Positions 1-64,000 of a stretch of DNA of 64,000 nt are shown one piece after another. The stretch spans positions 49,317-113,316 of IMG/VR virus record IMGVR_UViG_3300038968_000013. The stretch is one strand, 5' to 3'. The stretch comes from a virus. Taxonomy: Duplodnaviria; Heunggongvirae; Uroviricota; Caudoviricetes. The notes under the pieces are model-generated. The model made no database searches. It was not told the origin of the DNA and worked only from the letters and a program-made list of their open reading frames with translations. The position numbers and the translations under genes are program-made. Numbering within the stretch: the first letter of the stretch is position 1; every line of letters begins with the position of its first letter.

Positions 1-3000
1 GACGTTCGACGGCGTATCGATCTTCGCAAGCGAGAGCTTCAGAAGCTCGATCGAGGTGGCTGCGTTTGCTCCACCCTCGGCGAGAGACCCGAGCATCGCG
101 GCAATGGTTGCAAAGTCACGCTGCGACTGGTTGCCACCCTTGTCACCAATGATAGAGGTCTTGAAGACAAACCCTAGCGCCTCAAACTGCTTGATCTGCT
201 TGTCGGAAAGCCCGATGCTTTGACCCTGCAGCTTGATGAATTCACGAAGTCCTTCAGTGAACGTTCCTTGCCCACTGCTCTCGAAGTCCTTCGCGAAGTC
301 CTGTCCGAGGCTGCGATCGAAGTTACCCTTGATCCACTCCCCGTCCTGCCATACGGGGACGTTCCCCCAGAATGGCGCGAACCGACGCGACTCGTGCTTG
401 CGGCCCTTATCTTCAAGGAAGCCTTCAAATAGGTTACGGGTGACCGTTCCGCCTGTCTTCGGCTTTGTGAACATCGAGAAGAAGTACAGCGGGAGGATCA
501 TACCGGCGAGCGGGTTGCCGGGGTTCAGCGTCAGGAAGAGGTTTGCCCAGTCCATTGCACCAGCTCCACCGAACTGAGTGCGCTGGAACGAACCAAGAAG
601 GTTGCTCGCGTTGCTTCCACCACCGGGGCTTGTGCCACCGCCCCAGAATCCACCGCCCATAAATGACGACAGCGACCCAAGGCCCGCAGTGAAATTCGCA
701 ACGGCCATGGTGAACTTATCAAAACCACCCATGAAGAGCTTGCGCGTTCCTTCGTTACCGAAGACATTACCACGCCCCTCTTCAAGGGAGTTTAGCCCCA
801 TAAAGGCTTCGACCGCAGCAACGATCGCGGTAAGGATGCCGAAGCTTGCCCATGTGGTGTAGCTCGTTAGCGCATTCGCAATTCCACCAATGACACCAAC
901 CTGGGTTGCACCTTGTGTTCCCATTGCAACAGCTTCAGCCCCACTTGTTGCGCCAACGGGAACCGTCGAAGCCCCAAGCACCGCATCGCTGTACCCAACA
1001 AATCCGGGAGCGATATTCGCGAGACCTTCACCAACGGCACCGGCAATCTGAGACGAGGCACCACCGATCGCGACGTTAAACGCCTCGGTAATTGTGGCTC
1101 CACCGCGCCAAGCGTTGAAGCCGTTGTAGATGCCCTTGAGCACGGACACGACGGAGCCGGTATTCGATACGACCTGACCAAGGTTGCCGTTGACCGCGCC
1201 GAGACCAAACTGCGCAAGGCTGCCAGCTCCTTGAACCGCCTGGCCAGTCTGTCCAGTAAGGCCAAAGATACCGGCGATTGATCCGATGCCGTTTGCAACC
1301 TGACTCCAGCCGCCACCAGAACCATCGCCCCCGGTGCTCATTCCACCGAAGAGTCCGTTCCAGATACCACCAATGATATCAGCGCCACCCTTCACCATCG
1401 CGGGAAGATCGTTGAGGAAGTTCGCGCGGAACTTACCATCGAAGCCAAGCTTGTCCTTCAGCATCCCCTTCAGCATGTCGCCGAAGATTGCCTGTCCAGA
1501 CCGCTTGAAGATCTCCATCGCATCGAGACCCTTGTTGGTGCCCTGAAGGATACCGTCTACAAGGCCGTCGATGATGTTGTTGATCGACTCACCAAGATCA
1601 ATCGTGGTGTCCTCGATCTTCTTGCGCAGCTTTTCGATCGCCTGCTCTTGACGTGCAAGTAGCTCGACGTTTTCACCAGTCTGCCCATTTGATTCAGCCT
1701 GTGCCTTTGCCAGCTGAATCTCTGCTTCCTCCATCGAAAGCTTTCCGGCATGAACAAGTGTAAGAAGATCCAGCTCCTTCGCACGTAGCTCGATCGACTT
1801 ATTGACGCTTGCGTTTTCCTGCTGGGCGCTGCTGAGAATAGACTCCTGGTTCTCAAGGGTCGCCTTAGTGACCGCATCGCGAAGCAGCTGTTCCTTCTGT
1901 AGTGCAGGAATAGTCTTTGCGCGCTCTGCGAGTACCTTGGCTTCGGCAAGAGCTTCCGCCTTCTTAATGTCGACTGCCTTTACCGTCGACTGGTTGAGGG
2001 TCTGTAGCGCAACGATACGCGCCTGGATCATCTGGATATCGCGTGGTGTATCGTACAGAAGATCCTGAACCTTCTTCAGGTCAGCTTCAGCCCGCTGGAT
2101 CTCGATCAGCGCAACCTTCTCCTTCGCTAGCTGTGCCGCTAGCTCTGCGGACTTTGCGGACACACCCTTCTTGCCAGCGGCAACCAGAGCATCCGTCTCG
2201 GCCACAAGGCGAGCCTGCGCGATTCCTTCCTCGCGGATCTTGATCTCTAGCCGTGTGGCTTCGATCTCTTCCTTGAGGGAGTCGAGTGCATCGTTGGTCT
2301 TGGGCTTGTCCTTCGGAGGGTCGGTGCGCTTACCTTCTGGCGCAGGGGGTCCGTACGCGCCGATGGCGATACCAGGGATGGAGTTGGCAGCTGCGAGCGC
2401 CATGTTGTCGAGCGCCACACCAGCAGCAACAGCCTTGTTGTAAACGTCAAGAAGGTAGGTCTGGAGATTCTGGAAGTAGGTTTGCAGCGCCTGCTGCTTC
2501 TCTGGGTCCATCTCAAGGCTAAGCCCATCGAACACACCCAGCTCTTCGGCGGTCTTTTGGAGAGCGTCTACGCTGTTCTTAAACTCGGTGTTAAGGTTGA
2601 TCGAGTTGTTGACAAGATCCTTGATTCCCTGCGCAGCGTTCAGCGCATCCTGGCGTACCGCCTTCAGCGCCTCCTGCATCTCCTTCGAGGTTTGCGCAAA
2701 CTCGTTACTGCCATCTCCAACGTCCGTTAGCTTCTCGACGAGCCCATCAAACACGCCCGTGAGAGAGAGCGCGGCGGTGATCGCAATTGCGGCAAGCGCA
2801 GCAAGACGTCCCCACGGCAGCGCAAGAAAGGCTGCCCCGGTTTCGAGGATCGCGATACGGAGATTAGTGAAAGCAACGGTGAGAAGGATGATAAGTGTCT
2901 GCGCCCCCGCATACAGAATAGCGGTTTGTGCAATGGCGCTAGCGAGACCACCCATTGCCTTGATGACGTTATACATCATCTCAGCAAACTTACTCAGGGC

Positions 3001-4017
3001 AATCACACCATCCAGGATTAGGTCAGTGAGGTTAAAGAATCCGTTTGCAAGGGACGGAAGGAGATTCGCGAAGCCCCGGAGCGCGGTGTTCGCGGCTTGG
3101 TCGAAGATGTCGCGCATTCCGGCGACCTTCTCTGTGAGACCGATGACCTCCTTAACGCCACCACGGAGCGCGTTGACGAAGTTCTCGTTTTCGACGACCG
3201 ACTTACCAAACTCCTCGGACAGCGCCCCGAGCATCTGGGAAAGGATGCCCATCTGTCCAGAGTAGTTCTGAACCTGCGCTGCTGCTGATCCACCGAAGCG
3301 TGCCTCGATGATCTTCAGCGCCTGCTCAAGCTTATGCGCCTTCGTGGCACCTTCATCCACCACGATGCCGAAGCGCGAGAGCGTGGCAAACTGACCTTGG
3401 AGTGCCTTACCAATAAGGAGAGCCGCCGCATTGACGTCCTTACCCATCGCAGTTGACAGGTCGAGGGATGCCTTTGTCAGTCGCTCGATATTTTCTTTGG
3501 TTGCACCGAACGCGGTAAGCTGGCCGCTAATGTTGACAATGACATCATCACCGACGCCAGTTAGTCGCTGATACTCGGTTGCCAGCTCTAGGATCTTGTC
3601 CTTGAGTCCGGTTGTGCCTTCCCCTACGTTACGGAGAAGAACGTCGAGCTTCGCAACGGCAACCTGCTTCTCTGAGGCGGCGGTAACGGCGCTGCGAACC
3701 GCATCAGCAAAGAGAGAGAACCCGCGCTGAATCTGAACCAGGGTACCGCGTAGTGTGAAGAACGCGAGGTTCCCCTGGAACACGCCGCGAGTCAGATCGG
3801 TAACCGACGCCCCAGTCTTCCGTGCCGCATTCGAGGCGCCGTTAAGGGCATTCGACGTTTGCTGGACGGTTGTAGTGTGGACCTTGATGTTGCCGCTAGT
3901 CTTCGCAATGGCGTTAGAGAGGTTGCCAATCTCCTGGGTAAGCCTCTGCACTTCAGCAGCACTTGCGCCTACATCAACTCGGAGATTAACTGTAACGTCA
4001 TTGTTGGCTGCAGCCAT
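1..4017 (-). CDS. tail tape measure protein (partial; C-terminus lies beyond window start)
   Basis: Minus-strand ORF from ATG at 4017 stays open to position 1 (>1330 codons), so it is absent from the track. Translation is Ala/Gly/Gln-rich with long coiled-coil-like stretches and Gly-rich hydrophobic segments. It sits directly downstream of the G/G-T chaperone pair. Confidence 0.85.
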   Translation of the reverse strand, partial: MAAANNDVTVNLRVDVGASAAEVQRLTQEIGNLSNAIAKTSGNIKVHTTTVQQTSNALNGASNAARKTGASVTDLTRGVFQGNLAFFTLRGTLVQIQRGFSLFADAVRSAVTAASEKQVAVAKLDVLLRNVGEGTTGLKDKILELATEYQRLTGVGDDVIVNISGQLTAFGATKENIERLTKASLDLSTAMGKDVNAAALLIGKALQGQFATLSRFGIVVDEGATKAHKLEQALKIIEARFGGSAAAQVQNYSGQMGILSQMLGALSEEFGKSVVENENFVNALRGGVKEVIGLTEKVAGMRDIFDQAANTALRGFANLLPSLANGFFNLTDLILDGVIALSKFAEMMYNVIKAMGGLASAIAQTAILYAGAQTLIILLTVAFTNLRIAILETGAAFLALPWGRLAALAAIAITAALSLTGVFDGLVEKLTDVGDGSNEFAQTSKEMQEALKAVRQDALNAAQGIKDLVNNSINLNTEFKNSVDALQKTAEELGVFDGLSLEMDPEKQQALQTYFQNLQTYLLDVYNKAVAAGVALDNMALAAANSIPGIAIGAYGPPAPEGKRTDPPKDKPKTNDALDSLKEEIEATRLEIKIREEGIAQARLVAETDALVAAGKKGVSAKSAELAAQLAKEKVALIEIQRAEADLKKVQDLLYDTPRDIQMIQARIVALQTLNQSTVKAVDIKKAEALAEAKVLAERAKTIPALQKEQLLRDAVTKATLENQESILSSAQQENASVNKSIELRAKELDLLTLVHAGKLSMEEAEIQLAKAQAESNGQTGENVELLARQEQAIEKLRKKIEDTTIDLGESINNIIDGLVDGILQGTNKGLDAMEIFKRSGQAIFGDMLKGMLKDKLGFDGKFRANFLNDLPAMVKGGADIIGGIWNGLFGGMSTGGDGSGGGWSQVANGIGSIAGIFGLTGQTGQAVQGAGSLAQFGLGAVNGNLGQVVSNTGSVVSVLKGIYNGFNAWRGGATITEAFNVAIGGASSQIAGAVGEGLANIAPGFVGYSDAVLGASTVPVGATSGAEAVAMGTQGATQVGVIGGIANALTSYTTWASFGILTAIVAAVEAFMGLNSLEEGRGNVFGNEGTRKLFMGGFDKFTMAVANFTAGLGSLSSFMGGGFWGGGTSPGGGSNASNLLGSFQRTQFGGAGAMDWANLFLTLNPGNPLAGMILPLYFFSMFTKPKTGGTVTRNLFEGFLEDKGRKHESRRFAPFWGNVPVWQDGEWIKGNFDRSLGQDFAKDFESSGQGTFTEGLREFIKLQGQSIGLSDKQIKQFEALGFVFKTSIIGDKGGNQSQRDFATIAAMLGSLAEGGANAATSIELLKLSLAKIDTPSNV

Positions 4018-4047
4018 AGCAACAGTCCTATAGTGTGGGGTTAAGGT

Positions 4048-4913
4048 TTAGACATCATCCTCGTCATCGAGGACAATGATTTCATCTTCGCCGTTCAGGA
4101 TTTGAAGTGCGAGCTGAATACGGGAGAAGATGCGTTCCCGGTCTTGCCCTTCGATGTTGTACGTGGTGTACGCAAAGAGCATGCGGTCGGTATCGAGGTA
4201 CCAACGCGAGGTTTTGTCTTTGGGATCGGTGTGCTTGGCGCACGCGAGACGGAAGACCTTCAGAGCGAAGTTTCCGGCCTCTCCCGCAGCGATGAAAGGA
4301 CAGAGGTCACAGTCCTCATCTTCGGGGTGCTCTCCCACGCAACATGCGCGGCAGAGCCCTGGTCGCGGCGAAAACCCGTTGGCTGTCTTTCGTTCGCAGT
4401 CAAAACAGTCAACGGGCTTTGTCGCATTTTGGAGGTAGCGGAAGAGGCGGACTATTTTCCCAGGTCGTCTTCGTCCTGGGCCTTGTCCTCTTCGTCCCAT
4501 TCATCCATGACTTCCTTGATGCGGTTAGCATACTTGTCCGGAAGCGCATTCAGATAAATGAGTTCACTGTCTGCTTGGTTGAAGGGAAGCTCACCACCGT
4601 TCGACTCCTGGACCTTCTTCAGCTCCGTGAGTGCGTCCGGATAGATCGCAATCTTCAGTGGCCCGGTCAGCGTATCGATCGTGAGACCGCGCCAGCCCTT
4701 AACCACACGACGTGTGTACGCACGCGCATGCTTCTCGCGGTCGACTTCCGCCACACCCTTACGGCCTGGGGCGATACACGCCTTACCAATCATGTCTCGC
4801 TCTTTTGGAGAGAGCCAGTGAATGTTTACAACAAACTTGTCCGCGATTACGACTTCCTTCTCGCGGTCTGGGATCTCGTTTACCTTCCCAGAAAGAAAAC
4901 CACCAACTGCCAT
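4048..4913 (-). CDS. tail assembly chaperones G (4452..4913) and G-T fusion (T part 4048..4461, reached by -1 frameshift)
   Basis: Two overlapping minus ORFs, with the downstream one in the -1 frame. A GGGAAAA heptamer lies just before the upstream stop codon, and both have acidic C-termini. The position between the major tail protein and the tape measure protein matches lambda G/GT. Confidence 0.7.
4455..4461 (-). other. programmed -1 ribosomal frameshift slippery heptamer G_GGA_AAA
   Basis: Minus strand reads CTG GGA AAA TAG. Slipping back 1 nt gives GGG AAA ATA GTC CGC CTC TTC, i.e. G K I V R L F, which matches the downstream ORF translation exactly. Confidence 0.7.
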
Positions 4914-5008
4914 GTTACTTTCCTACCTGTACCTAGATAGAGTATGGTGGGGCAGGATGAACGCTCACGGTATGGTTTACGCCAGAGCCTGCCCCGATGT
5001 TTTGATGC

Positions 5009-6034
5009 TTAGGTGAAGACGAGCGTTAGTTCGCTGTCGTCGTTACCTGTTCCTACCGCTAGATTGTACTGCAGCTGCAGGGTGAGAAGACCAACGTCGT
5101 CTGCCTGCGTGACACTTTGCAGCTGACCCTTAGCAATCATCTGCATGCGCTTTCCAACTCCAGACCCGTGAGTAAAGTTGATGGTCTGGATGAAGCCGGT
5201 GCGAAGGTCATCGTAGAACTGCTGCGCATTAGCCGAGTCACAACCGATCGTGATCTGCAGCGTCGGTGAGCGCCCTACAATCAGCAGACCGTATAGACCG
5301 TCCGCTGAGTTCGCATCCTTATCTTCCTGAACGTCGATACCCGCATCAAGCGAGAACGACTTAAACTTCAGAGATGCCGCTGCAATTGTTCCCACGTTTG
5401 TGGTGATAGTGCAGCCCGAGCTTTCCATTGTTTCGGAAGTGTTACCCGCTGACTGGAAGTGCGCCGAGGTGACATTTTGTGCTGTCGTTACCGTGGGGTT
5501 ACCGTTAATGACACCCGTTAGCGTTGGATCAACCGTAATAACCTGACCCGCCGATCCAGCCATTGTGTACGTACCGAAAACACCCTTTAGCTTGTAAAGA
5601 AGTGCATTCGTGCCAACATCGGAACGCTGAACTTCGACAAGGCCGTCCTCGAAACCAGACGAGCGGAAGGTGTAGGTAAGCGAAGAAGATCCGGCCGATG
5701 CCGACTCAGACATACCGCACATGCGGAGAATGCGGCCAAGACGGAACTTCGGAGACTCGACTGTACCAGGGATCTGCGCCCCGCTGTTTCCGATTCCGAT
5801 AACCACAAGGCCAGGCGTCAGACGATAAAGCTGACGACCAACCGCATCGGAAGTCTTCGACATCGACTGACGAAGCTCCTGCAGGTTTACAAGGTCCGTA
5901 TCAATCTGAACCGGAGTGGTGTTCCGGAACTGATGGATACAGCTTGACATGTTGGGAGAGGTGCCGCCCCCATAGGTTGCCGTGGAGTTTACAGCCACAC
6001 TCATCGCAACGATACGTGATAGATGTGATGCCAT
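5009..6034 (-). CDS. major tail (tube) protein, putative
   Basis: 341-aa ORF immediately upstream of the chaperone pair, Gly/Thr/Ser-rich and beta-type in composition. The call rests on synteny. Confidence 0.6.
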   Translation of the reverse strand: MASHLSRIVAMSVAVNSTATYGGGTSPNMSSCIHQFRNTTPVQIDTDLVNLQELRQSMSKTSDAVGRQLYRLTPGLVVIGIGNSGAQIPGTVESPKFRLGRILRMCGMSESASAGSSSLTYTFRSSGFEDGLVEVQRSDVGTNALLYKLKGVFGTYTMAGSAGQVITVDPTLTGVINGNPTVTTAQNVTSAHFQSAGNTSETMESSGCTITTNVGTIAAASLKFKSFSLDAGIDVQEDKDANSADGLYGLLIVGRSPTLQITIGCDSANAQQFYDDLRTGFIQTINFTHGSGVGKRMQMIAKGQLQSVTQADDVGLLTLQLQYNLAVGTGNDDSELTLVFT

Positions 6035-6047
6035 ATTTCATTCCCCT

Positions 6048-7130
6048 TTACATAACGCCACTGCGTTTCATGTAGTTGGTAAGTGAGTTTGCGACTTGTC
6101 TCCCGGTTGACTCCCACGTCAAGTGTTGGATGGACCGTGATGCGCGCTTCCCCATTTGTAGAGCGCGTCGATAATCGCGCATGATTGATTCCATAGCCTC
6201 AATGGTGTCTGGAATACTTGCCAGCGCACTATTGAGAACTGTCTCTAAACCGTCGATCGTTGCATACCGATTGTTGTACGGCTGCCACGATACATATTTC
6301 ACCGTCTCGCTCGACGTGAAATCTAAGACACCACTGTACTTCGTAACGATGCACGGAAGCCCGGTGGACATTGCCTCGATCAGCGTCAAACCAAATCCTT
6401 CCGCTGCTGTCGGGAAAACGAACCCGTGGCTGCGGTGATAGGTTTCTGCGAGGTCTTTGACGTGCAGCTTCCGGAAATCGAGGACGATGTTATCCTTCCA
6501 AACGACTCCGGGTGAATGCTGCGTATACCCGTCTAGTAGCGCGCGACCAACCGCAGGTTCATAATCAGCGGTGGTCAGCTTGCAGTACAGGTGGCAGTCT
6601 TTCCTGCCGTAGAACTTCTTATTCCAGACAGCCTCGATAACGTCATACCCCTTACGAGCTGACGGGCTGCCAACAATGAGCCACTGGAACGAATCTCCCG
6701 CAGCCCAGGTCCGCTTCTTGTAGGGGAAGTTTTCGTGCTCCACCCCGAGCGGAATGATCTCGATGTCACACCCGACGTGCTTGCGAAAAATGTCGTAGCA
6801 AAACTGCGTCGGGACAATCAGGTGATCCGCGTTCCACAGATACGGTCGGTGCTCCTCTGGGAAATCTGCGGATTCCCACATCGAGAAGAGCACATTCTTC
6901 TTACCGCGAATCGGTCGGAAGTTGCGCGGCGAAGCAACGTGAAAGGCTACCTCGCTGCGCGGGTTGAGGGTGACGCCGTACTTCCGTACCGTAGTCAGCA
7001 GATGGCGGTTTGTCTCACACCATCCAAGATCCCACGTTTGGCCCTCGATATTGCGGTTGGTCCAGTGTACGCCAGGCATTACTGAAACAGCATTCCCAGC
7101 GCATCTTGCAGACGCTTCGTGCGAACCCAC
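6048..7130 (-). CDS. glycosyltransferase, GT-B fold (GT4-like)
   Basis: Motif EGFGLTLIEAMSTGLPCIVT matches the GT4 E-x7-E region. A likely internal start at M18 (7079) abuts the upstream gene with a 1-nt overlap. Confidence 0.8.
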   Translation of the reverse strand: MGSHEASARCAGNAVSVMPGVHWTNRNIEGQTWDLGWCETNRHLLTTVRKYGVTLNPRSEVAFHVASPRNFRPIRGKKNVLFSMWESADFPEEHRPYLWNADHLIVPTQFCYDIFRKHVGCDIEIIPLGVEHENFPYKKRTWAAGDSFQWLIVGSPSARKGYDVIEAVWNKKFYGRKDCHLYCKLTTADYEPAVGRALLDGYTQHSPGVVWKDNIVLDFRKLHVKDLAETYHRSHGFVFPTAAEGFGLTLIEAMSTGLPCIVTKYSGVLDFTSSETVKYVSWQPYNNRYATIDGLETVLNSALASIPDTIEAMESIMRDYRRALQMGKRASRSIQHLTWESTGRQVANSLTNYMKRSGVM

Positions 7131-7813
7131 TTCTCGAAGAACACCTTCGCGTTCTTTGGGTCCAGCACGTTCATGTCACGCGTGCCGCCGAAATTGTGCG
7201 TGACCTTCGCGTCGTACACCATGAGTGGATATTGACCGAACGCCTCAACTTGGCGCAGACAGTAATCCACATCTTCAAACGAGTAGAAGTACTCGGTGCT
7301 CAGTCCCCCGAGCGAGTCCCACGCATCCTTACGGACCAGAACACAGGCAAACGTCACCCACGGGCAGTATAGCGACTTGACCACATTCTCCGGGTCGATT
7401 CCCGCTTGAATGTGTACCGGCATCATATCACTGTGCCGGAAGCCGCAGCCCGCATGAATGAGCTGATTTTTCGTCGTAACGATCTTACAGCCCAAGAGAG
7501 GTAGCGCGCGCTGTTTCCATAGCGCATCAATACAGTCAGGGTCTACGATGACATCATTGTTGACGAGGAGAAGGTGTGACCCTATCGCCCCCCGTGCCCC
7601 GATGTTGTTCCCTTCCGAGAACGACGTATTGTACCCCGGCGTAATGATGGTCCATCCGTATTCACAGGCAATGTCGACCGTTTCTTGGTCGGTGCCATTT
7701 TGAATCAGGATCTTCTCCACAACCGGGAAACGATCCGGGATGGATGCCGCGAGACGTGCAAAGTAATCTGGCCGATCCTTCGACAGGCAGACTACGGTAA
7801 TACCTTCAACCAC
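7079..7813 (-). CDS. glycosyltransferase, GT-A fold (GT2-like)
   Basis: N-terminal VVCLSKDRPDYF is a typical GT2 start. LVNNDVIV provides a DxD-type motif. Confidence 0.7.
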   Translation of the reverse strand: MVEGITVVCLSKDRPDYFARLAASIPDRFPVVEKILIQNGTDQETVDIACEYGWTIITPGYNTSFSEGNNIGARGAIGSHLLLVNNDVIVDPDCIDALWKQRALPLLGCKIVTTKNQLIHAGCGFRHSDMMPVHIQAGIDPENVVKSLYCPWVTFACVLVRKDAWDSLGGLSTEYFYSFEDVDYCLRQVEAFGQYPLMVYDAKVTHNFGGTRDMNVLDPKNAKVFFEKWVRTKRLQDALGMLFQ

Positions 7814-7915
7814 TCCACAACTTCCATGTACCTAGAAAAGAGCCCCGTGTTGGAGTTTCACCACCAGTACGGTCCCTAATCAGGGGACCATACGCAAATG
7901 GCCAGGGCGTAAAAG

Positions 7916-8395
7916 CTAGCTCTTAACGTATGCTTCGCGGGGATTACCCAGCACGGTCGAGAATCGGGCTACGAATTGCACGTAGGCTCCGGGCTGAAAC
8001 TCATCGACCTCTGAAACCGCGACCATCGTTTGGTAGGGGACCAGATCTACTGATGCCCCACCAATGCTCCAAGGTGTGCCGGAAAGAAGAACTTGCTTCA
8101 CATCGGCTGCCATCTCGGCACCAACTTCTGCAGCAGAATAGCATGTTTGGCCACTGATTACAAGGTGTATGTCAAGTTCGGATTGGACCCCATCTACCCA
8201 AGTATTGAGGTTTTCTTCCTCGACGCCGCCCCAAATAAAGATACAGGGCTGAGCCGTCTGGGAATCGAGGGTAGCCTCATTAGGCATCAGCTCGTAGACT
8301 TCCCGGCAGTTAAACGAGTGACCGTTGGCCACCGAGATATTTCGGAGCGCAGCGGCTAGATCCTTGACGATTTGTGTACGAATTGACAGTGCCAT
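7916..8395 (-). CDS. tail terminator / tail completion protein, putative
   Basis: 159-aa ORF between the neck genes and the tail genes. Called by synteny only. Confidence 0.35.
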   Translation of the reverse strand: MALSIRTQIVKDLAAALRNISVANGHSFNCREVYELMPNEATLDSQTAQPCIFIWGGVEEENLNTWVDGVQSELDIHLVISGQTCYSAAEVGAEMAADVKQVLLSGTPWSIGGASVDLVPYQTMVAVSEVDEFQPGAYVQFVARFSTVLGNPREAYVKS

Positions 8396-9081
8396 TACTT
8401 CAAGTTCCCTAGGTCTAGGAGGTCGACTAGACGGGTCGCAATCGCGGGGCCGACATCAGGAACGATCCGGTCCCGAGCCTCCTGCAGGTAGCGGCGCCCA
8501 ACGCCCTTTCCTCCACCAATCTTCACATGGGTTGCCGCAGCAAAGAGCGGAATGACCTTATCCCGCTGTTGCCCACGACCCCGGTCTTCCCCACGGGTGC
8601 GGCGTCGCTTCCCGCGACCCTTAAGGGCCTTGACGCCGTAAAGCACGTCATTCCACCAGAAGGTCCGATCGAATAGCTCGCGAGCCTGGAGTGCGGTGAA
8701 CTTCGGTACCCCAGCTGCCGTCATAGCAGCCTTAAGGGGAATCGTCATGACCTTCGCCTTACGGGGCTCCGCGTCAGCTCCAAACTCCTGCGCACCACCG
8801 TAGATCGGAATCTTGCCATTCTCAGGCTTGAGGATTCCGAGCTTCGCCGTGATCGTGTCGTTATCCTTTTCGACCTTACCCATGATCGAGGCACGCAGCT
8901 TACCGGTGCGTGGGGTAAGGATCTTCCGCGTTAGGTTGTCCTTCGCGTACACTTCCGCCAGCTTCATCGACGCGCGCAGCGTATCTTCGGTCGCCTTGAC
9001 GATCTTCGTATCGATCGTCTTCAGGCGACGAACCAGCGCCTTGAGCGGCTTCAGGTCGACGGCGACCTTCACACTCGCCAT
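8395..9081 (-). CDS. head-tail joining (neck) protein, putative
   Basis: 228-aa ORF downstream of the gp6-like adaptor. It carries an Arg/Lys-rich insert. Called by synteny only. Confidence 0.3.
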   Translation of the reverse strand: MASVKVAVDLKPLKALVRRLKTIDTKIVKATEDTLRASMKLAEVYAKDNLTRKILTPRTGKLRASIMGKVEKDNDTITAKLGILKPENGKIPIYGGAQEFGADAEPRKAKVMTIPLKAAMTAAGVPKFTALQARELFDRTFWWNDVLYGVKALKGRGKRRRTRGEDRGRGQQRDKVIPLFAAATHVKIGGGKGVGRRYLQEARDRIVPDVGPAIATRLVDLLDLGNLK

Positions 9082-9659
9082 TACAGTCGAACCACCGCGT
9101 AGGCAGACAGAATCGAGTTCACTGCCGGAAGAAACTCCAGCGACGTGTAGGACGCAGAACTATTCCCAGTGCCCTGTGACTGCAGCCCCGACTTACTGGC
9201 TAGCTCGATCTCATGCCCCGCCTGTAGGATGCACGCGAACTTGATGTCGTCCGGAATCGGATCAAAGCCACCCACGTAGATTACCTGGACCGTGTTAAAT
9301 CCCTCAAGAAACGCGGTGTAGCGCAGCTTGAGAATTCCCGCCTCGGTGTCAACGCCGTACGACGTGGTGGACATGGCTGCAGCGGTTGAGAAATCACTCG
9401 TTGACGATTCCTTCACAGACGTCACGCTGGCAATCGGAAGTGCATGCAGCTGGAGCACTGACTGCTCTGCTGCTGGTGAGAAGTACTCCGTGTACGTATC
9501 CTTCGTGAACCGACGTCCGATCTTCTTCTCGAAGCGACTCGATACCGACTTGATCGCGAGCTGGTAGAATTCTTCGTCCGCAACATCGACCGTCGCCGCG
9601 CGAATCTTACGGAAGGATGGATGCAGCTTCAGTTCATCTAGTGTGCAAAACTCTGCCAT
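9081..9659 (-). CDS. head-tail connector (gp6-like adaptor) protein
   Basis: N-terminus CTLDELKLHPSFRKI resembles the gp6-like connector family start (..LDE.K.HLRI..). The position in the operon fits. Confidence 0.5.
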   Translation of the reverse strand: MAEFCTLDELKLHPSFRKIRAATVDVADEEFYQLAIKSVSSRFEKKIGRRFTKDTYTEYFSPAAEQSVLQLHALPIASVTSVKESSTSDFSTAAAMSTTSYGVDTEAGILKLRYTAFLEGFNTVQVIYVGGFDPIPDDIKFACILQAGHEIELASKSGLQSQGTGNSSASYTSLEFLPAVNSILSAYAVVRL

Positions 9660-10051
9660 TACGAGGTTACCTTCCGTAGGTTCTCAACGCGGAAACGAAC
9701 TTCGTGGGCGCCCTGCTTCGTTGGAGAGCCGTAGAAGAAATCGAAGCGCGCGATGTGCAGCTCTGTATTAAAACGCTCGTCGATGATTGGGTTGTCCGCT
9801 GACTGCATATTCCACGTCAGTAGCCCCGAGGTTGGATGGATCTCGACGTTGTTTGTGTTCTTGACGTCCTGCTCATTCCGCCCGTTGATGATATTCGCGG
9901 TCAGGGGTGACGGTTCGGGAACATCAGCATTGAACAGTGTCAGCGTAATCGCCGTAAGCGAGGCGAGCGGGATCACTGTCCCCGTCTCATCCTTGAGCGT
10001 GGCGGTATAAATTGCTGCGGTATCCTGTTTGACGCGGAAAGTATTGACCAT
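9659..10051 (-). CDS. hypothetical virion-module protein
   Basis: 130-aa ORF, translationally coupled to its neighbours. Confidence 0.4.
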   Translation of the reverse strand: MVNTFRVKQDTAAIYTATLKDETGTVIPLASLTAITLTLFNADVPEPSPLTANIINGRNEQDVKNTNNVEIHPTSGLLTWNMQSADNPIIDERFNTELHIARFDFFYGSPTKQGAHEVRFRVENLRKVTS

Positions 10052-10054
10052 GGG

Positions 10055-10486
10055 TTACTCTGTCAGTTGGTCGAGGGAGGTCTGAAACACCGTCTGCTTC
10101 TTTGCGGCTTCTTCGTCGGAGAGAGCAGAGCGATACAGATGCTCCGTTGAGCAGGCGGGACACAGGACGGTGTGACGCTCACCATCATATGGCGGCGCCC
10201 CAATTAGCTCTGAAATGTCCTGCCCGCAGTGTGTGCGGAGGTCCATCAGCTTTACGAGGCTGGTGTTCCACGCACCAAGCGTGTCTTCCGTGGGCAGCTC
10301 CGAAGCTCCGAGAATTTCGTTGAGCGCAATCGTCAGCTGCTTCAGCCCATGCCAATCCTGTTCGTCGATAAGGCGATGACGCTTGGCATTGATTGCACGC
10401 ATCCGATCTTCATGGAGACGGCGCGGCCCACGGCAGTAAACCTTGAGGAATCCCCTATTGAATTCCTGTTGCTGTGCATTCGTCAT
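10055..10486 (-). CDS. hypothetical virion-module protein
   Basis: 143-aa ORF in the same operon. Confidence 0.4.
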   Translation of the reverse strand: MTNAQQQEFNRGFLKVYCRGPRRLHEDRMRAINAKRHRLIDEQDWHGLKQLTIALNEILGASELPTEDTLGAWNTSLVKLMDLRTHCGQDISELIGAPPYDGERHTVLCPACSTEHLYRSALSDEEAAKKQTVFQTSLDQLTE

Positions 10487-11301
10487 TAGGTGCTGCTACC
10501 TACAATCTGTAGCGTGAACGTGCTCTTGAGCGCGCCCGTGCTATTCGAAAGCGTCTGCTTGATCCACAGACCTGAGGCTTCTCCCGCCGCGAGAACGCCC
10601 GCTGCTGCCACTTCACCAGACACCGCAGGAATCTGTGTTGCGGCATTCGTGGTGATGAAGGTGACGGAGCTTGGGCTAGACGGCGCCGTGAGACGGTTGG
10701 TTGTGGACTGCGCCGAACCGGTCGCAAATCCCCACTCGATTACGGTGTCCGGATCAGCGGTACACGCGATCGTGGCATTCGTAAGCGAGAGGGTTCCGTG
10801 ATTGTTCTTCGCGTAGATCTTTTCGTAACGATCGACAGGGGAGCCGGTGGGAGTCTGCGAGTCGTAGAACAGCACGCGCACGGCACGCTCACCCGCAGCG
10901 ATAGTCGTGAAATCCGGGGTGTCCCCATCATCCCTTATTGTAATCGTTCCCACCGCGTTGGTGAGTGCGGACCCAGATTGAAGGCGAACCTCCGCAAGTA
11001 GGATGCGCTCAAAGACCTTTGCACCTGTGGTAAAGGTGTTGGCGCTTGCTGAGATGTTGATGTCCTCAGTGTCAATAACACCGGTCGCGAGACGTCCAGT
11101 GATACGAACCTTCTTGTCGCCGTCGCTTGTTCCACTCGATGCCACCTCAACGGCGGTTCCCGTAGAACCAGGGATCTGTCCGGTCGAGAAGACTGGACGA
11201 GTCTTGGTTGTCGTTTCGATAGCGCCACCCGACGTTCCGCTGTCGGACGTCGGCATATTCGCGCTGGTGTAAAGTACTAGATCAGTAGCTGCGATACTCA
11301 T
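10486..11301 (-). CDS. Ser/Thr/Gly-rich beta-type structural protein (decoration or fibre candidate)
   Basis: 271 aa, very S/T/G-rich. The start overlaps the upstream stop codon. Confidence 0.4.
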   Translation of the reverse strand: MSIAATDLVLYTSANMPTSDSGTSGGAIETTTKTRPVFSTGQIPGSTGTAVEVASSGTSDGDKKVRITGRLATGVIDTEDINISASANTFTTGAKVFERILLAEVRLQSGSALTNAVGTITIRDDGDTPDFTTIAAGERAVRVLFYDSQTPTGSPVDRYEKIYAKNNHGTLSLTNATIACTADPDTVIEWGFATGSAQSTTNRLTAPSSPSSVTFITTNAATQIPAVSGEVAAAGVLAAGEASGLWIKQTLSNSTGALKSTFTLQIVGSST

Positions 11302-11313
11302 GTTGTTACTCCG

Positions 11314-12720
11314 TTAGTTCAAGACATCCTCGTCCGTAATGTCTGCGACAGTGACAGATTCGTCTGTGAAAGTTGCCATCTTTAGTTCTTCGGTAGCAGT
11401 AGCTAGCGTCAAAGCTTCCCCACTGATGGTGAGAACCTGTAGTGACTCTAGAACCATCTCCGCTGCACGGACCATCTCGTTTGTGAACTTGATGAACCGA
11501 ATCAGCGAGGGAAGGCCGATAGCCTCAAAAGGGATACCCTTAGAGCTAGCAACCTTTTGTAGGTTCTCGTAGGCTAGCTCGAAGGCTTTGATATTCTTCG
11601 TCAGGTTTTCAAAAGCCACCTGACTATCAGACCGTAGCGTTACTAGAGCTTCGATCTGAACGGCGCGAGACGCCGAGATAAGGCCCCCGCGTGCTTCGTA
11701 CGGAACCTCTGACGTCGATTGCACACCCGTCACGTTTTCAACGGGTACAATAAGGGAGGATGTACGGCTCCCGAGATTTTCTAGCGCGACATCGATCCCG
11801 TGCTGGATCTTAGAGACCGCCTCTAGGGCTGCCTGGCGAGACGCCTGGAGTCCTACCAGCGCCTCATACGCTCCGACCACACTTACCGCCGAAGTCTTAA
11901 GTGCCTCAAATTCTACCACAAATTGCACCGAAAGCATAGAAGATGTTGCTTCAAATGCTACCGGAACGCCCCGTGCTAGCCCGCTAAGGTTTTCCCAATG
12001 CGCCTGGACCGTAGCCTGGAGGGCTATGATGTTCTCGATCGTGGCGTCATGGGTAGAAACGACCTTCGCCAGCGCCTCGTAGGACGTGGCAAGATCCTTG
12101 GCAATTTGCTTCTTTGCCTCAAAGCTTACTGCCGAGCTGTTCATGGTGCCTGCGACCGCCTCCAGAAGAGGGGTCTGGGTGACCAGAATCCCGACAAGCG
12201 CCTCGAAGCTAATGTCCTGTGCCCGCGCCAGGGTGACCAGCGACTCAAAGCTTACCGTGCTTGGCTGGACCGCCCGGAGCAGGGCTTCAAATTGGTTCAC
12301 CCGGCTGGCCGCGAGCCCAACCACGTCCTCGTACGACGGGGTTAGACTCGTAGCCAGTGAGACCAGGGCTTCAAGAACGGCAGGTTGATTTGCCGCAACC
12401 GTATTCGTAGCTTCGTAGGAAACCTGCAGCGCCTTCGCCAGGCCGACGATATCCTCGTGTGAAACATCACTAGAGAGCGAGACTTTAACCAGGGCTTCGT
12501 AAACAGCCTGGAGCCCAAACGCGAGCGAGGTCAGGTTCTCAATACCTACCGTACTGCTGGCTACTTGCCCAACCAGTACCTCATACGCGATCGGAGAGAC
12601 GGTCGAGATCCCGACGATGTTCTCGTAGGCGACGCTGCGGGTCTGTTCTAGCTTGACGATGTTTTCGAAGACAGTCTGAACTTCGGTACCAACGTCGTTG
12701 TCATCAATCAGTAGTAGCAT
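11314..12720 (-). CDS. tandem 14-residue-repeat protein (x-S/A-Y/F-E-A/N-L/I core), function unknown
   Basis: About 30 consecutive repeats are visible in the translation (VAYENI, IAYEVL, AVYEAL, VSYEAT, PSYEDV, NQFEAL, VSFESL, ISFEAL...). Confidence 0.6.
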   Translation of the reverse strand: MLLLIDDNDVGTEVQTVFENIVKLEQTRSVAYENIVGISTVSPIAYEVLVGQVASSTVGIENLTSLAFGLQAVYEALVKVSLSSDVSHEDIVGLAKALQVSYEATNTVAANQPAVLEALVSLATSLTPSYEDVVGLAASRVNQFEALLRAVQPSTVSFESLVTLARAQDISFEALVGILVTQTPLLEAVAGTMNSSAVSFEAKKQIAKDLATSYEALAKVVSTHDATIENIIALQATVQAHWENLSGLARGVPVAFEATSSMLSVQFVVEFEALKTSAVSVVGAYEALVGLQASRQAALEAVSKIQHGIDVALENLGSRTSSLIVPVENVTGVQSTSEVPYEARGGLISASRAVQIEALVTLRSDSQVAFENLTKNIKAFELAYENLQKVASSKGIPFEAIGLPSLIRFIKFTNEMVRAAEMVLESLQVLTISGEALTLATATEELKMATFTDESVTVADITDEDVLN

Positions 12721-15700
12721 TAGTCAAAGTCACAAAAGTAGTAACCACACTGCTTATCCTGCGAGCATGGGAGTCCAATCTTACTATCTGCACCAGCTGA
12801 GCAAGCATAACAATCGGCTGCCGTAGAGCAGGCACGTCCCTTTAGAAAGCCACTCTGGCAGGTAGTGCTACAGGTCGGCGCAGTGTTGCAGACACCATCT
12901 GTCTTCTTCCCCAGGTTCCCAGCGAAATCCACATTTGCAGCACAGGCGCTAAGGAGATCACAGTAGGCGCTTGACCCCTCCTGAGTATAATGGACCTTAT
13001 CAGCCAAGTATGGGTGCGAGGCGTCCTTCGTAAGGATTGAAGCGCCACCCTTGTCAATGAAGTACTGGAACGAATCGACAAAATTTCCACCTGTCGCGAT
13101 TTGCTCGGCTACTAGCCAAGATCGCCAGGAAATGACATCTTGAGTTCCTTCAAACCACCCAGTCTGCTTCCCGTTTTCTACGCCCGAATTAGTCGGAGCT
13201 GAGGTCACCCAAACGTTCTCAACCACCTTACAGACTCCGCTATCGCATTGTCCACCGGAGCTACATGTTTGGCCATTCTGTGTCCCACCGCGACAGCGCA
13301 TCGTTGCCTTATCGTCAATTGATCGCTTGCCCCGAATCATACGCGCAAGGGTATTAGACGTTGCACAGATACCGCTACAGCCAACTGCTCCCGTGGCTGG
13401 GGTACACCCGCTGTAGGAGTCCGCATGAGTAGCCGCTGACGCGGTTGCGACTACGCTGGACCGTGCTGTTACGCAGACGTTAGAGCTACATGTCGTTGTA
13501 GTGATAGTGCCACAGGTACCACTTGGGCAGTCTGCTGGCTTTGTGCAGGAGAGCCCATTGTTTGCGCCGCCGGAGCACGTCGAGGGAAATGGGCCCGCAC
13601 CACCGAGGTGGCACTCTGAGCTTGAAGAGCAGGAGCAGGGCCCAGAGATGTTTGCTAACCCGAATGAGGTTGAGTTCTTAGCCATAGCGCAGAACGCCAC
13701 AAACGGGTAATCCTCTGAGTCCCAATTTGACGTCTCGGGACAGGAGCACTCTTTTCCCTGGTCGGTGCCGTACCCGCCAGCAGCTGTCCACGACTCACAG
13801 AACCCATTCTTTAAGATTCCCCCGTAGGACGAATTATTATAGGGAGCCGCCGTCGCAACCGGGTGAACCGTGTTGTTAGCGATCTGAATGAACGCTACAT
13901 CAATGGCTAGTCCACCTGTTCCAGTAATTGGAATGGTTGTGATCTTGTTTCCGGTTCCACTTTGCCCAGCCGCAAGCGTGTAGAAATCGCGATCGATGTC
14001 TCCCATGGAAGCACCGCCACGGGCCTGATCGTAGATAGCCGAAGCCTCAATCATGCTCGCCGCGCATGCAACCTTAACAGTAGATTGATCGGTTCGCGAA
14101 TCACCCATTAGGCCAACTCGCTTGTCACCCGGCAGCACATCGGAGGGGATCGGCGTGGGGCTTTGACTTACAACCTCTAGGTCCGCAAAAGTAATACGCG
14201 CCTGGTCCCCATTTTTGTGAAAAACGGTCTTATGAACCTCACCGATATAGTCATCAATCCCAGCATAGCTAATAGTGCTATTGTCGGGGTTTGTATTGAT
14301 GAGAAAAGGCACCGGGAAGTACAGCGTATCGCCAGTTCCGTCGTCTGGAACAAAGTTGTTCAGATCAAAGGATGTGCCAGTCTTAACGTTCGGCGTTCCG
14401 GCGATATCGCGGAGGCTGAGTTGCACGCCAGCCCCTAGGGTGTCGCTCCCCTCTGTGTCTTGCGCCGCAACATTAAAGACCGCAGCAAGCGGCGTAAAGC
14501 TACGGCTCGTTGGCTCCTGGAATTCAACCTCGCGGAGCCAGTCGGCATCATCGACACTAGTGTTTTCTGAAATACGAGTGGTGTTTCCATCCGGCTCGTT
14601 CGCAACGGTTCCGTTTCCGGTTAGACACTTATACTCATTGCCAGCCCCAGAGCACCCAGTCCCGACCCATCCTAGGTCCGCTCCGTTAGCGTCTACCCAC
14701 AGGGATTCAGAGACCCAGTTTGTTGATGGCGAGCTGCCTGTTTGCACAATCAGATTGTCACCAAAAACGCGCGAACGCTCTCCACTGTCATCCGGCCCAA
14801 AGAGCACACGATCCGGGGAAACAAGGCTGGTGTATGGACTTGTGAGGCCAGTTGTCGTACAGGATGCGTTAACGCATGACCCAGCAAGAGAGCAGTTGTT
14901 GCTATTGCAGTCCCCGTTTACAGTACAAGTCGCACCAGCGTTTGTGCCGCCAACGCAAGCCTTCATGAGGTTGTAAGTAGGCCACGTTGTGTTACACTCA
15001 CAGTCGGTATTCGTCGCGCAGGCTAGGTTCAGCGTTCCTCCGTTTGCCAGGCGGGAACGAATAGAGTCTCCCCCTGTGCATTTCCCCACCCGTTGAGTTC
15101 CAAGTCCGCGCTGATAAACGACGGGTAGATTGCTTGTGCATACGCCTCCGGTCCCGCAGTCTGCGTTGACGTTGCATACTGACCCGCTAGGGGCCGTTCC
15201 GGCAGTGCAGAGCTTGCCAAACTCGCCGCTATAGAACTTACAGGTTACTTCACCGGTTCCGTTTACCTGCTCAACTGCCATTACGTTTTGGCTGTTTTGC
15301 GCACGGGAAATTAGACCAAAGTAAGAGGGGGAGCACTTCGCCTCATTTGGGCGAAGCTCATCGCATTCGTTAATGCAGTGACAATCGCTTCCGTCGCAAC
15401 TAAGGGTTTCGTTTTCATCGCGAACGCACGCCGTTGGGTTGCTTCCCATTGAAAGGTAATCGGGACGGCCAGGTAGGCAATCCGCGACTGTAGTACAGGA
15501 TTGCCCGCATACGGTATCCACCATTTCAACCGACTGCTGGCATCGACCAACGACCTCCTGCGCATTCCCGTAAAGTACGGCAAAGTGCTCAAGGGGCTGA
15601 GAGCAAGCACCAGAGATAGTATTTAGACCCTGGTCTGTGCATGTCTGCCAATGATAAAGCGAACACCCCTTTTCGGTGCTTGTGGCAAGGGAGATAAGGG

Positions 15701-16157
15701 GACGACGCTGTGGCTTGCAGTACCCGCTTCCGCAGTTTGCTGCCGAGTTGCATGGGGAACCATTACGGGTCGGACCAACGCAAATGGGCATAGCCCCCAG
15801 CATAGGGAGCGTGTACATTCCGGCTAGGAGTTGCGTGTAAGTCGACCCGAGAAGCACGGTGCCGTTAGAATTGACTCCATCCGCGCTGCTACTGTCAAAG
15901 TCAATCAACATGCGGTTATTCACAGCCGACGTAAACAATGTTGTGTTGAGACTTGGCCAGTACGGATTAGTACTAGCAGAAATCGCGACGCTGTTAGAGC
16001 GATATCGCGGCGCTGTCCCTCCGACCCCACCTGTAAAGACCGAGGTCTTAACCGGCGTGTCGTTTGTTGCAACGTCCGATCCGGCAAAGAACTGAGTTGT
16101 TGCAGCTTGCGCAGGCGAAGCAAACAGTAAGAAGAAGTAGAGAATGATCCAATACAT
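12720..16157 (-). CDS. 1145-aa secreted Cys-rich protein
   Basis: Classic Sec signal peptide MYWIILYFFLLFASPAQA|AT. Many CxxGxC / CxSGxC-type Cys pairs (CGSGYC, CGTGGVC, CNSNNC, CDSGVC, CPSGTC). The start overlaps the upstream stop codon. Confidence 0.65.
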   Translation of the reverse strand: MYWIILYFFLLFASPAQAATTQFFAGSDVATNDTPVKTSVFTGGVGGTAPRYRSNSVAISASTNPYWPSLNTTLFTSAVNNRMLIDFDSSSADGVNSNGTVLLGSTYTQLLAGMYTLPMLGAMPICVGPTRNGSPCNSAANCGSGYCKPQRRPLISLATSTEKGCSLYHWQTCTDQGLNTISGACSQPLEHFAVLYGNAQEVVGRCQQSVEMVDTVCGQSCTTVADCLPGRPDYLSMGSNPTACVRDENETLSCDGSDCHCINECDELRPNEAKCSPSYFGLISRAQNSQNVMAVEQVNGTGEVTCKFYSGEFGKLCTAGTAPSGSVCNVNADCGTGGVCTSNLPVVYQRGLGTQRVGKCTGGDSIRSRLANGGTLNLACATNTDCECNTTWPTYNLMKACVGGTNAGATCTVNGDCNSNNCSLAGSCVNASCTTTGLTSPYTSLVSPDRVLFGPDDSGERSRVFGDNLIVQTGSSPSTNWVSESLWVDANGADLGWVGTGCSGAGNEYKCLTGNGTVANEPDGNTTRISENTSVDDADWLREVEFQEPTSRSFTPLAAVFNVAAQDTEGSDTLGAGVQLSLRDIAGTPNVKTGTSFDLNNFVPDDGTGDTLYFPVPFLINTNPDNSTISYAGIDDYIGEVHKTVFHKNGDQARITFADLEVVSQSPTPIPSDVLPGDKRVGLMGDSRTDQSTVKVACAASMIEASAIYDQARGGASMGDIDRDFYTLAAGQSGTGNKITTIPITGTGGLAIDVAFIQIANNTVHPVATAAPYNNSSYGGILKNGFCESWTAAGGYGTDQGKECSCPETSNWDSEDYPFVAFCAMAKNSTSFGLANISGPCSCSSSSECHLGGAGPFPSTCSGGANNGLSCTKPADCPSGTCGTITTTTCSSNVCVTARSSVVATASAATHADSYSGCTPATGAVGCSGICATSNTLARMIRGKRSIDDKATMRCRGGTQNGQTCSSGGQCDSGVCKVVENVWVTSAPTNSGVENGKQTGWFEGTQDVISWRSWLVAEQIATGGNFVDSFQYFIDKGGASILTKDASHPYLADKVHYTQEGSSAYCDLLSACAANVDFAGNLGKKTDGVCNTAPTCSTTCQSGFLKGRACSTAADCYACSAGADSKIGLPCSQDKQCGYYFCDFD

Positions 16158-17479
16158 TACATCACCGGAATAAAGTAAGTTGCGTTAGCTGACCCAGCAT
16201 TCGACCACGCGCACTGCACCCAAACGTCCGCAATATCCATCGCAGCTCCACTTGCAGAGGCGCTTTTATACCCACCAACCTCTAGGCCGTTAAGGTAATT
16301 AAGCCGCGTTGAAACCCCTGATCCGAACCCAGTGATGATGATGTTAAAGGTACTGTAGGTCTCGGCAGAGAGCGTAACTTGGGTATCGACAGGCGTCGGA
16401 GTCGCAGCTGGCGCCGTTGGACTTGGTGCAGGAATCGCAATATAGCGAAGCTGGTAAGTTCGATTCGTACCAGTAGTGCGTCCCGCCCTGGCTTGATAGC
16501 GGCACCCGTGAATAAAATCGACACCAGCTGCCGAAGCTGGAATTGCCGGGGTTGGCGTACCTGAGTCCCACGCCGCGAGACCCATGGTCTGTCCTGTGGT
16601 GTCGTCGCCTGCGTTTGACTGCGCATAGTTGTTGTCTGAGGTAGTCCCATCGTGATTCGCTGCCCAGACGTAGGACGCTGGCGAAGATTCCCATACCGCC
16701 CAAATGTTCGACGATCCGGTTCCGTTGTTAACCTTAGTAGAGGCTGGCCAGTTGTTGTACGTCCCGTTCGAGTCACCTTTTCGAATATTTACGTAGGTGT
16801 TCGGCGTCGGCATATCTCCGGTTCCGATGTAGAGGTCGTCAAACTTTTGATACTGGAAGTGATTACCAGAAACCGTTAGCGCAGCCGAGAGGGTAAGGGC
16901 ATCGATGTTCGTAATAGTACGACCAGTGTGAGTAGACCCAAGCTGGGACCACGTACCACCGGACTCTTGGTACCATTTTGTAGAGCCTGATCCGCTTCCC
17001 GTTACCACCTCAATTAAGAAGGGCACCCAGGTATTCGTTGGAAGGGCGTAAGTGTTTCCTGACTGCGCCCCATTTGTTTCTAGCGTTAGCGTGTAATCGG
17101 TTGTGCCGTTGGGGCAACTAAACTTTAGCTTGATGTCTCCCCAATCGGCAATCGCGCCGGTTGGGGTATTCGTGCAAGTTGTAAACGGGGTAACTTGAAT
17201 GCGGAAAAACAGGTAAACCGTTCCCGTAGCCCCAAGCCCTGTAACAACAGAACAAGTCCCGGATGTCCCAGACGACTTCTCCATGAGCACAAAGTAGTCA
17301 CCTGAAGCGGCCGACCCGCTATTGATCTTGGTCTGGGATAGTCCGGTATTACAGGCAAGGCCCTTTTCCCCCTGCTCAAAGCCTTCAGCCCAGAGCATCC
17401 CTGCTTGTACGTTCCCGCACAGAGTTAAAACAAAAAGAACTGCGGCAATTAGTCCGCGTCGACAGTGTAGGAAAAGCAA
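16157..17479 (-). CDS. 440-aa secreted protein
   Basis: Signal peptide ...AAVLFVLTLCGNVQA|GM. The body is Thr/Gly/Ser-rich. Confidence 0.55.
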   Translation of the reverse strand: MLFLHCRRGLIAAVLFVLTLCGNVQAGMLWAEGFEQGEKGLACNTGLSQTKINSGSAASGDYFVLMEKSSGTSGTCSVVTGLGATGTVYLFFRIQVTPFTTCTNTPTGAIADWGDIKLKFSCPNGTTDYTLTLETNGAQSGNTYALPTNTWVPFLIEVVTGSGSGSTKWYQESGGTWSQLGSTHTGRTITNIDALTLSAALTVSGNHFQYQKFDDLYIGTGDMPTPNTYVNIRKGDSNGTYNNWPASTKVNNGTGSSNIWAVWESSPASYVWAANHDGTTSDNNYAQSNAGDDTTGQTMGLAAWDSGTPTPAIPASAAGVDFIHGCRYQARAGRTTGTNRTYQLRYIAIPAPSPTAPAATPTPVDTQVTLSAETYSTFNIIITGFGSGVSTRLNYLNGLEVGGYKSASASGAAMDIADVWVQCAWSNAGSANATYFIPVM

Positions 17480-18942
17480 ATGTTGATCCGTTTCGCGTTA
17501 GAACCTGACACGTAGTCCAGGTCGATTTCATCACCAACGGCCACCTTACCCTCCGCTGCTTGGATAGTGGTCGTACACGCCCCACCTGTTGAGGTAGAGC
17601 AAGCAAGATCGCTTGTCGCAATATCGGCGGGAGAGCCGTCATCGCGTTGAATGTTGATTGTAGCTGCCGCTGAAGCCTCGCTACTAATCTCGCAACACAG
17701 CTGCGTGATTGTAATCGCACGAGCCTTATTCATCCAGATGGATGGAATATCGAGAGTGGCTGGATTAAGGGCCGAGGTTTCGTTGAAGATTGTAAAACAC
17801 GCCTGCTGCGTCTTCATGGCCACAGAGGCATAAGTGCTGTCGATGTCAACGCATGTCGGAGCTGCGTTGTCCGTAAGTGTTTGGGCAACTGTTCCAGCGC
17901 CACAGGCCCCCGCACCCGCCGCCGCTACGGATGAGGTTGCGAAGGTGGTCCCCGTCCCGCGTAAATAGCGACCGGAGGTTGCAGTGTTGTTGGCACCAGT
18001 GCCACCGTACGATTCGTCTAGTGGGGTGGAAATCTTGAGGCCCGTGAGGATACTTACCTCTTGGCCATCAAACTCAAGGTCGTTAAGCGTAGAGTCGTAT
18101 TCAATCGACATCTGTTGAGTTGTACCGAAGTACTTCTTAACGTCGTTCAGCATCCAAGTAGCGGGCATATTTCCGGTAGCAATTGGATCTGTAACCCGCA
18201 GTAGATTGGCCCCAGCGGAAACAGTCAGAACCCCTCCGGTTGCCGAACCAGAGAAATCCCCCGTGGTGAATTCGATTTTTTCTACCCGGTCGCCTGGAGA
18301 TACAACACCAATAGAGGCCCGGATGCTTGGAATTCGCCAACCGTAAGTAGAGCTTCCAAGGTACGAGCAGTAAAAGAAGCTCTGCCCATCCGTAGTAAGA
18401 TCATTGTCGATGCAGACGCGCCCAACCTCATCCGCAGCATCACAGTTGGCGGAAGAACAGGAGGTTGCATTTGGGAGTTCGACTTGCGCTGCGCCAAAGT
18501 CCTGCACCGTTGCCCCGTAGGTGTTAGCCTCATCCTCATAGCAAATCGCCGAGGGGAGCTTAGATCGTGTTGTGATGCCACTCGCATCAATGTCTGCATC
18601 CGCAACGGTCCCATTTGCAATCTCTGCGGTTCCAACAGCACCCGTTGCGATCTCTGTCGCGGTTACACCATCGGCCTTGATGCTGATAGCACCACTCGAC
18701 GCTGAGAAGTTGTTTGTGTTGAATGACGCGGCGCCCTTCTGAGAGGTCGAGGCATCGGGGATCGAGATGCTACACTGCCCTCCGCTAACACTTCCGGTCA
18801 GCGGAGGCGTGATGCTCGTTTCGAAGCAGGTATCGTACGCTCCACCGTAACTAATCGATGGAGGCGGATAACTGATCTGCGCCCACCCTGGCGTTGCGAG
18901 TAGGAGAACGAAAAGAATGACCAGGAGGTAACGCTTTACCAT
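17449..18942 (-). CDS. 497-aa secreted protein with fibre-like GTAEIANGTVADADI repeats
   Basis: Signal peptide MVKRYLLVILFVLLLATPGWA|Q. Contains the phage-fibre-like repeat IKADGVTATEIATGAVGTAEIANGTVADADI. Confidence 0.55.
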   Translation of the reverse strand: MVKRYLLVILFVLLLATPGWAQISYPPPSISYGGAYDTCFETSITPPLTGSVSGGQCSISIPDASTSQKGAASFNTNNFSASSGAISIKADGVTATEIATGAVGTAEIANGTVADADIDASGITTRSKLPSAICYEDEANTYGATVQDFGAAQVELPNATSCSSANCDAADEVGRVCIDNDLTTDGQSFFYCSYLGSSTYGWRIPSIRASIGVVSPGDRVEKIEFTTGDFSGSATGGVLTVSAGANLLRVTDPIATGNMPATWMLNDVKKYFGTTQQMSIEYDSTLNDLEFDGQEVSILTGLKISTPLDESYGGTGANNTATSGRYLRGTGTTFATSSVAAAGAGACGAGTVAQTLTDNAAPTCVDIDSTYASVAMKTQQACFTIFNETSALNPATLDIPSIWMNKARAITITQLCCEISSEASAAATINIQRDDGSPADIATSDLACSTSTGGACTTTIQAAEGKVAVGDEIDLDYVSGSNAKRINICFSYTVDAD

Positions 18943-19358
18943 TTTTGCACCCGGAGGGTCTTGTTGTTGGTTGTAGCTACACAGTAAACGTTCCCAGTAA
19001 AAATACCTGGACCATTCTGCTGATAGGAACCATTGTTTGGAATAGGAATCCCGTTGGTTGAGGCAACCGAGGAGTGGAATCCCATGTAGATTGTCGCGCC
19101 GGAATTGTTGTAGATGAGCCAGCCCACCTTCGAACCAGCCGCGACTACGATCTCAGGCGTATTGGCGGTATCAAGGGTTAGCTCGACGGGAGCTGTTTGT
19201 GTGGCGCCCGCCGTAACATTGCCGCCGTCTGGATCATCGAGAGAAACGCGCTGCACATAGCGAGTAACGGGCCCAGGGTCCGACACCTGATATGTCGCAA
19301 CGTTGTGGGTCGTCCCGGCTGTTGCGGTCCCCTTAACTACACTCGCCTTTGTTGCCAT
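18936..19358 (-). CDS. hypothetical small beta-rich protein (decoration candidate)
   Basis: 140 aa, Thr/Gly/Asn-rich, sited between the GT4 gene and the secreted-protein genes. Confidence 0.45.
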   Translation of the reverse strand: MATKASVVKGTATAGTTHNVATYQVSDPGPVTRYVQRVSLDDPDGGNVTAGATQTAPVELTLDTANTPEIVVAAGSKVGWLIYNNSGATIYMGFHSSVASTNGIPIPNNGSYQQNGPGIFTGNVYCVATTNNKTLRVQKW

Positions 19359-19361
19359 ACG

Positions 19362-20351
19362 TTACAGATCCTTAATGATATCAATGATACCTTGCGCGGA
19401 TCGTTCCCACGTAAACGCTTGAAGGTCTTGGTGAGCACGCTTTCCGACGATGAGCGAGTTGTCGTAATCGTGCATCACCGCTGCCATCTGCCTTGCGAGG
19501 CCCGGAAGATCCACGATCGCAAACTCGTACTTGCCTGTTGGGTTCGTAACTGCGGGGCCACCCATTGACGCTTCGATCCGCTCTAGCTTGTGCGGAGCAA
19601 AGAAGCAGTTACGGCGATTCGCAAACTCCAGCATCCCAGAGTACTCAGTGGTAATCGTGGGAAGCCCAGAGGACATCGCCTCGGCAACGGTCAAACCCCA
19701 GCCTTCGCCCATGGTCGGCATCACGAAACAGTGCGCCGAATGATACAGCTCGATCATTTCCTCGCGTGTAACATTTCGCCCATCCGTGATGGTGTTGCCA
19801 CGCTTGAAAACGTTCTGAAGATCTGGGTTGTGCGAGGTAGTTTTGATGTACAGTTCAACGAAGGGAATCTCTTTGAAGAAGTGATCCCAGACCACTCCTA
19901 GATTCCACCACCCCTTACGAGCATTAAAGGCGCCCACCCACAAGAAACGAAACTTCTCGTTCTGATCTTGTGAAATCGAGCGCCTTACGTAGGGGACATG
20001 ATCTGTCCCGAGAGGCACCACCTCCACGCGCTTCCCCGTCCACTTACGAAAGTATCGCTGGCAGAACTTGGAAGGCACGATGATAAGGTCGGCCTTGCGC
20101 ACCCGATCAAGCACATCTTGCGTGCAATCGGGTGTTTCGTACATCGTGATCAGAACATTAAACTTGCCTTGAAAGTGCTCAAACGCGTGCGGAGCACAGT
20201 AGGAAATATGAATGGGGCTGCGCCCGGAGATCTGAACCCCAAGCTTTTGAAACGCGGACTTCGTTCGAAAGATCGCGTTGTGATACCCGTAGTAGTTCCC
20301 GCCAGGAAGGTACTCGCCTTCCTTCGTGAACCACGAAACACTGACTGCCAC
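19362..20351 (-). CDS. glycosyltransferase, GT-B fold (GT4-like), paralog of 6048..7130
   Basis: EGWGLTVAEAMSSGLPTITT motif. Overall collinear with the 6048..7130 protein. Confidence 0.8.
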   Translation of the reverse strand: MAVSVSWFTKEGEYLPGGNYYGYHNAIFRTKSAFQKLGVQISGRSPIHISYCAPHAFEHFQGKFNVLITMYETPDCTQDVLDRVRKADLIIVPSKFCQRYFRKWTGKRVEVVPLGTDHVPYVRRSISQDQNEKFRFLWVGAFNARKGWWNLGVVWDHFFKEIPFVELYIKTTSHNPDLQNVFKRGNTITDGRNVTREEMIELYHSAHCFVMPTMGEGWGLTVAEAMSSGLPTITTEYSGMLEFANRRNCFFAPHKLERIEASMGGPAVTNPTGKYEFAIVDLPGLARQMAAVMHDYDNSLIVGKRAHQDLQAFTWERSAQGIIDIIKDL

Positions 20352-20382
20352 TCACTGAAGCCTGATCGTACCCAGATTAGGT

Positions 20383-20622
20383 TTAGCGACGGTTTTGACG
20401 CGTCATCATGCGGTGGTTCGGAGGAAAATCATCAGCCGCTGTCCCTGCCTTTGGAGGCGGTGGCGGTGCTGGCTCTTCACTCTCGAAAACTTCGAGCCGA
20501 ACGACTAGCTGTCGAATCCGCAGCTCTTCAGCTAGTGGGACCACGAAAATCGATCCCTTGGGATGCCAGACGCCATCGGCTGTCGCGACCGGCAGGATTG
20601 CTTGAACTTTGCTTAGTTTCAT
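20383..20622 (-). CDS. hypothetical small Pro-rich protein
   Basis: Track ORF 20383..20646, with the likely start at the internal MKLSKV. Confidence 0.3.
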   Translation of the reverse strand: MKLSKVQAILPVATADGVWHPKGSIFVVPLAEELRIRQLVVRLEVFESEEPAPPPPPKAGTAADDFPPNHRMMTRQNRR

Positions 20623-20694
20623 AACACAACAACGGGGGAAGAGCAAGAAATTCCCACTCTTCCCCCGCTTCCTGTTTTGATTCCCTACGACGGA

Positions 20695-22020
20695 TTAGCT
20701 GTAGGTCTTAGCGACCGACCACGAACCCGTGTTAGATCCATCAGCCTGATTTACGCAGACGAAAGCGAAACGCTCCATCACACGCATCACAAGCTCGCCA
20801 GTGGTGAAACCGGCGTGAGGCGAAATGTCGATCGACATACGCTTGCGATCACCGAAGATCGCGTGCTTGAAGTCACCGTAGATCAGGAACTTCGAGCCCG
20901 AAGTGTCATCCGCAGCCTTCGGCATCACTGTCGAAGTGTAAACCGGACGACCAAGCAGACGGCGAGGCGAGGCTTCCGTTACAGAAGACACGTTGTCCGC
21001 AAGGTTGAACGGACGACCGTTGTTGTCGACCATAGCGGTCTGGATCTGGTTCCACACGTAGTTGGACATGACCCATACGCCATTCTCCTGAAGCTTCTCA
21101 TCGACCTTATTGTAGATTGCAATCAGGTCGTTCCACTTGATGTTCTTGAACGAGGTAGAACCGGAAGGAAGGGTATGGATACCCGCCGTACCAGTCTCGA
21201 CCATTACACCAGTGAACGGAGTGTGGTCGGCACGAAGCACCTGGAAGTCTTCCGCAAGGGCCACAGCCTCTGCGAATACGTCGACCAGGAAGGACATCAG
21301 ATCCGGAGTCGAATCCTCGTCCACTTCGAGCGAGATGTTGTCCAGAGCCATGAGGCGAGTTGCCACCATCTCTGGACGGGTGAACGCCTGAGTCGACTGA
21401 CCTACGCCACTCGCTTCAGTTGTCACCGCCTTGTTTGCGCCAGACGACGTGATGTTCTGGCCTACAAGAGTCGTAGGGCCATAGGTCGCGACCGGTAGAC
21501 GCATGACCTCACGGGTCATCGGCATGATGCGGCAGAGCTTGCGAGCAAGACCAAAGTTGCTCACAAGGCGGATGATTTCGTTGGCCTGCTCCGGTGGAAC
21601 AAGCACACCACCGCCCGCGTCAGGAGTACCGCCAGTGTAGACGTTACCTTCCTTCTGCGTACGTGCGTTCTTCCAGAAATCATACTTCTCATCGAGGCCG
21701 CGAGCCTTGCGAGCAAGGTCCACAACCATCATTCCTACACCCTCACGGGCGCGCGCACGGGCATCTTCCCCATTAGCAGCGGTGTAGTGCTTTTCACCGC
21801 GAGGAAGCTGCTTGTCCATCTCGTCCATGCGCTTGTTGACGTTCTCTAGAAGCCCACGGGTCTGCTCAAGGGCCGCACGAACTTCGGCGGTTTCCTTATC
21901 AATCGCAGCTCCCTTGGACTCAAACTCACGGAGGGCGGTTTCTACCTTCTCCGTCTGCTCAAGAACCGCATCCTTCAGCTTGTAAAGGGGGTTCTCGTCC
22001 TTAACATGAATGTCAGCCAT
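20695..22020 (-). CDS. major capsid protein, HK97 fold, with N-terminal coiled-coil (delta/scaffold-like) domain
   Basis: 441 aa. The N-terminal 100 aa are coiled-coil. The position after the protease and the composition are typical of HK97-family MCPs. Confidence 0.75.
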   Translation of the reverse strand: MADIHVKDENPLYKLKDAVLEQTEKVETALREFESKGAAIDKETAEVRAALEQTRGLLENVNKRMDEMDKQLPRGEKHYTAANGEDARARAREGVGMMVVDLARKARGLDEKYDFWKNARTQKEGNVYTGGTPDAGGGVLVPPEQANEIIRLVSNFGLARKLCRIMPMTREVMRLPVATYGPTTLVGQNITSSGANKAVTTEASGVGQSTQAFTRPEMVATRLMALDNISLEVDEDSTPDLMSFLVDVFAEAVALAEDFQVLRADHTPFTGVMVETGTAGIHTLPSGSTSFKNIKWNDLIAIYNKVDEKLQENGVWVMSNYVWNQIQTAMVDNNGRPFNLADNVSSVTEASPRRLLGRPVYTSTVMPKAADDTSGSKFLIYGDFKHAIFGDRKRMSIDISPHAGFTTGELVMRVMERFAFVCVNQADGSNTGSWSVAKTYS

Positions 22021-22107
22021 TGCTGTATTTCCTAGTTGTTGTCTATGGCTGGTAGTTAACCAGCGAGTAAGAGTTTCTTGGTTCTTTGCCTACAAAAGAA
22101 CTGGGAG

Positions 22108-23322
22108 CTACCCGTTCTTTGAGCGAGCCTTAGTCTTCGTGACCAGCTCGCCGAGAATGTCCGCTGCGAGACTGCGCTGACGGATCTCTTCCTTGCGCGC
22201 ATTCATCGCTGAGCGAATGTCTTCGATATCTTCAAACTTAAACTCAGGCTCCTTAGGAGTCTCTGATTCACGCTTCCCCTCAGGCTCTGCGGCTGACTTG
22301 CCGGTGTCGGCGTCGCCATCAGCTTCCTGTGGCCCTGCGTTACGAAGCACTGCGGCGATCAGCTGCATTGCGTCCGTTAGCGCCTTGCGGTTTGCGGAGT
22401 TGAGCACCGCACCCTTGCGATTCTCCCCAACGGGGATCTCGTCAATGCGCTTCTCTAGTGACTCAAAACGAGCACCAAATTCCTTCATCAGCTTCTCTAG
22501 ATCCATGACTGTCTCGTCCTTGGTTCCCTCGGCTGCCAGATCAACGCCGACCTCAACAGGGGCCCGCTGTTCGTTCTCTGGGTCCGCATCGACCGTTTCG
22601 TCATCGTCACTCTCTACGATGCGCCACTCACCCGCCTTGAATTCATCAGGCAGGGTCTCGCGTACCTCGTAGATTCCACGCTCATTCTTGGTGGCCACAA
22701 ACCGCTCTGGGTTTAGTCCACGTTCACGAATGTTCGTGATCAGCGCATCAGGGTCCGCTGGGACCGGAACAACGCTGGTCTCCATCGCGTCAGTGCGAAT
22801 GAAGTTCCATCCCGTGTAGTAGCCGTCGCCATCGCGAATCGGCTCAGCTTCAAGGGTGCGCCACCCAAACGACACTGTGCGTAGATCGCCATTCACCAGC
22901 ATCTCAAAAATACTATCGGCGAAACGCTTGTGCTCCGTGTCAGTCGTAGTCTTGAGCGGGGTGAAGCGGATCTTCAGCACCTTCCCAAGCCCCTCAACGT
23001 TCGTCTTGCGGAAATCCACAATGCGACCGATCGGTGGCTGGTCATAACGGTGCGCCCACATCAGGACCGGGTTGGCCTTCAGATTACGAAGGTCAATGCC
23101 CTTGACCTGGATAGTGCTGCCGTCGCGCTTGATTCCTTCGCTAACGGCAATCGCCTCCACGACGGGGCCTGAGCTGGTCTCGTCAACCTTGCGTGCGCCG
23201 AACGCACTGTAGTTGGTCGCTACCGGCTGCTTATTGTCAGCAAGCGCCTCGGCAAAGCGAAGCGTCGCCATCTTGTCCCCATCAGGGGTATCCTTACGAA
23301 ACTTTAGATCCGTGATCTTCAT
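22108..23322 (-). CDS. prohead protease (HK97/S78-like) with C-terminal scaffold-like coiled coil
   Basis: Likely start MKITDLKF with an AGGAG RBS 6 nt upstream. Motifs PVLMWAHRYDQPPIGRIVDF and LRTVSFGW match the protease family. The C-terminus is acidic coiled-coil. Confidence 0.6.
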   Translation of the reverse strand: MKITDLKFRKDTPDGDKMATLRFAEALADNKQPVATNYSAFGARKVDETSSGPVVEAIAVSEGIKRDGSTIQVKGIDLRNLKANPVLMWAHRYDQPPIGRIVDFRKTNVEGLGKVLKIRFTPLKTTTDTEHKRFADSIFEMLVNGDLRTVSFGWRTLEAEPIRDGDGYYTGWNFIRTDAMETSVVPVPADPDALITNIRERGLNPERFVATKNERGIYEVRETLPDEFKAGEWRIVESDDDETVDADPENEQRAPVEVGVDLAAEGTKDETVMDLEKLMKEFGARFESLEKRIDEIPVGENRKGAVLNSANRKALTDAMQLIAAVLRNAGPQEADGDADTGKSAAEPEGKRESETPKEPEFKFEDIEDIRSAMNARKEEIRQRSLAADILGELVTKTKARSKNG

Positions 23323-23626
23323 TGATGCTCCTGTGATACTGTTCCTCGCGCGTGGCGATCGTATGGCAATTCGCGCAAAGCAAAGTGAGTTCCCCAAGGA
23401 GGAACCGTTGTAAAATGCGTTGCGCTTGTTGCAGATTTACTGCCGTCGCGCGGAAACCACGTCGCCGATCTTCAGCTCCGTCGTGGTATCGATGGTGAAA
23501 CTCTAACGCCCGCCAGTCTGAAAACCGGCATTGGGAGCATCTTCCACCGACTTGCTCAATGATCCACTGTCGGTATTCAAACCGACGTTCATGAGCCTGG
23601 GACTTCTCTTCCGCGCTATTAAACAC
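23294..23626 (-). CDS. HNH endonuclease
   Basis: EFHHRY...LLCANCH motif pair. Confidence 0.65.
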   Translation of the reverse strand: MFNSAEEKSQAHERRFEYRQWIIEQVGGRCSQCRFSDWRALEFHHRYHDGAEDRRRGFRATAVNLQQAQRILQRFLLGELTLLCANCHTIATREEQYHRSINEDHGSKVS

Positions 23627-23659
23627 TAATTACTGACAAAAATCAAGTGATTTACGTAT

Positions 23660-25957
23660 TTACTCGTCGTCATCGCCGCCCGCAGGGACGGTGGTGCAAC
23701 GACAGTTGCAAACATCAGCTGCCGACCCGAGGACATCACCTGGCCAGCGAAGCCCGTTACTGAAGGTTTCCCCAACAACGACAACCTCATAGTCGATATC
23801 GTGTCCAGCACGAACGAGGTCATCTTGACTTGAAAGCCAGCCATGGCGCTCGACACCCTGCTCTGCGTATTCAAGCGAACGCGCCTCGTTTACCGCCGAC
23901 AGCATTTCTGTCCGCGCGATGCGGTTTGCCCGCGAGGTTGTGAGGGTCATCACTTCCTTCGTGGCATCCTCCAGCGCCGCCGCTTGCTGGTTGATCGTAA
24001 GCCCTTCCATAGCGGTCTCAGCGAGCGAGGCCTGCAGCAGTTTACGTACCGTCTTTTCAATGTCCTGTGGCACCTGGCGAATCTGAATGACGCGCGTATC
24101 CAGCAGCGTCTTCATCTTGTGCGAGTCAATGGCGATGGGATCTTCGCCGAGCGTCATCGCGGCAGACTTGATACCCAGCTCAATGGCTGCCTTGTAGTGC
24201 TTACGCGAGAACTCCTCGATCTGGCTCTGCGCCTTTGGAACGTCAAACATGATGCCGTCAAGAAGATCATCAAGCACACCGCGCTTCTGCATGCGTACCG
24301 TCTTCTTGACCTTAGCGAGCATTTCCTTCCGCAGCCCGTAGAAGAAGTTATGCAGCTTGCGATAGAAGGCGTGCTCTAGCGGCACCAGCATGCGCTCAAA
24401 ATCCTCGGCCAGCTTGGCGCGGCGAGCTGAGCGAGTCTTGCCCTTGAAAGACTTCTCTCCGACCGCCTTCTCGACGGCCTTGTCCTTCTTCTTTTTCTTC
24501 TTGGCGCTCTCTACGGCGTCGTCAATTTCCTTCTGTTCCTTCTCGTCGTCATCCATCACGGCGTCATCAGTGGCGCCGTTCGACTGATCCTCAAGAAGGA
24601 GATCGTCCCCAAGCCCTGCCGGGTCACCAAGACCCATCACCATCGCCATGCTGGCTTGCTCACCAGCAAGCATACGGGCAGGAACGAGGTTGTTGGCCAC
24701 GAGCCAATCGTCACCCCATTCGACACTTTCGAAGCCAAGTGAAAGCACCCGATTGATCTGGTTGATCGGCCAGCCCATCTGGAAGAACTTCATGGCAATC
24801 TCTGCCTTCTCTCCCATGTCCTCGCGCATCGCGGGGATCTCATCGATGGCAAACCCAGCAACCTTCCCTGGTGCGTACGACTTCACCAGCGTCTTTTGCA
24901 GCACAGACGACAGACGGTTGATCTTCGGCACGATGTTGTTTTCGAACAGCATGCGCTGCGCCGACTCAACACCATCACGGCTCAGTCCTGCGCCCTGGAA
25001 GTCATTTAGTAGGGGCACAGGTACACGGAAGCAGGCAGCGATCTCCTGACGGGACCACTTACGCCCTTCCACAAAATCCATTTCTTTCTGCGAGAGACCA
25101 AGCTCTTCGAGCTGCATCCCCCCGTGAACAATGGCGACCTTGTGAATGTTGCGCGGCCCACCCCACTGGTCCTCGATACCCATACGAATCTGACGCATCT
25201 GCTCTTCCGTAAGGAAGATGTCATCCGGACGTGTCTCCGGTGGCGTGAAGGTCAGCTTCAGTGACGGGCTTGATCCGTTCAGAAAGAACTTCTCGTCGAA
25301 CACCTGGCGCGCAATGTCCGCACGAATAGACTTCATCGCGGCCTGCAGCGGCCCAATGCCCATGATCTGATTGTGTGATGCGGGGTCGGTGTACTTGAGG
25401 TGAATCAGCGAATCACCAGGGACGTTAAACGCCACCTTGCCAATCTTGACGGACCAGCTAACGAACTTCCCTGACGCATGCTCATAGTTCGGCGACACAT
25501 GCTGCACCCCGAGGGCGAGCAGTGAGCGAGGAAGTCCCCGCGAGTTGGGAAGGTCTGGCATGATCCAGGCATTCCCAGCCGCCTCTAGGTAGAGCGCAAT
25601 AGTTTCGATGAACTGACAGAAGTCGGCGTAGATGCCGGGGTAGGGGTCCGCAAGGAGGTCGAGCAGCGGGTCTTCCTTCACCGCAATCGGCAGCCCATCT
25701 TCGTCAGGCTGCTCTAGGTACATACGGTAGGGAACAGACGCCATCGCCTGCGAAATGATCGTCATACAGGCGTAGGTTGTGCTGTGATTGGAAAATGGGT
25801 CGCGGTAACCGGACTCGCCGCCGTAGGTCTGAATCTCACGACCCTCAATAAAGGCACGCTGGATTTCAGCTAGGCTCGTCGAACGCTGCTGTGGTGCAGG
25901 CGTCTTCGGTGCGAAGAACGGAAGGTTCTTTATAGTAGTTCGAAGGCGATCAAACAT
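23660..25957 (-). CDS. portal protein fused to MuF-like minor head protein domain
   Basis: 765 aa. The N-terminal ~430 aa are portal-like. A poly-Lys linker (KKKKKKDK) separates them from a C-terminal domain ending RAGHDIDYEVVVVGETFSNGLRWPGD, typical of Mu gpF / SPP1 gp7 domains. Confidence 0.75.
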   Translation of the reverse strand: MFDRLRTTIKNLPFFAPKTPAPQQRSTSLAEIQRAFIEGREIQTYGGESGYRDPFSNHSTTYACMTIISQAMASVPYRMYLEQPDEDGLPIAVKEDPLLDLLADPYPGIYADFCQFIETIALYLEAAGNAWIMPDLPNSRGLPRSLLALGVQHVSPNYEHASGKFVSWSVKIGKVAFNVPGDSLIHLKYTDPASHNQIMGIGPLQAAMKSIRADIARQVFDEKFFLNGSSPSLKLTFTPPETRPDDIFLTEEQMRQIRMGIEDQWGGPRNIHKVAIVHGGMQLEELGLSQKEMDFVEGRKWSRQEIAACFRVPVPLLNDFQGAGLSRDGVESAQRMLFENNIVPKINRLSSVLQKTLVKSYAPGKVAGFAIDEIPAMREDMGEKAEIAMKFFQMGWPINQINRVLSLGFESVEWGDDWLVANNLVPARMLAGEQASMAMVMGLGDPAGLGDDLLLEDQSNGATDDAVMDDDEKEQKEIDDAVESAKKKKKKDKAVEKAVGEKSFKGKTRSARRAKLAEDFERMLVPLEHAFYRKLHNFFYGLRKEMLAKVKKTVRMQKRGVLDDLLDGIMFDVPKAQSQIEEFSRKHYKAAIELGIKSAAMTLGEDPIAIDSHKMKTLLDTRVIQIRQVPQDIEKTVRKLLQASLAETAMEGLTINQQAAALEDATKEVMTLTTSRANRIARTEMLSAVNEARSLEYAEQGVERHGWLSSQDDLVRAGHDIDYEVVVVGETFSNGLRWPGDVLGSAADVCNCRCTTVPAGGDDDE

Positions 25958-25968
25958 CCAGGTGGTCC

Positions 25969-27441
25969 TTACATAACTCGGATTGACGCCGAGTAGTCAT
26001 ACTGTCGTTGGTTGGTGACCGTCGCAAAAGCTAGTAGTAGCGCGTCGGCACGATCGGGTGAGGGCAGTCCTCGCTTGAGAAGTTCATCCTTAGTTTCGAC
26101 ACGCCGTTGCGTTCCGTTACGTGCATAACGCACTTCCCGGTTACACAGCTGGTGCTGTAGCTCCTCGTCTCGTTGAGGGATGGAGATGCGGTCCATTGCA
26201 AGCTTACCGTCCACGAACCAAAGCTCATCTCCCCGACTGGCATAATGCTTAGGGTTCCGTGGCTTTGATCCGTTGTTAATTCCAGAGACAGTCCATCCCT
26301 GACTACGGAGAGCATCAATCACTCCTCCACCAATCCCGACTTCATCAACCACAATCAGCGTGTCATCCTGGCACTTCAGGAAGGCGTCTGGATCAAGGTC
26401 AAACTTATTCGGGTTCCCAAAGGGCTGCCGCCACCACATGGTTGCCGCCTGTACCGTCATCCCCGCAACTGACATCAGGTCGAGGCGCTTGTAGGTCTGA
26501 ATGTCCAGCACAAGGTTGCCGCGACGAACGAGGATCACGGTTTCACAGTCCCCGTACCGGGCAACGTCTACCCCAATCTGAATCGGGAGCAGCGGCATAT
26601 CCTCGCAGAAGCGGTCAAATGCCTGCTCCACCTCATCGTAACCGAAGATCGTCTTTCCCTCTGCGATCATCGGGAAGAGCCCATGGACCTTCGCCTGCAC
26701 AATCGGGGAATCTTCACCGTGTAGATCAATCAGGCGCTGGCTCGCTTCGGGGTTCACAAATGAAGACTCCCGTTGATCTACGTGCCGTGTAATCCAGTAC
26801 TTTTTGTATGACGGCTTGGTGAAGATCTCGTAGAAACGACCCGAGCGCCGTTGCGGGTTTCCAATGCAGAGACAGACGTTCCGAATGCCGCCCGTGAGAG
26901 TCGCCATCTTCGCGTCGAATTGTGCATCATCGACCCCGCTAGCCTCACTGATGACAATAAGAAGGTAGTCAGCATGGAGTCCCTGACCAGCTTCGGCATG
27001 GGCGTCCCCGGTTACCGCTGAGACACGTTTAGCCGCGATCGACTGGAAGGCCCGCCACCGCTCACCATATCCACGCACCTTTATTGTAGAGGGAGTCCAC
27101 TCCAGGAGCTGCGGTAGGTACTCAGAGTCGGAAATAACGCGTTGGATCTCCATCCAGAGCGATACTTGGATTTGCTGGGCACTCGCGGACATCGCCGCAA
27201 CCTTCGCGTACGGATGCACGAGCAGGAACCACACAATGGCCACCGACGCGAGGAAGTCTTTACCGACTCCTGTTCCCGCCGCGACCGCGACAAGATCGTT
27301 CGTGGCAAGAGACATCAGTACTTCCTCTTGCCACTTATCGAGCTTCTTTACTTGAGCAACTTCATAGGCAAACTTGACGGGATCTTTGCGGTAATCTTCC
27401 CATCGTGCCTGTAGTAGCTCTAGATCACTACTTTGACTCAC
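25969..27441 (-). CDS. terminase large subunit
   Basis: 490 aa with a P-loop-like AAGTGVGKD. The length and the position upstream of the portal fit TerL. Confidence 0.75.
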   Translation of the reverse strand: MSQSSDLELLQARWEDYRKDPVKFAYEVAQVKKLDKWQEEVLMSLATNDLVAVAAGTGVGKDFLASVAIVWFLLVHPYAKVAAMSASAQQIQVSLWMEIQRVISDSEYLPQLLEWTPSTIKVRGYGERWRAFQSIAAKRVSAVTGDAHAEAGQGLHADYLLIVISEASGVDDAQFDAKMATLTGGIRNVCLCIGNPQRRSGRFYEIFTKPSYKKYWITRHVDQRESSFVNPEASQRLIDLHGEDSPIVQAKVHGLFPMIAEGKTIFGYDEVEQAFDRFCEDMPLLPIQIGVDVARYGDCETVILVRRGNLVLDIQTYKRLDLMSVAGMTVQAATMWWRQPFGNPNKFDLDPDAFLKCQDDTLIVVDEVGIGGGVIDALRSQGWTVSGINNGSKPRNPKHYASRGDELWFVDGKLAMDRISIPQRDEELQHQLCNREVRYARNGTQRRVETKDELLKRGLPSPDRADALLLAFATVTNQRQYDYSASIRVM

Positions 27442-27664
27442 TCTTTACGTTCTTCTCCCCGGCTGCGACCATCAGCGCCAGCGCAGAGATAAACGGGCCC
27501 AGCTTCTGCCCGAGTCCTTCAATACCGGTAGGGATGGTGCCGTTGCGTACTAGCTCTCCCGCTAGGAAGACCGTCATACGAAAGCACCGCTCGAAGAACG
27601 TCTCGTCGTAGAGAAACTTCTTAATCCATTCAAGCATCGCTCTTCTTCTTTCCCCCGGCACCAA
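27428..27664 (-). CDS. hypothetical protein
   Basis: 78-aa ORF between the TerS candidate and TerL. Confidence 0.3.
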   Translation of the reverse strand: MVPGERRRAMLEWIKKFLYDETFFERCFRMTVFLAGELVRNGTIPTGIEGLGQKLGPFISALALMVAAGEKNVKSESK

Positions 27665-28109
27665 TCGCTAGCGCGAGAATGTCCAGCGCCTTACTGTTCT
27701 GGGCATCGCCCGCACGCTGAACGTGACCGAGATCCTGTGCCAGTTCCTTCAGCATCTCGGTCGTCTTATTCGCACCAGAGACATCGCGCTTTTCGAGCGC
27801 CATGTCGTAATTTGCACGTAGCTGTGCAATTAGCTGGCCGACGAGTTCGGCCCCGATTTCCCCATGCTGCATCGCCTTCGCCATCCCGATGTTCACGACG
27901 CGGAGGTCCGCGTTCACGATGCCTTCGGACGTCTTCAGGATGCGAGCAATCTGGCGTACCGCGTAGCGCATTTCGTATCGCAGAAACTCGACGCAGAGAC
28001 GCCGATCCTCGACAGAGAGCGTCTTCGGATCAACCTGATCCTTCGCAATCTGCTCGATGGTTTCACGAATAGAATTTAGCTTCTGTTGCTTGTCGCTGGT
28101 ACGCGCCAT
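27630..28109 (-). CDS. terminase small subunit, putative
   Basis: 159-aa helical protein directly upstream of TerL. Called by synteny only. Confidence 0.35.
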   Translation of the reverse strand: MARTSDKQQKLNSIRETIEQIAKDQVDPKTLSVEDRRLCVEFLRYEMRYAVRQIARILKTSEGIVNADLRVVNIGMAKAMQHGEIGAELVGQLIAQLRANYDMALEKRDVSGANKTTEMLKELAQDLGHVQRAGDAQNSKALDILALAIGAGGKKKSDA

Positions 28110-28112
28110 TGG

Positions 28113-28742
28113 TTATCTTTCGATGTCGTACTGCCGGTTCACAGCAGTCATGACAATTTCGGTGATGTCGACTTGTCCGTACGCATCACCGAGTGCGCGA
28201 ATCTTCGCTTGGAAGTCCGCGTGTTGGTCACTAGGTACCCACAGGATCACACGCTCAATGGGTGTTTCCTGCGGCTTGTTCTTTTCCGATTCGGGCGAGA
28301 TCGGGTCGTTCGGATCAAGCTGCTCCTTCTCTAGGAGATAGGTCAGCTCATCTTCGCCCCAGAGCCCCTTGAGGGAATTCTCATCCTCGTGGAGTAGGTC
28401 TTTCAGCACGTCGGTATTCCATCCGCCGCCTACTTCCTGGGAGCGATTGTCGAGCAGCGCCATGCGGACCTTCTTCTTGCCCTTGAGATCCTTGCGCCGC
28501 ACCGCGATGATTTCTGATCCGTCCGTGTCGACAACACGAACCTTGGTGATCCCTGCAGCCGTAGCCGCTTCGACCACACCGTTGCCAGCGATCAGTTCAC
28601 CGTCTTCGTCGATCAGAACTGACCGACCCATGCCCACTTCATGCACGCCGTCAATCAGCATGCTGATATTCTTCTCGGTATGAATCCGAGCATTCTTCGG
28701 ATCGTACTTCAGATCCTTAACTGACTTAATGTCCTTTGCCAC
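28113..28742 (-). CDS. ParB-like nuclease domain protein
   Basis: N-terminal KYDPKNARIHTEKNISMLIDGVHEVGMGRSVLIDEDGELIAGNGVVEAA resembles the ParB/Srx fold. Such proteins often sit near phage terminases. Confidence 0.55.
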   Translation of the reverse strand: MAKDIKSVKDLKYDPKNARIHTEKNISMLIDGVHEVGMGRSVLIDEDGELIAGNGVVEAATAAGITKVRVVDTDGSEIIAVRRKDLKGKKKVRMALLDNRSQEVGGGWNTDVLKDLLHEDENSLKGLWGEDELTYLLEKEQLDPNDPISPESEKNKPQETPIERVILWVPSDQHADFQAKIRALGDAYGQVDITEIVMTAVNRQYDIER

Positions 28743-28995
28743 GCTTTACCTCTCCACACGTTGGGAAGGGAACTTCCCCACGATCCATCCGGGCCAATCC
28801 GGAAAGATCCATGACCTCCACCGGCACTCCGTAGTTGTGGTACTTCCGATACGACAGTCGATACTCGATCATGAACGCCGGTTCGTGCCCGCGTTCGTGA
28901 CAGTAGTGACACATCCCAATCGTCATCGGGCCCAACCGCGACGCATACGTATTCACTGCGCCGTTCGGTGCTCCACAGCAGTCGCATTTACCCAA
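28726..28995 (-). CDS. hypothetical Cys/His-rich small protein
   Basis: 89 aa with a CDCC..CHYCHERGH pattern. Confidence 0.3.
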   Translation of the reverse strand: MGKCDCCGAPNGAVNTYASRLGPMTIGMCHYCHERGHEPAFMIEYRLSYRKYHNYGVPVEVMDLSGLARMDRGEVPFPTCGEVKRGKGH

Positions 28996-29848
28996 GGAGC
29001 TTCACCACTTCCTGGACAACTTCCTCCACGGACACATAGGTCGGACATGGATTGCGAAAGCCGTTACAGACTTCCTCGCAGTTACACCCGGTTCCCGGAT
29101 TCACGGGGTAGGTATTGCTGTAGGCGCGAAGATTTGAATCCTTCGGGCCAAAGACAATCACCTGAGGGGTACCCATGGCGGCTGCAACATGCATCAGTCC
29201 CGAATCTTGTCCGAGGTACAGGGAGCACCAGTTGAGTAGTCCCGCTGTCTCGCGCACCGAGAACGTGTCGATGTAACACGCGTCGGTGTCTTGTAGGATC
29301 TCGGTGCGACGTTGCCCAAAGCAATCGGGCGTTGAAGCACCAATCTCAATGATTGGATACGACTCACGCAGCTCCGACACGACCGCCTGCCACATGTCGA
29401 AGGGCCAACGACGCGACGGCCATCCTGCCCACGTATCGATGGCGATGGTGCCAGGGGAGATGTCACGACCGACTTCGAGTTCCTTATCGGTCAGAAACAG
29501 CTCAGGCATGCGGTACTCGTCGCGTGGGGTGAGCCCACACGCGGCAACGTACGCATCCACCATGTGCTGGTGACTATTGCCACCTAGCGGTAGCTCCACC
29601 TTTCGGGGAAGCTGCAGCATTTCGTGCGTCCCGTTGAATCGAGGGCTATGACTGAAGATCCAAGGACGACGAACGTTGACCTCGATCTTGAGGTCAGGGT
29701 ACGTGTGTCGTAGCGCACGTACAGCGCCGGTTACTGCTATCTCGTCACCGAGAGAGCCAAACAGTTCTAGAAGCATCGCTCCAGCCAATCGCTCATCACG
29801 ACTACAGCGTTGGCATAGGAATACGGTGATCCGTACTGCTTGTCCCAA
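28988..29848 (-). CDS. glycosyltransferase family 9 (heptosyltransferase-like)
   Basis: GQDSGLMHVAAAMGTPQVIVFGP matches the GT9 signature region. LLELFGSLGDEIAVTGAVRALRHTYPDLKIE matches the GT9 N-terminus. Confidence 0.7.
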   Translation of the reverse strand: MGQAVRITVFLCQRCSRDERLAGAMLLELFGSLGDEIAVTGAVRALRHTYPDLKIEVNVRRPWIFSHSPRFNGTHEMLQLPRKVELPLGGNSHQHMVDAYVAACGLTPRDEYRMPELFLTDKELEVGRDISPGTIAIDTWAGWPSRRWPFDMWQAVVSELRESYPIIEIGASTPDCFGQRRTEILQDTDACYIDTFSVRETAGLLNWCSLYLGQDSGLMHVAAAMGTPQVIVFGPKDSNLRAYSNTYPVNPGTGCNCEEVCNGFRNPCPTYVSVEEVVQEVVKLLG

Positions 29849-30393
29849 TTCTCCTTGCCCACCTCGTATACCTTGGGAGCAAGTTGATGCAGCATGATGC
29901 GCGGCGCGTTAGATTTTTGTGCCGCTTTGTCTAGCTCTCGATTGAAGCCCACTGGCCAAGTGAGACAGTAGTGAGAGCTGTTTACAATAATAGAGTGAAG
30001 TGTTTCAGCCGCTTCTTCGGGTCGATGTTTCTGGGCACCCGATCCGCCATAGTGGCTCTCGTCAACCCCGATGTGCTCTAGCGTTGAAATCGAGAGGACC
30101 GTGAGCCCCGTAAAATCGAAGCCTACCGCGTCAACCCGTTCGGCCTTGATGTACGGGTCATACGGGTCGAGCACCCGGTGCGGCACAATCGCGGCATCCG
30201 CGTTCGGCAGCACCTTCAGCGCGCGGCGATAGGGCACGTTAGGATCGTACCAGTACGGGGTCACAGCCCCGACTTCCACGATGTCCCACGGCTCTTTCAG
30301 GTCGCCGTACCACTCGGCCACGATGGGGATCTCAACCGCTCGCTCCCCTTCATTTACCGCGTAGCTTAATTCTTTGCCACGGAACAAAAACAC
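29767..30393 (-). CDS. putative SAM-dependent methyltransferase
   Basis: Weak motif I (DIVEVGAV) and motif LTVLSISTLEHIGVD of the class I MTase type. Confidence 0.3.
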   Translation of the reverse strand: MFLFRGKELSYAVNEGERAVEIPIVAEWYGDLKEPWDIVEVGAVTPYWYDPNVPYRRALKVLPNADAAIVPHRVLDPYDPYIKAERVDAVGFDFTGLTVLSISTLEHIGVDESHYGGSGAQKHRPEEAAETLHSIIVNSSHYCLTWPVGFNRELDKAAQKSNAPRIMLHQLAPKVYEVGKENWDKQYGSPYSYANAVVVMSDWLERCF

Positions 30394-31004
30394 TACAGCT
30401 TCTCAAATACCGCGATACCGCCCCAATTCAGGGACTCGTCGATCGCCATCTTCACGAGGCGCCAGTCGCTGCGGAGTTCCGGGAAGAGCCCGAGCTTGCG
30501 CAGAGCTTCCCGCGTCGCGGTGCCAAAGTCGACGTGATCCTTCGGACCACTACCTTGCCAGTCCATCTTGTTCTGGGCTGCAGGGGAGACGTCATGGAAC
30601 AGCATGAGCCCGCCCTTTTCTACCTTGTCGCCGTAGTGAAGCGCGTCGAGCATCACATGCGTGATGTCGTGCCCGCCATCCACGAACAGGAACTGCAGCG
30701 GAGCTGGGACGTGCATGTACACGTACTCTGACTCACCCTGCACAACGTTCGCGCCAGGGAACGGAGGTTGCTTCGCGCAGATAGCGCCAGCAGCGCCGTC
30801 GCGGTCATTGTCCACACCCCAATACTCAAACTCACGCCCGAGATCCTGGAGGTGCTGGGCGATACCACGAGAGGTGTCGCCGTGACAGATTCCAATCTCA
30901 CACACGCGCAGCTTCTGATCAGGAAAGCGACGCGCCACTTCTTCCAACGCCTCGGCTACTGCCGCCGCGTCGGTTGCACTAATGATTCCGTATGACTTGA
31001 GCAA
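30393..31004 (-). CDS. class I SAM-dependent methyltransferase (Methyltransf_24 / TylF-like)
   Basis: VCEIGICHGDTS ... LFVDGGHD motifs. Confidence 0.55.
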   Translation of the reverse strand: MLKSYGIISATDAAAVAEALEEVARRFPDQKLRVCEIGICHGDTSRGIAQHLQDLGREFEYWGVDNDRDGAAGAICAKQPPFPGANVVQGESEYVYMHVPAPLQFLFVDGGHDITHVMLDALHYGDKVEKGGLMLFHDVSPAAQNKMDWQGSGPKDHVDFGTATREALRKLGLFPELRSDWRLVKMAIDESLNWGGIAVFEKL

Positions 31005-31773
31005 CTTTTTCCACCACTTCTTCTACCGAGATTTCTTCGAGGCACGGGGCAATCCCGTGTACCGCCACATCACAATCCAACTTCCAGCACGGTGAGCAAA
31101 CAATCTGCGACTCGCACCACACGTCGTCAGGGTACCCCACGACGCTGCGCTGCTCCCGTCCACCAGCGATCACGACTGACCGAGTGCCAACGGCGTTCGC
31201 GAGATGCATTGGGCCACTGATAGGGCCAACGTGGCACAATGCATCTGCAAGCATAACGAGTGTTTCGGGTAGCGGCTTCCCCATACAGAGCGAGAGGCAC
31301 CCGATATCTGGGTCCGTGAGTCCACCAATCTGAACTACGTAGACGCCTAGGTCACGTACGTCACTAACAAGCTTCCGCCACTTCTCTAGCGGCCATCGCT
31401 TGGTATTCCCTGCCCATGCCCCTGCGGTGCTCTGCACGGTCACGTAGCGGAATTCCGAGAAGGCGTGGTTGCCTTCTACGCGCGCGAACAGCTGCACGCG
31501 CCCTGGAGGTTCAAGCCCCAGCTTGCGACACATGAACACAACCATGTGCTCATCGCCGCAGACCCGCATATCATCCAACTCCGGGAAACTTCTGGCGCCA
31601 TCCCATGGCACCGCTTCTCCGATGTAGGGGTTCCCGGCAAACAGTTCCGGGTATGCGGATGAAACTACCGGTCGAACACCACGCTGCTGATAAATCTCTC
31701 GCGCCACTGCCGAGAGAAGTATTGCATCGCCGATACCGGGACCGCCCGCGCTAATCCTCTCATACGAGAGCAT
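30979..31773 (-). CDS. glycosyltransferase family 9 (heptosyltransferase-like), second copy
   Basis: GIGDAILLSAVAREI N-terminus and GPISGPMHLANAVGTRSVVIAGG signature. Confidence 0.65.
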   Translation of the reverse strand: MLSYERISAGGPGIGDAILLSAVAREIYQQRGVRPVVSSAYPELFAGNPYIGEAVPWDGARSFPELDDMRVCGDEHMVVFMCRKLGLEPPGRVQLFARVEGNHAFSEFRYVTVQSTAGAWAGNTKRWPLEKWRKLVSDVRDLGVYVVQIGGLTDPDIGCLSLCMGKPLPETLVMLADALCHVGPISGPMHLANAVGTRSVVIAGGREQRSVVGYPDDVWCESQIVCSPCWKLDCDVAVHGIAPCLEEISVEEVVEKVAQVIRNH

Positions 31774-32383
31774 TGTAGGCGCAGAGAGGTCGATTCACGA
31801 ACAGAAACTCAAGGGGCTTCTTGTTGTAGATCGCCTGGTAGAACTCGCCGTCGTTCACGGACGAATTCACATTCCAGCGTTCGTCGCCCACTAGCTCGAT
31901 CGGGATGCAGCCTTGTGCCGTATCGATCCCGCATGGACGCACATTCTGTGGAGCCGCGATGCAGCGATACGAACCATCGAGGTTCACCTGATCGTAGAAG
32001 AAGCCCTTGCTAGGAAACTCCTTCATCAGGAACTGAATCGTCTCAAGATAGCTCGTGAGCATCAGGTTGTCGTCATCAAGGAAGCAGATGCGACACTTTC
32101 CACGCTCCGTGAGGTAGTCGAGGACTTCGTTACGCTCCGCTGTCCCGCCGATACCGGGAGACTCGCAGCGCGTCTTCACGACGTATATACCGTCTTCCCA
32201 TCCCTGCTTCTCTTGCAGGGGGATAAAGTGCGCATGCGACTGCCACCAGACAATCGGCAGCGTGCTCTTCTCCATCGACATGCGAATCGACTTCTCTACG
32301 AACGGCAGGTTGTCGAGGCGTGTTACCGGCGTGATGATGACGAACGGGTATTCAAACTCGTGTAGATTTACATCTAGCTTCAT
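31760..32383 (-). CDS. glycosyltransferase, GT-A fold
   Basis: Likely start MKLDVN. FVIITPVTR is a GT2-type N-terminus. CFLDDDN provides a DxD motif. Confidence 0.5.
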   Translation of the reverse strand: MKLDVNLHEFEYPFVIITPVTRLDNLPFVEKSIRMSMEKSTLPIVWWQSHAHFIPLQEKQGWEDGIYVVKTRCESPGIGGTAERNEVLDYLTERGKCRICFLDDDNLMLTSYLETIQFLMKEFPSKGFFYDQVNLDGSYRCIAAPQNVRPCGIDTAQGCIPIELVGDERWNVNSSVNDGEFYQAIYNKKPLEFLFVNRPLCAYNALV

Positions 32384-32880
32384 GGTTGCTTCTGCCCCTC
32401 GATCTTGCAGTGCCCCTCGATCCACCCTGAGGCAACCTCGCGCGTCTCCGGTGAGAGAGATTGGACTAGAGAGAACGGCGCAAACTCAGCGAGGATGATC
32501 ACCATGGCTGTAATTGCCGCTGCCTTATCTAGCGAGGCGTCTTCCGTTAGGATCTCAGCATGGGCCGCGAGCTTAAACATGTACCGCTCTGACAGCACAC
32601 AGCTTGGCGTGATGAATGCCGAGACACGCGCGACCGCAGGGTTGTTGAAGAATGTTGTGGACTCTTCGCCCCCAAGGTTGTTGCGCGCCGCTTCTTTCAC
32701 CATCCAGCGTTGGAAGAAATCCGAAGCGAGATACTTGACGTTCTCGTAAAAAACAGAGTCGAGATACTGACCTAGGTGGTCTTCCCCGGTGCCAGATCCT
32801 TGCGCAGATGGAAGCCATCCAACACTTGGCTCCATGCACCGACTCGCCGATTCGCTGAGACCACTGCCGCTAATCCACAT
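32380..32880 (-). CDS. hypothetical protein
   Basis: 166-aa ORF within the glycan island. No motif recognised. Confidence 0.3.
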   Translation of the reverse strand: MWISGSGLSESASRCMEPSVGWLPSAQGSGTGEDHLGQYLDSVFYENVKYLASDFFQRWMVKEAARNNLGGEESTTFFNNPAVARVSAFITPSCVLSERYMFKLAAHAEILTEDASLDKAAAITAMVIILAEFAPFSLVQSLSPETREVASGWIEGHCKIEGQKQP

Positions 32881-33386
32881 AGACCACCCTTACCCACGTA
32901 CGCTTTCGCGCCGAGCACCACTCCAGCTTGTAGAGTCGCAAAGTCACATACGCGTGCTTCCGCTCCTACAATGACACCTGACCCGATCATCACATGGCTG
33001 CCGAGTTCGGCACCGTCCATGATCAGGGCTCCAGGCATGACAATACTACCGACCCCGATCTTTGCTGAAGAGGCGATGACAGCCGTTGGCGCCTTCACGC
33101 TCCTGATCGGCCAAACCCGCTTCTCCTGACGGGCACTCAGCACAGGCGTAAGAGCCGCCGCGCGTTGCACCGGATCAGGATTCGTAAAGACCAGTTGCCC
33201 GGTGACGGGCATTTCCGCTAGCGCCTCGGTGAACCCGATGATGCGCAGCCCGTGAAACGTTGTCCCGATTTCGCCGTACCCGCGATCCGCGAGTACTTCA
33301 ATGTCCACCAACGGATTCGCATCCATCAGCAGATTTGCAACTGTGCGTGCTTCTTGGCTCGCTCCTACAAGAAAAACCTTCGACAA
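32772..33386 (-). CDS. sugar acetyltransferase, NeuD/PglD-like (left-handed beta-helix)
   Basis: N-terminal Rossmann-like MSKVFLVGAS... followed by hexapeptide-repeat stretches (IGVGSIVMPGALIMDGAELGSHVMIGSGVIVGAEARV). Confidence 0.6.
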   Translation of the reverse strand: MSKVFLVGASQEARTVANLLMDANPLVDIEVLADRGYGEIGTTFHGLRIIGFTEALAEMPVTGQLVFTNPDPVQRAAALTPVLSARQEKRVWPIRSVKAPTAVIASSAKIGVGSIVMPGALIMDGAELGSHVMIGSGVIVGAEARVCDFATLQAGVVLGAKAYVGKGGLCGLAAVVSANRRVGAWSQVLDGFHLRKDLAPGKTT

Positions 33387-33391
33387 CGGAC

Positions 33392-33775
33392 CTACCTCAG
33401 ACCCGCAAGAAGGTAGCTAACTGCGCTAGCTAGAACCTCAGGCTTGTCATGGAAAAACGCGATGCCCGTATTACACTTACGACACAGGAGACCACGCACT
33501 CGACCAGTAGCATGACAGTGGTCCACCGCAAGACGACCATTCTTAGCGCGCTCAGGGGACTTACAGATCGCACAAACGTGCCCCTGTAGCTTTAGGAGCG
33601 TTTCGTACTCAGCAAAAGATATCCCGTATCGCTTAACCTCAACCGCAATACGACACTGACCGCACTTGACGTGATTAGGGTTTTCCCTGCTGATGTATTT
33701 ATACTTTGCGTCGTGACCCTTCGCGCATGGTGTCTTCAGCTTACGAAGGATGCGACCCCGAACCGGTGCATCCAT
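33392..33775 (-). CDS. recombination endonuclease VII (Holliday junction resolvase)
   Basis: CAIC...LAVDHCHATGRVRGLLCRKCN matches the Endo VII zinc/HNH-like core. Confidence 0.65.
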   Translation of the reverse strand: MDAPVRGRILRKLKTPCAKGHDAKYKYISRENPNHVKCGQCRIAVEVKRYGISFAEYETLLKLQGHVCAICKSPERAKNGRLAVDHCHATGRVRGLLCRKCNTGIAFFHDKPEVLASAVSYLLAGLR

Positions 33776-33818
33776 TTACGCCGGTAGTTTCTCACAGAAC
33801 CCATTGAAAGTCAAGGAA

Positions 33819-34349
33819 TTACATGAGGTTTTTCCATGAAACCCGGTCGATGATGTTCGCGATGGTTTTGCGGGTCACCTTGTATTGTCGCGCAAGGTCG
33901 CCGAGCGTAAAGAGCTTCGAGGCGTACTTCTTTCGGATCGTCAATACTTCGGCCGGTCCCAAAGTAGCGCGGGGTTGTCCTGGACGACTGCCTGGACGCC
34001 CGCGTCCTTTAGAATAGCAGTCACGAATGTTAGCCTTTCGGGAGTCAACACGGATATGAGCTGGATTAACGCATAGCTTATTATCGCAAGCATGAAGGCA
34101 GTCTTGAGTACGCGGAATACTTGCAACATTATGTTCCAGCATGTAGCTGAACCGATGAGCCCCGAGAAGTCGCGGTCGTCCACTTGGCGTTTGTTCTCCG
34201 GTGTACGCGGCGCCGTAACCATCAGAGCTAACCGCGCCTTGCCACCACCAGCAGTCTGTTGTCTTTCGTACCTTCGCATAGAACCGATCCTTGATCAGCG
34301 ACGGCCATACCTTGGTTTCTATGGCGTACCCGTTGGGTGGTACCCGCAA
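33819..34349 (-). CDS. HNH homing-type endonuclease (HNH_3-like)
   Basis: HRFSYMLEHN ... CLHACDNKLCVNPAHIR. Confidence 0.6.
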   Translation of the reverse strand: MRVPPNGYAIETKVWPSLIKDRFYAKVRKTTDCWWWQGAVSSDGYGAAYTGEQTPSGRPRLLGAHRFSYMLEHNVASIPRTQDCLHACDNKLCVNPAHIRVDSRKANIRDCYSKGRGRPGSRPGQPRATLGPAEVLTIRKKYASKLFTLGDLARQYKVTRKTIANIIDRVSWKNLM

Positions 34350-34771
34350 AACTCACAGTCGCTATAACCGTGTCGAGTACAGACCGACATCATGGGGTCG
34401 CGCGGTTGTGGTCGCTCGATCGTTACCGTTGGTACTCCACCAAACCATGATGCTGACGAAAAAATCTGCGATGCCGGTGGCCCCGCATGTAGCTTGCATT
34501 CCTTCCGCTCGATCTCCGGATCGCAGATGATCTTCTGAAGGCCCATCAGGGCACGACATGCCCCGTGTGCTGCTTCCGTCTCGGCGCCATCTTCGGCGTT
34601 ACGAATGGCCACACTGAAATGCACAATCGCGCGTAGCAGATGTTCCTGCCACGTTTGATCGAGCCACTTGTGACCCTTGTTGCTATCGTGTGCTTCGAGT
34701 AGTTCGTCGACCCGCGCTAGTGCATCAACCAGCTCTGGCCCCAAAATTCGTGTTCTCTCTTGCTTCAGCAT
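34319..34771 (-). CDS. hypothetical protein
   Basis: Track ORF 34319..34864, with a likely internal start at MLKQER. Confidence 0.3.
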   Translation of the reverse strand: MLKQERTRILGPELVDALARVDELLEAHDSNKGHKWLDQTWQEHLLRAIVHFSVAIRNAEDGAETEAAHGACRALMGLQKIICDPEIERKECKLHAGPPASQIFSSASWFGGVPTVTIERPQPRDPMMSVCTRHGYSDCEFCGYHPTGTP

Positions 34772-35204
34772 CTTTCCTCTTCTTCCGCTCCTCAGCCTGT
34801 ACGATCTTTTTCGCATCCGCTTGCAACCGCTTAATGAACGCGTCTGCCTCAGGGGTACGGTCACCCTCTTTCAGGATGCGATACATCGTCCGCACCTCGT
34901 CCTTGCACCGCTCCACCCGTAGCTTCCAGATTGCCTCACGCAGCGCCGTGATCTTCGCACCACCAAACGAAATGATGCCGATGTCTTCCACGACGTCGAT
35001 TGCGGCGTTCTCTAGTCCGAGCCACGCCTTCTCGTATTCGTCTGACTGCTCCGGGTAGGTGTTCTTCCACATAGGCTCCGGAAGGACGATTTTCTTCTTT
35101 GGCTTACTTGCCACGACTCCACCTCTTCCGCTTCTTCTGTGTTCCGTGCTTCTTGTGATGCTTCCGGTTCTCGCCGCGATTCGGAGGACAGAGCGCGCAC
35201 CCAA
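34725..35204 (-). CDS. hypothetical protein
   Basis: 159 aa, helical and Lys/Glu-rich C-terminus. Confidence 0.3.
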   Translation of the reverse strand: MGARSVLRIAARTGSITRSTEHRRSGRGGVVASKPKKKIVLPEPMWKNTYPEQSDEYEKAWLGLENAAIDVVEDIGIISFGGAKITALREAIWKLRVERCKDEVRTMYRILKEGDRTPEADAFIKRLQADAKKIVQAEERKKRKDAEARENTNFGARAG

Positions 35205-35242
35205 GGTTCAATTGCCTACGGATGCGGTCATCCATCTGCGAG

Positions 35243-35653
35243 TTAACGTCTTCGGCCTTTAGTAGCGTCTTCGCCCGGTGGATCATACTCGACTACGAAT
35301 TCCTCCGTGGGCTTGCCGAGTTCTGCTGCGCGGTCGCGGGTCCAACCGCTTCCGTAAGATTTGGATCGGGACCAGGCGATACGAACCAGCCGCTCACATC
35401 GTTCCGCGATTTCTCGATTTCGAGACATATATCCGCGAAGTTTGCCTCGATTACCCCACTGCGCGACTTCGGGTAGAAAGATACATGTAGGGATTCCGCG
35501 TCGCGTGGCGGCTTCAGCTGCCAACGTGTCAACGCCCAGAGCCCCGCCAGATACCACCTCAGAAGGCTGATATTTGTCCAGAACCTCTTCCACAATCCGT
35601 TTCGCTTCTTCACTCTCACCTAACGCCACCGATCCTACGATTGCTAGTCGCAC
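35243..35653 (-). CDS. SLOG / DUF2493-like Rossmann protein (DprA-LOG superfamily)
   Basis: MRLAIVGSVALG...VVSGGALGVDTLAAEAA matches the pattern. Confidence 0.45.
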   Translation of the reverse strand: MRLAIVGSVALGESEEAKRIVEEVLDKYQPSEVVSGGALGVDTLAAEAATRRGIPTCIFLPEVAQWGNRGKLRGYMSRNREIAERCERLVRIAWSRSKSYGSGWTRDRAAELGKPTEEFVVEYDPPGEDATKGRRR

Positions 35654-35856
35654 GGAATCGCCTCCTCTAGTTGGATGCTCACCCGCAGGATCTGCGCGCC
35701 CTTATAGTGATGGCACCGCACCGCAGACTTCGCGTGGTTGATCTGGCGATACACCTTTGCGCGCTCGATCTTCTTGGTCAGCTTATGACCGCGCCCGCCG
35801 CAGAAGTATTCGCCGTTGTGCTCAACGATGTATCCCTTGAACGTCTCGTCAAACAT
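35644..35856 (-). CDS. hypothetical protein
   Basis: Likely start MFDETFKGY, which contains CGG..H.. Cys/His. The upstream part of the track ORF looks like non-coding shadow. Confidence 0.3.
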   Translation of the reverse strand: MFDETFKGYIVEHNGEYFCGGRGHKLTKKIERAKVYRQINHAKSAVRCHHYKGAQILRVSIQLEEAIPCD

Positions 35857-36061
35857 TATTGTTCCAGTGCTGCTGTCTGTGGAGAGCATCCTGGTCCATC
35901 TGGGTGACGTACACCATTTCGACGGTCCATAGCTCTGCGTAGTTGTCTCCGGACATCGTAAGCTGCGCGCCTGAGTGAATACCACTCCGCATCGGCAGCC
36001 ACACGACGGCCCGCTCGTCTCCTTTACGGAGCATGACTTGTTTCATTCGTTGGTTGGTCAT
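35849..36061 (-). CDS. hypothetical protein
   Basis: 70-aa ORF with protein-like composition. Confidence 0.3.
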   Translation of the reverse strand: MTNQRMKQVMLRKGDERAVVWLPMRSGIHSGAQLTMSGDNYAELWTVEMVYVTQMDQDALHRQQHWNNNV

Positions 36062-36303
36062 AAGAAAGGTGCCCCTTGCAGTATTGCGCCTCCGGTTTCA
36101 GCCGTCGCTTACTCCTGCTAGTTTTGATAAGGAGGAGGGGCTAGCTCTAAAGATTCCCGTACTCGATACACCAGTCGTACGCGTCGCGGTGCTCTACACG
36201 ATCCTGCCAGTCTTTTGGCTTCTCGGTATAGCGACGTTCGCGGTAGGTGTTGCCCTTGCCGCAGACCGGACAGTAGGCATACGTGATGTGGTACCAGTGC
36301 GGC

Positions 36304-36660
36304 CTAGGCGTGGGCATAGATGGTTTCTTTCCAGGCGAAAGGTAGGTCGTAGACGAAGTGGTAACGTTGCTTCAGGATCTCGACCATGCGCTTCCTGCCA
36401 TCCTCGTTGATCGAGTGGCAGATCACCGACACGCCGAACTTTGCGACGTCAGGGTTCCCGATCATCCACTGCGCGAGACCGGTGCCGTCCATTTCCGTGC
36501 CGAGGTCGTGATCGAGCATGATCACGTCGTACGGAAACGACATCAGCAGCCGTTGCGCGTGGTAGGGATTCTTCGCGTAGTCCGTCTCGTGGTGTGGATT
36601 ATTCCACGAGTACTCTTTGAACCGCTCGACCTCATCGTCCACAAACAACACCCGCATCAC
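36304..36660 (-). CDS. orphan response-regulator receiver (REC/CheY-like) domain protein
   Basis: MMRVLFVDDE...YDVIMLDHDLG shows the acidic pocket and phospho-acceptor Asp context of REC domains. No output domain is present. Confidence 0.5.
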   Translation of the reverse strand: MMRVLFVDDEVERFKEYSWNNPHHETDYAKNPYHAQRLLMSFPYDVIMLDHDLGTEMDGTGLAQWMIGNPDVAKFGVSVICHSINEDGRKRMVEILKQRYHFVYDLPFAWKETIYAHA

Positions 36661-36944
36661 ACCACCCCGTACTCGATCTTCAGGTTCTCGTCGCGCATCA
36701 TGTCATCCACGCGCGCATCGATTGACTCGTACCCACGAAGCCGCGCCGCTGTTTCCATCCGTAGCCAAGTTTGGAATTGCTTACTCTTAGCCATGCGGAG
36801 AAACGCGAGGCGCTTGTTCTCGTGCTGAGAACGCGTATCCTGCGCCGTGCCTACAGCTCCGCTAAAGACGGTGGCGACACCGACAGGCTGAAGACGTCTT
36901 CTGCTTCTTCTGGCCACCGTGACCAGATCCACGGAAGAATTCAA
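36657..36944 (-). CDS. hypothetical protein
   Basis: 95-aa ORF. Confidence 0.25.
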   Translation of the reverse strand: MNSSVDLVTVARRSRRRLQPVGVATVFSGAVGTAQDTRSQHENKRLAFLRMAKSKQFQTWLRMETAARLRGYESIDARVDDMMRDENLKIEYGVV

Positions 36945-37092
36945 ACTCTAGGTCTTTCGACCCCACACTAAAAAGTAGCTCTTTCATGCTTAGTCCGTTG
37001 TTACTGCTACCGCGATGTCGATAATCGCCTCACCGAGGCAGAAGAACATTTCCGCCACCTCGATCAATCCTCGCCACACCCATCCGCCGCGC

Positions 37093-37347
37093 TTAGGCTT
37101 TTTCATCTTCCCAGACGATCTCGGTTGCCCCATCGTGCCCATGGATTGCTTCAAGCACAGAGATGGAGTCGTAGATTGCCACACAGCTGGTCGGCTTTAA
37201 CCAGCTGAGGGCGCATTTCCCGTTCGTGAATTCGATTCCTTCCGCAACGACACCAGTTCCCGATACTCCGGAGATATCTTCGTTGCGTTGAAGCCAGAAT
37301 CTCTTGTTGGTCACCTTAGGTTTGTTACTGGTTTTCGATCGCCCCAA
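37093..37347 (-). CDS. hypothetical protein
   Basis: 84-aa ORF. Confidence 0.25.
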   Translation of the reverse strand: MGRSKTSNKPKVTNKRFWLQRNEDISGVSGTGVVAEGIEFTNGKCALSWLKPTSCVAIYDSISVLEAIHGHDGATEIVWEDEKA

Positions 37348-37747
37348 GCGTTACCTCGATGGATGCTACCGTTGCCTCGGTGACACTGATACTCTCCGAG
37401 GTGCCCGTCAGTACTACGTCGTCCTTCGTCCAGGTGACGATGACAGCGCACATACCAGCCGCCTTGCCTACAAGCTTCGGTACACCCAGCTCGTCTACCA
37501 CTTCGCCTACGTTCGAATCGTTGACGGAGTAGGCAAGCGTCCCGCCATCAAGCGAAACCACCTTCCCTGCCGCCGACTTCCCTGTCACTACAACGGTGAC
37601 CTTCTGCTCTGTGCTGATTGTTGCCATAGGATATCCTTTGTCGTCTAAGAGTTTAACTACAATGTATGCCGGTTCTGCATATGCGCGCGCGATGATGATA
37701 AGACACAGCAGGAACAGGCATACGGCGAGCGCCACCAGTTCGAACAT
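37325..37747 (-). CDS. membrane-anchored Ig-like (Big_2-type) protein
   Basis: Likely start MFELVALAVCLFLLCLIIIARAYA (TM or signal sequence) followed by a beta-rich Ig-like region. Confidence 0.35.
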   Translation of the reverse strand: MFELVALAVCLFLLCLIIIARAYAEPAYIVVKLLDDKGYPMATISTEQKVTVVVTGKSAAGKVVSLDGGTLAYSVNDSNVGEVVDELGVPKLVGKAAGMCAVIVTWTKDDVVLTGTSESISVTEATVASIEVTLGAIENQ

Positions 37748-37917
37748 GTTAGTGGGCGCAGTTACGAAACACAGGGGCACCACCCCATGTGATCTGAGGT
37801 ACTACTCGCATACCCCACTCACGCTTGCACGAGGTGCAATAGCGGACCTGGCATGTGTAGCAGTACACAATCGATGGATGCAGACAGTGCCAGTGGGTGT
37901 GGGTATGGTGCTGATGG

Positions 37918-38211
37918 TTATGCGTATAGGTCATCGTCTTCTTCTAGTTCCTTTGCTAGCTCTGCAGGGATCTCTGGACCGATCTTCACGGGGAACCCTT
38001 CCGGTTCCCACTCAGGGAAGAGTACTTCGCCTACCATGCAGAAAAAGTTATGCAGCCATGCTGCGGGTGGGATGAGCCAGTCGTAGACGACGTTCGTTCC
38101 GCGAAGGAAGTTCTCGCCGTCCTTTTCCCCGAAGTAGCAGGGGATTCCGTAGAAGCTGGCGTAATTCTGATACCTGTATGTTCGTCTCAAGTGCGCTCCA
38201 CGACTCGCCAT
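37918..38211 (-). CDS. hypothetical protein
   Basis: 97 aa with an acidic C-terminus. Confidence 0.3.
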   Translation of the reverse strand: MASRGAHLRRTYRYQNYASFYGIPCYFGEKDGENFLRGTNVVYDWLIPPAAWLHNFFCMVGEVLFPEWEPEGFPVKIGPEIPAELAKELEEDDDLYA

Positions 38212-38484
38212 TTCTTGAGAAGGCGGTCGACCAGCTCCTGGACGGAGGTGGTATGGGTATTGACAAGGAATTCAACGAGTTCTACGTATGACGCGTCGCG
38301 GTGGAGGCACCAGAAAGACATAGGTTGTGTAGTATTTTCATCCATGTTCTACAATATGCCGTGTGCGTTCCGCACTACTACTCTCACCTATTTCCGGGGC
38401 TTGCGCAGATCAGAAGGTTCCGCTAGCTATTCATCATCACGAAAGGAGGACGGTATCGCCAGCACGCGAACCGTTACATGAACA

Positions 38485-38841
38485 ATGCCGAAAACCATCA
38501 CATTCACCGAACAGCAGCTGCTGACGCTTCTTCGGGGAATCGCACCACAGCGCCAGACTAAGCTTTCCGTGAAAGACCTCGTACGTCTTTCTGGAAGCGC
38601 CGACCCCAACCTTCAGCTGTCGATTCGCGAAGCCATTCGCGCGACGCTGGAGGAACACGGGGAGTTGAAGTCTCGCGACATCAACTACCATCTGAAGCGC
38701 GACAACCTGCCTCTCGCTACCGCATCCACAAACCTCCCTGCACTCATTCAAACCACCCTCGGAACGATGCAAGCGAACAAGGAAGTCGTCCGACGTGGAA
38801 AGCGTGGACGCTCGACCTACCGACTCGCGAAAGCAGCGTGA
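38485..38841 (+). CDS. hypothetical DNA-binding-like protein
   Basis: 118-aa plus-strand ORF that converges on the terminator at 38937..38973. Confidence 0.4.
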   Translation: MPKTITFTEQQLLTLLRGIAPQRQTKLSVKDLVRLSGSADPNLQLSIREAIRATLEEHGELKSRDINYHLKRDNLPLATASTNLPALIQTTLGTMQANKEVVRRGKRGRSTYRLAKAA

Positions 38842-38936
38842 AGGGGGCGCTTCGAGAGACATACTAGCACCCCCACCACCACCCGTCAAGAAAAAGCGTG
38901 TGCGTGGTCTCGCCCCCCGTGCTGCGCACAAGAAAA

Positions 38937-38973
38937 GGGCCGGAACCCATCAGGGAACCGGCCCTTTCTCTTT
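38937..38973. terminator. bidirectional rho-independent terminator
   Basis: GGGCCGG(38937-43)...CCGGCCC(38958-64) stem with an inner CCC/GGG pair, followed by TTTCTCTTT. It is preceded by AAAAG, so it also works for the minus strand. Confidence 0.55.
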
Positions 38974-39318
38974 ACCGCTCCACATTGCCACCCCACCGGG
39001 CTGCAGCCGGGTGTGTGGACTGGACCCTCGTCATGGTCACACCGTCCGCGTTTCAACCCCTTCGCACTCGATCCTTCTCAGCTACTCCTTAGGACTCACC
39101 TTTTAAGGGCTTTGTTGGCCCTGCCAGCTGCAGGCTGGCGATGACCATCCCGTTTGGCTCCAGACCGAACACTACTCTTGGTGCGGATTTCCCTAGGCGT
39201 CCCTAGGGCATTGCTGTTGAAGGTCCTGCCCCCGTAGGGCTGCAACTAGCTCACCGGGCGACCTAGGCGCCTAGTACCCGTGTATTTTGCCGTGCAGCTG
39301 CCTACGGGGCACAGCTCG

Positions 39319-39542
39319 TTACGCCGCAGCCTGCGCCTTGGCTTCCTTCTTCTGCTTGTCGAACTCGTCGCAGCCGTCCGTGAGCATTGCCATCACGACG
39401 TCACGCTTGGTCACGCCCTGCGGACAGGACTTCGCGATCTTGCTGATGCGATCGAACAACGCGGGCGGGATCTTCACCGCCAGCAGCTTGTCTTCGTTCT
39501 CTTTCGCTTCCTTCTTCGTGAGCAGTTCCTTGATGTTCTTCA
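39319..39542 (-). CDS. ribbon-helix-helix (Arc/CopG-like) regulator, putative
   Basis: GTG start with a GGGAGG RBS 7 nt upstream. KLLAVKIPPALFDRISKIAK...VTKRDVVMAML fits an RHH beta-alpha-alpha layout. Confidence 0.4.
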
Positions 39543-39731
39543 CCGTGGTTCCTCCCTTTCGTGAGTGAGCTGCAACAGCTGACCACCGTACTACTACAGG
39601 TATGCTCAACTGTCAAGCCCAGAAAGCATGCCCCGGTCACTTCGTTTGCGACCGTCCAGGTGCGACGTACTCTCGCATACGTGAAACCATCTGTCAAGAG
39701 CGAAGAATTCATCAGCCATTCACCAGGGCAC

Positions 39732-39760
39732 TTGACACGGTGCGCCATATCCGCTAAAAT
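39732..39760 (+). promoter_or_regulatory. sigma70-like promoter TTGACA-N17-TAAAAT
   Basis: TTGACA at 39732-37, 17-nt spacer, TAAAAT at 39755-60. It lies upstream of the small operon ending at the terminator 40548..40599. Confidence 0.55.
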
Positions 39761-39791
39761 GGCTGCGAATACAGAGAAAAGGAGAATACAC

Positions 39792-39887
39792 ATGACGAAG
39801 ACAGACTCAATGGGAATCTTCGGAGTCGCATGGCTCGTCGTGCTGCTTGCATTCACGGTTTCTGCACGGTATGCTTTCCTTCCGTAA
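39792..39887 (+). CDS. small membrane peptide (31 aa)
   Basis: AGGAG RBS 8 nt before the ATG. MTKTDSMGIFGVAWLVVLLAFTVSARYAFLP has a single TM segment. It is below the track's length cut-off. Confidence 0.35.
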   Translation: MTKTDSMGIFGVAWLVVLLAFTVSARYAFLP

Positions 39888-39899
39888 GGAGGAAGCACC

Positions 39900-40196
39900 G
39901 TGCGATTCAAGACCCGCCCAAAAAAGACCAAGGCACTCCGGGCGCACGCAAAGCTCCGTGCGCTCCAACGCTACGACCTCGATCTCACCGCGAAGATGCG
40001 GCGCAAGATCATCGAGGAGATTCAGCAGCAACGTAGCATCCATCTCGAAACGCAATCCAATCGCGTCTCGATACACCTCGTCGAGATAGAGCAGCGCGAT
40101 ATCCGTGTGGTATACGACCGCACGCGCAAAGAAATCATTACCGTGCTGCCCCCGGAGAACGAGCATGCTCAAGTGGCTACCTGTCACGCTCTGTGA
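39900..40196 (+). CDS. hypothetical protein
   Basis: GTG start with an AAGGAGG RBS 7 nt upstream. 98 aa. Confidence 0.4.
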   Translation: MRFKTRPKKTKALRAHAKLRALQRYDLDLTAKMRRKIIEEIQQQRSIHLETQSNRVSIHLVEIEQRDIRVVYDRTRKEIITVLPPENEHAQVATCHAL

Positions 40197-40512
40197 TCCG
40201 CCACACTCCGTGTCGAGACCGAATCAGGTCGTCGATCTCGCAAACGACTTCCACGAAACCGGCTGGTATGGTCCCGCGCTCGTTGGGTATCCGCTCAACG
40301 GACGCATCCAGCTCCTGACCGGTTCGCATCGGTACGCTGCAGCTCGTCTCAGCGAGAAGGATCAGCTCCCCGTCTACTTGGTCTCACTCGCCGAGGTCGA
40401 GGCATTCTGGGGCAACGTCGGCCAATGGAAGCGCATTCTGAACAGCGCACCGCACGTCATCGCAGGATTCCCCGGCAAGCACTTTGTCGACCGTAAAGCG
40501 ATTCAACGCTAA
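40165..40512 (+). CDS. ParB-like (sulfiredoxin-fold) domain protein
   Basis: Likely start MLKWLP. LLTGSHRYAAARL resembles the ParB GxxR box. Confidence 0.45.
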   Translation: MLKWLPVTLCDPPHSVSRPNQVVDLANDFHETGWYGPALVGYPLNGRIQLLTGSHRYAAARLSEKDQLPVYLVSLAEVEAFWGNVGQWKRILNSAPHVIAGFPGKHFVDRKAIQR

Positions 40513-40547
40513 GGACGGACTCACCGGTCCCTGGCCAAAACTAGAAA

Positions 40548-40599
40548 AGCCTATCTCTCATTGGTGCGGTGGTTTCGCTACCAGAGAGATAGGCTTTTT
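40548..40599. terminator. bidirectional rho-independent terminator (long composite hairpin)
   Basis: AAAAGCCTATCTCTC ... GAGAGATAGGCTTTTT. The stem is 12 bp and encloses a structured 24-nt loop. It is flanked by an A-run and a T-run. Confidence 0.6.
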
Positions 40600-40798
40600 G
40601 CGTATTGGTACAGAAATAACGTACTACACGATGTGCGATCGATGCTACGCGGTATTCGCGTTGTCCTTGCTGTAGCACTCGTAGCAGCGCACCGGGTACC
40701 CACACCAACGGTGTGTCAGTGTTCCACACCGACAGCATCGTTTACGGCGGTACCCATAGCGACAGTCTTCGCAGGTTGCTGGATTGTGTTTCATAGAG

Positions 40799-40872
40799 CG
40801 GAACCGAGGGGGATCGAACCCCTAACCTTTCCCGTGACAGGGGAGCGTTCTAGCCAATTGAACTACGGCTCC
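40799..40872 (-). tRNA. tRNA-Asp (GTC)
   Basis: Manual fold. Acceptor GGAGCCG/CGGTTCC, D-arm GTTC..GAAC, anticodon loop CTGTCAC and T-arm AGGGG TTCGATC CCCCT. Confidence 0.6.
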
Positions 40873-40877
40873 GTGAG

Positions 40878-40951
40878 AGTCGATACCCGGATTCGAACCG
40901 GGACCGCTAGTTTGGAAGACTAGCATGCTAACCGTTGAACACTACATCGAC
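40878..40951 (-). tRNA. tRNA-Gly (TCC), probable
   Basis: Manual fold. Acceptor GTCGATG/TATCGAC, anticodon stem CTAGT/ACTAG with loop CTTCCAA, and T-arm CCCGG TTCGAAT CCGGG. The D-stem is weak, and the 5' end overlaps the ORF 40928..41182. Confidence 0.45.
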
Positions 40952-41182
40952 ATTGATATGACCGCCATCTGCGGTGGTATAGGGGGCGCAGGTTCTGATG
41001 TGGAACCCCTCGACCGTCTTGCCACTTCCCTCATGTATTGTACGGAAGTACTTCTGAGCCGCTTGGCAAGCACTGAGGACGTCTAGCGCCACTACCCTTA
41101 CGATTCGATTAACCGTCGAAGGCATACGACTGTCCGTAACCCTTGCCTCACACTCCACCACGTATACCTTCATTGTCATCAC
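40928..41182 (-). CDS. hypothetical protein (doubtful 3' end)
   Basis: 84-aa ORF. Its last 24 nt overlap the predicted tRNA-Gly. Confidence 0.25.
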   Translation of the reverse strand: MMTMKVYVVECEARVTDSRMPSTVNRIVRVVALDVLSACQAAQKYFRTIHEGSGKTVEGFHIRTCAPYTTADGGHINVDVVFNG

Positions 41183-41397
41183 TCAATCAACCCCGCTGCC
41201 TTACACCGCGCCTCGAATTCCCGCGACAAAATGCGGCATCCCTCCAGCTGTCGCTTCACGAACTCCCTATCCTCGATCAACCTAGCCGTTGGACATGGGC
41301 TGAGATTCGCACACCCACGGCAGAACTTCGGATTGGATGGCATCGCCTGATGGTACCCCCTGAGTACCTTCAACTCCTCGTCCGTGATCAAATCCAT
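41179..41397 (-). CDS. hypothetical Cys-containing small protein
   Basis: 72-aa ORF downstream of the minus-strand promoter at 41517..41546. Confidence 0.35.
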   Translation of the reverse strand: MDLITDEELKVLRGYHQAMPSNPKFCRGCANLSPCPTARLIEDREFVKRQLEGCRILSREFEARCKAAGLIE

Positions 41398-41516
41398 CCA
41401 CCCCTCTTCTGCAGGCTAGCTCGCTTGACATGGATTTGGGCAACCATGTCGTATTCAGGATTCGCTTCTGAGCTATCTGCCTCGTCGCCCGAAGTACAAG
41501 CGAATCGGCAAAAGGC

Positions 41517-41546
41517 ATTATACGCACACCCTCAAGAAGGCGTCAA
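41517..41546 (-). promoter_or_regulatory. sigma70-like promoter TTGACG-N18-TATAAT (minus strand)
   Basis: Reverse complement of 41517..41546 reads TTGACGccttcttgagggtgtgcgTATAAT. Confidence 0.55.
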
Positions 41547-41614
41547 GGTGTTTTTTAGCAGCAATTCCGCGTATTTAGGCCCAACCTCGCGGAATCGTTG
41601 AGGAAAATCGATTT

Positions 41615-41626
41615 TTCCCTAGGGAA
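41615..41626. promoter_or_regulatory. perfect 12-bp palindrome TTCCCTAGGGAA (candidate operator, copy 1)
   Basis: Exact palindrome followed by TCAAC. An identical copy lies 105 bp away. Confidence 0.45.
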
Positions 41627-41719
41627 TCAACGTGAGGGGCGCATCCCAAGAAGACGTGAGAAAAAACTCACCCCTTTTCCCTATATGACCGGGAAAAGTT
41701 CCCTATGCCTGCGTAAGTA

Positions 41720-41731
41720 TTCCCTAGGGAA
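41720..41731. promoter_or_regulatory. perfect 12-bp palindrome TTCCCTAGGGAA (candidate operator, copy 2)
   Basis: Identical to copy 1 and also followed by TCAAC. A CTTTTCCC/GGGAAAAG inverted repeat lies between the two copies. Confidence 0.45.
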
Positions 41732-41938
41732 TCAACAGGTCTGTTTTGTGGTCCCGTGCTTTAGGGCTTTGTTCATGGCGCGTTCAGACTCTCGAATCAA
41801 GGCACCCACAGCCTTGCCTATACGTTCGCGCTGAGCGTAGGTGAACGGATCGTTCGTCTCTACGCTGGCGAGTAGGAGCACGAGGCTCTGTACGTGAGTC
41901 TCGACCTTTTCTAGGTAGTCTCTGACGGTACGTGCCAT
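41732..41938 (-). CDS. hypothetical protein
   Basis: 68-aa ORF. Confidence 0.3.
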   Translation of the reverse strand: MARTVRDYLEKVETHVQSLVLLLASVETNDPFTYAQRERIGKAVGALIRESERAMNKALKHGTTKQTC

Positions 41939-42150
41939 AGCGTTACCGGATGCTTCGGGAAGAGGACGAACGACTGCAGCGGGAACTGTAGCTCAGTATC
42001 CCAAGCGACGGGCGTACCATTGACCACCACAGCCTTATTGTTGAACCATCGGCGTAGTTCGGACCCAGAAGCCTCGCCACGTTTCGCGCCCTCACGAGTT
42101 TGAAAGTGACAGACCTCATGCAGTTCCTTTAAGAAGTCGAGCGCCCTCAT
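41911..42150 (-). CDS. hypothetical protein
   Basis: 79-aa ORF. Confidence 0.3.
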   Translation of the reverse strand: MRALDFLKELHEVCHFQTREGAKRGEASGSELRRWFNNKAVVVNGTPVAWDTELQFPLQSFVLFPKHPVTLWHVPSETT

Positions 42151-42223
42151 TCCTCGAATGTACCATAAAAGCTAGCTGGGTACAATAGGTGGAGAAGGTT
42201 ACTTGTATGCCGGGTTCCCGGTT

Positions 42224-42502
42224 TTACTGCCAGACCGGCTTCGACATGTCGAGGATCTGTCCGAACTGATTGCGACAGTCTGCCAGACATGCCGGGGCCT
42301 TCTCGTGTTTGAACCGGATGATCTTCGCGACCCGTGCCGCCTGTGCCGCCAGCGCCACGCTGTTGGCGCGAGAGCAGAGATCCACCAGATACCGACATTC
42401 CGCTTCCTCGTTCGGAAGCGTCGCCGCCACCGTCTCTGGGTCTGCCTGTGCCGTTGCTGCCGTGAAGAGCACCATTGCTGCCGCGAGTATGATCTGCCTC
42501 AT
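42224..42502 (-). CDS. secreted 92-aa four-Cys protein (paralog A)
   Basis: Signal peptide MRQIILAAAMVLFTAATAQA. Near-identical to 45127..45405. Confidence 0.5.
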   Translation of the reverse strand: MRQIILAAAMVLFTAATAQADPETVAATLPNEEAECRYLVDLCSRANSVALAAQAARVAKIIRFKHEKAPACLADCRNQFGQILDMSKPVWQ

Positions 42503-42630
42503 GATGGTTCCTCCCTTTCGTGCGTCTTACTTCATTCCGAAGTACTGCTTCAACCGCTCCGGAAGCAGAATGATTGAATACCCGATGTAGAGCACTAAGC
42601 CAAGAGCAAACCAGCGAGCCTTGCGGACCA

Positions 42631-42867
42631 TCACACTCCCCACTCGTACCCGTCGTGAGAGTGCGCGGCTAATGCCTGGTACATGTTGTCGAAAAACTTC
42701 TTCCACGCAATGCGCCTACCCTCCGTAAGACCTATCGTGTCTATGGTCTCACGTACCCGTTCTTCGCTAAACAGATGTAGCAAGTGCCCTAGTTCCTTCT
42801 CGGACTGCACCGTGATGCTGATAGTGATGTCCTGAAAGGGGGTTTCAGGTGCGCGACGGAACTTCAT
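42631..42867 (-). CDS. hypothetical protein
   Basis: Likely start MKFRRAPETPF within the track ORF 42631..42942. Confidence 0.3.
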   Translation of the reverse strand: MKFRRAPETPFQDITISITVQSEKELGHLLHLFSEERVRETIDTIGLTEGRRIAWKKFFDNMYQALAAHSHDGYEWGV

Positions 42868-43223
42868 ACCAACACCCACGCCAGGAAGAAGTAGGTCAGC
42901 GCATGAAGGTACTGATCGAACCCCAGCAAGATCCAGAACCACTCGCTATTGTTCGGCAGTAAGCCGTAATGCGCACCAACGTTCATCTTGGCCCAATCGA
43001 TGTGGTAGTGAGCTACCCCGTCGACCACCATCGACAACATAGCGAGCGTCACGCTATCGCAGCACGAGAGCACAACCCAGAACGTTGCCAGCGCATGCAG
43101 CCCCGCGTGGAGAATTCCGCCAGGGTGACCGTACGTACCCTTATTGGTGTACATGTACGGATGCGCCTGCATCGGAAAGTCCACGATGAAATGCTTCGTG
43201 AATAGCCAGAAGAGTAGCGTCAT
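42864..43223 (-). CDS. polytopic membrane protein, His-rich
   Basis: 119 aa with 3-4 hydrophobic helices. Confidence 0.4.
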   Translation of the reverse strand: MTLLFWLFTKHFIVDFPMQAHPYMYTNKGTYGHPGGILHAGLHALATFWVVLSCCDSVTLAMLSMVVDGVAHYHIDWAKMNVGAHYGLLPNNSEWFWILLGFDQYLHALTYFFLAWVLV

Positions 43224-43954
43224 TAGCCCTCCATCCCCATGTCATACCCCGGATGATCCGGAATCAGGCTACCGAGATATGCTCGGTCCTGCGTGAAAAC
43301 CGGAGGACACCCATTTGTTCCCCAACCATGCGACAGGCACTCGCGCCAATACTGCTGCACACGACCGCGACGAAAGCCTTCCGGATGATTGTTCCAGTTG
43401 TCACCCTTCGCGTGAATCATGTCGTGTAGGTCGGGCGACTTCTTCCCGTGCAGTTCCTTGTGCGAGTAGTAGTGCTGCGCCAGCATCTGCAGGGAATTGC
43501 GTTCCGCATCCTGCTGCCGCCAGATGAAGTAGTTCATGACCTCGGTGCGATCTGGGATCACGAACACGCGCGCATCGAAGACAGCCGCCATGTCGACGCC
43601 CCAGCACCGGTTGAACGCGACCGATGCCGTTGCCGCCGCGATCGAGCACATTTTCTGCAGGTTGCCGTCGAACCACGCGTCGGTCTGAATCGAGTCGAAG
43701 TCCGTCAGGAGTAGCGAGATTTCGTCCGACTGCGTGAAGGCGAATTGGGTACCCTGAATGCTTTTGCAGAGCGCCAACGCGGTGACGTCCATCGCGTTCA
43801 TGAAGCCCTTATCGTATGGCTTCTCCATGTGACGAGTCAGCGTGTGAAACGCTTTCCCGTCGACACGGATGACGGTGTAGGTGCGCCGAGGAAGGGAAAT
43901 GCGGTACCGATCTTCGTACTGCTCCTTCATGCGATCACCTAGCGAGTCAGGCAT
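43223..43954 (-). CDS. tRNA-His guanylyltransferase (Thg1-like protein)
   Basis: YEDRYRISLPRRTYTVIRVDGKAFH, EKPYDKGFMNAMDVTALAL and AFTQSDEISLLL align with the Thg1 family blocks (..VVRLDGRGFH.., ..KPNDERALNLMN.., ..YGYSDEYSFVF). Confidence 0.65.
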   Translation of the reverse strand: MPDSLGDRMKEQYEDRYRISLPRRTYTVIRVDGKAFHTLTRHMEKPYDKGFMNAMDVTALALCKSIQGTQFAFTQSDEISLLLTDFDSIQTDAWFDGNLQKMCSIAAATASVAFNRCWGVDMAAVFDARVFVIPDRTEVMNYFIWRQQDAERNSLQMLAQHYYSHKELHGKKSPDLHDMIHAKGDNWNNHPEGFRRGRVQQYWRECLSHGWGTNGCPPVFTQDRAYLGSLIPDHPGYDMGMEG

Positions 43955-44249
43955 CCATTACCTCTTCCGCAACGTCGAACAGGTGGAAAACCAGCGGGCT
44001 GCCATCCTCGATGAACTGCACCGTTCCGATGAACTTCGAGACGTCAGGAACGTTGCAATGAAACCAGCCGGTTCCGAGGATCTTCACGATCCGATGTACC
44101 TTCTCCGCTTCTGGATCGACCCTCGCCCAGAGCACGATATCGTTGCCCTGCGCTCCGACCGAAAGAAGCTGCGCCCCCTTCGGCATAGTGATCGCCGAAT
44201 CTTGCAGAAACGGATTCGGGACCGGAACGATGTACTTGAAAATGACCAC
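43947..44249 (-). CDS. hypothetical protein
   Basis: 100-aa ORF. Confidence 0.35.
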   Translation of the reverse strand: MVIFKYIVPVPNPFLQDSAITMPKGAQLLSVGAQGNDIVLWARVDPEAEKVHRIVKILGTGWFHCNVPDVSKFIGTVQFIEDGSPLVFHLFDVAEEVMDA

Positions 44250-44250
44250 G

Positions 44251-44571
44251 CTACTCCCTCCCCTTCGTACGCTCTCCGATGACGCCGCCTTTCTTCACGA
44301 GCATGAAGCTCATTCCGTACGGCGACGCGAACCGGATGCCGTCCTGAGGATGACCGTGCGGCGGGATGCCAAGAATGCTGCGGCGCCCACCACAGGTGAA
44401 ATCCTTCCCGACGAACTCGATGTAGTCTTCGGGAAGACCACCAACCTCGGCGGGATCGGCCCACCGAATGTCGACCAGCTCAGTCTCCGCGAGCGCAGGA
44501 GAATCGCAATCCTCCTCGATCAGCCAGCCACCGATCCAGTCTGCTTTCTTGTCGATCAGATCCTGCCACAT
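44251..44571 (-). CDS. hypothetical protein
   Basis: Likely start MWQDLIDKK within the track ORF 44251..44733. Confidence 0.3.
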   Translation of the reverse strand: MWQDLIDKKADWIGGWLIEEDCDSPALAETELVDIRWADPAEVGGLPEDYIEFVGKDFTCGGRRSILGIPPHGHPQDGIRFASPYGMSFMLVKKGGVIGERTKGRE

Positions 44572-44602
44572 CAGTGCATCCTCCCTGATTCTTTCCTGAG
44601 TG

Positions 44603-44935
44603 TCAAGCCTTGAAGCAGTCGGGCACCGGAACGTCCGTCTCGTTCCCGTCGTCGTCCGGAGGGCCCACGAGAAACACGTCGCCCGCCAGGTAATCGCCAG
44701 GACGGAGATTGCGTCCCGCCATCTGCGTCGCACGGCGGTTGAGCGGCAACCCTTCCAGCTTTCCCTCTTCGTTACAGAAGAGAGAAACCTCGTGCCGAGT
44801 CCCCGCGAGGTTGAGCGTCATGGGAACCAGCTCGATGTAGCCACCGACCACCTTCTGCATAGCGTCGAGACCGTTCAGCTCTTCGAACCGCACCGGCTGG
44901 GTTTCGTCTGCCGGGATGATCATTGCCTTTGCCAT
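44603..44935 (-). CDS. DUF3846-like protein
   Basis: MAKAMIIPADETQPVRFEELNGLDAMQKVVGGYIE resembles the DUF3846 N-terminus common in phages and plasmids. Confidence 0.35.
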   Translation of the reverse strand: MAKAMIIPADETQPVRFEELNGLDAMQKVVGGYIELVPMTLNLAGTRHEVSLFCNEEGKLEGLPLNRRATQMAGRNLRPGDYLAGDVFLVGPPDDDGNETDVPVPDCFKA

Positions 44936-45126
44936 CGCGTCACACCTCCTTAGTGAATGACTGATGCTTTACTAGCGGTACCAGGGCTTCGTGTCAAGCC
45001 CCTTGATCAATCCGTAGAATCCGCCATCGCCACCGGCCCAACGGAAGATATGTCCCGTGCGTGTGTCGAGCGTATCTCCGCTGTTGAAGTACACCTTCGT
45101 GCCGATGATCATGTAGATGCCGAGGT

Positions 45127-45405
45127 TCACTTCCAGACCGGGGCGTTCATGTCGAGGATCTGGCCGAAGTTATTCCTGCAGTCGGCCAGGCACGCGGGAG
45201 CCTTCTCGTGCTTAAATCGAATAACCTTCGCGACTCGTGCCGCCTGTGCCGCGAGCGCCACCGAATTCGCGCGAGAGCACAGGTCCACCAGAAACTTGCA
45301 CTCTGCTTCCTCGTTCGGAAGTACCGCAGCTACCGTTTCGGGATCTGCATGCGCCTTCGATGCCAAACTGATGGCGAGAGCTACCGCCAGAATGATCTTT
45401 TTCAT
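45127..45405 (-). CDS. secreted 92-aa four-Cys protein (paralog B)
   Basis: Start MKKIILAVALAISLASKAHA inside the track ORF 45127..45621. The mature parts are ~90% identical to paralog A. Confidence 0.5.
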   Translation of the reverse strand: MKKIILAVALAISLASKAHADPETVAAVLPNEEAECKFLVDLCSRANSVALAAQAARVAKVIRFKHEKAPACLADCRNNFGQILDMNAPVWK

Positions 45406-45788
45406 CGCGTCTCCAATTCTTGTGTGATTTTGTTGATCCACTCTTGAAGGGAACGTCCCTCGTGATCTACCGGTTCCTCTGGTGCTTCCCCTGCTGCCAC
45501 TAACTGCTGACTGTACCATGTAAGGTACACTTGCTGAGACTGCAACTGCTCGCGAAGGATGATCAGGGAGCGCCCGTCGATCTTCTGGAGCCCGTACTTC
45601 GTGATCCAGCAGACCGGGCACTTACAAGAGAGCTTCTGAAAGACTTCTTCAGGCTTTCGCATTCCACAGACCTCGACCGCCCACTGTGCCGCATTGCAGA
45701 CGCGGTACACTTCGTCCTGGATAGGACCGTGAGCTGCAGCTGCGGACACGTACATGATGTCGTCGAGAACGGGCCAGCCTTCACTCAT
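45402..45788 (-). CDS. hypothetical Cys-rich protein
   Basis: Likely start MSEGWPVLDD. Stop and start overlap (ATGA) with paralog B. Confidence 0.35.
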   Translation of the reverse strand: MSEGWPVLDDIMYVSAAAAHGPIQDEVYRVCNAAQWAVEVCGMRKPEEVFQKLSCKCPVCWITKYGLQKIDGRSLIILREQLQSQQVYLTWYSQQLVAAGEAPEEPVDHEGRSLQEWINKITQELETR

Positions 45789-45982
45789 CGCTGCGCCTCG
45801 ATTGCGCCCAGCACTGCACGACACGCGGCTTCCAATTGCTCTCGTGCTGTTGCGTCCATTTCCGACAGCACCCGATCGGCCTGGGTATGGCCATCGGTAC
45901 GCATGAAGGCGATCAGAACGTCCTCGAAATCACGCCCGACTGCATGAATCCTGCTGACGATACCAAGAACCCCTCGCGGCAT
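45785..45982 (-). CDS. hypothetical protein
   Basis: 65-aa ORF. Confidence 0.25.
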   Translation of the reverse strand: MPRGVLGIVSRIHAVGRDFEDVLIAFMRTDGHTQADRVLSEMDATAREQLEAACRAVLGAIEAQR

Positions 45983-46185
45983 AACCCTTACCTCCCTTTA
46001 TTGTACGTTTAGGCTAGAGCGTTTACGGGGAGCCTTGCGCGACACAATGGAGACACGCGACCACTCACTCCCACTCCGATGTTGACATACGAAGTTGGCA
46101 GCTGCCGAGACCGAACGAAACGGACCTACTCGGCTAAACTGCGCTGCCTTTGAAACGACGAACCACTGTCTGTCGAATGTCATTG

Positions 46186-46431
46186 TCAGATAACCCGAAG
46201 GTGTTCGCAGAAAACGTACAGATTGTGCTTCACTGACGGGTGGTCCATCTTCACCGTTGCGCATTTCCCGTCGAGAGCAATCACGGTACCGTACTTCGCG
46301 CCGCGCATCCACAGGTCGCAAGCCGGATGCAACTCGATTCGATTCCCTACAGTAACCGTCTTTCCTTGGTAGTCCGTCATAGTCACCCCTCCAGTGCCCA
46401 AATCCATATCGACCTTCTCGGATTCTGTCAA
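46186..46431 (-). CDS. hypothetical protein
   Basis: 81-aa ORF, the last minus-strand gene before the repeat region. Confidence 0.3.
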   Translation of the reverse strand: MTESEKVDMDLGTGGVTMTDYQGKTVTVGNRIELHPACDLWMRGAKYGTVIALDGKCATVKMDHPSVKHNLYVFCEHLRVI

Positions 46432-46439
46432 GCTTTTTC

Positions 46440-47980
46440 TGGATGGATTTCTGATGATTCGTTATTTGTTCAACTTGGTAGCTAACTTAGGCGACTTGCC
46501 AGAGACGCTACTTTGGGCTGGATCAATTTGAAACTGGGTGGGTTATACATATGCGGGACTTTGGGGAGGAGCTATTCAGGGAAACGTGAAATATTATAGC
46601 GCGGGGGTACACTACAGAATAAGCTAACTCATTGATCCGACTGGGAAAACCAAATTGCCCAATGTTTTCGCGGGGTTAGGGGCTGGACAAGATCCGTGCC
46701 AGCCGATTGGCACGGGACTTGCTAGCGATCGTTGGCATGCGGATTATCCCTGCTAGATCGCGGGGTTACGCGCTTCCCCAAAACATGAGGGGTATCGCGG
46801 ACTTAGGGCACCTAATGAAATCAGGTACTTAGCGCCAATGTCCGATAATGTTCTATTATGTCAACTCGCCACTCCAATTAAATCAGGTACTTAGTTAGGC
46901 TCGCCGAATATTATTAGGTCGCGGGGCCGTTACGCCTAACGCGCTTTTCGGCCAGGTGTGGCATAATCCTTGCTAGAACCGACGCGTAAGGCGTTGGCAT
47001 GATTCTTGCAGGGTCGGGGATCGCTAGGGTGGCCCCCCCCTGTATCATTTCGTTACACCCTGTCTCATTTTAACACATATCGACCCATCCCTTAGTGCGT
47101 CATTATGTCGCACCTACCTTAGGCGAAAGTCGCTTCCTTAACAATTCCGGGCACTTACCCGAGCTGGCACGATTCTCGCGTATCTGATTCTTCTTTACTT
47201 TCGCGCACTTAGGTCTGGTATGGTACTAGTGACATAGGCGAAAGTAGGGCAGATTTTGACGGCGTGCGTCATTTTTCGCTAAACTTTCGCTTTTCTGGAC
47301 CATGCGCTAATCGAGCGGAAACCGGCATAGGCAACGCGTCAAGGTCGGTTGATACATTGGCATGGTCTCAGGGTTGCGCGTGTCCTAGGGCAATTGTGGA
47401 CGTTCTAGACCTACGTTCCGAATGACATAGGTTGTTTCGGTTGCTATCTATTAAGGGCGGTTCCCGGTTCGCCCGGTTGGTTCCCGTTCCCGTGGCCTCG
47501 GCGCGGTTGGCCACGGTTCCCGGTTCGCTCATGGTTCCCGGTTGAATTGGCCACGGGTCGCGGTTGGTTTTCTGGGCTAGACGCGCGCCCGCTAGCGTCT
47601 AATCGGGCGCGAATTTTCCCGGTTGGTAGCGGATTATGCGCTAAGTACCCGGAAACATTAGAAAAGAAAAATTACGATTGACGCATTTTTTTTGTTGACA
47701 ACCGCTTGCGGTTTCCTTAGGATCGGTTCCGTTGATAGCGCAACCCCGCATGACGGCGGTTCGCGGATTCCGTAGGGTGCAAGGTTGTTCGCCGTTTCGC
47801 ACGCGGTTCAACGGAACGTGCGTTAAGGTTCGCGGCGCGCTAATCCGTAGGCTTTGACGTCGGAACGTTGCCCGGTTCCGATACCATGCCACATAGGGCG
47901 GAAACATTGGGAACGCGGTTGACCCTCACTGCTAAACCGCGCGGAATTAACCGCGCCGTTTACCTAGGAGGGTTTCACCA
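46440..47980. repeat. 1.5-kb repeat-dense non-coding region (candidate origin / partition / control region)
   Basis: No credible ORF. Direct repeats TTGGCA(C/T)G..TGCTAG x4 (46700-47030), AAATCAGGTACTTAG x2 (46815, 46882), TAGGCGAAAGT x2, and CGGTTCC/GGTTCCCGGTT x>8 (47460-47900). Palindrome CCGTGCCAGCCGATTGGCACGG (46693-46716). Also contains a C8 tract (47035-42) and T8 tracts. Confidence 0.6.
47695..47723 (+). promoter_or_regulatory. sigma70-like promoter TTGACA-N17-TAGGAT preceded by an A/T-rich UP-like tract
   Basis: TTGACA at 47695-700, 17-nt spacer, TAGGAT at 47718-23. It points into the plus-strand module. Confidence 0.45.
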
Positions 47981-48153
47981 TGGCAAAGGTTGTCGGCAAG
48001 GTTGTTTTGCGTAACGGTAAGGTTGCAACGCACGGCGGTTGCGCGTTGCTGCGTCGTTCCCTTTCCGGTCTCACGGTTCGTGTCATGACGTCGCCGAACA
48101 TTCGGCGCGAAACCGTCATGGCGCACGCGTTGCGGTTGGCGGTTGCCCGGTAG
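47980..48153 (+). CDS. small hypothetical protein (57 aa)
   Basis: AGGAGG RBS 8 nt before the ATG at 47980. Translates MAKVVGKVVLRNGKVATHGGC... and is below the track's length cut-off. Confidence 0.3.
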   Translation: MAKVVGKVVLRNGKVATHGGCALLRRSLSGLTVRVMTSPNIRRETVMAHALRLAVAR

Positions 48154-48264
48154 GTAGCAAGTAGGACGCTCGCGCGGTTCGGAGCGTCTTACATGATATC
48201 AACCGGTCAAGGTTGGTTTCCCGTGTCGCATGGTGCGGCATAGTATCTAGGAAAGGTTCGAACA

Positions 48265-49188
48265 ATGGCGCACGAATTGGAAATGAACAACGGCGAAGCT
48301 TCCATGATCTATTCTGGCGAGCTTCCGTGGCATGGTCTCGGTTTTCGGATTCCGCGAAACGTTCCGTGGGAAATTGGTTTCGTGAAATGCGGCGCCGATT
48401 TTCATGTTCAGCGTGCGAAGCTTCAAACGGAAACCGGTTCGCACGTTCCGGGTCATTTCGCGTTGCAACGCACGGATACCGGGCGCGTGCTTTCCGTGGT
48501 CTCGGATCGGTATTCGGTGATTCAAAACGTGGACGCGTTCCGGTTGTTCGGCGAAGCATTCGGAAGCGCGGCGGTTTTGCATACTGCCGGGGTTTTGCGG
48601 CATGGCGCGGAAGTTTGGGGGTTGGCGGAATTGCCGCCCATGGCCATCGTCTCGCGCGAGATTCATCGTCGTTTTTTGCTGGTCACTACTGGCCACGGTT
48701 CGCGCAAAGCGTTGAAAGTGATTCCGACCGCAACGCGCGTCGTTTGCGCGAATACTCTCGCGGTTGCGCTCGGCGGTTCCACGGATGGAATTACCATCCG
48801 GCATTCCGGCGACGTCAACGCGAAGCTTGCCGCCGCTGGCGAAGCGTTGAACGCGGCATATGCCGAATTCAACGCCTATGCCGAAACGGCGGAACGGTTG
48901 GCAAATAAGACGTTGACCAATGGCGAGCGAACCGAATTGCTCGAAACGGTTTTCGGCGACAATTCGGAAGCGATCGACCGTTGCAAATTCCTTGCGGTTC
49001 ACGGCAAGGGTCAACGCGGTTCTGATATCGTCGGGAGCGCATACGCGTTGCTGGCGGGAATCACGGATTACGTAGACCACGAAACCCGTGCGGCGCGTTC
49101 CCGGAACGTCAACCGTCGTTTCGCGGTTGCGACGCTTGGCGCGGGCGCGCGCGTCAAGTCAAAAGCGTTGCAATTGCTCGCGGCGTAG
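48265..49188 (+). CDS. DUF932-like phage/plasmid protein
   Basis: 307 aa. N-terminal MAHELEMNNGEASMIYSGELPWHGLG is typical of the DUF932 family found in ICEs and phages. Confidence 0.5.
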   Translation: MAHELEMNNGEASMIYSGELPWHGLGFRIPRNVPWEIGFVKCGADFHVQRAKLQTETGSHVPGHFALQRTDTGRVLSVVSDRYSVIQNVDAFRLFGEAFGSAAVLHTAGVLRHGAEVWGLAELPPMAIVSREIHRRFLLVTTGHGSRKALKVIPTATRVVCANTLAVALGGSTDGITIRHSGDVNAKLAAAGEALNAAYAEFNAYAETAERLANKTLTNGERTELLETVFGDNSEAIDRCKFLAVHGKGQRGSDIVGSAYALLAGITDYVDHETRAARSRNVNRRFAVATLGAGARVKSKALQLLAA

Positions 49189-49191
49189 TTT

Positions 49192-49266
49192 GAACGCTAG
49201 ACGCGTGCGCTCGCATAGGCGCGCGTCTAGACGTTTGCACTAACGCGAACGGGAAAGGTTTAGACG
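49192..49266 (+). repeat. conserved intergenic cassette, copy b (GC-rich imperfect palindrome + GTTTGC-ACTAAC-GCGAAC hairpin + GGGAAAGG RBS)
   Basis: Shares about 60 bp with copies c and d. It ends 6 nt before the ATG at 49267. Confidence 0.6.
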
Positions 49267-49662
49267 ATGATTCAACGCATGTCGGAACCGGAATTGTTGG
49301 AACGGGCGGCAACCGCCGCACGGTTGGCAATGCGGGCGCGAACCGGAAACGGTTTCGCCTATTTTTTTCGCATGGCGGTTGAAACCGACCGCGAATTACA
49401 GGAACGCGCCGCAACGCGGGCGGTTGTTTCGGCAATGCTCGCAAGCGTTCCGGAAAACAACGCGCGCGCGCTGGCAACGCTCGCGGCATTCGGGCGCGCG
49501 TTCACCATGACGGCGGCAACCGAGACCAACGGCGACAACGGAAGCGACAACGGCGACGGCGGGTCAAAGGTTCGGCGACGAAAACCGCGACCGCAACCGC
49601 CATCGGGAACGCTCGCGGAATTGTTCGCGGCGAAGCTTGCGACCGCGAACGGGAAAGGTTGA
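49267..49662 (+). CDS. hypothetical protein
   Basis: 131-aa, Ala-rich ORF preceded by cassette b. Confidence 0.4.
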   Translation: MIQRMSEPELLERAATAARLAMRARTGNGFAYFFRMAVETDRELQERAATRAVVSAMLASVPENNARALATLAAFGRAFTMTAATETNGDNGSDNGDGGSKVRRRKPRPQPPSGTLAELFAAKLATANGKG

Positions 49663-49665
49663 CCA

Positions 49666-49890
49666 ATGAGCTATACCCTCACGAAACGGCAATTGACAAC
49701 GCTTCGCGCGGGGTTGACCCGCGCTATTGGTTCGGGCGATGCGGCGAAAGTAGCAAAGCAGGTTCGCGGCGCCCGCGTTGTTTTCGACTCGTTCGGCTAT
49801 CCCGATTGTTGGTCAAATTGGCAACGCGCATGGGACGATTTCTGCGCGAATGATGTTCGCTTTTTCGGCGAACCTAACCCGATGCATTAA
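49666..49890 (+). CDS. hypothetical protein
   Basis: 74 aa. Its GCGAACGGGAAAGGTT RBS module is embedded in the 3' coding end of the previous gene. Confidence 0.4.
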   Translation: MSYTLTKRQLTTLRAGLTRAIGSGDAAKVAKQVRGARVVFDSFGYPDCWSNWQRAWDDFCANDVRFFGEPNPMH

Positions 49891-49974
49891 ACGTGAAACC
49901 GCTAGACGTTGCGGAATCCGCGTTTATTGCGTGGTATGCCGCATGGGTTGTCGGCAACCTGCTTTTCTAGTGTC

Positions 49975-50056
49975 AACGTCGGGCGCGTGCGCTAGTCTCG
50001 GCGCGCGTCCTATCGTTTGCACTAAACGCAAACGGGAAAGCGAGACCGAAACGAAT
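49975..50056 (+). repeat. conserved intergenic cassette, copy c (hairpin GTTTGC-ACTAAAC-GCAAAC)
   Basis: Same architecture as cassette b. It precedes the ATG at 50057. Confidence 0.6.
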
Positions 50057-50797
50057 ATGGGAAAACTTTTGACCCTTGGAAGCTGCAACGCAAAAACCGT
50101 GAAAGGCGAAGCATTCGGGGTTTTGACCGGGATTCTTCACCTTGCGCCGGAACGCGCCAGCGGTTTCAATGTTTGCGCCTATGCGGGCGCGTGCGTCGCG
50201 CCATGTCTTAACACTAGCGGGCGCGGTCGACCCGAAACCCCGCTAGGTGAACGGATACAATCGGCGCGGTTGCGTAAGACGGCGCGGTTTTTTTCCGACC
50301 GCGCCGAATTCATGCGAGACCTTGTGCGCGACGTTGCGGCGGTTGAACGCAAAGCGAAACGGCGCGGCATGGTTCCGGCAATTCGGTTAAACGGAACGTC
50401 GGATATTCCATGGGAACGCGTAGCGGTTGGCGCGGCGCCGAATATCATGGCGTTGTTTCCTGACGTGCAATTTTACGATTACACGAAATACCCGGTAGCG
50501 CGGCGGTTGCTGCTTCCGCCGAATTACCATTTGACGCAATCGCTGGACGTTGGCCACAATTCGGAACGCGAAGCGTTGACCGCGCTTTCCATCGGGCGAA
50601 ACGTGGCGGTTGTTTTTCCCGTGGCGCGTTCCGGACCTTTACCCGAAACGTTTACGCTAGGCGCGTCAACGTTCCCGGTAATCAACGGCGACGCTTCCGA
50701 CCTTCGATTTACTGACCCGGTTGGCGTTATCGTGGGGTTGCGTGAGAAAGGTCGGGCGAAGCATGACGCAAGCGGATTCGTGCGGGCGGTTGCCTAA
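50057..50797 (+). CDS. conserved phage hypothetical protein
   Basis: Start MGKLLTLGSCNAKT inside the track ORF 49778..50797 and preceded by cassette c. 247 aa. Confidence 0.45.
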   Translation: MGKLLTLGSCNAKTVKGEAFGVLTGILHLAPERASGFNVCAYAGACVAPCLNTSGRGRPETPLGERIQSARLRKTARFFSDRAEFMRDLVRDVAAVERKAKRRGMVPAIRLNGTSDIPWERVAVGAAPNIMALFPDVQFYDYTKYPVARRLLLPPNYHLTQSLDVGHNSEREALTALSIGRNVAVVFPVARSGPLPETFTLGASTFPVINGDASDLRFTDPVGVIVGLREKGRAKHDASGFVRAVA

Positions 50798-50877
50798 ATG
50801 ACCGACGCAATGCGCGTTGTCTGGAATTGCGTTAAACTTGCCGTTGCGTTGTATCTGCTAGGACGGTTGACCCGGTA

Positions 50878-50955
50878 GCGTAAACGCTAGGCGCGTGCGC
50901 TGGTCTCGGCGTGCGTCTAGACGTTTCCACTAACGGAAACGGGAAAGGTTGCACG
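50878..50955 (+). repeat. conserved intergenic cassette, copy d (hairpin GTTTCC-ACTAAC-GGAAAC, compensatory change)
   Basis: The stem changes G-C to C-G at the same pair relative to copies b and c. It precedes the ATG at 50956. Confidence 0.6.
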
Positions 50956-51207
50956 ATGAATGTTCCTGAGATTGTTTGCGGCAATTGCGACCAATGGAAA
51001 CACGCAACGGGAAACGACGCGGCGCCGTTTGATTGCGTCAACCGTTGCACGGAACGCAAACTAGATCCGGTCTCGCGTTGCCGAACATGCGAGACGAAAC
51101 TTGACGCGCGTGCGCATGTGGACATGCGTTCCGACAATCGCGGCGCCTATTGCTCGCGCGTATGTTTGAACGGCGCGACGAAACTACAGGAAAGGTCGGG
51201 ATACTGA
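50956..51207 (+). CDS. Cys-rich zinc-finger-like small protein
   Basis: MNVPEIVCGNCDQW...CVNRC...CRTCE...CSRVC. Confidence 0.4.
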   Translation: MNVPEIVCGNCDQWKHATGNDAAPFDCVNRCTERKLDPVSRCRTCETKLDARAHVDMRSDNRGAYCSRVCLNGATKLQERSGY

Positions 51208-51210
51208 ACC

Positions 51211-51456
51211 ATGGAAATTTTCTATTCTGACGGTGGACACGGCGGACCTTACCCTAGCGTCTATGCCGCAGAATGCGCCGCTCGCGTCTATGTGAAACGG
51301 AACGCGCGTCTAGGTCGCAAAGTCTCGGTTCAAGTAAGACGGTCGACCACGGAAACGGAACCGGTTTCCACGGTTGACGTCAAAACGTGCATTGTGACGG
51401 CGGCAATTGACGGCGACGTCGAGACCGTGCGCAAATTGCTCATGGTGCTTTCATGA
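51211..51456 (+). CDS. hypothetical protein
   Basis: 81-aa ORF. Confidence 0.35.
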   Translation: MEIFYSDGGHGGPYPSVYAAECAARVYVKRNARLGRKVSVQVRRSTTETEPVSTVDVKTCIVTAAIDGDVETVRKLLMVLS

Positions 51457-51722
51457 GTCGACCACGGGTCAAACAATGGGAACGGTTGCCGTCATGGGAA
51501 CGCATGCCGGGTCAACCGAGACCGGAACCGGAAACGGAACCGCCGCTATGCTTCGCGTGCGGCGCGGCGTACGTTGACGCGGTTGGCGTTGCGTGCGGCG
51601 GTTGCGTGGACGATTGCGTTGCGTGTCGATACTGCCGAACCGCATACGCGTTGAGCAACCGCGACGATTGCGCCGAATGCGCGTTGACGGCGGCAATGTC
51701 GCGGCATGAATCCGAACGATAG
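51453..51722 (+). CDS. Cys-rich small protein
   Basis: 89 aa with multiple CxxC pairs. Confidence 0.35.
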   Translation: MSRPRVKQWERLPSWERMPGQPRPEPETEPPLCFACGAAYVDAVGVACGGCVDDCVACRYCRTAYALSNRDDCAECALTAAMSRHESER

Positions 51723-51749
51723 ACCACGGGCGGAACGCTTTGACCCTAA

Positions 51750-51780
51750 CCGGGCGAAGCGTTCCGCCCGGTTTTTTTTT
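51750..51780 (+). terminator. rho-independent terminator
   Basis: CCGGGCG(51750-56) AAGCGTTC CGCCCGG(51765-71), a perfect 7-bp stem, followed by T9. Confidence 0.65.
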
Positions 51781-52277
51781 GCCTACCAACCGCCAACCGC
51801 TAACCGCGCCAACCGCGAAACCCTACCTAGAACGCGCCACGTTGACCGTAGACGCGCGCGCGCCCTATCCCCTACCCTATCCCCTACCCTCGCCGTTGCG
51901 TTGCTCTAATCGAATCCTAGGACGTCGCCTAATAAATCGCGGGTCGCCGCGACCACGCACCTTTCGTGCCAACCTGATTCCCATTATTAAGAATGGGAAT
52001 GTAAATGTAACAATGACAATGTAATTCTTACATGTAGGAATGTAAGTTTTACAACGGGGGGTCGCGCAGGGAGGCAGCGCGGCGCAATAGCCCAAAAATC
52101 GCTTCGAACCGCTGGGAAAAATGACCTCTTTGGACCAACCGCCTAACCCTGTAAACAAACTCAACTTTTCGCAATTTTCGTTTTGAAAGTTTTCGTTTTG
52201 AAATTTCTTCACGAAAAATTTGCGGAATCGTGATATAATTATTGCGAATAATTGAGAGAGGGGGGGGGTGTTTTGAG

Positions 52278-52748
52278 ATGCCTTACCGAACAGCAGAGGA
52301 ACGAAAGCAATACGCGAAGCGTTGGAGAGAGCAGAACCCAGACTACTATAAGCAATGGAGCGAAAGGGTAAAGTTAGGTGAGCGCACGGTTAAGCCACAG
52401 GCGCGTGTGCCTTATTCAGCTAAAGGCAAGAATAAGTGGATTGAGCGGTATCCAGAGAAGTACAGGAAGCAGATGGAAGCCCAACGTGAGCGCAGGCTTG
52501 AGAACAAGAGGAAGCTTGTAGAAATGTTTGGCGGGAAGTGTGAGCTATGCGGGTACGACAAATACCTCGGCGCGCTGGACTTTGATCACATAGATCCAAG
52601 CACTAAGTCATTTAGTATCGGTGGACTTCTCCACGCTAGCCTTGAGAAGTGTGTCGAGGAGGCAAAGAAGTGTCGCCTTCTCTGCGCAAACTGTCACCGT
52701 GAGCACGGAGCCCGTCCGAAGCTGGACAAGTACAACGCTCTACAATAG
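52278..52748 (+). CDS. HNH endonuclease (homing-type), AT-richer than its surroundings
   Basis: GGKCELCGY...DFDHIDP...LLCANCHR. Likely ATG at 52278 (MPYRT); the track shows an upstream TTG start. A G9 tract lies inside the RBS region 52262-70, and a TATAAT box at 52233-38. Confidence 0.6.
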   Translation: MPYRTAEERKQYAKRWREQNPDYYKQWSERVKLGERTVKPQARVPYSAKGKNKWIERYPEKYRKQMEAQRERRLENKRKLVEMFGGKCELCGYDKYLGALDFDHIDPSTKSFSIGGLLHASLEKCVEEAKKCRLLCANCHREHGARPKLDKYNALQ

Positions 52749-52993
52749 AGGTGAGGGTTTCAATTTCCTGCTCCCTATCGGCTATCGACTTGAGGTGTGG
52801 ACTCGGTATCACCACCACACCATACGGCCAATCTTGCCTCACTTTATCGTGCGATCCTTAGCTATACACAATAGCCCAATCGCGAGCGTCAAAGCCAGGA
52901 AAAATGCATGCCCGTCTATCTCCGGAGCAGCGTTGCCCGATTGTGCTACGTGGTGACTGTTCTCACAGAACCAACCAAACCAATCGCACAGCA

Positions 52994-53452
52994 TTACTTT
53001 TCCTCGCAGTCTTTCGGTTGCCACTGGATACGCGGTACCCGATCTTCTTCATCGTGTCGTGCCACGACTAGCCGATTACACTTCGGTGGCCAGTACATCA
53101 CCAGCGGTACGTCAGCGTCGACAGGATTTGAGGCTTGCGAATCAAGTGTCGGTCGTTCCCCTACTGCCTTGAGCCAGTAGCGACGGTTCCCGAAGGCTTG
53201 GATCACGACGTCGCTAGTTGTACTCAGCTCACAATGCACTTGGCCATCGTTTGGAATGACCGCATCGCTTTGGGCTTGCGCCAAACTAGGCTCAGGCTTG
53301 CGTGTCGTGATTGGTGCCGAGAGGACTTCCCACCCTATTGTACGCTCACAATCCACCGGTTGGCTCCAGGTGAACGTCATAGGGATCGAAACAGGATTAG
53401 CGGCTGCCACCGACGATGCGAGGGCGGCAGCCGCGATTGACTTGAGAAACAT
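52994..53452 (-). CDS. secreted hypothetical protein
   Basis: Likely start MFLKSIAAAALASSVAAANP (signal peptide) inside the track ORF 52994..53524. Confidence 0.4.
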   Translation of the reverse strand: MFLKSIAAAALASSVAAANPVSIPMTFTWSQPVDCERTIGWEVLSAPITTRKPEPSLAQAQSDAVIPNDGQVHCELSTTSDVVIQAFGNRRYWLKAVGERPTLDSQASNPVDADVPLVMYWPPKCNRLVVARHDEEDRVPRIQWQPKDCEEK

Positions 53453-53453
53453 G

Positions 53454-53969
53454 TTAGTTGCTGGGCTCGACGCCATGGAGGATCGGCGGGGCGAGACGCG
53501 TTGGCGTCGGCGTCGGCGTAGCACTCCGAGTAGGCGTTGTTGTTGCCACGGGCGTTACCGTCCGCGTGCTTGTTGGCGTTGCGGTGGCTGTTGCGGTTGG
53601 CGTTGGTAGCGTCGCGAATCGGTCTGGCGTATCACACGGATCGACGCCACCACACCCGGTACACGATTCACCCGCTGTGTTTGATTGGCACAGGCGGAAA
53701 CGAATAGTGTCACCCGGTGAAGCAAGCGTAGAGAAATCTGCGCAAAGCACGCCCGGTTGTGGTGAAGGGCAAGGTGCTTGAACCGCCAGAACGTTCGTAA
53801 TGACGGTCTGTTGCGTTGGCGTGAGGCGCAGTAGTCGCGCCCCCGTTGCCGAGGAATCGAACGGAGCAAACCTCGCACGAAAGTTTTGATTGGTTTGCGC
53901 GTTAGCAAACTGCGCGAGGTATAGAATGAAAACGATGATCGCAGCTAGTGCGAAAAACAGCTTACGCAT
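53454..53969 (-). CDS. secreted protein with Thr/Pro-rich linker
   Basis: Likely start MRKLFFALAAIIVFILYLAQFANA|Q. The C-terminal stretch is TPTATATATPTSTRTVTPVATTTPTRSATPTPTPT. Confidence 0.4.
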   Translation of the reverse strand: MRKLFFALAAIIVFILYLAQFANAQTNQNFRARFAPFDSSATGARLLRLTPTQQTVITNVLAVQAPCPSPQPGVLCADFSTLASPGDTIRFRLCQSNTAGESCTGCGGVDPCDTPDRFATLPTPTATATATPTSTRTVTPVATTTPTRSATPTPTPTRLAPPILHGVEPSN

Positions 53970-54444
53970 GTGGCTTCTCCATGATCGACTGCACGATCGC
54001 GAGGGAGTTCTTTGCATTGATATGCAGCACGAACAATCCATTCGCCTCGATCCAGTCTTTGGCGTACTTGAGGTAATCGTCCACGAGGATATCTCCCGCG
54101 TGGCAGTATTTGTTCTTCAGGAACGAGCGCCCCACGGTACACATAGTGAAGCCCTTGAAATGCTCCTGGCCCCACGCGATCTTTTGCGCCTCGGACCACC
54201 CACCTTCTGGGCATCCGGTCAGGATCACGGGGCGGTACTTTTGTAGCCCGCGCATGAGATCCCAGGCGTCGGGCATAACGGGCAGCTCCGCGTAGAAGTT
54301 TGGCGCCTTCTCGCGAAGCTTAGCCCAGGCTTCTTCCCAACCGAGTTTTTCCTCGGTTTCCTTCATGGAGCCACCCATGAGGTCGGCGTACGCGCGGTCG
54401 AAATCCGCGAGCACGCCGTCACAGTCGATGAAGATCCGGCGCAT
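53962..54444 (-). CDS. HAD-family 5'(3')-deoxyribonucleotidase-like
   Basis: Likely start MRRIFIDCDGVLADFD, a HAD motif I of the NT5C type. Confidence 0.55.
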   Translation of the reverse strand: MRRIFIDCDGVLADFDRAYADLMGGSMKETEEKLGWEEAWAKLREKAPNFYAELPVMPDAWDLMRGLQKYRPVILTGCPEGGWSEAQKIAWGQEHFKGFTMCTVGRSFLKNKYCHAGDILVDDYLKYAKDWIEANGLFVLHINAKNSLAIVQSIMEKPHA

Positions 54445-54582
54445 TACCAAAGCTTGTTCCAGATCTTGCGGTACCGAGCTGCGAGAGTATCGTTGGTGCG
54501 ACCGTCGAACGTTTCGAGCGACCACACGACGATGACGGCGAGGTTCGCCACCACGAATGCTGCACCGATGAATCCCACCATG

Positions 54583-54711
54583 TTACTGTCCTCCCATCCC
54601 TACGATGATGTACTTGAAGTAAGCCGCGCCCGAGATAAACCCGAGCGCGACTCCCACACCCACCGCCACCCCAAACACCACCGACCGAAAAAACGTCTTT
54701 ACGTTGTCCAT
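54583..54711 (-). CDS. small membrane peptide
   Basis: MDNVKTFFRSVVFGVAVGVGVALGFISGAAYFKYIIVGMGG. The start overlaps the SPFH gene stop codon. Confidence 0.3.
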   Translation of the reverse strand: MDNVKTFFRSVVFGVAVGVGVALGFISGAAYFKYIIVGMGGQ

Positions 54712-55796
54712 TACTGTGCCTGCTTCAAGTCGACCATGGGCATCGCGGGACCGGAGACGAGGGAGAGTTTTCCATCCCACTTCCGAATACGTTCCCACTC
54801 GACCAGTGTCGGCGTGATTGACTTGGCGAGGATTTCGTTTGCTTGTGCCTCGGCCTTGGCGCGGATCAGCTGTGCATCGGCTTGTCCTTGAGCGAGCGCC
54901 TTAGCCTGGTCACCCTCGGCTTGCTTGGCGCGCACCATGTTCTCGGCTTGGATTGCAGCCTGTGTCGCGGCGATAGCCTGGTTGACTGCCTGCATGACCT
55001 TATCGTCGACCCGCAGTCCCGAGACGAAGGCGAACGATTCCACCTTGATACCGTCCGGTGCCATACGAGTCTGCAGCTCCTTGAGCACGTTGGCCTCTAG
55101 CTCGCGGCGCCCTTCTCCGAGAATGAGCATCGTGTCCATCGTCTGGCCATAGTGGGCCACGATGTCACGAATCTGAGAGCGCATGTATGTGTGTGTGATG
55201 CGTCCGATGTCCTGGCGGAACTTCACGAAGAGCTGCGGAATCTTCTCCGGTTCCAGCGAGTAGGCCAGGAAGACGTCGGCGTTCACGAGGCTCGACTGCT
55301 TCGAGTTGAACGTGATGCTCTCGTCGCCGGGGGACTCTGGGGTATCGTCCTTGGTGAATACCTGCTGCTGCAGGAAGATCGGGAACAGATGAATCTCGGT
55401 CTTGAAGGGGTTGTACACCTGAATGCCAGTAACGGCAGTCGCGTTAGCAACGCCCTTATCTGAGCCCCAGAGGTTCACCTTGACGCCTACGTAGCCAGGC
55501 GGCACCCGTGTATATCCACAGCCGCTACCTGTCAGCAGAAACGCGGACAGCGCCAGCGGCAGCAGCACGGCGGGGAACGATACCTTACCCACGTTCTCGG
55601 TGAGCCAGGCGAATCCCATGTAGAGTAGCGTCGCGGCCAGCATGAAATCGGCCAGACACACGAGCAGCCCAAAGATAGCGAGGAACGTGCTCTTCGCGGA
55701 CCACATTTCGATCCCGAGCGTCCACACCCCCACGACCACGAGTAGCGCGCAGATGACGCTACCTACGACTTGAACGAGAAACCGCAATCCACTCAT
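54711..55796 (-). CDS. SPFH/band-7 (flotillin/HflK-like) membrane protein
   Basis: N-terminal TM helices followed by an SPFH-like core, then an Ala/Gln-rich coiled-coil tail (AQAENMVRAKQAEGDQAKALAQGQADAQLIRAKAEAQA). Confidence 0.65.
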   Translation of the reverse strand: MSGLRFLVQVVGSVICALLVVVGVWTLGIEMWSAKSTFLAIFGLLVCLADFMLAATLLYMGFAWLTENVGKVSFPAVLLPLALSAFLLTGSGCGYTRVPPGYVGVKVNLWGSDKGVANATAVTGIQVYNPFKTEIHLFPIFLQQQVFTKDDTPESPGDESITFNSKQSSLVNADVFLAYSLEPEKIPQLFVKFRQDIGRITHTYMRSQIRDIVAHYGQTMDTMLILGEGRRELEANVLKELQTRMAPDGIKVESFAFVSGLRVDDKVMQAVNQAIAATQAAIQAENMVRAKQAEGDQAKALAQGQADAQLIRAKAEAQANEILAKSITPTLVEWERIRKWDGKLSLVSGPAMPMVDLKQAQ

Positions 55797-55822
55797 ACCA
55801 TCCTCCCCTTATTGTACTCGGT

Positions 55823-57544
55823 TTACTTAGCCTGCATTCGATACCGCAACTCCGACTCGTGCTGACTTCTCAGCGCGGTAAGGACTTGCGCAGAGTCGAT
55901 TGGAGTGTATAGCTCCCGAACCATGGCGACTCTTTCGTCCCAGCTGCGACTACGAAACGCCTCTGGCTTTTCGTACCATTCTTCGGGCACGTCGAAATCG
56001 CTAGCATTCGCGAGTACCGTATCGATAGTGTTTTTGATTGAACGTCCGGTGAAGTGTTCACTTTGCTTCCTGAAATCCTCGCACTCCATCCCGAGGTCGA
56101 GCCACGTATCCGCCATGTCAAAAGCGGGAGCCTTGTGCTTCGTCTGCGCCCTACGTGGACGGGACAGTGGCTCGTATCTCGTTGATGGAATCTTGACGAT
56201 ACCCTGTTTGGTGGCTTTGCGCAAGAGGAGCGCGATCAGATCCGCGTAATCCTCTGGCGTCTCCGGTCCCATGACTGGAAAGCGCGCGACGAATCGCTGA
56301 CGGAGAGCCGCGTCGGTGGCGGTCGGAGCATTCGTGGCTGCAATTGTGATGTATGAGCCCGAATAGGCTGAACCGACACCAGAGAAGAAATCCATCAGCC
56401 CCTTGAGAATGTCACGATCGCCGCCACCCATGCCGGGAGAGGAACGATCGCCACCCGCGAAGAGCAGATCCACGTCGTCGAGACACATGATCGAGAGACG
56501 ACCCGGATCTCTCAGGTCGTTCAGTAGATCATTTAGAAGCGTAGCTGTTTTGCCATACCATTCCGACTTCACGTCCGATGCACCCAGCGACTTGAAGTAG
56601 GTTGGCATACCGATTTGGTCAGCGCGACGCTGTAGCAGCGTCATCGCCATCCTCATGATACTGCTTTTACCAGTGCCCGGAGGTCCGTCCAGGAGGATGC
56701 TTTCGAGAATACCCCCCATTTCACAAAATGGATTCTTCCCGAGCTGTGGGTCGTAGCACGCGAGACGATCCATTTGCCGCCTGAGCTGTAGTACCGCAGC
56801 GTCGTTGCCGACGATCTCTTCCGGTTGAACCGGGACAAAGGAAACACTTGTAGCATCTTTTGCTTTCTCTACCGTTGTTCCCGTGATGGTGAACTTCTGG
56901 TATCGGAAGGTGACTTGATCGAGAGACGATCCGAGTGTCTTATGAGCACGGGCTTTAATCCGAGCTTGTTCAGCAACCCAGCTCCAGTAGTCGCGAGAAA
57001 TACTAAGCTCGTCGCCAACGATATGGACGATAGGATTGCCGTGCTGATCTTTTGCTTGAATGGCATCGATGTACCGTGCAAGGCAAAGCCCGAGGTCGCC
57101 GTCGATAGATCCACGGATATCTAGCTTCAGGATGCTTGTGTCGAGAGTTGCGAATTGACCTTCCCGACGTCGCAGCAGGCGAGCCGCTTCCACTTGAATG
57201 AAGCTCGCTGCTACGAACGTCGAGTAGGCAGAAATGAATGCTGCGCGTTCTTGAATCTCCGGAGAGATAACGCCACCGCGTGCTTGAAGCTCTTTGGCAG
57301 CCTCGCGCTGCCCGGTGCGTTCCATCAGATGGTCCACGAACCAGTAGTAGAAGCACACGGCTTGCCGAATGAGGAAAACGAGAGCCATTTCCTCAGGCAG
57401 GACTCGCCAGGTCTCTTGTGGCGAGAGGTCTTTCAGAATGTCTTCGAGGTCGCGTTCACCGTCGATCTTGGAGAGCGCCCGTTCGGCGGTCGCAATCCAC
57501 TTATCGAGGTCTTCAGCCTTGATGGGGAGGGCTTCGCGTTCCAT
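55823..57544 (-). CDS. AAA+ ATPase (classic-clade AAA domain) with ~330-aa N-terminal domain of unknown function
   Basis: Walker A LLDGPPGTGKSS, Walker B IMCLDDVDLL and sensor/Arg-finger region IAATNAPTATDAALRQRF. Confidence 0.7.
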   Translation of the reverse strand: MEREALPIKAEDLDKWIATAERALSKIDGERDLEDILKDLSPQETWRVLPEEMALVFLIRQAVCFYYWFVDHLMERTGQREAAKELQARGGVISPEIQERAAFISAYSTFVAASFIQVEAARLLRRREGQFATLDTSILKLDIRGSIDGDLGLCLARYIDAIQAKDQHGNPIVHIVGDELSISRDYWSWVAEQARIKARAHKTLGSSLDQVTFRYQKFTITGTTVEKAKDATSVSFVPVQPEEIVGNDAAVLQLRRQMDRLACYDPQLGKNPFCEMGGILESILLDGPPGTGKSSIMRMAMTLLQRRADQIGMPTYFKSLGASDVKSEWYGKTATLLNDLLNDLRDPGRLSIMCLDDVDLLFAGGDRSSPGMGGGDRDILKGLMDFFSGVGSAYSGSYITIAATNAPTATDAALRQRFVARFPVMGPETPEDYADLIALLLRKATKQGIVKIPSTRYEPLSRPRRAQTKHKAPAFDMADTWLDLGMECEDFRKQSEHFTGRSIKNTIDTVLANASDFDVPEEWYEKPEAFRSRSWDERVAMVRELYTPIDSAQVLTALRSQHESELRYRMQAK

Positions 57545-57663
57545 TAGTACGCCAGGAAGTAGTACACGTTAAGACTGCACGAGCCGAGAAGTAGGAGAAG
57601 CGAGACGCCCGAGACCCACATGAGGGTCGTAAGCGCATCCCCGATGCCACGTCCGTCCATTAC
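57544..57663 (-). CDS. possible 39-aa membrane peptide
   Basis: MDGRGIGDALTTLMWVSGVSLLLLLGSCSLNVYYFLAY sits between the coiled-coil and AAA genes. The upstream part of the track ORF is antisense shadow. Confidence 0.2.
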   Translation of the reverse strand, partial: VMDGRGIGDALTTLMWVSGVSLLLLLGSCSLNVYYFLAY

Positions 57664-58772
57664 TCGTGCCGTACGCCTTCGTGAGCCTCGCGCTCGACGT
57701 CCGCAAACTCTTTGAGGAAGTCGTTGACGTGACCGGTAAGCTGTTGCAGCAGCTCCCGCGAACGCTCTGGGCTGATTGCCGCGTGCTTGAGGCGCTGTGC
57801 CGCGATTTCGAGTGCCGCTCCTGCCACCGCCACGTTGTGATCCGTGATCACTTCCACGGAACGGTTGAGCGCAGGATCGACCGCCTGGTAGCGTTCCAGC
57901 TGAGCGCGCGCACGCACTGCCGTCATGGAGTTTTCGAGCACGACGGCCAGGTTCTGCCACTTCTCCAGCAGGTTCCGACGCATGCCGTGAACCGACTCGA
58001 TGGAGAGCGCAGCTGCATCCTTCGACTTCTGCAGCGTGGGGATGGCGCGCTGAGCCTCGGTGACGATGGTAATGAATTCCATCACGTCGAGACGCACCTT
58101 CTCCAGGTCACGCTTCAGAGCTTCGAATTCGGCTTCCTTCGCGGGCCGATCCTTCTGCTCGATGGTTCCGGACTTCAGCTCCAGGTCGAGCGCATTGTAG
58201 CGCCCTTCCAGCTCTGCTCTGCGCTGTTCCGCTTGGAGTTGACGCGGGGTCGCTTCCTTGAGCTTGGACAATACGGTATCGATGCTCTTCCCGTACGACT
58301 CGACGTTGGACACGTACTCCGCTTCTACCGTCCCCAACTTCTCGATCGTCTCCTGCACGAAGGTCTCGACTTCGCGACACGCCTCTTCGACCGAGGCAGT
58401 GTCGAGCCGCGAAACACGGAGCGCCTGAGCCTTGTTCATCGCCTTGTCGGAGAACTGCCCGAGGAACGCCAGGGTCTTTTCCTTGACGCCCCGGAATTCG
58501 CCCGACCGCGCGATTTGCAGCCCGATGGCCTCGATGCGCTGAATCACGTCAGAGCACAACGCCCGAAGCTCCTGCTCCATGGCGGCGCCCTTCTCGTGTG
58601 CGTCGGCCAACTTCTGGCTACCGTGCGTGACGCGTTGCTTGCCCTGCTTGACCTCGGTGGCTTGCCGTTCCTGCTTGATGTCCAGGTCCGAAATCACCGT
58701 GTCGTTCTGCAGCGATTCGCGGATAGCTGCCCGCCCGGTACGCTGCGCCGTTTGTTCCCTCACTTGCGCCAC
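57660..58772 (-). CDS. all-helical coiled-coil protein (TelA/YaaN-like?)
   Basis: 370 aa. GTG start with a GGAGGTGG RBS. Long heptad-like Glu/Arg/Leu-rich segments. The family assignment is tentative. Confidence 0.45.
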   Translation of the reverse strand: MAQVREQTAQRTGRAAIRESLQNDTVISDLDIKQERQATEVKQGKQRVTHGSQKLADAHEKGAAMEQELRALCSDVIQRIEAIGLQIARSGEFRGVKEKTLAFLGQFSDKAMNKAQALRVSRLDTASVEEACREVETFVQETIEKLGTVEAEYVSNVESYGKSIDTVLSKLKEATPRQLQAEQRRAELEGRYNALDLELKSGTIEQKDRPAKEAEFEALKRDLEKVRLDVMEFITIVTEAQRAIPTLQKSKDAAALSIESVHGMRRNLLEKWQNLAVVLENSMTAVRARAQLERYQAVDPALNRSVEVITDHNVAVAGAALEIAAQRLKHAAISPERSRELLQQLTGHVNDFLKEFADVEREAHEGVRHE

Positions 58773-58799
58773 TGTGCCACCTCCGTTTGATAGTATGCG

Positions 58800-58925
58800 A
58801 ACATGTTGTTTGTGACCATCTTTTTACCGGTGCTCTAACACTGAGCTACTTCCACATGTGGAAGGCTGGACTTTAACCAGCGACCCCCGGTCCTTCATGA
58901 GAACAGTCAACAGTCGGCTCGCAAG
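58800..58925 (-). ncRNA. Y RNA-like permuted tRNA mimic, E1
   Basis: Reading 5' to 3' on the minus strand, in order: leader GCGAGCCGAC, anticodon-stem 3' strand ACCGG, variable loop GGGTC, T-arm GCTGG TTAAAGT CCAGC, acceptor 3' strand CTTCCAC-A, a 1-nt link, acceptor 5' strand GTGGAAG, TA, D-arm GCTC AGTGTTA GAGC, A, and anticodon-stem 5' strand CCGGT. The 7-bp acceptor and 5-bp anticodon stems are perfectly complementary between the two halves. Confidence 0.5.
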
Positions 58926-59109
58926 CCGTTAACATTGGTCCCGATGCCGTGGACACAACCCCCGGCTCTCCCGCACCAACGCGGTTGTTCTGTGTACATG
59001 TCGGGCTACACCGAATCGTGCTGCCCCGGCCGGGTCAACAGCAGAGATTCATCTGGCAGACATTTAACCAACACGGTCTAGTTTCTGAACTACATCGGGA
59101 AAAGAAAAA

Positions 59110-59246
59110 GCGAGCATGTAGCTTCTTTGAGGAGTGTATTTTTGACGGTTGCTCTACCAACTGAGCTACATTCTTGGTTGCCCTTGAATGGCTGGATTCG
59201 AACCAGCGACCCACTGTGTGTGATAACCCTCAAACGTTCGGCTCGC
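59110..59246 (-). ncRNA. Y RNA-like permuted tRNA mimic, E2
   Basis: Same order as E1. T-arm GCTGG TTCGAAT CCAGC, acceptor halves CATTCAA / AAGAATG (5 of 7 bp) joined by a GGGCAACC loop, and D-arm GCTC AGTTGGTA GAGC. Leader GCGAGC pairs with trailer GCTCGC. Confidence 0.5.
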
Positions 59247-59328
59247 GAAAAATGACCCCGAAGTCATGCTAATTATGCATGAATACTCAGCCTCGATGAG
59301 CATCGGGGAGAGAAGCTGTTTCAAAAAG

Positions 59329-59411
59329 TACCGGTGACAGGATTCGAACCTGCAAGAGTTTCCCCTACTAGTTCCTAAGACTAGCGTGTACGCCAATGCC
59401 ACCTCACCGGC
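59329..59411 (-). tRNA. tRNA-Leu (TAG), class II
   Basis: Manual fold. Acceptor GCCGGTG/CACCGGT, anticodon arm CTAGT CTTAGGA ACTAG, a 13-nt variable arm and T-arm GCAGG TTCGAAT CCTGT. Collinear with E. coli tRNA-Leu. Confidence 0.6.
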
Positions 59412-59421
59412 AAAAAGAAAG

Positions 59422-59531
59422 TGGGTAGGGGTGGAGTTGAACCACCAAGTAAGCTCTCAAGTAGGCATACTCAACTAGTATTTTCAGCCCACCATCCAGC
59501 TATTCTCTGTACAACAAATGTACACCTACCC
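59422..59531 (-). ncRNA. 110-nt tRNA-like RNA (perfect 7-bp acceptor + T-arm, ~35-nt extra internal sequence)
   Basis: 5' GGGTAGG ... GGTGG TTCAACT CCACC CCTACCC A 3'. The D-arm is a 4-6 bp palindrome (G)TGTACA..TGTACA. No canonical anticodon arm could be placed by hand. Confidence 0.35.
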
Positions 59532-59595
59532 ATAGTCTCGGACAACGGATTGCGGTCTCACTGTACCGCGCTTAATCCCCGAGCTTAAAACGGTT

Positions 59596-59650
59596 GGGGC
59601 CAGGCTGGATTCGAACCAGCAGAGAGGGATGGCAAATCCCCCACGAACTG
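59596..59650 (-). ncRNA. tRNA-like 3' module (anticodon-like hairpin GGGGA TTTGCCA TCCCT + T-arm GCTGG TTCGAAT CCAGC + CTGGCCC)
   Basis: No matching 5' acceptor strand either upstream or downstream. It shares a GCTGGCAAAA submotif with E4. Confidence 0.3.
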
Positions 59651-60100
59651 AGCGGATCAAAGCGTGCAAGCTTTTGCCAGCTCAGCGACACTACCCGGTC
59701 TAGACTTCCTCAGCCCGCCGCCATTGCCAACCATGCGACTTACTGACCCCAGAAAACTAACCACGAACATAAAAGTGAAGAGCGAGCTGTCAGCTGGGTA
59801 CCCTTGATCTACTCGTACCGCCCCATTGATGCGAAGGCTTATCAGCTTCGTAGAGGGTATCACCCCAGGTGACTTGTCATCCATCTTACACCCCGGATGC
59901 ATAGGTGTGCTGCCTTCATCGGTGGACCTGACCTTTTCACTACTCAGTTAAACGTTGTTTCGAGGGCGCCTTGTCCGGTCTCCCCCTGGCTTTTTTATCA
60001 AAGTAGAGAACACTCTTCGATTGGCTCGTGGTTCTTGTCCCAGCAATCCTACCCCTCAGTGTGCTAATGAGTCTCAGATCTCAGCCGGGACCAAAACTAT

Positions 60101-60235
60101 ATACCCTGAACGTATGGGCGTCGATGCGGTTTAACGCTCTGCCATTGAGCTAACTCTGCAGGTTAGTGCAGAGCCTGGGACTCGAACCCAGATCTTTCGA
60201 TTATCATTCGAGAACACACCAACAGTCGGCTCAGG
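60101..60235 (-). ncRNA. Y RNA-like permuted tRNA mimic, E3
   Basis: Leader GTTTCACCCTGAGCCGACTGTTG..., T-arm CTGGG TTCGAGT CCCAG, acceptor 3' strand GCTCTGC-A, loop CTAACCT, acceptor 5' strand GCAGAGT, TA, D-arm GCTC AATGGCA GAGC. Head ACCCTGA pairs with tail TCAGGGT. Confidence 0.45.
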
Positions 60236-60284
60236 GTGAAACTTAGATTGTCAAAGAACAAGGTGGAGAACGAGTTACAGAAAG

Positions 60285-60365
60285 CAGGGATTAGTGGGAT
60301 TTGAACCCACATCAGCCGGTTTTTGCCAGCTTCGTCATCCAGTAGCGATAACCCTGCCTAGTTCG
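60285..60365 (-). ncRNA. tRNA-like module E4 (shared leader + T-arm GTGGG TTCAAAT CCCAC)
   Basis: Leader GAGAGCCGAAC matches those of E1-E3. The tRNA-like features are incomplete. Confidence 0.3.
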
Positions 60366-60380
60366 GCTCTCCGGATCTTT

Positions 60381-61043
60381 TTACAGCGCCACTTCGCGTG
60401 GCGTGTGAACTGACGGCATCGTAGCACCGATGGATGGCTTTGTCAAATCCTGATGCTTTGCCATCCAATCCTGCACGAACCAGAGCTGTCCACAGCCGCC
60501 GCCGATGTCGTCCTGTCCCGCAGGATCGAAGCAGCGCACCGAGTACCCGATCGTCTTCATCATGTCCATGAAGTTGGTCGCGAGGGTCCGCTGACGATGA
60601 TTCGCCGCAGCCACGCTCTCGTCCCGCTCACAGATGACGCTGATCGTTGCTTCCCACGTATCCGGGTGAAACAAGCGGCGCAGGTTGTTGACGTCCTGCC
60701 ACGATACGTTACCCGGATGCGCGCAGTAGTTGAAGAACGGGCGGCGCCCGGTGACGTTGTAGAAGCGATTGCCTTGGTACGCGATCTGCGCGAGGTTCAG
60801 CTTTGCCTTGAACGGAATGAGCTGATCGCGCTTCTCGTCGGTGCTCTCATGAACCGAGAATTGCAGCCCGATGGTAGGAATCTTCCGCGCCGCTTCCATG
60901 ATCGGGTCGTAATCGACGTCCGGAGCACTCGTGGAAATGAGCAGCGAGAAGTTCGGGTAGAGGAAGTACAGGTACTCCATCGCCCTGATCAGTTCCTTTT
61001 GGTTGAGCATTTGTTTACACCAATTGTAAGTAAGATAACCCAC
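60381..61043 (-). CDS. hypothetical protein downstream of rsr
   Basis: 220-aa ORF. No motif recognised. Confidence 0.4.
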   Translation of the reverse strand: MGYLTYNWCKQMLNQKELIRAMEYLYFLYPNFSLLISTSAPDVDYDPIMEAARKIPTIGLQFSVHESTDEKRDQLIPFKAKLNLAQIAYQGNRFYNVTGRRPFFNYCAHPGNVSWQDVNNLRRLFHPDTWEATISVICERDESVAAANHRQRTLATNFMDMMKTIGYSVRCFDPAGQDDIGGGCGQLWFVQDWMAKHQDLTKPSIGATMPSVHTPREVAL

Positions 61044-61160
61044 TACCCGGTCGGCTCACCGTATGCCGTTATGTCTGAGACGCGAACATGTAGACGCCTA
61101 GGGCTGTTTTCATTTAGGCAATGGTAACCCTAGAGCTATCGGCTCGCGCGTATCTTGTCG

Positions 61161-62777
61161 TTACAGACCCTTCGCGAACTCCGAGATTAGCTGCGGGGTG
61201 GCAGTGTCGAAGCCCACCACGTCGAGCTGACCCGGATCGTTTGGATCTGCGATGGTGAAGTTGGTCGCAGTCATGCCGACCGTTACCATCTTGCAGTCCT
61301 TCTTGTTCATGCGCGTACGGAACTGGCGCAGAGCAGTGCTCGCGTGCGTGTTCCCGGCCCAAACCTCGTTGTCCGTGATGATCACGAAGCAATCGACGTC
61401 GAGGCTATGCTGCATCGCGTACTTCATTGCGACCGCACCGTCCGTACCACCGAAGTTGGCGTCCTGAGCAGCGCGCGCAGCATCACGGAGCGACATGCCC
61501 GGATGGATACGAAGATCCTTGAAGTGATGCGCGAATCCACCGATGAAATAGTTGCTCTCGGTGTTTGCGATCACGAGCGCCATTGCTGCTGCGCCGATGC
61601 ACGGAGTCAGACCCGGCACGCCCGCGATGCTGCCGCCCGCCATCGAGCCCGAGACGTCGACTCCCAGGAAGAAGTTCTTCCCGGTCGGCTCGACCGCCTT
61701 GAACGCGAGGTAGAACGCCTCGTCGAGGGCCTTGACCACCTTCTGCGAAGGTGTCCAGGTCTTGGACATGTCGCGGGCACCACGCCCCGCCGCGTACGTC
61801 AGGTTCGCAGCCAGGATCTGAATCGGATGCACACGGCCCTTGATGATCGCGTCCTGGTTGCCCAGAAGCTTCACGATGTCCTTCTCGGCCTGCGACAGCG
61901 GCTTCAGCAGTCCGACACGCGTCATGGTCGCCAGGTTGCGGATGACCATGGTGATCCCGCCCGTCGACAGCAGCGCCTCCCAAACCTCTGGAGCGTTCAG
62001 CAGCTGCGTCGGGATGATCTCGCGCGGCAGGTTGAAATCGGTGATCAGCTGCACCGCAGTCTTCACGTCGGCCTTGGTAGCCCCCGTGATTGCCTGCATG
62101 ACACGCGCACCCTCGATCATGTCCGGACCCTTGGTGAAGTCTTCCTTCTTCAGGGCGAACTCGAAGACAGCACGGCGCATAGCATCGTCGGTCTTCGGAT
62201 GCGTCAGACGCAGGAGGTCACGATGCGACCAACCGTCACGCTGCTGGTACTTCACGACCTGCAGTGCCAGCTTGTCGACCGGCTTGGCAAGGTACCAATC
62301 ACGCACCGCGTTCTTCAGCGCACGACCCCAGCCACGATACTGGCGGGCGAAGGCGATGAAATGGAACAGATGCGTTCCAGTACGCGCGACCTTGTGCAGA
62401 TTGGCGAGCGCGTAACGCTTCACGTCGTCGCTACCCTCGGAGGCAGCGTATGCCAGTGCCAGCAGCGCCGGATCGTTCTTCGGCGCGCGACCGTCCTGCG
62501 AAATCTGGACGATCTCGTTGACGAGACGCATGCCATCCTCCAGGAGGCACGCCTTGACGGCGTTCAGGCTCTCCTTGGTGTGCTGGCGCTGGTCAGCGTA
62601 GTACGTCCCACCCTCGGTGCCGAGGATCAGGAAGCGACGCAGATGCATCCAATGCCCGGTGGCAAAAACGTAACCACCCGCATGGTTCTTCACCTGGCGC
62701 GCGTCCAGCGGCTCCGACTCCGGAACCGGCTTCGAAATCTCGTTCAGTAGATAGCTTCCCTTGCGTCCCATCGTCAT
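61161..62777 (-). CDS. rsr: Ro60/Rsr ortholog (TROVE domain + C-terminal vWA/MIDAS domain)
   Basis: GGYVFATGHWMHLRRFLILGTEGGTYYADQRQ...ISQDGRAPKNDPALLALAYAAS aligns with the N-terminus of the Ro sixty-related protein (..RFLILGSEGGTYY..RAPKND). GVDVSGSM is a MIDAS motif. Confidence 0.85.
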   Translation of the reverse strand: MTMGRKGSYLLNEISKPVPESEPLDARQVKNHAGGYVFATGHWMHLRRFLILGTEGGTYYADQRQHTKESLNAVKACLLEDGMRLVNEIVQISQDGRAPKNDPALLALAYAASEGSDDVKRYALANLHKVARTGTHLFHFIAFARQYRGWGRALKNAVRDWYLAKPVDKLALQVVKYQQRDGWSHRDLLRLTHPKTDDAMRRAVFEFALKKEDFTKGPDMIEGARVMQAITGATKADVKTAVQLITDFNLPREIIPTQLLNAPEVWEALLSTGGITMVIRNLATMTRVGLLKPLSQAEKDIVKLLGNQDAIIKGRVHPIQILAANLTYAAGRGARDMSKTWTPSQKVVKALDEAFYLAFKAVEPTGKNFFLGVDVSGSMAGGSIAGVPGLTPCIGAAAMALVIANTESNYFIGGFAHHFKDLRIHPGMSLRDAARAAQDANFGGTDGAVAMKYAMQHSLDVDCFVIITDNEVWAGNTHASTALRQFRTRMNKKDCKMVTVGMTATNFTIADPNDPGQLDVVGFDTATPQLISEFAKGL

Positions 62778-62927
62778 CCCCTCACATTCGGTTATCGGCT
62801 CACACGGTAGGTTTTAAGACACCACTTACCCGGCCCAGCCACGCTTGCGCTTTCGATTCGGCCCGTGTGCTCAGGAAACAGAGCTTATGCTATCCTGATG
62901 GTTGTGTCAAGCGGTCGCGCAGATTTT

Positions 62928-63098
62928 TTAGCAGTCGTCTTCTTCGAGAGCAGCGGCCCACGCGTCTTCGAGGTCGTAGGTGTCGAAAATTTCACCGCAG
63001 TTGTTGCATTCGAACTCGTAGACTTCACCGTCGATGTCGTCTTCCAGATAGTCCGACTCGACGTCTCTCGATCCACATTCGATACACCGCACCGCCAT
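62928..63098 (-). CDS. small acidic zinc-ribbon protein (56 aa)
   Basis: MAVRCIECGS...CNNCGEIF... has two CxxC pairs. It is below the track's length cut-off. Confidence 0.4.
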   Translation of the reverse strand: MAVRCIECGSRDVESDYLEDDIDGEVYEFECNNCGEIFDTYDLEDAWAAALEEDDC

Positions 63099-63099
63099 G

Positions 63100-63738
63100 T
63101 CATCCCCCTTGAATGATCGACAGGATATGTTGAGCGGAAATCGGCGCGTAGTTCCACACGTCGACTCCGACGTTGATACGCTTGTCGAGAACCTTCCAGG
63201 CTTCGTGAACGTGGCCGCAGAGCAACCACTGGTTCGGGTTGTACTCCGGACGAAACTCTTCGAACCGCACTTCGTCGGAATGATCCGCGTTGACGCGCGC
63301 TTCCAGATCCGGGAGGTGGGCGAGAGTTACAACGGGACCATCGATTCCCAGCTGCAGCTCCAGAGGTGGCTGCCAGATTTCAGAAATGCCACCCCACTCC
63401 TTGTATTGTGCTTCGTGCTTGTCGCGATGCTTCGTGGAATGCCCGTCGCGCCCCTTGTCCCAGCAGTTGTCATGGTTGCCAGGAACCACGATCTTGGTAC
63501 CCCGGCACCAGCTGAGCCACGGGACCGTTTCGGCACGCTTCCCCATGGCAACGTCGCCGACGTGAATGACGGTTGCACCTTCCGGAACAACCGCATTCCA
63601 GTTGAGCACAAGACCCTTGTTCATGCTGGGTACATCAGCCCATGGCCTCGTGCAGTACGTGAGGATATTGCCATGCCCCCAATGTGTGTCGGAGGTAAAG
63701 TAAAGCTTACTAATATCCTCCCATACTTTTCTGATCAT
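63100..63738 (-). CDS. calcineurin-like metallophosphoesterase
   Basis: FTSDTHWGH, IHVGDV, GNHD and GHVH form the dimetal phosphoesterase motif set. Confidence 0.65.
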   Translation of the reverse strand: MIRKVWEDISKLYFTSDTHWGHGNILTYCTRPWADVPSMNKGLVLNWNAVVPEGATVIHVGDVAMGKRAETVPWLSWCRGTKIVVPGNHDNCWDKGRDGHSTKHRDKHEAQYKEWGGISEIWQPPLELQLGIDGPVVTLAHLPDLEARVNADHSDEVRFEEFRPEYNPNQWLLCGHVHEAWKVLDKRINVGVDVWNYAPISAQHILSIIQGG

Positions 63739-64000
63739 CTACTTAGACTCCGTAGCCCCAGGACTATTATCAGCCCAACCAAGGCGAGTAAGAAGGCGTC
63801 GTTGTTGACTATGCCTCTGGTAATTGCGGCGCTGCCTCTCTCCCACCAAGTCAGAGAGGTCTTGTTTCTCGGCGGGACTGCGATCACTCTTCGCCTCGTA
63901 CGCTTTGATCGCTTGATCCAACGTCGAGTCCTGCATCCACCGCACCAGCAGCCTTCCCATCTTCCCTCCAAGGAAACGATATTTGGTTGATGCTGTCGTC
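63739..64000 (-). CDS. hypothetical protein (partial; the frame is open to the window end)
   Basis: The ORF has no stop between 63960 and 64000. Its stop overlaps the start of the phosphoesterase gene. Confidence 0.25.
   Translation of the reverse strand, partial: TTASTKYRFLGGKMGRLLVRWMQDSTLDQAIKAYEAKSDRSPAEKQDLSDLVGERQRRNYQRHSQQRRLLTRLGWADNSPGATESK

Follow-up and report, generated by a model that had tools for sequence, protein, structure and literature searches.

Which molecule would a tailed, uncultured and lytic-looking phage modify with a run of carbohydrate enzymes placed at the head of its packaging and morphogenesis gene array? We addressed this question for positions 28988-33386 of a 64-kb stretch of DNA (hereafter the window), examining approximately 74 kb of the 113-kb parent contig (the window and 10 kb beyond it). 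Related loci in other phages are denoted by L numbers.

Gene content of the island

The island and its immediate neighbours comprise the following genes.

28113-28742: ParB-like gene (phrog_620)
28726-28995: CxxC ORF of 76-89 aa, between GT9a and the ParB-like gene
28988-29776, minus strand: GT9a, short GT9-family glycosyltransferase, 262 aa (PF01075, 4.8e-13, 49.4 bits)
29767-30393, minus strand: divergent class I SAM-methyltransferase-fold protein, 208 aa (by fold only)
30393-31004, minus strand: Methyltransf_24 protein (TylF/CmcI-type), probable sugar O-methyltransferase, 203 aa (PF13578, 3.5e-16, 60.4 bits)
30979-31773, minus strand: GT9b, short GT9-family (heptosyltransferase-like) glycosyltransferase, 264 aa (PF01075, 1.3e-7, 31.7 bits)
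31760-32383, minus strand: GT-A fold, GT2-like glycosyltransferase, 207 aa (predicted structure and family motifs)
32380-32703 (107 aa) or 32380-32835 (151 aa), minus strand: small conserved ORF, seventh cassette gene (L004 homologue)
32772-33386, minus strand: NeuD/PglB/VioB-like sugar N-acetyltransferase, 204 aa (Hexapep 5.4e-9, TIGR03570)
33392-33775: Endo VII

The seven cassette genes form a gap-free run, all co-directional with overlapping or abutting ends. A sequence-only reading had described a contiguous operon of six carbohydrate enzymes; the contiguity held, whereas the count missed the small ORF. Its bounds were exact, as GT9a stops at 28988 and the acetyltransferase gene starts at 33386, and family matches placed the ParB-like and Endo VII genes on the two flanks as claimed. 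The gene order leads straight on into ParB-like, TerL, portal, protease and capsid genes, and promoter and terminator matches at the cassette were no more frequent than expected by chance.

The GT9 and GT-A calls had been named beforehand as the point on which the sequence-only reading could fail. Both GT9 proteins scored above the PF01075 cut-off of 22 bits and kept the catalytic motifs; TIGR02195 and TIGR02193 matched GT9a, and TIGR02195 matched GT9b (1.6e-6). The start of GT9a was taken as Met25 of a 286-aa ORF, giving the same 262 aa called on sister contigs. An N-terminal G-D, WAGWPSRRWP and DSGLxHxAAA were nearly invariant in the GT9a family alignment, and a GT9a profile matched WaaF (1psw, 1.3e-15), a Veillonella GT9 (3tov, 3.3e-15) and TibC (5.5e-8) among PDB entries. 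GT9b shared 55% identity with its orthologue in L001/L012, 41% in L003 and 34% in L004.

WaaC and WaaF are heptosyltransferases of the LPS inner core (CAZy GT9), while TibC and Aah are autotransporter heptosyltransferases. The phage proteins share with them PF01075, the N-terminal G-D catalytic motif, the C-terminal DSGxxHxAAA donor-binding motif and a basic WP motif where the donor-binding lysine sits. In contrast, they are phage-borne and only about 262 aa long (WaaC/WaaF 319-348 aa, TibC 406 aa), their N-terminal acceptor domain lacks some 70 residues, the C-terminal tail is Cys-rich (as in GT9a), and ADP-heptose pathway genes were not found nearby. A search of 185,579 species genomes returned no close cellular relative (identity 28% or less), arguing that the cassette genes are not a recently captured host LPS cluster; the closest cellular GT9s came from Planctomycetota MAGs. 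Homologues of GT9a in cultured phages were confined to phiCbK-like Caulobacter giant phages (15 of 50,697 records). GT9a and GT9b belong to a rare, phage-specific clade of short proteins (about 262 aa) in which the acceptor domain is reduced. The earlier remark that GT9 enzymes usually act on the LPS inner core is sound for the family, but carries less well to this separate clade, which has no close cellular relative.

The remaining assignments were also borne out. The GT-A gene itself had no Pfam match, but its AF2 model (pLDDT 91.9) aligned in Foldseek with GT-A enzymes in the PDB, including WrtF, GlcAT, SpsA, RmlT and TarS/TarP (best E 1.8e-8, TM 0.65). Alignment columns of its family (1628 representative relatives) contained invariant TR...DDD motifs, and orthologues were present in L001, L003 and L004. 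Among 24 fused relatives, PF00535 occurred in 14, Methyltransf_24 in nine and RMNT_CmcI in seven; fusion to these sugar O-methyltransferase domains ties two of the cassette genes to glycan chemistry. Two methyltransferases had been proposed, one of which is the Methyltransf_24 protein (cut-off 26.3 bits; orthologues 63% identical in L001, 48% in L003 and 43% in L004) and the other the divergent class I protein. TylF also matched the GT9-adjoining methyltransferase homologues in L006 and the P0025 locus. The NeuD-like acetyltransferase matched TIGR03570 (NeuD/PglB/VioB; E 1.2e-26) at 93.5 bits, under the 160.8 cut-off, and combines an N-terminal Rossmann-like part, weakly matched by CoA_binding at residues 2-77, with a left-handed beta-helix. 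LpxD, LpxA, WlbB and QdtC were its matches among PDB sequences, and its L004 orthologue is 33% identical.

The small ORF lies between the acetyltransferase and GT-A genes, its stop overlapping the GT-A start (ATGA). It had no Pfam or PHROG family. Its L004 homologue (32% identity over 113 aa) lacks the hydrophobic stretch, and in that alignment conservation extends upstream of the ATG at 32703. Sister contigs carry the 107-aa call.

Glycosyltransferases beside capsid and tail-tube genes

Three further glycosyltransferases lie within the morphogenesis operon.

6048-7130, minus strand: GT4 (second; Pfam and PHROG glycosyltransferase)
7079-7813, minus strand: GT2 (Pfam and PHROG glycosyltransferase)
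19362-20351, minus strand: GT4 (Glyco_trans_1_4, 1.3e-13)
20695-22020: major capsid protein gene (Phage_capsid, 4e-41)

The capsid-side GT4 is separated from the upstream capsid gene by one small gene, an arrangement also seen in L004. The GT2 and second GT4 lie directly upstream of 5009-6034, which gene order puts at the tail-tube position (341 aa, chaperone-size ORFs and a frame of more than 1349 aa running off the window start). The same GT2-GT4-88 aa-tube order occurs on L139, which with the L012 cassette forms one 56-kb contig. The capsid-side GT4 family, with 192 confirmed viral relatives, is a positional fixture of head modules: a capsid homologue lay within 6 kb of a member in 54 of 80 loci, and in 30 of 71 viral loci the two were no more than two genes apart.

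The cassette core (GT-A, GT9b, Methyltransf_24 and GT9a) recurs in four phage backgrounds, upstream of TerL each time. In three of the four (the window, L004 and L012/L139) it is accompanied by capsid- or tube-adjacent GT4/GT2 genes, and in L195 a GT4 of the capsid-adjacent family adjoins GT9a-family genes. The GT4 at 19362-20351 probably shares the glycosylation system of the cassette. The suggestion that the island supplies sugars to the structural-module glycosyltransferases therefore stands as to the link, given co-occurrence in three phage types; the notion of supply does not, since the island holds transferases and tailoring enzymes and, apart from the N-acetyltransferase, no nucleotide-sugar synthesis gene.

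The acceptor of the cassette

We tentatively favour, at somewhat less than even odds, a reading in which a late-expressed, soluble cassette, together with the capsid- and tube-adjacent GT4/GT2 enzymes, equips virion proteins of the phage itself with an O-methylated oligosaccharide. Gene content, folds, conserved catalytic motifs, domain fusions and gene positions are observed; the sugar donors, the sequence of reactions given next and especially the acceptor are inferred. The NeuD/PglD-type enzyme would N-acetylate a nucleotide-linked amino sugar made by the host. One sugar each would be added by the GT2-like GT-A enzyme and the two minimal GT9s, the GT9 donor by family precedent being ADP-heptose or a similar sugar. 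The TylF/CmcI-type and second methyltransferases would then O-methylate the product, probably capping it.

Virion glycosylation is favoured by the merging of co-directional, overlapping genes into the late array, where promoter and terminator matches stay at the chance level, by the glycosyltransferases beside the capsid and tail-tube-position genes, by the attachment of the GT4 family to head modules and to GT9a-family genes, by the recurrence of the core upstream of TerL, and by the GT-A fusions to sugar O-methyltransferase domains. It also draws on distant GT9a members adjoining fibre genes: in L006 and the P0025 locus these have a TylF-type methyltransferase as partner and stand at the end of tail-fibre genes, and in L007 among BNR/SPRY fibre-like genes with a GT4. 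In CcrColossus, the homologue (a 276-aa GT9) belongs to a glycan cluster, gp126-gp131, that directly follows tail protein gp125 and also includes a GT-A-type and a sialyltransferase-like gene; a TROVE/Ro60 gene lies nearby both there and in the window. However, GT9a identity to the phiCbK-like phages is just 26-29% over part of the protein, Methyltransf_24, a second GT9 and the acetyltransferase are not found there in the same order, and function there is putative too.

Capsid and tail-tube subunits are demonstrated acceptors in mycobacteriophages, namely Corndog-like phages of cluster O and Che8-like phages of cluster F (Freeman et al. 2023, summarised in PMC11600133 and PMC12619734). Those loci likewise hold a phage-encoded O-methyltransferase and about three glycosyltransferases, with glycosyltransferase genes associated with the structural module. 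They differ in using actinophage glycosyltransferase families instead of GT9, GT2-like and GT4 enzymes; the present phage also has an N-acetyltransferase and a second methyltransferase, its main cassette lies upstream of terminase and apart from the capsid- and tube-adjacent genes, its host is on present evidence not an actinobacterium, and its virion glycan is putative.

Several observations weaken the virion reading. No glycosylation site motif was evident in the capsid and tube proteins, and the GT9 acceptors characterised so far are LPS core and autotransporters rather than virion proteins. Within 10 kb, the L001/L002 cassette is flanked by non-structural genes (DnaB, DNA methylases and a type ISP enzyme). 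The L003-type contig carries, directly upstream of the cassette and in this order, a C5-methylase, a 283-aa ORF, a TAGT DNA glycosyltransferase (PF20691) and a 91-aa ORF. Moreover, gene position alone fits virion-protein modification and pre-packaging DNA modification alike and cannot separate them.

An unlikely alternative is that the GT9 pair and its partners remodel the LPS core or another surface glycan during infection, for example blocking superinfection or keeping progeny off debris, and in temperate relatives serving lysogenic conversion. GT9 precedent, with WaaF and WaaC as best PDB relatives, and the Planctomycetota origin of the closest cellular homologues point this way, as do the sulfatase/phosphotransferase-superfamily gene in L003, a weak pyruvyl-transferase match in L005 and the proximity of distant GT9a members to integrases (L005, L006, the P0025 locus and L013/L014), a typical moron position. 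Against this, the ORF scan of roughly 74 kb turned up no integrase, and the cassette lacks a flippase and any Gtr-like or acyltransferase_3 membrane component, as well as any hydrophobic segment conserved between orthologues. The missing part of the acceptor domain belongs to the region that binds lipid A-Kdo in WaaC/WaaF, cellular homologues are at best remote, and the island is fused to the late array. The lysogenic conversion or receptor masking proposed from sequence thus finds little support in genes that run into packaging and head functions.

Rather improbable is sugar hypermodification of DNA, in which the transferases would build a methylated, possibly heptose-containing glycan on a hydroxylated base before packaging, as protection against restriction. 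According to Pyle et al. (bioRxiv 10.1101/2023.12.21.572611), 5hmC receives mono-, di- and trisaccharides from phage GT-A and GT-B enzymes, with heptose and Kdo among the sugars, and the clusters responsible have ParB-like, terminase and methyltransferase genes close by. Like hypermodification clusters (C5-MT/5mYOX or ThyS with TAGT or GT-B; Burke 2021, Pyle 2023), the cassette has sequential glycosyltransferases that could draw on host LPS-type sugar pools including heptose, and one copy lies beside a TAGT. The window island also sits between Endo VII/HNH and ParB-like/terminase genes, an NT5C deoxypyrimidine nucleotidase is encoded at 53962-54525, and several cassettes have N6/N4 DNA methylases near. 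Intact pathways are, however, usually clustered (Pyle et al.), and ORFs of at least 100 aa in the window and 10 kb beyond included no TET/JBP, thymidylate-synthase-like hydroxymethylase or C5-methylase, nor did precomputed Pfam matches reveal one within 10 kb of the cassette in L001/L002 and L004. None of the cassette loci yielded a ThyA-like protein in a search seeded with T4 gp42. The GT-A gene has its affinities with GT2 and with O-methyltransferase fusions instead of TAGT, and to our knowledge no GT9-family enzyme has been described as acting on DNA. Pyle et al. (10.1101/2023.12.21.572611) make no mention of an acetyltransferase and did not look for methyl groups on DNA-linked glycans.

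Least probable, and very doubtful, is another acceptor (a non-virion phage protein, host protein or small molecule) or a selfish accessory module that does nothing for this phage: TibC-type GT9 enzymes do act on proteins, and the cassette moves as a unit between phage backbones, with window-L001 identities (43-63%) exceeding those to the syntenic relative L004 (31-43%), which suggests a self-contained module with a non-lineage-specific acceptor, but this reading has no candidate acceptor or phage precedent, and both the conservation of the catalytic motifs and the tightly packed operon speak for a function that is maintained.

Gene content of the island

The glycan-modification island occupies exactly the interval assigned to it by the sequence-only reading, with the stop codon of a GT9 gene at one end (28988) and the start of an acetyltransferase gene at the other (33386). 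That reading described a contiguous operon of six genes. The genes are indeed contiguous, their ends overlapping or abutting, and they number seven, a small ORF having been missed.

28988-29776, minus strand: GT9a, GT9 glycosyltransferase
29767-30393, minus strand: second methyltransferase, putative
30393-31004, minus strand: MT24, Methyltransf_24 protein
30979-31773, minus strand: GT9b, GT9 glycosyltransferase
31760-32383, minus strand: GT-A glycosyltransferase
32380-32703/32835, minus strand: small ORF
32772-33386, minus strand: acetyltransferase

The small ORF is retained in L004, a syntenic relative of the window phage, and its stop codon overlaps the start of the GT-A gene. A transmembrane helix in its product was considered (Kyte-Doolittle peak 2.07) but rejected, the corresponding stretch of the L004 orthologue not being hydrophobic. 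Promoter-like and terminator-like matches in the island were found at chance level by scanning. Between GT9a and the ParB-like gene lies a further ORF (28726-28995, minus strand) encoding a Cys-rich protein of 76 to 89 aa (MGKCDCCG...CHYCHERGH), with weak matches to PHROG families of unknown function; it is also called on sister contigs and went unmentioned in the sequence-only reading.

Both GT9 assignments were borne out by PF01075, which scored 49.4 bits for GT9a and 31.7 bits for GT9b against a gathering score of 22. Across 25 GT9a family members, G11 and D12 show almost no variation and D192, S193, G194 and H197 are conserved. The family keeps WAGWPSRRWP, an N-terminal G-D catalytic motif and a DSGLxHxAAA donor motif, the last two of which align with VGD (residues 11-13) and NDSGLMHVAAA of WaaF (1psw). 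GT9b carries GIGDA and ISGPMHLA. When the GT9a family profile was compared with the PDB, the best matches were WaaF (1psw) and a Veillonella GT9 (3tov), followed by TibC and WaaC. The two island enzymes match heptosyltransferase I/II/III and TibC/Aah models, all far under equivalog level (TIGR02195, 39.5 against a cut-off of 134.6).

The GT9a family departs from the two-domain GT-B layout expected of a full-length enzyme (~320-350 aa, acceptor domain complete). The ~27 close relatives of GT9a, every one metagenomic, measure 254-281 aa, compared with 348 aa for WaaF and 319 aa for WaaC. Positions 63-119 of the profile correspond to WaaF residues 67-193, and thus the N-terminal acceptor domain of the GT9a family is ~70 residues shorter. 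Among 185,579 species genomes, no cellular relative of GT9a exceeded 28% identity over its full length, and the only homologues in cultured phages were those of phiCbK-like Caulobacter giant phages; in CcrColossus, the homologue resides in a glycan cluster immediately past a tail protein. A single-protein scan of IMG/VR with GT9a gave no match, and a profile scan gave 16 loci, only three of which hold close family members. In a metagenome scan, the matches listed were mostly canonical GT9s and included at least two new family members. We regard the short GT9s as a notable phage-specific clade of minimal GT9 enzymes, and as a compact, tractable target for enzymology whichever acceptor holds.

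The GT-A assignment is likewise upheld, the protein possessing a GT-A Rossmann-like fold and a DXD motif. Its AlphaFold model (pLDDT 91.9) matches GT-A enzymes: a Foldseek search of the PDB returned 126 matches at E<=1e-3, and the best 50 of the 126 were all GT-A enzymes. Within the family TR and DDD are invariant, the latter as FLDDDN. The protein has no Pfam match of its own (PF00535 is not matched, with nothing at E<=0.1), and its orthologues score 19.6-20.2 bits with PF00535, below the gathering score of 23.3. Its representative relatives numbered 1628 in a full HMMER search. Of 24 multi-domain relatives scanned, 14 match PF00535 (GT2) at E<=0.001 (best 9.6e-18), nine carry Methyltransf_24, seven carry RMNT_CmcI (rhamnosyl O-methyltransferase) and none scores with TAGT.

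Two methyltransferases had been proposed. MT24 is solid (Methyltransf_24, 60.4 bits against 26.3). The methyltransferases adjacent to GT9 genes at L006 and at the P0025 locus, where a distant relative of GT9a is found, also match TylF. Together, the GT-A/Methyltransf_24/RMNT_CmcI fusions and these TylF matches support a reading of MT24 as a putative sugar O-methyltransferase working with the GT-A enzyme. The second methyltransferase is a putative class I enzyme, assigned by fold only, and sequence searches of the PDB with it gave no match. The acetyltransferase had been described as NeuD-like. Its match to the NeuD/PglB/VioB model TIGR03570 is almost full-length (positions 1-183 of 202; E 1.2e-26), although its 93.5 bits fall below the cut-off of 160.8. 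Hexapep repeats are present, and the N-terminal part is weakly matched as Rossmann-like. Annotation of the island as a predicted phage-encoded glycan decoration system is sound but unspectacular.

Recurrence of the core and its association with structural genes

The window, of GC ~0.55, derives from an uncultured tailed phage with the following structural genes.

25969-27441, minus strand: TerL
23660-25957, minus strand: portal
20695-22020, minus strand: HK97-fold major capsid protein
within the window, minus strand: protease/scaffold-like gene, head-tail genes and tail genes
running off the window start, minus strand: tape-measure-size open frame of >1349 codons

No nucleotide match to the window was obtained among 50,697 cultured phage records, and its TerL shares at most 33% identity with those of cultured phages. 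The same phage recurs on several contigs from metagenomes, 23 to 113 kb in length. A prophage and host search of 185,579 genomes recovered distant cellular GT9s only, with no further phage gene in common with the window; there is a weak hint of Planctomycetota as the host. Beyond the 64-kb end, the phage extends into positions 1-10000 of L110, which encode an N6/N4 DNA methylase, another metallophosphoesterase and a replication module of HTH_36-DnaB, a pair that also sits ahead of the cassette in L001/L002.

The core of GT-A, GT9b, MT24 and GT9a recurs in four phage backgrounds.

Backgrounds of the four-gene core
Window phage: Endo VII upstream; ParB-like gene and TerL downstream
L004, syntenic relative: also acetyltransferase, small ORF, second methyltransferase, ParB-like gene, and GT4 past the capsid gene
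L001/L002/L012: flanked by DnaB, DNA methylases and a type ISP enzyme
L003 type: C5-methylase and TAGT DNA glycosyltransferase immediately upstream; GT2 and a sulfatase-superfamily gene next after the core

A TerL homologue lies within ~1-7 kb downstream of the core in all four; in the window, 1.5 kb separates the cassette from TerL. The core of the window phage is more similar to that of L001 (43-63% identity) than to that of L004 (31-43%), and so it has moved as one unit from backbone to backbone. On the 65-kb parent contig of L003 (ERZ1305449) the cassette comes after a C5 DNA methylase, an unknown protein of 283 aa and TAGT (PF20691), and the protein after GT2 belongs to the sulfatase/phosphotransferase superfamily.

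Further glycosyltransferases are embedded among the structural genes of the window. A GT4 (19362-20351) is encoded one small gene past the capsid gene, and a GT2 and a GT4 (6048-7813) directly before the gene in the tail-tube position; with the cassette near TerL included, GT and O-methyltransferase genes are associated with structural genes of the same phage, as in virion glycosylation of the mycobacteriophage type. A profile of these GT4s identified 192 confirmed relatives in IMG/VR. A capsid homologue was present within 6 kb of the GT4 in 54 of 80 loci fetched, and no more than two genes away in 30 of 71, the commonest order being portal, protease, capsid, GT4. The GT2-GT4-88aa-tube order of the window is repeated at L139, which shares a 56-kb contig with the L012 cassette. 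With L004, this places the cassette and capsid- or tube-adjacent glycosyltransferases together in three phage types. At L195, a GT4 of this family adjoins GT9a-family genes. Most GT4-bearing phages are without the GT9 cassette, which therefore looks like an optional elaboration. The sequence-only reading had the island supplying sugars to the structural-module glycosyltransferases. The association itself stands; the co-occurrence supports a relationship in which the two sets would be co-workers on one glycan, rather than one of supply.

Among cultured phages, the capsid-adjacent GT4 has relatives in Streptomyces BE-cluster phages, whose context was uninformative. In uncultured phages the GT4 family beside capsid and tube genes is widespread, and its neighbours at these loci (L115-L194) include class I methyltransferases, GT2s and radical SAM/SPASM proteins of 267-272 aa (for example L130:5968-6783, L123:7793-8611, L137:6995-7798 and L148:4358-5176). 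Capsid-adjacent modules for post-translational modification may be common and largely undescribed.

Candidate acceptors of the glycan

We tentatively favour, with confidence just short of even, a cassette that decorates virion proteins. Four lines of evidence point in this direction: the cassette heads the late gene array, it co-occurs with glycosyltransferases embedded in the morphogenesis genes, more distant GT9a members are positioned at the end of tail-fibre genes, and there is precedent in the mycobacteriophages. To our knowledge, experimental proof of virion glycosylation comes from a few actinobacteriophages only, in which the modification dampens the neutralising-antibody response. In mycobacteriophages, an O-methyltransferase and three glycosyltransferases are reported to modify capsid and tail tube (Freeman et al. 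2023, as described in PMC11600133 and PMC12619734). Judging by the window, a far broader range of uncultured phages may maintain a GT4 beside the capsid gene, and some of them supplement it with a portable core of four genes (one GT2-like, two minimal GT9s and one O-methyltransferase) by which the glycan could be elaborated. On this favoured reading, the island GT9s would be the first virus-encoded GT9 enzymes to glycosylate virion proteins; if true, phage glycobiology would extend beyond the actinophages and GT9 would gain a new class of acceptor.

The capsid and tube proteins display no obvious Ser/Thr-rich C-terminal tail. Two proteins rich in Ser/Thr (22%), 497 and 440 aa long (17449-18942 and 16157-17479, both minus strand), are encoded between the capsid-adjacent GT4 and a 1145-aa protein, and are candidate glycan acceptors. 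Neither matched Pfam or PHROG. Their N-termini resemble signal peptides or lipoboxes (MVKRYLLVILFVLLLATPGWAQ; ...VLTLCGNVQAG), which is odd for virion proteins.

Remodelling of a host envelope glycan is an unlikely alternative. It has the precedent of the GT9 family itself, and distant GT9a relatives include integrase-proximal copies. Against this, the acceptor domain of the short GT9s is truncated, and the window phage shows no membrane component or independent expression signal for the island and, in the window and 10 kb beyond, no integrase. Lysogenic conversion, which the sequence-only reading had entertained, is accordingly not borne out: none of the hallmarks of Gtr/Oac-type conversion (integrase, membrane-embedded proteins, independent expression) was detected, there is no conserved transmembrane segment, and no promoter or terminator rises above chance.

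Sugar hypermodification of DNA is a real rival, if a still less probable one. Phage glycosyltransferases place heptose and Kdo on 5hmC, and 5hmC-type clusters sit near ParB-like and terminase genes (Pyle et al., bioRxiv 10.1101/2023.12.21.572611). The L003 copy abutting TAGT is the strongest pointer to a DNA-linked role, and may be taken as a hint. However, neither a base-hydroxylase (5mYOX/TET-JBP, ThyA-like) nor a C5-methylase was found among window ORFs of at least 100 aa and in 10 kb beyond, a span of ~74 kb of the 113-kb parent contig. Similarly, none was found within 10 kb of the L001, L002 and L004 cassettes, and a T4 gp42 seed retrieved no ThyA-like protein from any of the cassette loci. 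A version in which minimal GT9s have been repurposed to build a heptose-containing, O-methylated oligosaccharide on DNA, with the base-hydroxylase encoded elsewhere in the genome, is similarly improbable. We know of no record of GT9 enzymes acting on such a polymer, and a DNA acceptor, if true, would bring a new enzyme family into DNA hypermodification. Net charge and pI were tried as a test of the acceptor and set aside as uninformative: the island glycosyltransferases are acidic (pI ~5), T4 alpha-GT has a pI of 6.1 and WaaF of 7.2, with values of 5.0-9.8 across the GT9a family.

Other genes of the phage

Several further genes of the window were recorded.

61161-62771, minus strand: Ro60/TROVE and vWA protein (TROVE 2e-42, vWA_Ro60 8.5e-49)
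59328-59411: tRNA-Leu
53962-57544, minus strand: NT5C-type deoxypyrimidine 5'-nucleotidase (7e-6) adjoining an SPFH/Band 7 protein and a 573-aa AAA ATPase
43223-43954, minus strand: Thg1-like tRNA-His guanylyltransferase (3.5e-28), early region
36304-36660, minus strand: cREC_REC cyclic-phosphate-processing receiver domain, early region
35243-35653, minus strand: SLOG/YAcAr-DprA-like protein, early region
11314-12720, minus strand: 468-aa periodic protein

The Thg1-like, cREC_REC, SLOG/YAcAr-DprA-like and Ro60 proteins together suggest a theme of RNA repair or RNA quality control. Besides three tRNAs, Rfam returned nothing at threshold, including Y RNA. A TROVE gene is also found near the GT9 cluster of CcrColossus. 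The nucleotidase may be relevant should the phage alter its pool of pyrimidines. The 468-aa protein exhibits a degenerate 14-residue periodicity, with [YF]E[ADNT][ILV] mostly spaced at multiples of 14 and no tandem repeat at the DNA level; a fibrous structural role is probable.

Follow-up and report, generated by a model that had tools for sequence, protein, structure and literature searches.

Does a receiver domain that a phage encodes as a protein by itself act on the two-component signalling of the host, or does it serve some other function? The question is raised by an ORF in a 64,000-nucleotide stretch of phage DNA (the window), which the original prediction described as an orphan receiver domain that could titrate or hijack host two-component signalling. 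The window, at 64 kb, covers part of a phage contig of at least 113 kb and is that of a tailed phage, with genes for a portal (23660-25957), a large terminase (25969-27441) and a major head protein (20695-22020). It also encodes a protease-like protein, endonuclease VII, an HNH endonuclease, three tRNAs (tRNA-Asp, tRNA-Gly and tRNA-Leu) and, farther from the ORF of interest, a Ro60/TROVE-vWA protein; no Y RNA or other structured RNA besides the three tRNAs was found in the window by Rfam. No close relative of the phage was found among GenBank/INPHARED phages, either by 12-kb megablast or by tblastn with the protein of interest, and its major head protein is less than 27% identical to anything in those phages.

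The mechanical ORF, counted from a GTG at 36660, occupies 36304..36660 on the minus strand and has 118 aa, but the gene, which we call cREC for the family to which it belongs, almost certainly starts at the ATG at 36657 and therefore spans 36304..36657 (stop codon at 36304-36306) and encodes 117 aa. We assign this start because the identical 117-aa product is called by gene callers on at least 13 other contigs from independent assemblies, because a 95%-identical relative (L088) has TAATG where the ATG stands in the window, and because in the window this ATG overlaps the stop codon of the upstream gene as TGATG. Translation confirms the description of an orphan, stand-alone receiver-like ORF in a phage: the protein begins with MRVLFVDDE (FVDDE at residues 5-9 of the 117-aa form), continues to YDVIMLDHDLG (MLDHDLG at residues 47-53), and consists of a single domain, without an output domain. 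Over residues 1-115, the window gene and that of L088 differ by 13 synonymous codons and a single conservative replacement (I94V), and the gene is under purifying selection. From this substitution pattern, the significance of the family match (E=5.5e-14) and the number of relatives (410 representatives at E<=1e-3), we conclude that the ORF is a real gene, well beyond chance.

The cREC protein is a member of an already described family and is not a canonical CheY-like receiver. It matches the Pfam family cREC_REC (PF20274, named ‘cyclic-phosphate processing receiver domain’) with 53 bits, compared to a cutoff of 27, over profile positions 3-88 of 88, but scores only 16.4 bits against the canonical Response_reg model (PF00072), under the cutoff of 30.2. 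Thus, the receiver match in Pfam that the original prediction anticipated exists for the divergent family and is sub-threshold for the canonical one. The protein departs from a canonical response-regulator receiver on two defining points, in that it falls short of the PF00072 threshold and lacks the conserved Lys of such receivers (see below). The matching PHROGs family, phrog_1479, is of unknown function, and NCBIfam and PADLOC returned no match. A word-indexed search that used the protein by itself as query gave one match; a HMMER scan, run in full over 1.8 billion cluster representatives, yielded the 410 relatives, nearly all of them stand-alone proteins of 106-160 aa with 30-45% identity. 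PF20274 is matched by 103 of 104 aligned relatives, and 53 of the 104 have a weak PF00072 match. All 110 matches in a profile search carry PF20274, three of them also PF00072, with no further domain. The family signature (DD, R, LDHDL, G, HSxN and PFxW) is present in its entirety in the window protein, and its residues are at least 90% conserved or invariant in the 104 relatives, with the exception of F107 (70%) and W109 (79%).

The family was defined, as cRec, by Iyer, Anantharaman, Krishnan, Burroughs and Aravind in 2021 (PMC7824862). According to that paper, cRec domains retain the catalytic aspartates, are never found in His-kinase systems, and are associated with enzymes of NAD+/ADPr processing, with WYL domains and with RNA ligases; they were posited to be phosphoesterases acting on cADPr or 2',3'-cyclic phosphates (PMC7824862). 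Our literature search found no experimental paper on cREC and encountered the family name only in its defining paper. Taken by itself, the cREC gene is one more member of a catalogued family known from prediction.

The structure of cREC is predicted with high confidence to be that of a receiver. An AlphaFold model built from an MSA of the 104 sequences (pLDDT 95.3, pTM 0.89), which replaced a poor single-sequence model (pLDDT 62.9), has the order b1-a1-b2-a2-b3-a3-b4-a4-b5, with helix 5 missing. A Foldseek comparison of this model with the PDB returned only receiver domains among the top 50 matches listed (TM 0.62-0.72, 15-25% identity), including Spo0A, RR468, PhoP, NtrX and CheY, and the best PDB sequence matches are likewise receiver domains (3gt7_A, E=8e-4). 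Thus, the model is a receiver fold without helix 5, and the original assignment to this fold was right. The proposed conserved acidic pocket is also borne out: in an hhalign profile alignment with E. coli CheY, D7/D8 of cREC align to CheY D12/D13 and D49 aligns to D57. Moreover, S82 stands at the end of b4, as does Thr87 in CheY. Thus, cREC shares with CheY and Spo0F the acidic pair after b1, the Asp after b3 and the Ser/Thr after b4.

The cREC family differs from CheY and Spo0F, however, in what has been lost and in what has been fixed. The conserved receiver Lys after b5 (CheY K109) is absent; cREC reads D104-L105-P106 in this region, Lys accounts for at most 8% of residues at any of positions 101-105 across the 104 relatives, and none is conserved ahead of Pro106. 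By contrast, D51 and H81 are invariant across the 104 relatives, and D8, R12, D49, H50, S82 and N84 are each conserved at 93% or more (R12, H50 and N84 at 93-99%), while G58 is conserved at 90% or more and G87 and P106 at approximately 88%. Four of these residues, H50, D51, H81 and N84, occupy receiver positions D+1, D+2, T-1 and T+2, which are variable in response regulators proper. From the secondary structure of the model, rather than from its coordinates, we infer that the conserved residues lie at the C-termini of strands and the start of a1, on the face that forms the active site in receivers. Because the switch Lys and helix 5 have been lost and the polar pocket has been fixed, these observations argue that cREC is an enzyme or has a site for a specific ligand, and against a generic phospho-switch.

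These features weigh directly on the possibility that cREC is a CheY-like phospho-acceptor, serving as a sink or decoy for phosphoryl groups of host histidine kinases or Hpt proteins and thereby rewiring two-component signalling. The receiver fold, the acidic pocket, the acceptor Asp and Ser82 are all retained, as would suit such a protein, and the weak PF00072 matches in half of the relatives, the receiver domains found as best PDB matches, and the OmpR and CheY-like labels assigned by public pipelines point in the same direction. Nevertheless, the PF00072 score is sub-threshold, there is no switch Lys, and the a4-b5-a5 output face lacks its helix 5. Moreover, (near-)invariant residues at D+1, D+2, T-1 and T+2 are unexpected in a generic acceptor. 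Nor does the genomic setting provide a kinase. No histidine kinase or Hpt (HisKA, HATPase_c, Hpt) was found by Pfam across essentially all ORFs of the window. Similarly, no histidine kinase or Hpt domain is listed among the Pfam-annotated genes of approximately 100 cREC loci (25 of 82 neighbour families listed), in which Pfam annotation covers only part of the genes. Together with the describers' report that the family never occurs in His-kinase systems, these results make a phospho-acceptor role very unlikely, and the proposal that the protein titrates or hijacks host two-component signalling is unsupported.

If cREC is an enzyme, the HAD phosphatases offer an analogy for its chemistry. Receiver and HAD active sites are geometrically alike, and D49-H50-D51 of cREC forms an hhhLDxD motif (LDHD) that resembles HAD motif I (hhhhDxD), with the Asp at the end of a strand; an acidic Mg2+ site and a Ser/Thr phosphate ligand are further points of likeness. 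In HAD enzymes, the Asp at D+2 is the general acid/base that permits phosphate to be taken from an ester, and by analogy D51 might do the same in cREC. The two differ in that the fold topology of cREC is distinct, there is no cap domain, and the catalytic Lys of HAD phosphatases is without a conserved counterpart in cREC. We considered membership of cREC in the HAD superfamily itself and rejected it, given that HAD-family Pfam models gave no match and that each of the top 50 structural matches listed is a receiver domain. Of the HAD motifs I-IV, only motif I has a likeness in cREC, the DxD-like LDHD.

We therefore regard it as somewhat more probable than its opposite that cREC is an Asp-based phosphoesterase, or at least a specific nucleotide-phosphate-binding module, that functions in counter-defence or translation repair; the catalysis, the substrate and the role are all inferred. 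On this reading, cREC would be a stand-alone phage offshoot of receivers that has kept the Mg2+/phosphoryl pocket (D7, D8, D49 and S82), no longer has the switch Lys or helix 5, and has gained the conserved residues R12, H50, D51, H81 and N84. The protein would be a small metal-dependent phosphoesterase in which D49 attacks a phosphate ester in the manner of HAD phosphatases, D51 of the DxD motif acts as general acid/base, and R12, H50, H81 and N84 hold a nucleotide-type substrate. If the published prediction is correct, it would open 2',3'-cyclic phosphates borne by nucleotides or by the ends of RNA, or phosphates of the cyclic ADP-ribose type.

The genes that surround cREC in the window are consistent with such a role. 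They form a tightly packed string on the minus strand, which runs from a 152-aa ORF through an Acb5-family gene, a possible 38-aa ORF and a GGQ mini-release factor to cREC, continues with a 56-aa CPVCG protein, two ORFs of approximately 70 aa, a YAcAr SLOG protein and two unknown ORFs, and then leads to the HNH endonuclease and endonuclease VII. Between positions 33000 and 41500, scans for promoters and terminators did no better than on shuffled sequences, and for this reason no transcription unit could be defined around cREC. The 56-aa Cys-rich gene (36147..36317, minus strand) overlaps the 3' end of cREC by 14 nt and is kept downstream of cREC in related contigs, being called in L098-L105 and in L186; it encodes a Zn-ribbon protein, for which the sole family match is a weak one to phrog_1257 (E=0.003). 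Approximately 650 nt downstream of cREC lies the gene for the 136-aa SLOG protein of YAcAr type (35243..35653, minus strand; PF10686, 29.4 bits with a cutoff of 28.2), which also matches DNA_processg_A (28.3 bits) and phrog_289, has weak PADLOC matches to ShosA and PsyrA, and is syntenic in L098, L102, L186 and L188. A gene for Thg1, the 3'-5' polymerase of tRNA 5' ends, is located approximately 6.5 kb from cREC (43223..43954, minus strand; PF04446, E=3.5e-28). An accessory cassette of Acb5, mini-release factor, cREC, Zn-ribbon protein and YAcAr SLOG protein would fit counter-defence or repair of the translation apparatus, and fits two-component signalling less well.

This setting resembles that reported for the family, in the part of the defining paper available (PMC7824862), in that cREC stands alone in a phage, has the acidic residues, and has no His kinase nearby; it likewise lies near a SLOG protein of the NAD+/nucleotide type and near genes for RNA repair and translation. 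It differs from the same account (PMC7824862) in that the window lacks an RNA ligase, Macro, NADAR or WYL partner, and in that cREC overlaps a recoded GGQ mini-release factor and sits by Acb5, neither of which appears as a neighbour in that part of the paper. Indeed, Pfam detects no RNA ligase, polynucleotide kinase, RtcB, Macro, NADAR or 2H enzyme in the 64-kb window. The canonical cREC partners may sit outside the window, the contig being at least 113 kb.

The Acb5-family gene (37093..37314, minus strand; 73 aa) is located two genes upstream of cREC and matches phrog_7499 with E=5.8e-29; its counterpart on contigs L100, L101 and L186 is labelled PF26761 Acb5. We found 511 homologues, and PF26761 is present on all 120 that are among the matches listed. 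Four residues, R10, W38, H58 and H60, are invariant, and the preprint defining Acb5 (10.1101/2025.07.12.664507) identifies R10, W38 and H61 as essential. According to the same preprint, Acb5 cuts 3'3'-cGAMP to 2',3'-cAMP and 2',3'-cGMP (10.1101/2025.07.12.664507). Acb1, Acb5 and the 2H phosphoesterases are, like cREC, small phage accessory proteins, and act on phosphodiester or cyclic phosphate bonds of nucleotides in counter-defence; their folds are unrelated to that of cREC, and their activities have been demonstrated, whereas that of cREC is predicted. The cassette is compact and conserved, and with Acb5, which yields 2',3'-cyclic nucleotides, and a GGQ peptidyl-tRNA hydrolase domain it provides concrete candidates for the substrates and partners of cREC.

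If the two genes function together, Acb5 would yield 2',3'-cyclic AMP and GMP from 3'3'-cGAMP, and cREC would open those cyclic phosphates. The products shown for Acb5 do belong to the class of bond predicted as the cREC substrate, and the two genes are approximately 440 nt apart on the same strand and syntenic in both close lineages. However, beyond these lineages the linkage disappears. None of 80 Acb5 loci has cREC within 6 kb on either side and none of approximately 92 cREC loci has Acb5 within 5 kb, while two phage contigs with both genes have them 10 kb and approximately 135 kb apart. Thus, close linkage of Acb5 and cREC is confined to the lineage of the window and its close relatives, and we consider a dedicated partnership of the two proteins most improbable.

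The gene that overlaps the start of cREC, a mini-release factor with the GGQ motif of the RF-1 domain, is encoded in two frames and appears to require a +1 frameshift. It spans 36657..36987 on the minus strand, with ORF A at 36987..36862 and the +1 frame (ORF B) at 36863..36657, and its TGA stop codon overlaps the cREC ATG. The last residues of ORF A are ...GHGGQKKQKTSSACRCRHRL, followed by TAG. At the junction the sequence is CGT CTT TAG C, in which CTT TAG C (36861..36867) is a CUU-stop-C heptamer like that of prfB. If Leu is read from CTT, one T is skipped and AGC is read next, a protein of 109 aa results, with the predicted junction peptide ...CRHRLSGAVGTAQDTR. ORF B alone matches phrog_3122 (1.1e-12) and reaches 16.4 bits with PF00472; the recoded protein scores 55.6 bits (cutoff 35), the match spans the junction, and the sequence aligns without gaps to unshifted homologues in L021 and L092.

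Comparison of related sequences bears out the frame change. The heptamer CTT TAG C is identical in six other independent assemblies, while a seventh (L100) has TTT TAG C, all seven coming from different samples, and it is unchanged in a diverged lineage (L186-L189) in which 92 of the 330 nt differ. The substitutions also switch frame at the site: upstream of it, there are 15 synonymous and 9 nonsynonymous changes in frame 0, compared to ratios of 2:21 and 2:22 in the other two frames, and downstream of it, the ratio is 22:19 in the +1 frame, compared to 5:39 and 7:36 in the others. The recurrence of the site and this frame-switching pattern exclude a sequencing error as the cause, and the conserved heptamer and the same pattern argue strongly against a pseudogene. 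Reassignment of the in-frame TAG as a sense codon was rejected as well, since it is in the +1 frame, rather than in frame 0, that the homology carries on. We therefore conclude, from these comparisons of sequence, that the mini-release factor gene probably requires a conserved +1 frameshift of prfB type at CUU UAG C.

The stop codon at this site, TAG, is not read by RF2. The site may be a rare case of prfB-type recoding outside prfB, at the one stop codon that RF2 cannot read. The shift site of prfB itself is CTT_TGA_C, with the consensus YTT_TRA_C (PMC3711429). According to a review, every CUU-stop +1 site in RECODE is from prfB, and UUU is one of the codons that come next in slipperiness (PMC10274946). 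No upstream stimulator resembling a Shine-Dalgarno sequence is evident at the site of the mini-release factor. Most members of the mini-release factor family are unshifted: among at least 489 relatives from metagenomes, the 80 best matches are all of this kind. The exact 41-aa product of ORF A is not on record, and an exact search of IMG/VR with the DNA pattern of the shift site gave three matches, all due to chance. The frameshifted mini-release factor next to cREC is the most novel item of the locus, and it is this frameshift and the cassette of Acb5, GGQ factor, cREC and SLOG protein that deserve the attention of specialists, the cREC gene itself being of modest interest.

In each of the three lineages seen, the cREC start and the stop codon of the +1 frame overlap, as either TGATG or TAATG, and from this overlap we suggest that translation of cREC may depend in part on ribosomes that have shifted frame. 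A more elaborate proposal is that cREC is the distal, translationally coupled cistron of the recoded mini-release factor, and that the pair forms a stress-gated module in which the GGQ protein frees stalled ribosomes. The GGQ factor, and through the stop-start overlap perhaps cREC too, would then be made only when termination at UAG fails, for instance with host RF1 or the translation machinery impaired during an abortive-infection attack, and cREC would open the 2',3'-cyclic phosphates that cleavage leaves on tRNA or rRNA, or those of 2',3'-cNMPs derived from Acb5. We regard a module of this kind as quite improbable.

The association of the mini-release factor with cREC recurs outside the lineage of the window, in differing gene orders. 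The mini-release factor (RF-1) adjoins cREC in L021, in the order cREC then RF-1, and lies 3.2 kb from it in L057; cREC is found 1 kb upstream of the factor in L236 and directly adjacent to it, on the opposite strand, in L237. The numbers are nevertheless too small for significance, with cREC present in 2 of 80 metagenomic loci of the mini-release factor and RF-1 in approximately 2 of 92 cREC loci.

These observations bear on another account of cREC, in which the protein does not catalyse a reaction but binds: either its pocket sequesters or senses a nucleotide-derived immune signal, as a sponge resembling Tad1, Tad2, Acb2 or Acb4, or it is a regulatory subunit of the GGQ mini-release factor. 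A sponge would be consistent with a small, stand-alone and abundant phage protein encoded beside Acb5, a proven anti-CBASS family, and one cREC relative adjoins the Thoeris inhibitor Tad6. For a subunit of the mini-release factor, the overlap conserved in three lineages suggests coupled synthesis, and RF-1 and cREC occur within approximately 3 kb of each other in four unrelated contigs, adjacent in two of them; the sparseness of that association across loci speaks against it. Moreover, an invariant Asp of nucleophile type within a DxD motif, together with two His residues that are likewise invariant, looks catalytic, which speaks against a binder of either kind. We consider a non-catalytic role of either sort unlikely.

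To place the phosphoesterase reading of cREC in the context of the family, we surveyed approximately 100 loci, among them 80 from IMG/VR and about twelve on metagenomic contigs for which Pfam labels had been precomputed. The neighbourhoods are very heterogeneous and most neighbours are without annotation, for which reasons guilt by association is weak for cREC. Among the neighbours listed within two genes on the same strand are HAD_SAK_2, NADAR, NAMPT, an NAD-dependent ligase and Tad6, as well as RF-1, EF-Tu, a class I tRNA synthetase and an exoribonuclease resembling Rv2179c. In one locus (L007), a gene for RlaP overlaps the start of cREC and is followed by an ATPase of AAA/SMC type, and clustering of sequences places this RlaP-cREC-ATPase module of three genes in four loci. 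A phage contig of 305 kb has an RNA_ligase gene beside cREC and a PARP gene nearby, and in an unrelated phage contig (L018) a Thg1 gene lies approximately 750 nt from cREC. Qualitatively, this family context agrees with the published picture of cRec, the associations being sparse.

Two cREC homologues, P0071 and P0190, are fused to extra domains, for which searches of PDB sequences gave nothing significant. The N-terminal domain of P0071 has a DMDGV motif, and its PDB matches, all weak (E 0.17-1.8), are solely to 5'(3')-deoxyribonucleotidases. Because P0071 thus appears to fuse a HAD domain of NT5C type to cREC, it argues that the two domains carry out different steps.

The chief practical gain from this analysis is a corrected annotation, as the OmpR-type and CheY-like names that public pipelines use are wrong for cREC. 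One source names the exact protein of the window ‘DNA-binding response OmpR family regulator’, and several of its relatives are named ‘CheY-like chemotaxis protein’ by their source.

The gene directly upstream of cREC, which encodes a GGQ/RF-1 mini-release factor (window 36657-36987, minus strand) and whose stop codon overlaps the ATG of cREC, is itself recoded. To make the mini-release factor, ribosomes must shift by +1 at CTT TAG C (36861-36867, minus strand), a motif that resembles the known +1 frameshift site of the release factor 2 gene, prfB, but differs from it in that the stop codon is TAG. The frame favoured by synonymous substitutions changes precisely at this motif. The shift site is retained in seven other assemblies, one of which carries the variant TTT TAG C, and also in a lineage at 28% nucleotide divergence; more distant homologues of the mini-release factor have no shift.

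Two other members of this gene string were examined. The Acb5-family gene (73 aa; 37093-37314, minus strand) takes its label from precomputed annotation of identical contigs, rather than from the Pfam scan of the window, and its product has all of the residues that are invariant in the family (R10, W38, H58 and H60). Acb5 is an anti-CBASS nuclease that converts 3'3'-cGAMP to 2',3'-cNMPs. The YAcAr-type SLOG domain protein (35243-35653, minus strand), which scores just above the Pfam cutoff and in PADLOC matches ShosA and PsyrA weakly, is encoded in the same string as cREC and is syntenic with it in close relatives. In two close relatives, the cassette has been invaded by HNH homing-endonuclease genes: one replaces the 56-aa gene directly after cREC (L088:384-920), and in the other, HNH and Acb5 domains are called as a single product (L187:1037-1492).

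Public pipelines label relatives of cREC as ‘CheY-like chemotaxis protein’ and the exact window protein (record P0252) as ‘DNA-binding response OmpR family regulator’. The window protein has no DNA-binding domain and falls below the Response_reg threshold. One homologue, P0071 (315 aa), has a HAD-like DMDGV motif in an N-terminal domain. In the PDB, this domain matches only 5'(3')-deoxyribonucleotidases, in every case weakly. P0071 may be a nucleotidase-cREC fusion.

The phage also encodes Thg1, the tRNA-His guanylyltransferase and 3'-5' polymerase (43223-43954, minus strand), a gene that lies beside cREC in an unrelated phage contig (L018), as well as adjacent tRNA-Asp and tRNA-Gly genes (40798-40951, minus strand). 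A tRNA-Leu gene (59328-59411, minus strand) lies 1.7 kb from the gene for a vWA-containing Ro60/TROVE protein (61161-62777, minus strand). Rfam detected no Y RNA across the whole window; a partner RNA may be present but unrecognised. At 54711-57544 (minus strand), the gene for an SPFH/Band-7 protein lies next to one for an AAA ATPase. The window has several glycosyltransferase genes (two GT9, a GT4 of the ‘conflict’ type and a GT2), together with a methyltransferase gene and a hexapeptide transferase gene; one gene of this set is at 19362-20351 (minus strand), and at least one lies within the structural module.

What the first reader, a model, noticed from the sequence alone, without database searches (positions are those of the whole stretch)
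40799..63738. Possible RNA-maintenance toolkit: tRNAs + Thg1-like + Rsr + Y-like RNAs + metallophosphoesterase
The window combines true tRNA genes, a tRNA 5'-end repair enzyme, an RNA-quality-control protein with candidate cognate ncRNAs, and a dimetal phosphoesterase adjacent to rsr. Together they suggest a counter-defence against host tRNA- or RNA-targeting nucleases. This is a hypothesis drawn from co-occurrence.
Basis: inference. Interest (0 to 1): 0.55.

Follow-up and report, generated by a model that had tools for sequence, protein, structure and literature searches.

The report
Phage Ro60, Y-RNA array and tRNA-repair genes
An uncultivated tailed phage carries a Ro60 (Rsr) RNA-binding protein followed by an unusually long row of Y-like small RNAs, plus, 17 kb away, a tRNA 5'-end repair enzyme and tRNA genes; every part is real and of a known kind, but nothing shows they act as one anti-defence kit.

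Summary
Every listed element is present. There are three tRNAs, a bacterial-type Thg1-like protein (TLP), a full-length Rsr/Ro60, and a dimetal phosphoesterase (MPE) with all five motifs intact. The "Y-like RNAs" are real. Downstream of rsr lies a 2.4-kb array of at least six Y-like units. Each closes with a GAGCCGA…A(C/U)GUUC stem that carries the published Rsr-binding motif GNCGAA. Three units have the permuted tRNA-like domain of YrlA, supported by compensatory changes. tRNA-Leu(UAG) and a tRNA-like RNA sit inside the array.

The genes fall into two separate clusters: MPE–Zn-ribbon–rsr–Y array, and TLP–tRNA-Gly/Asp 17 kb away across a divergent gene block. Each cluster is syntenic in a different relative. 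Rsr and Thg1 have almost disjoint distributions in 50,697 phage records. No RNA ligase or kinase was found. The MPE resembles only a protein of unknown function.

The "phage RNA-repair toolkit" idea is already published (Burroughs & Aravind 2016; Iyer et al. 2021). Phage Ro60 with Y RNAs is also described (Chen 2014; phiLo 2025). Verdict: a new member of a known kind, with an expanded, mosaic Y-RNA array as its most unusual trait. The counter-defence reading remains untested.

The parts
40798..40872 (-). tRNA-Asp (GTC)
   Evidence: ARAGORN; Rfam tRNA 62 bits. An orthologue lies next to Thg1 in relative L010.
40877..40951 (-). tRNA-Gly (TCC)
   Evidence: ARAGORN; Rfam 53.8 bits. Orthologue in L010.
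43223..43954 (-). Thg1-like protein (TLP), bacterial type: a 3'-5' nucleotidyltransferase acting on tRNA 5' ends
   Evidence: Pfam Thg1 E 3.5e-28. PDB 4kgk (B. thuringiensis TLP) E 6e-52, with the RVDGxxFH and QSDEIS segments conserved; their catalytic role is from recalled knowledge. The flanking 100-aa and 119-aa genes are syntenic in L010.
58796..58923 (-). Y-like RNA F (YrlA type): terminal stem UGCGAGC/GUUCGCA, then T-arm, hairpin and D-arm
   Evidence: Rfam YrlA 40.4 bits; MFE z -2.4; compensatory changes against L004 F'.
59110..59246 (-). Y-like RNA E (YrlA type): GCGAGC/GCUCGC stem; U-rich tract 3' of it
   Evidence: Rfam YrlA 35.9 bits; MFE z -2.0; orthologue at L004 2765-2901, where the hairpin is fully replaced yet still pairs.
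59328..59411 (-). tRNA-Leu (TAG), type II, embedded in the Y-RNA array
   Evidence: ARAGORN and Rfam 45 bits. The L004 orthologue has a compensated anticodon stem, CUAGU/ACUAG changed to UCGGU/ACCGA.
59422..59532 (-). Unclassified tRNA-like RNA (TL2): 7-8 bp acceptor stem, D-like hairpin, long irregular arm in place of the anticodon arm, T-arm
   Evidence: MFE z -3.3, with 0 of 200 shuffles as stable. Nearly identical in L004 2546-2665. Not called by ARAGORN or Rfam.
59759..60033 (-). Candidate large Y-like unit G (variant motif GAGCCAA; 10-bp terminal stem; ~230-nt interior)
   Evidence: Pattern hit. The fold is not better than shuffles, z -1.0. Absent from L004. Weak.
60103..60237 (-). Y-like RNA D (YrlA type): ACCCUGAGC/GUUCAGGGU stem
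   Evidence: Rfam YrlA 26.5 bits; MFE z -3.7; included in the covariation set.
60265..60372 (-). Y-like RNA C: GGAGAGC/GUUCUCC stem enclosing two hairpins and a T-arm
   Evidence: MFE z -3.8, 0 of 200 shuffles. 5' part conserved at L004 2129.
60381..61010 (-). 5'-truncated RlmN/Cfr-like radical-SAM gene (209 aa, C-terminal two thirds only, no CxxxCxxC)
   Evidence: NCBIfam Cfr/RlmN, profile positions ~170-342, E 2e-7. Full-length relatives are 307-317 aa and carry CPVGCRFC. No N-terminal half exists elsewhere in the window.
61009..61060 (-). 5' half of Y-like RNA B, cut off by the radical-SAM fragment
   Evidence: 52 nt identical to L004 1775-1826, where the unit is a complete 103-nt RNA (GGUGAGC…GUUCACC). 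Divergence begins exactly at the ORF's ATG.
61080..61149 (-). Y-like RNA A (hairpin type, 70 nt): GCGCGAGC/GUUCGCGU stem
   Evidence: MFE z -3.0. Orthologues at L004 1685-1752 and L002 11662-11732.
61161..62777 (-). rsr (Ro60 orthologue). The likely start is ATG 62771 (536 aa), which has better spacing from the GAGGGG ribosome-binding site.
   Evidence: An identical 536-aa protein, P0001, occurs on four metagenome contigs.
62778..62912 (-). rsr leader and promoter-like element (CGCTTGACAC-N11-ATAGCATAAG); the leader carries GNCGAA-like motifs at 62861 and 62801
   Evidence: The same element is conserved at L002 9853-9887 despite diverged flanks. The leader fold is not significant.
62928..63098 (-). 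56-aa zinc-ribbon/TRASH-like protein between the MPE and rsr
   Evidence: Pfam TRASH_HVO_1752_C E 1.4e-5, below the cut-off. Its start lies immediately after the MPE stop codon.
63100..63738 (-). Calcineurin-like dimetal phosphoesterase (Aq_1665-like), substrate unknown
   Evidence: Pfam; PHROG 547 E 4e-38; motifs invariant. AF2 model pLDDT 94; the best PDB fold match is 1xm7, of unknown function. A 51%-identical homologue lies upstream of rsr in L002.

Best explanation
The window holds two separate RNA-related clusters of an uncultivated tailed phage.

(1) A Ro60 ribonucleoprotein module. rsr is transcribed from its own promoter-like element. It is followed on the same strand by an array of at least six Y-like RNAs, a tRNA-like RNA and tRNA-Leu(UAG). 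By homology, the Rsr ring binds the GNCGAA-containing terminal stem of each Y RNA. The variable distal modules are tRNA-like in units D, E and F. They would engage host partners, chiefly PNPase as in the Deinococcus and Salmonella RYPER complexes and Thermus phage phiLo. This would redirect or damp host 3'-5' RNA decay and structured-RNA quality control during infection. The embedded tRNA suggests the array is made as a precursor and cut by host tRNA-processing enzymes.

(2) A bacterial-type Thg1-like enzyme next to tRNA-Gly and tRNA-Asp. It would add templated nucleotides to 5'-shortened tRNAs, including G-1 of tRNA-His opposite C73. This keeps phage and host tRNAs chargeable.

Shown here: the identities, the RNA architecture, its covariation, and the synteny. 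Inferred: Rsr binding, the PNPase partner, processing, TLP substrates, and any role of the neighbouring phosphoesterase.
For: - Protein identities.
- Y-RNA array: about 100-fold enrichment of the two-part stem motif. MFE folds give the same stem-loop-stem plan for A, C, D, E and F with z from -2.0 to -3.8. 14 of 24 pairs are compensatory and 0 of 500 shuffles reach the observed values.
- A covariance model built from these units finds independent copies beside rsr. These are in Cashline, Sparky, Catera, FuzzBuster, one assembled bacterial genome contig (L023) and one metagenome contig carrying a phage-type integrase (L024).
- The motif equals the published Rsr-binding GNCGAAN0-1G (PMC4201824) and the CGAA motif whose mutation reduced binding by a phage Ro60, a protein that also binds and attenuates host PNPase (PMC12135203).
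- Synteny: MPE-x-rsr-Y array is kept in L002 and TLP-tRNA-Gly/Asp in L010.
- TLP biochemistry: templated 5'-end repair of truncated tRNA (PMC4820378, PMC3701042).
- The phage tRNA-His has an encoded G-1 opposite C73.
Against: - No expression, binding or phenotype data exist.
- The Rfam YrlA gathering score is not reached.
- Unit G and TL1 are not supported by folding statistics.
- The host is unknown, so a PNPase partner is assumed.
- Only six sequences from three related phages underlie the covariation, and paralogues are mixed with orthologues.
- Whether the phage genome encodes a ligase or kinase outside the ~74 kb seen (window plus L005) is unknown.
Confidence: 0.6

Rival explanations
1. 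One reading: tRNAs, TLP, Rsr/Y RNAs and the phosphoesterase form one coordinated counter-defence kit. It restores or replaces tRNAs and other RNAs cut by host anticodon nucleases or other RNases. The MPE removes 2',3'-cyclic or 3'-phosphate ends, the TLP rebuilds 5' ends, the phage tRNAs substitute for cleaved ones, and Rsr/Y handles damaged RNA.
For: - The concept is published for phages and lists the same protein classes (PMC7824862).
- In Salmonella, rsr-yrlBA sits in the rtcBA RNA-repair operon, which is induced by damaged tRNAs (PMC7790460).
- In Weasels2, Thg1 clusters with RtcB, a 2'-5' RNA ligase, tRNAs and an MPE homologous to the window's (E 2e-19). In Omegavirus Pound it is two genes from a polynucleotide kinase.
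- Both Rsr (0.7% of records) and Thg1 (0.3%) are rare in phages, so having both is uncommon.
Against: - The two clusters are 17 kb apart with a divergent block between them.
- No RNA ligase, kinase or RtcB is found in the window or the 10 kb beyond it.
- The MPE's only structural relative is of unknown function, and its family occurs in 1139 phage records, mostly in host genera whose phages carry few or no Rsr matches.
- The MPE-rsr adjacency is lineage-specific.
- The Thg1-bearing actinophage Weasels2 has no Rsr in the 85 kb examined.
- No Thg1 is seen on the contigs of the 65% Rsr relative.
Confidence: 0.2
2. Housekeeping reading: the tRNAs supply codons the host decodes poorly, the TLP only matures the phage's own tRNAs (notably tRNA-His G-1), and Rsr/Y RNAs are a mobile accessory module without a defence-related role.
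For: - The phage carries at least 10 tRNAs, including tRNA-His.
- Weasels2 also pairs Thg1 with a tRNA-His, one that lacks an encoded G-1.
- tRNAs lie beside rsr in Sparky and Catera too.
- The array evolves by gain and loss of units, as accessory loci do.
Against: - The window phage's tRNA-His already encodes G-1 opposite C73, so Thg1 is not needed for it if RNase P cuts as in bacteria.
- The host's codon usage is unknown, so this could not be tested.
Confidence: 0.15
3. The Y-like units are decayed tRNA genes or selfish repeats with no function.
For: They contain tRNA T- and D-arm consensus sequences. One unit is truncated by an insertion. Unit content differs between close relatives.
Against: The arm order is permuted (T-arm, hairpin, D-arm), as in YrlA and not as in a tRNA. 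Every unit keeps the Rsr-binding motif in a closing stem whose flanking bases covary. Pairing is maintained through many double changes. Homologous units sit beside rsr in distant phages and bacteria.
Confidence: 0.05

Closest known systems
Bacterial and phage Rsr with YrlA-type Y RNAs (Chen et al. 2014, RNA 20:1715; Rfam RF02553), e.g. in mycobacteriophages of the Catera (Bixzunavirus) type, Sparky and Gordonia phage Cashline
   Same: Full-length Ro60 orthologue. Adjacent same-strand small RNAs with GNCGAA in the 5' strand of a closing stem. A permuted tRNA-like domain (T-arm, hairpin, D-arm). At least one hairpin-type Y RNA as well. tRNA genes nearby.
   Different: The array lies downstream of rsr. 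In the seven other rsr loci where the model found copies, they lie upstream (L002, the 65% relative, also has its array downstream). It holds 3 YrlA-type units plus at least 3 other Y-like stems, a tRNA-like RNA and a true tRNA. My model finds 1-2 YrlA-type units in those seven other loci. A relative with 89%-identical Rsr has 8 GAGCCGA units. Rfam scores are below the gathering score, as they are for the known phage examples.
Thermus phage phiLo Ro60 with Yrl1 and Yrl2 (NAR 2025, PMC12135203)
   Same: Phage-encoded Ro60 plus phage-encoded Y-like RNAs carrying the CGAA motif. Proposed capture of host PNPase.
   Different: Only distant sequence similarity (PDB 9kop, E 6e-6). phiLo has two Y-like RNAs upstream of its gene. 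No PNPase binding has been tested for this phage.
Phage RNA-repair repertoires (Burroughs & Aravind 2016; Iyer et al. 2021, PMC7824862); T4 Pnkp-Rnl1 versus PrrC (recalled knowledge)
   Same: The same classes of parts: phage tRNAs, Thg1, TROVE/Ro with a tRNA-like partner, and a phosphoesterase.
   Different: The defining sealing and healing enzymes (RNA ligase or RtcB, polynucleotide kinase) were not found. The parts are not in one cluster.
Bacillus thuringiensis Thg1-like protein (PDB 4kgk)
   Same: Alignment over 228 residues, E 6e-52. The metal-binding segments are conserved.
   Different: Phage-encoded. The C-terminal ~40 residues diverge. The substrate is unknown.

Membership tests
Ro60/Rsr | TROVE (HEAT-repeat ring) plus C-terminal vWA domain, full length | tested here: met
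   Pfam TROVE E 2e-42 and vWA_Ro60 E 8.5e-49. 2nvo aligned over residues 15-537, E 1e-129.
Ro60/Rsr | MIDAS motif (DxSxS) in the vWA domain | tested here: met
   DVSGSM aligns with DVSGSM of D. radiodurans Rsr.
Ro60/Rsr | Binds Y RNA on its outer surface | not testable with these tools
   Needs pull-down or EMSA.
YrlA / bacterial Y RNA (RF02553) | Reaches the Rfam gathering score (69 bits) | tested here: not met
   26.5-40.4 bits. Y RNAs beside rsr in four known phages also score only 33-42 bits.
YrlA / bacterial Y RNA (RF02553) | Encoded next to rsr | tested here: met
   The array starts 12 nt after the rsr stop codon, on the same strand.
YrlA / bacterial Y RNA (RF02553) | GNCGAAN0-1G motif in the 5' strand of a stem formed by the 5' and 3' ends | tested here: met
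   GAGCCGA(A/C/U) occurs in all units. Closing stems are predicted by MFE, and their flanking bases covary. Motif definition is from PMC4201824. Some units have C or U instead of the second A.
YrlA / bacterial Y RNA (RF02553) | tRNA-like domain (T-arm, acceptor-like hairpin, D-arm) | tested here: met
   Present in units D, E and F. 18 pairs in these three helices, 12 of them with compensatory changes.
Thg1 / Thg1-like protein | Thg1 catalytic domain above the Pfam threshold, with conserved metal-binding carboxylates | tested here: met
   98.6 bits against 29.2. RVDGKAFH and QSDEIS align with 4kgk. That these are the catalytic residues is recalled knowledge.
Thg1 / Thg1-like protein | 3'-5' nucleotide addition to tRNA | not testable with these tools
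   Enzyme assay needed.
Calcineurin-like metallophosphoesterase | Five motifs: DxH, GD, GNH(D/E), H, GHxH | tested here: met
   D17, H19, G61-D62, G87-N88-H89-D90, H141 and G175-H176-x-H178 are invariant in 34 sequences.
RNA end-healing phosphoesterase (Pnkp/lambda-phosphatase type) | Specific similarity to a characterised RNA 2',3'-cyclic phosphodiesterase or 3'-phosphatase | tested here: not met
   The only sequence hit and the best fold hit is Aq_1665 (1xm7), of unknown function. Next come PptH and Rv0805 at TM ~0.3.
Complete RNA-repair system (healing plus sealing) | RNA ligase (Rnl or RtcB) and polynucleotide kinase present | tested here: not met
   None was found by Pfam, PHROGs or NCBIfam among the larger ORFs of 27.6-64 kb scanned, nor in the precomputed Pfam list for the 10 kb beyond the window. 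Many small ORFs were not scanned, and the rest of the genome is unseen.
RlmN/Cfr radical-SAM methyltransferase (the 209-aa ORF) | CxxxCxxC iron-sulfur cluster motif | tested here: not met
   The ORF starts at the position matching residue ~113 of full-length relatives, which do carry CPVGCRFC.

The most novel reading that the evidence does not exclude
The expanded, fast-evolving array of Rsr-binding RNAs is a set of interchangeable adaptors or decoys. The distal modules differ: tRNA-like, T-arm only, plain hairpin, and a possible ~230-nt domain. One phage Ro60 ring, loaded with different Y RNAs, would capture several host RNA enzymes (PNPase, tRNA-processing or tRNA-targeting nucleases). Alternatively, the tRNA-shaped modules would soak up host tRNA-directed defence nucleases. 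This would make the Y array, not the protein genes, the counter-defence element.
Probability: 0.1. Interest if true: 0.75.

Novelty: new member of a known kind. Interest (0 to 1): 0.38.

Why it matters
Phage Ro60 with Y RNAs is known but functionally almost unexplored; there is one biochemical study. This lineage offers a natural series: 8 GAGCCGA units in one relative and about 5 in another. These are units gained, lost and interrupted around a constant Rsr-binding stem. Such a series could show which Y-RNA modules matter. The phage also pairs Rsr with a Thg1-like enzyme, a combination that database counts suggest is rare. If a host were found, it would allow a direct test of whether phage Ro60 RNPs and tRNA 5'-end repair protect against RNA-targeting immunity. 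As it stands, this is a well-annotated example, not a new principle.

Tried and rejected
- Near-identity DNA search in 50,697 phage records found nothing. A scan of IMG/VR for close Rsr relatives also found nothing. The lineage is known only from metagenome contigs.
- I considered that rsr and the radical-SAM ORF are themselves bracketed by Y-type stems (GAGCCGA upstream, GUUC at the ORF end). Rejected for three reasons. The rsr 3' partner lies in the conserved codons E-F-A. Stems of 6-7 bp arise by chance at about 20-50% of GAGC sites. In L004, unit B closes on its own 3' strand.
- Sigma-70 promoter and intrinsic-terminator scans of 57.5-64 kb gave no excess over shuffles.
- TL1 (59600-59749) looked like an acceptor stem plus T-arm, but it folds no better than shuffles, z +0.4. 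Unit G has z -1.0. The rsr leader as an extra Y unit has z -0.4.
- I looked for the missing N-terminal half of the radical-SAM protein (CxxxCxxC in six frames of the window and L005). None was found.
- The MPE structure prediction and PDB fold search gave no functional lead.
- Unit B's 5' strand (GGUAGUGGGUUAUC) resembles human Y4/Y1 RNA as I recall them. The Rfam scans gave no metazoan Y_RNA hit at E<=10 (window) or E<=1 (L004). It remains only a recalled resemblance.
- I tried to reach the Thg1-equivalent region of the 65% relative. The 10-kb flank limit stops about 4 kb short, so presence or absence rests on the hit list and is not conclusive.

Full report
**What the window is.** It is part of a tailed phage genome. 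It encodes a large terminase (25969-27441), portal (23660-25957), protease/scaffold and major head protein (20695-22020), all on the minus strand. GC content is about 55%. No near-identical DNA exists among 50,697 deposited phage records and there is no close Rsr relative in IMG/VR. Identical or related pieces occur only on metagenome contigs.

**Observation.**
- Three tRNA genes are called by ARAGORN and exceed the Rfam threshold: Asp-GTC 40798-40872, Gly-TCC 40877-40951 and Leu-TAG 59328-59411.
- ORF 43223-43954(-) is a Thg1-family protein (Pfam E 3.5e-28; PHROG "tRNA-His guanylyltransferase" E 4e-79). Its best solved relative is the Bacillus thuringiensis Thg1-like protein 4kgk (E 6e-52), far ahead of eukaryotic Thg1 (E 6e-8). 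It therefore belongs with the bacterial TLPs. These add Watson-Crick-templated nucleotides to 5'-truncated tRNAs (PMC4820378, PMC3701042).
- ORF 61161-62777(-) is a full-length Ro60/Rsr. It has TROVE and Ro60-vWA domains, an NCBIfam Rsr match at E 2e-167, and D. radiodurans Rsr 2nvo at E 1e-129 with the MIDAS DVSGS retained.
- ORF 63100-63738(-) is a calcineurin-like phosphoesterase. All five metal-binding and catalytic motifs are invariant across 34 homologues.

**The Y-like RNAs.** Between the rsr stop codon and the next large ORF (58772) lie 2.4 kb with a single ORF.
- Rfam gives three sub-threshold YrlA hits at 26-40 bits against a gathering score of 69. This is the same range I obtained for Y RNAs beside rsr in Cashline, Sparky, Catera and FuzzBuster, 33-42 bits. 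The threshold miss is therefore typical of phage Y RNAs.
- The heptamer GAGCCGA occurs seven times on this strand between 58920 and 62801, plus once inside rsr. It occurs only three times in the rest of the window, counting both strands.
- Each copy in the array pairs with a downstream A(C/U)G(U/C)UC. The bases flanking the pair covary from unit to unit: GCGCGAGC/GUUCGCGU, GGAGAGC/GUUCUCC, ACCCUGAGC/GUUCAGGGU, GCGAGC/GCUCGC, UGCGAGC/GUUCGCA.
- The joint pattern hits 7 times in 58796-61149, never elsewhere on that strand, and 4 times on the whole opposite strand. Two of the seven hits are probably spurious: the unit B head paired inside the ORF, and 58970-58899.
- Independent MFE folds give the same stem, internal loop, stem plan, with z-scores of -3.0 (A), -3.8 (C), -3.7 (D), -2.0 (E) and -2.4 (F).
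- Units D, E and F carry a T-arm, a hairpin and a D-arm in the permuted order described for YrlA.
- Six such units from the window and two relatives give an RNAalifold consensus in which 14 of 24 pairs show compensatory changes. 96.5% of cells pair, no shuffle out of 500 reaches any measure, and slid controls pair at 26-46%.
- A covariance model built from them finds copies it was not built from. These are in the relatives and directly upstream of rsr in Cashline (two), Sparky, Catera, FuzzBuster, one bacterial genome contig and one integrase-bearing metagenome contig.
- The motif corresponds to the published Rsr-binding motif GNCGAAN0-1G in the 5' strand of the closing helix (PMC4201824). It also corresponds to the CGAA motif whose mutation reduced RNA binding by a phage Ro60 (PMC12135203).

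I conclude the Y-like RNAs are genuine members of the bacterial and phage Y-RNA kind.

**Anatomy of the array, 5' to 3' on the minus strand.**
- A (61149-61080): 70-nt hairpin type.
- B (61060-61009): 5' half only.
- A 209-aa ORF (61010-60381).
- C (60372-60265): two hairpins plus a T-arm.
- D (60237-60103): YrlA type.
- G (60033-59759): a weak candidate with a 230-nt interior, z -1.0.
- A tRNA-like RNA with acceptor stem and T-arm but a long irregular arm instead of an anticodon arm (59532-59422), z -3.3.
- tRNA-Leu(UAG).
- E (59246-59110) and F (58923-58796): YrlA type.

The contig whose Rsr is 89% identical (L004) has eight GAGCCGA units, the same tRNA-like RNA and tRNA-Leu, and no ORF. Its unit B is a complete 103-nt RNA. 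The window is identical to it for 52 nt and diverges exactly at the ORF's ATG. The ORF is the C-terminal two thirds of a compact RlmN/Cfr-like radical-SAM protein. Full-length relatives are 307-317 aa and carry CPVGCRFC. The window copy lacks the first ~110 residues and the cluster motif, and no N-terminal half exists elsewhere. It is best read as a truncated insertion that replaced part of the array. A relative with 65%-identical Rsr (L002) has about five units in an 830-nt gap. The array is thus mosaic and evolves by gain, loss and replacement of units. The other loci examined show only 1-2 YrlA-type units.

**Is it one toolkit?** The genes form two clusters.

Cluster 1 is MPE, a 56-aa zinc ribbon, rsr, then the Y array.
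- The MPE has a 51%-identical homologue in the same position in L002. That synteny is therefore conserved at 65% Rsr identity.
- A promoter-like element (CGCTTGACAC-N11-ATAGCATAAG), conserved between the two phages, lies between the zinc-ribbon gene and rsr.
- Three other MPE homologues of ~50% identity sit beside unrelated genes. The best deposited-phage homologue (Annadreamy, 39%) is not near a Ro gene.
- None of the six other rsr loci examined, four phage and two metagenomic, has an MPE neighbour.
- The MPE family occurs in 1139 phage records, dominated by Vibrio, Pseudomonas, Staphylococcus and Escherichia phages.
- A confident AF2 model (pLDDT 94) matches only Aq_1665, a protein of unknown function. 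It shows no specific similarity to RNA end-healing phosphatases.

Cluster 2 is a 100-aa gene, the TLP, a 119-aa membrane protein, then tRNA-Gly and tRNA-Asp.
- It lies 17 kb from rsr, beyond a block transcribed in the opposite direction (48-53 kb).
- It is syntenic in a 7.4-kb contig, L010, with Thg1 at 65% identity and both tRNAs present.
- No Thg1 on the contigs of the 65% Rsr relative appears among the best 120 of about 8000 scored homologues. This is suggestive but not conclusive.

Distribution in deposited phages:
- Rsr occurs in 362 records, mainly Mycobacterium, Streptomyces and Gordonia phages.
- Thg1 occurs in 164 records, mainly Bacillus, Prevotella and Caulobacter phages.
- The 11 Mycobacterium records with Thg1 all have genomes of about 110 kb (108.6-112.3 kb); the one I opened, Pound, is an Omegavirus. 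Such genome sizes do not appear among the 40 Rsr records I could list. I could not check the other 322.
- Rhodococcus phage Weasels2 (Thg1-positive) has no Rsr in the 85 kb examined.

No RNA ligase, RtcB or polynucleotide kinase was detected among the ORFs scanned in the window or in the precomputed domain list for the 10 kb beyond it.

Points in favour of a repair reading:
- In Weasels2, Thg1 lies among RtcB, a 2'-5' RNA ligase, tRNAs and an MPE homologous to the window's (29% identity, E 2e-19).
- In Omegavirus Pound it is two genes from a polynucleotide kinase.
- The published overviews of phage RNA repair already list tRNAs, TROVE/Ro with a tRNA-like partner, phosphoesterases and Thg1 together (PMC7824862).

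**Mechanism.** Best supported, by homology: Rsr binds each Y RNA at the GNCGAA stem. The distal modules recruit host partners, chiefly PNPase as in RYPER complexes and phage phiLo, altering host RNA decay during infection. The tRNA embedded in the array implies processing by host tRNA enzymes. The TLP restores the 5' ends of tRNAs. The phage's own tRNA-His lies just outside the window (L005 951-1023). It encodes G-1 opposite C73, so the TLP is not strictly required for it. All functional steps are inferred. The sequence identities, RNA structures and synteny are shown.

**Verdict.** This is a new member of a known kind. Its most distinctive trait is an expanded, mosaic Y-RNA array interleaved with a true tRNA and a tRNA-like RNA.

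Noticed in passing
window 60381-61010 (-), with junction at 61009/61010: A 209-aa ORF homologous only to the C-terminal two thirds of a compact RlmN/Cfr-like radical-SAM protein. It lacks the CxxxCxxC cluster motif. It sits inside Y-like unit B and replaces units that are present in relative L004. Its two closest database relatives (P0241, P0243) also have unrelated N-termini without the motif, so a cluster-less form may recur.
   Followed up: partly
window 62778-62912 (-); L002 9853-10000: The rsr leader carries GNCGAA-like motifs (GGGCCGAAUCG at 62861, GAGCCGAUAACCGAA at 62801, the latter 24 nt before the first ATG). A similar GGGCCGAA lies about 20 nt before the rsr ATG in L002 and GAGCUGAA in L004. 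This could mean Rsr binds its own mRNA. The leader fold is not significant in the window (z -0.4).
   Followed up: partly
window 46485-47641: A 1.15-kb stretch with no ORF of 60 aa or more, at the switch between minus- and plus-strand gene blocks. It holds four copies of a GGTTCCCGGTT-type repeat at 47451-47565 and other short direct and inverted repeats. It could be an origin or operator region. No Rfam match.
   Followed up: partly
window 53962-58772 (-): Directly after the Y array come a 370-aa coiled-coil protein with no family match, a 573-aa AAA ATPase, a 361-aa SPFH/Band-7 protein and a 5'-3' deoxyribonucleotidase-like protein. Band-7 and the nucleotidase are syntenic in L002; the AAA and coiled-coil genes are not.
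   Followed up: partly
L005 684-2868 (about 8-9 kb beyond window position 64000, same phage): A second cluster of seven tRNAs (Phe, Cys, His, Lys, Ser x2, Arg) lies beside a second, 261-aa metallophosphoesterase. tRNA-His has a genome-encoded G-1 opposite C73.
   Followed up: partly
L013 35683-35759 (Weasels2 record ~85.68 kb); L013 27465-27538: Rhodococcus phage Weasels2 has an unannotated YrlA-like tRNA-like module (T-arm, hairpin, D-arm; 40.6 bits with my model). No Rsr gene was found in the 85 kb examined. Its annotated tRNA-His has A at -1 and A73, so it would need non-templated G-1 addition by its Thg1.
   Followed up: no
window 28988-33386 (-) and 6048-7130 (-): A cluster of two GT9 glycosyltransferases, a methyltransferase and a hexapeptide-repeat transferase lies just past the terminase gene. 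A further glycosyltransferase lies among the tail genes. This may be a glycan-modification module.
   Followed up: no
window 61030-61060 (-); L004 1775-1877: The 5' strand of unit B (GAGCCGACCGGGUAGUGGGUUAUC) resembles the 5' strand of human Y4/Y1 RNAs as I recall them (GGUCCGAUGGUAGUGGGUUAUC). The Rfam scans gave no metazoan Y_RNA match, so this is an untested resemblance.
   Followed up: partly
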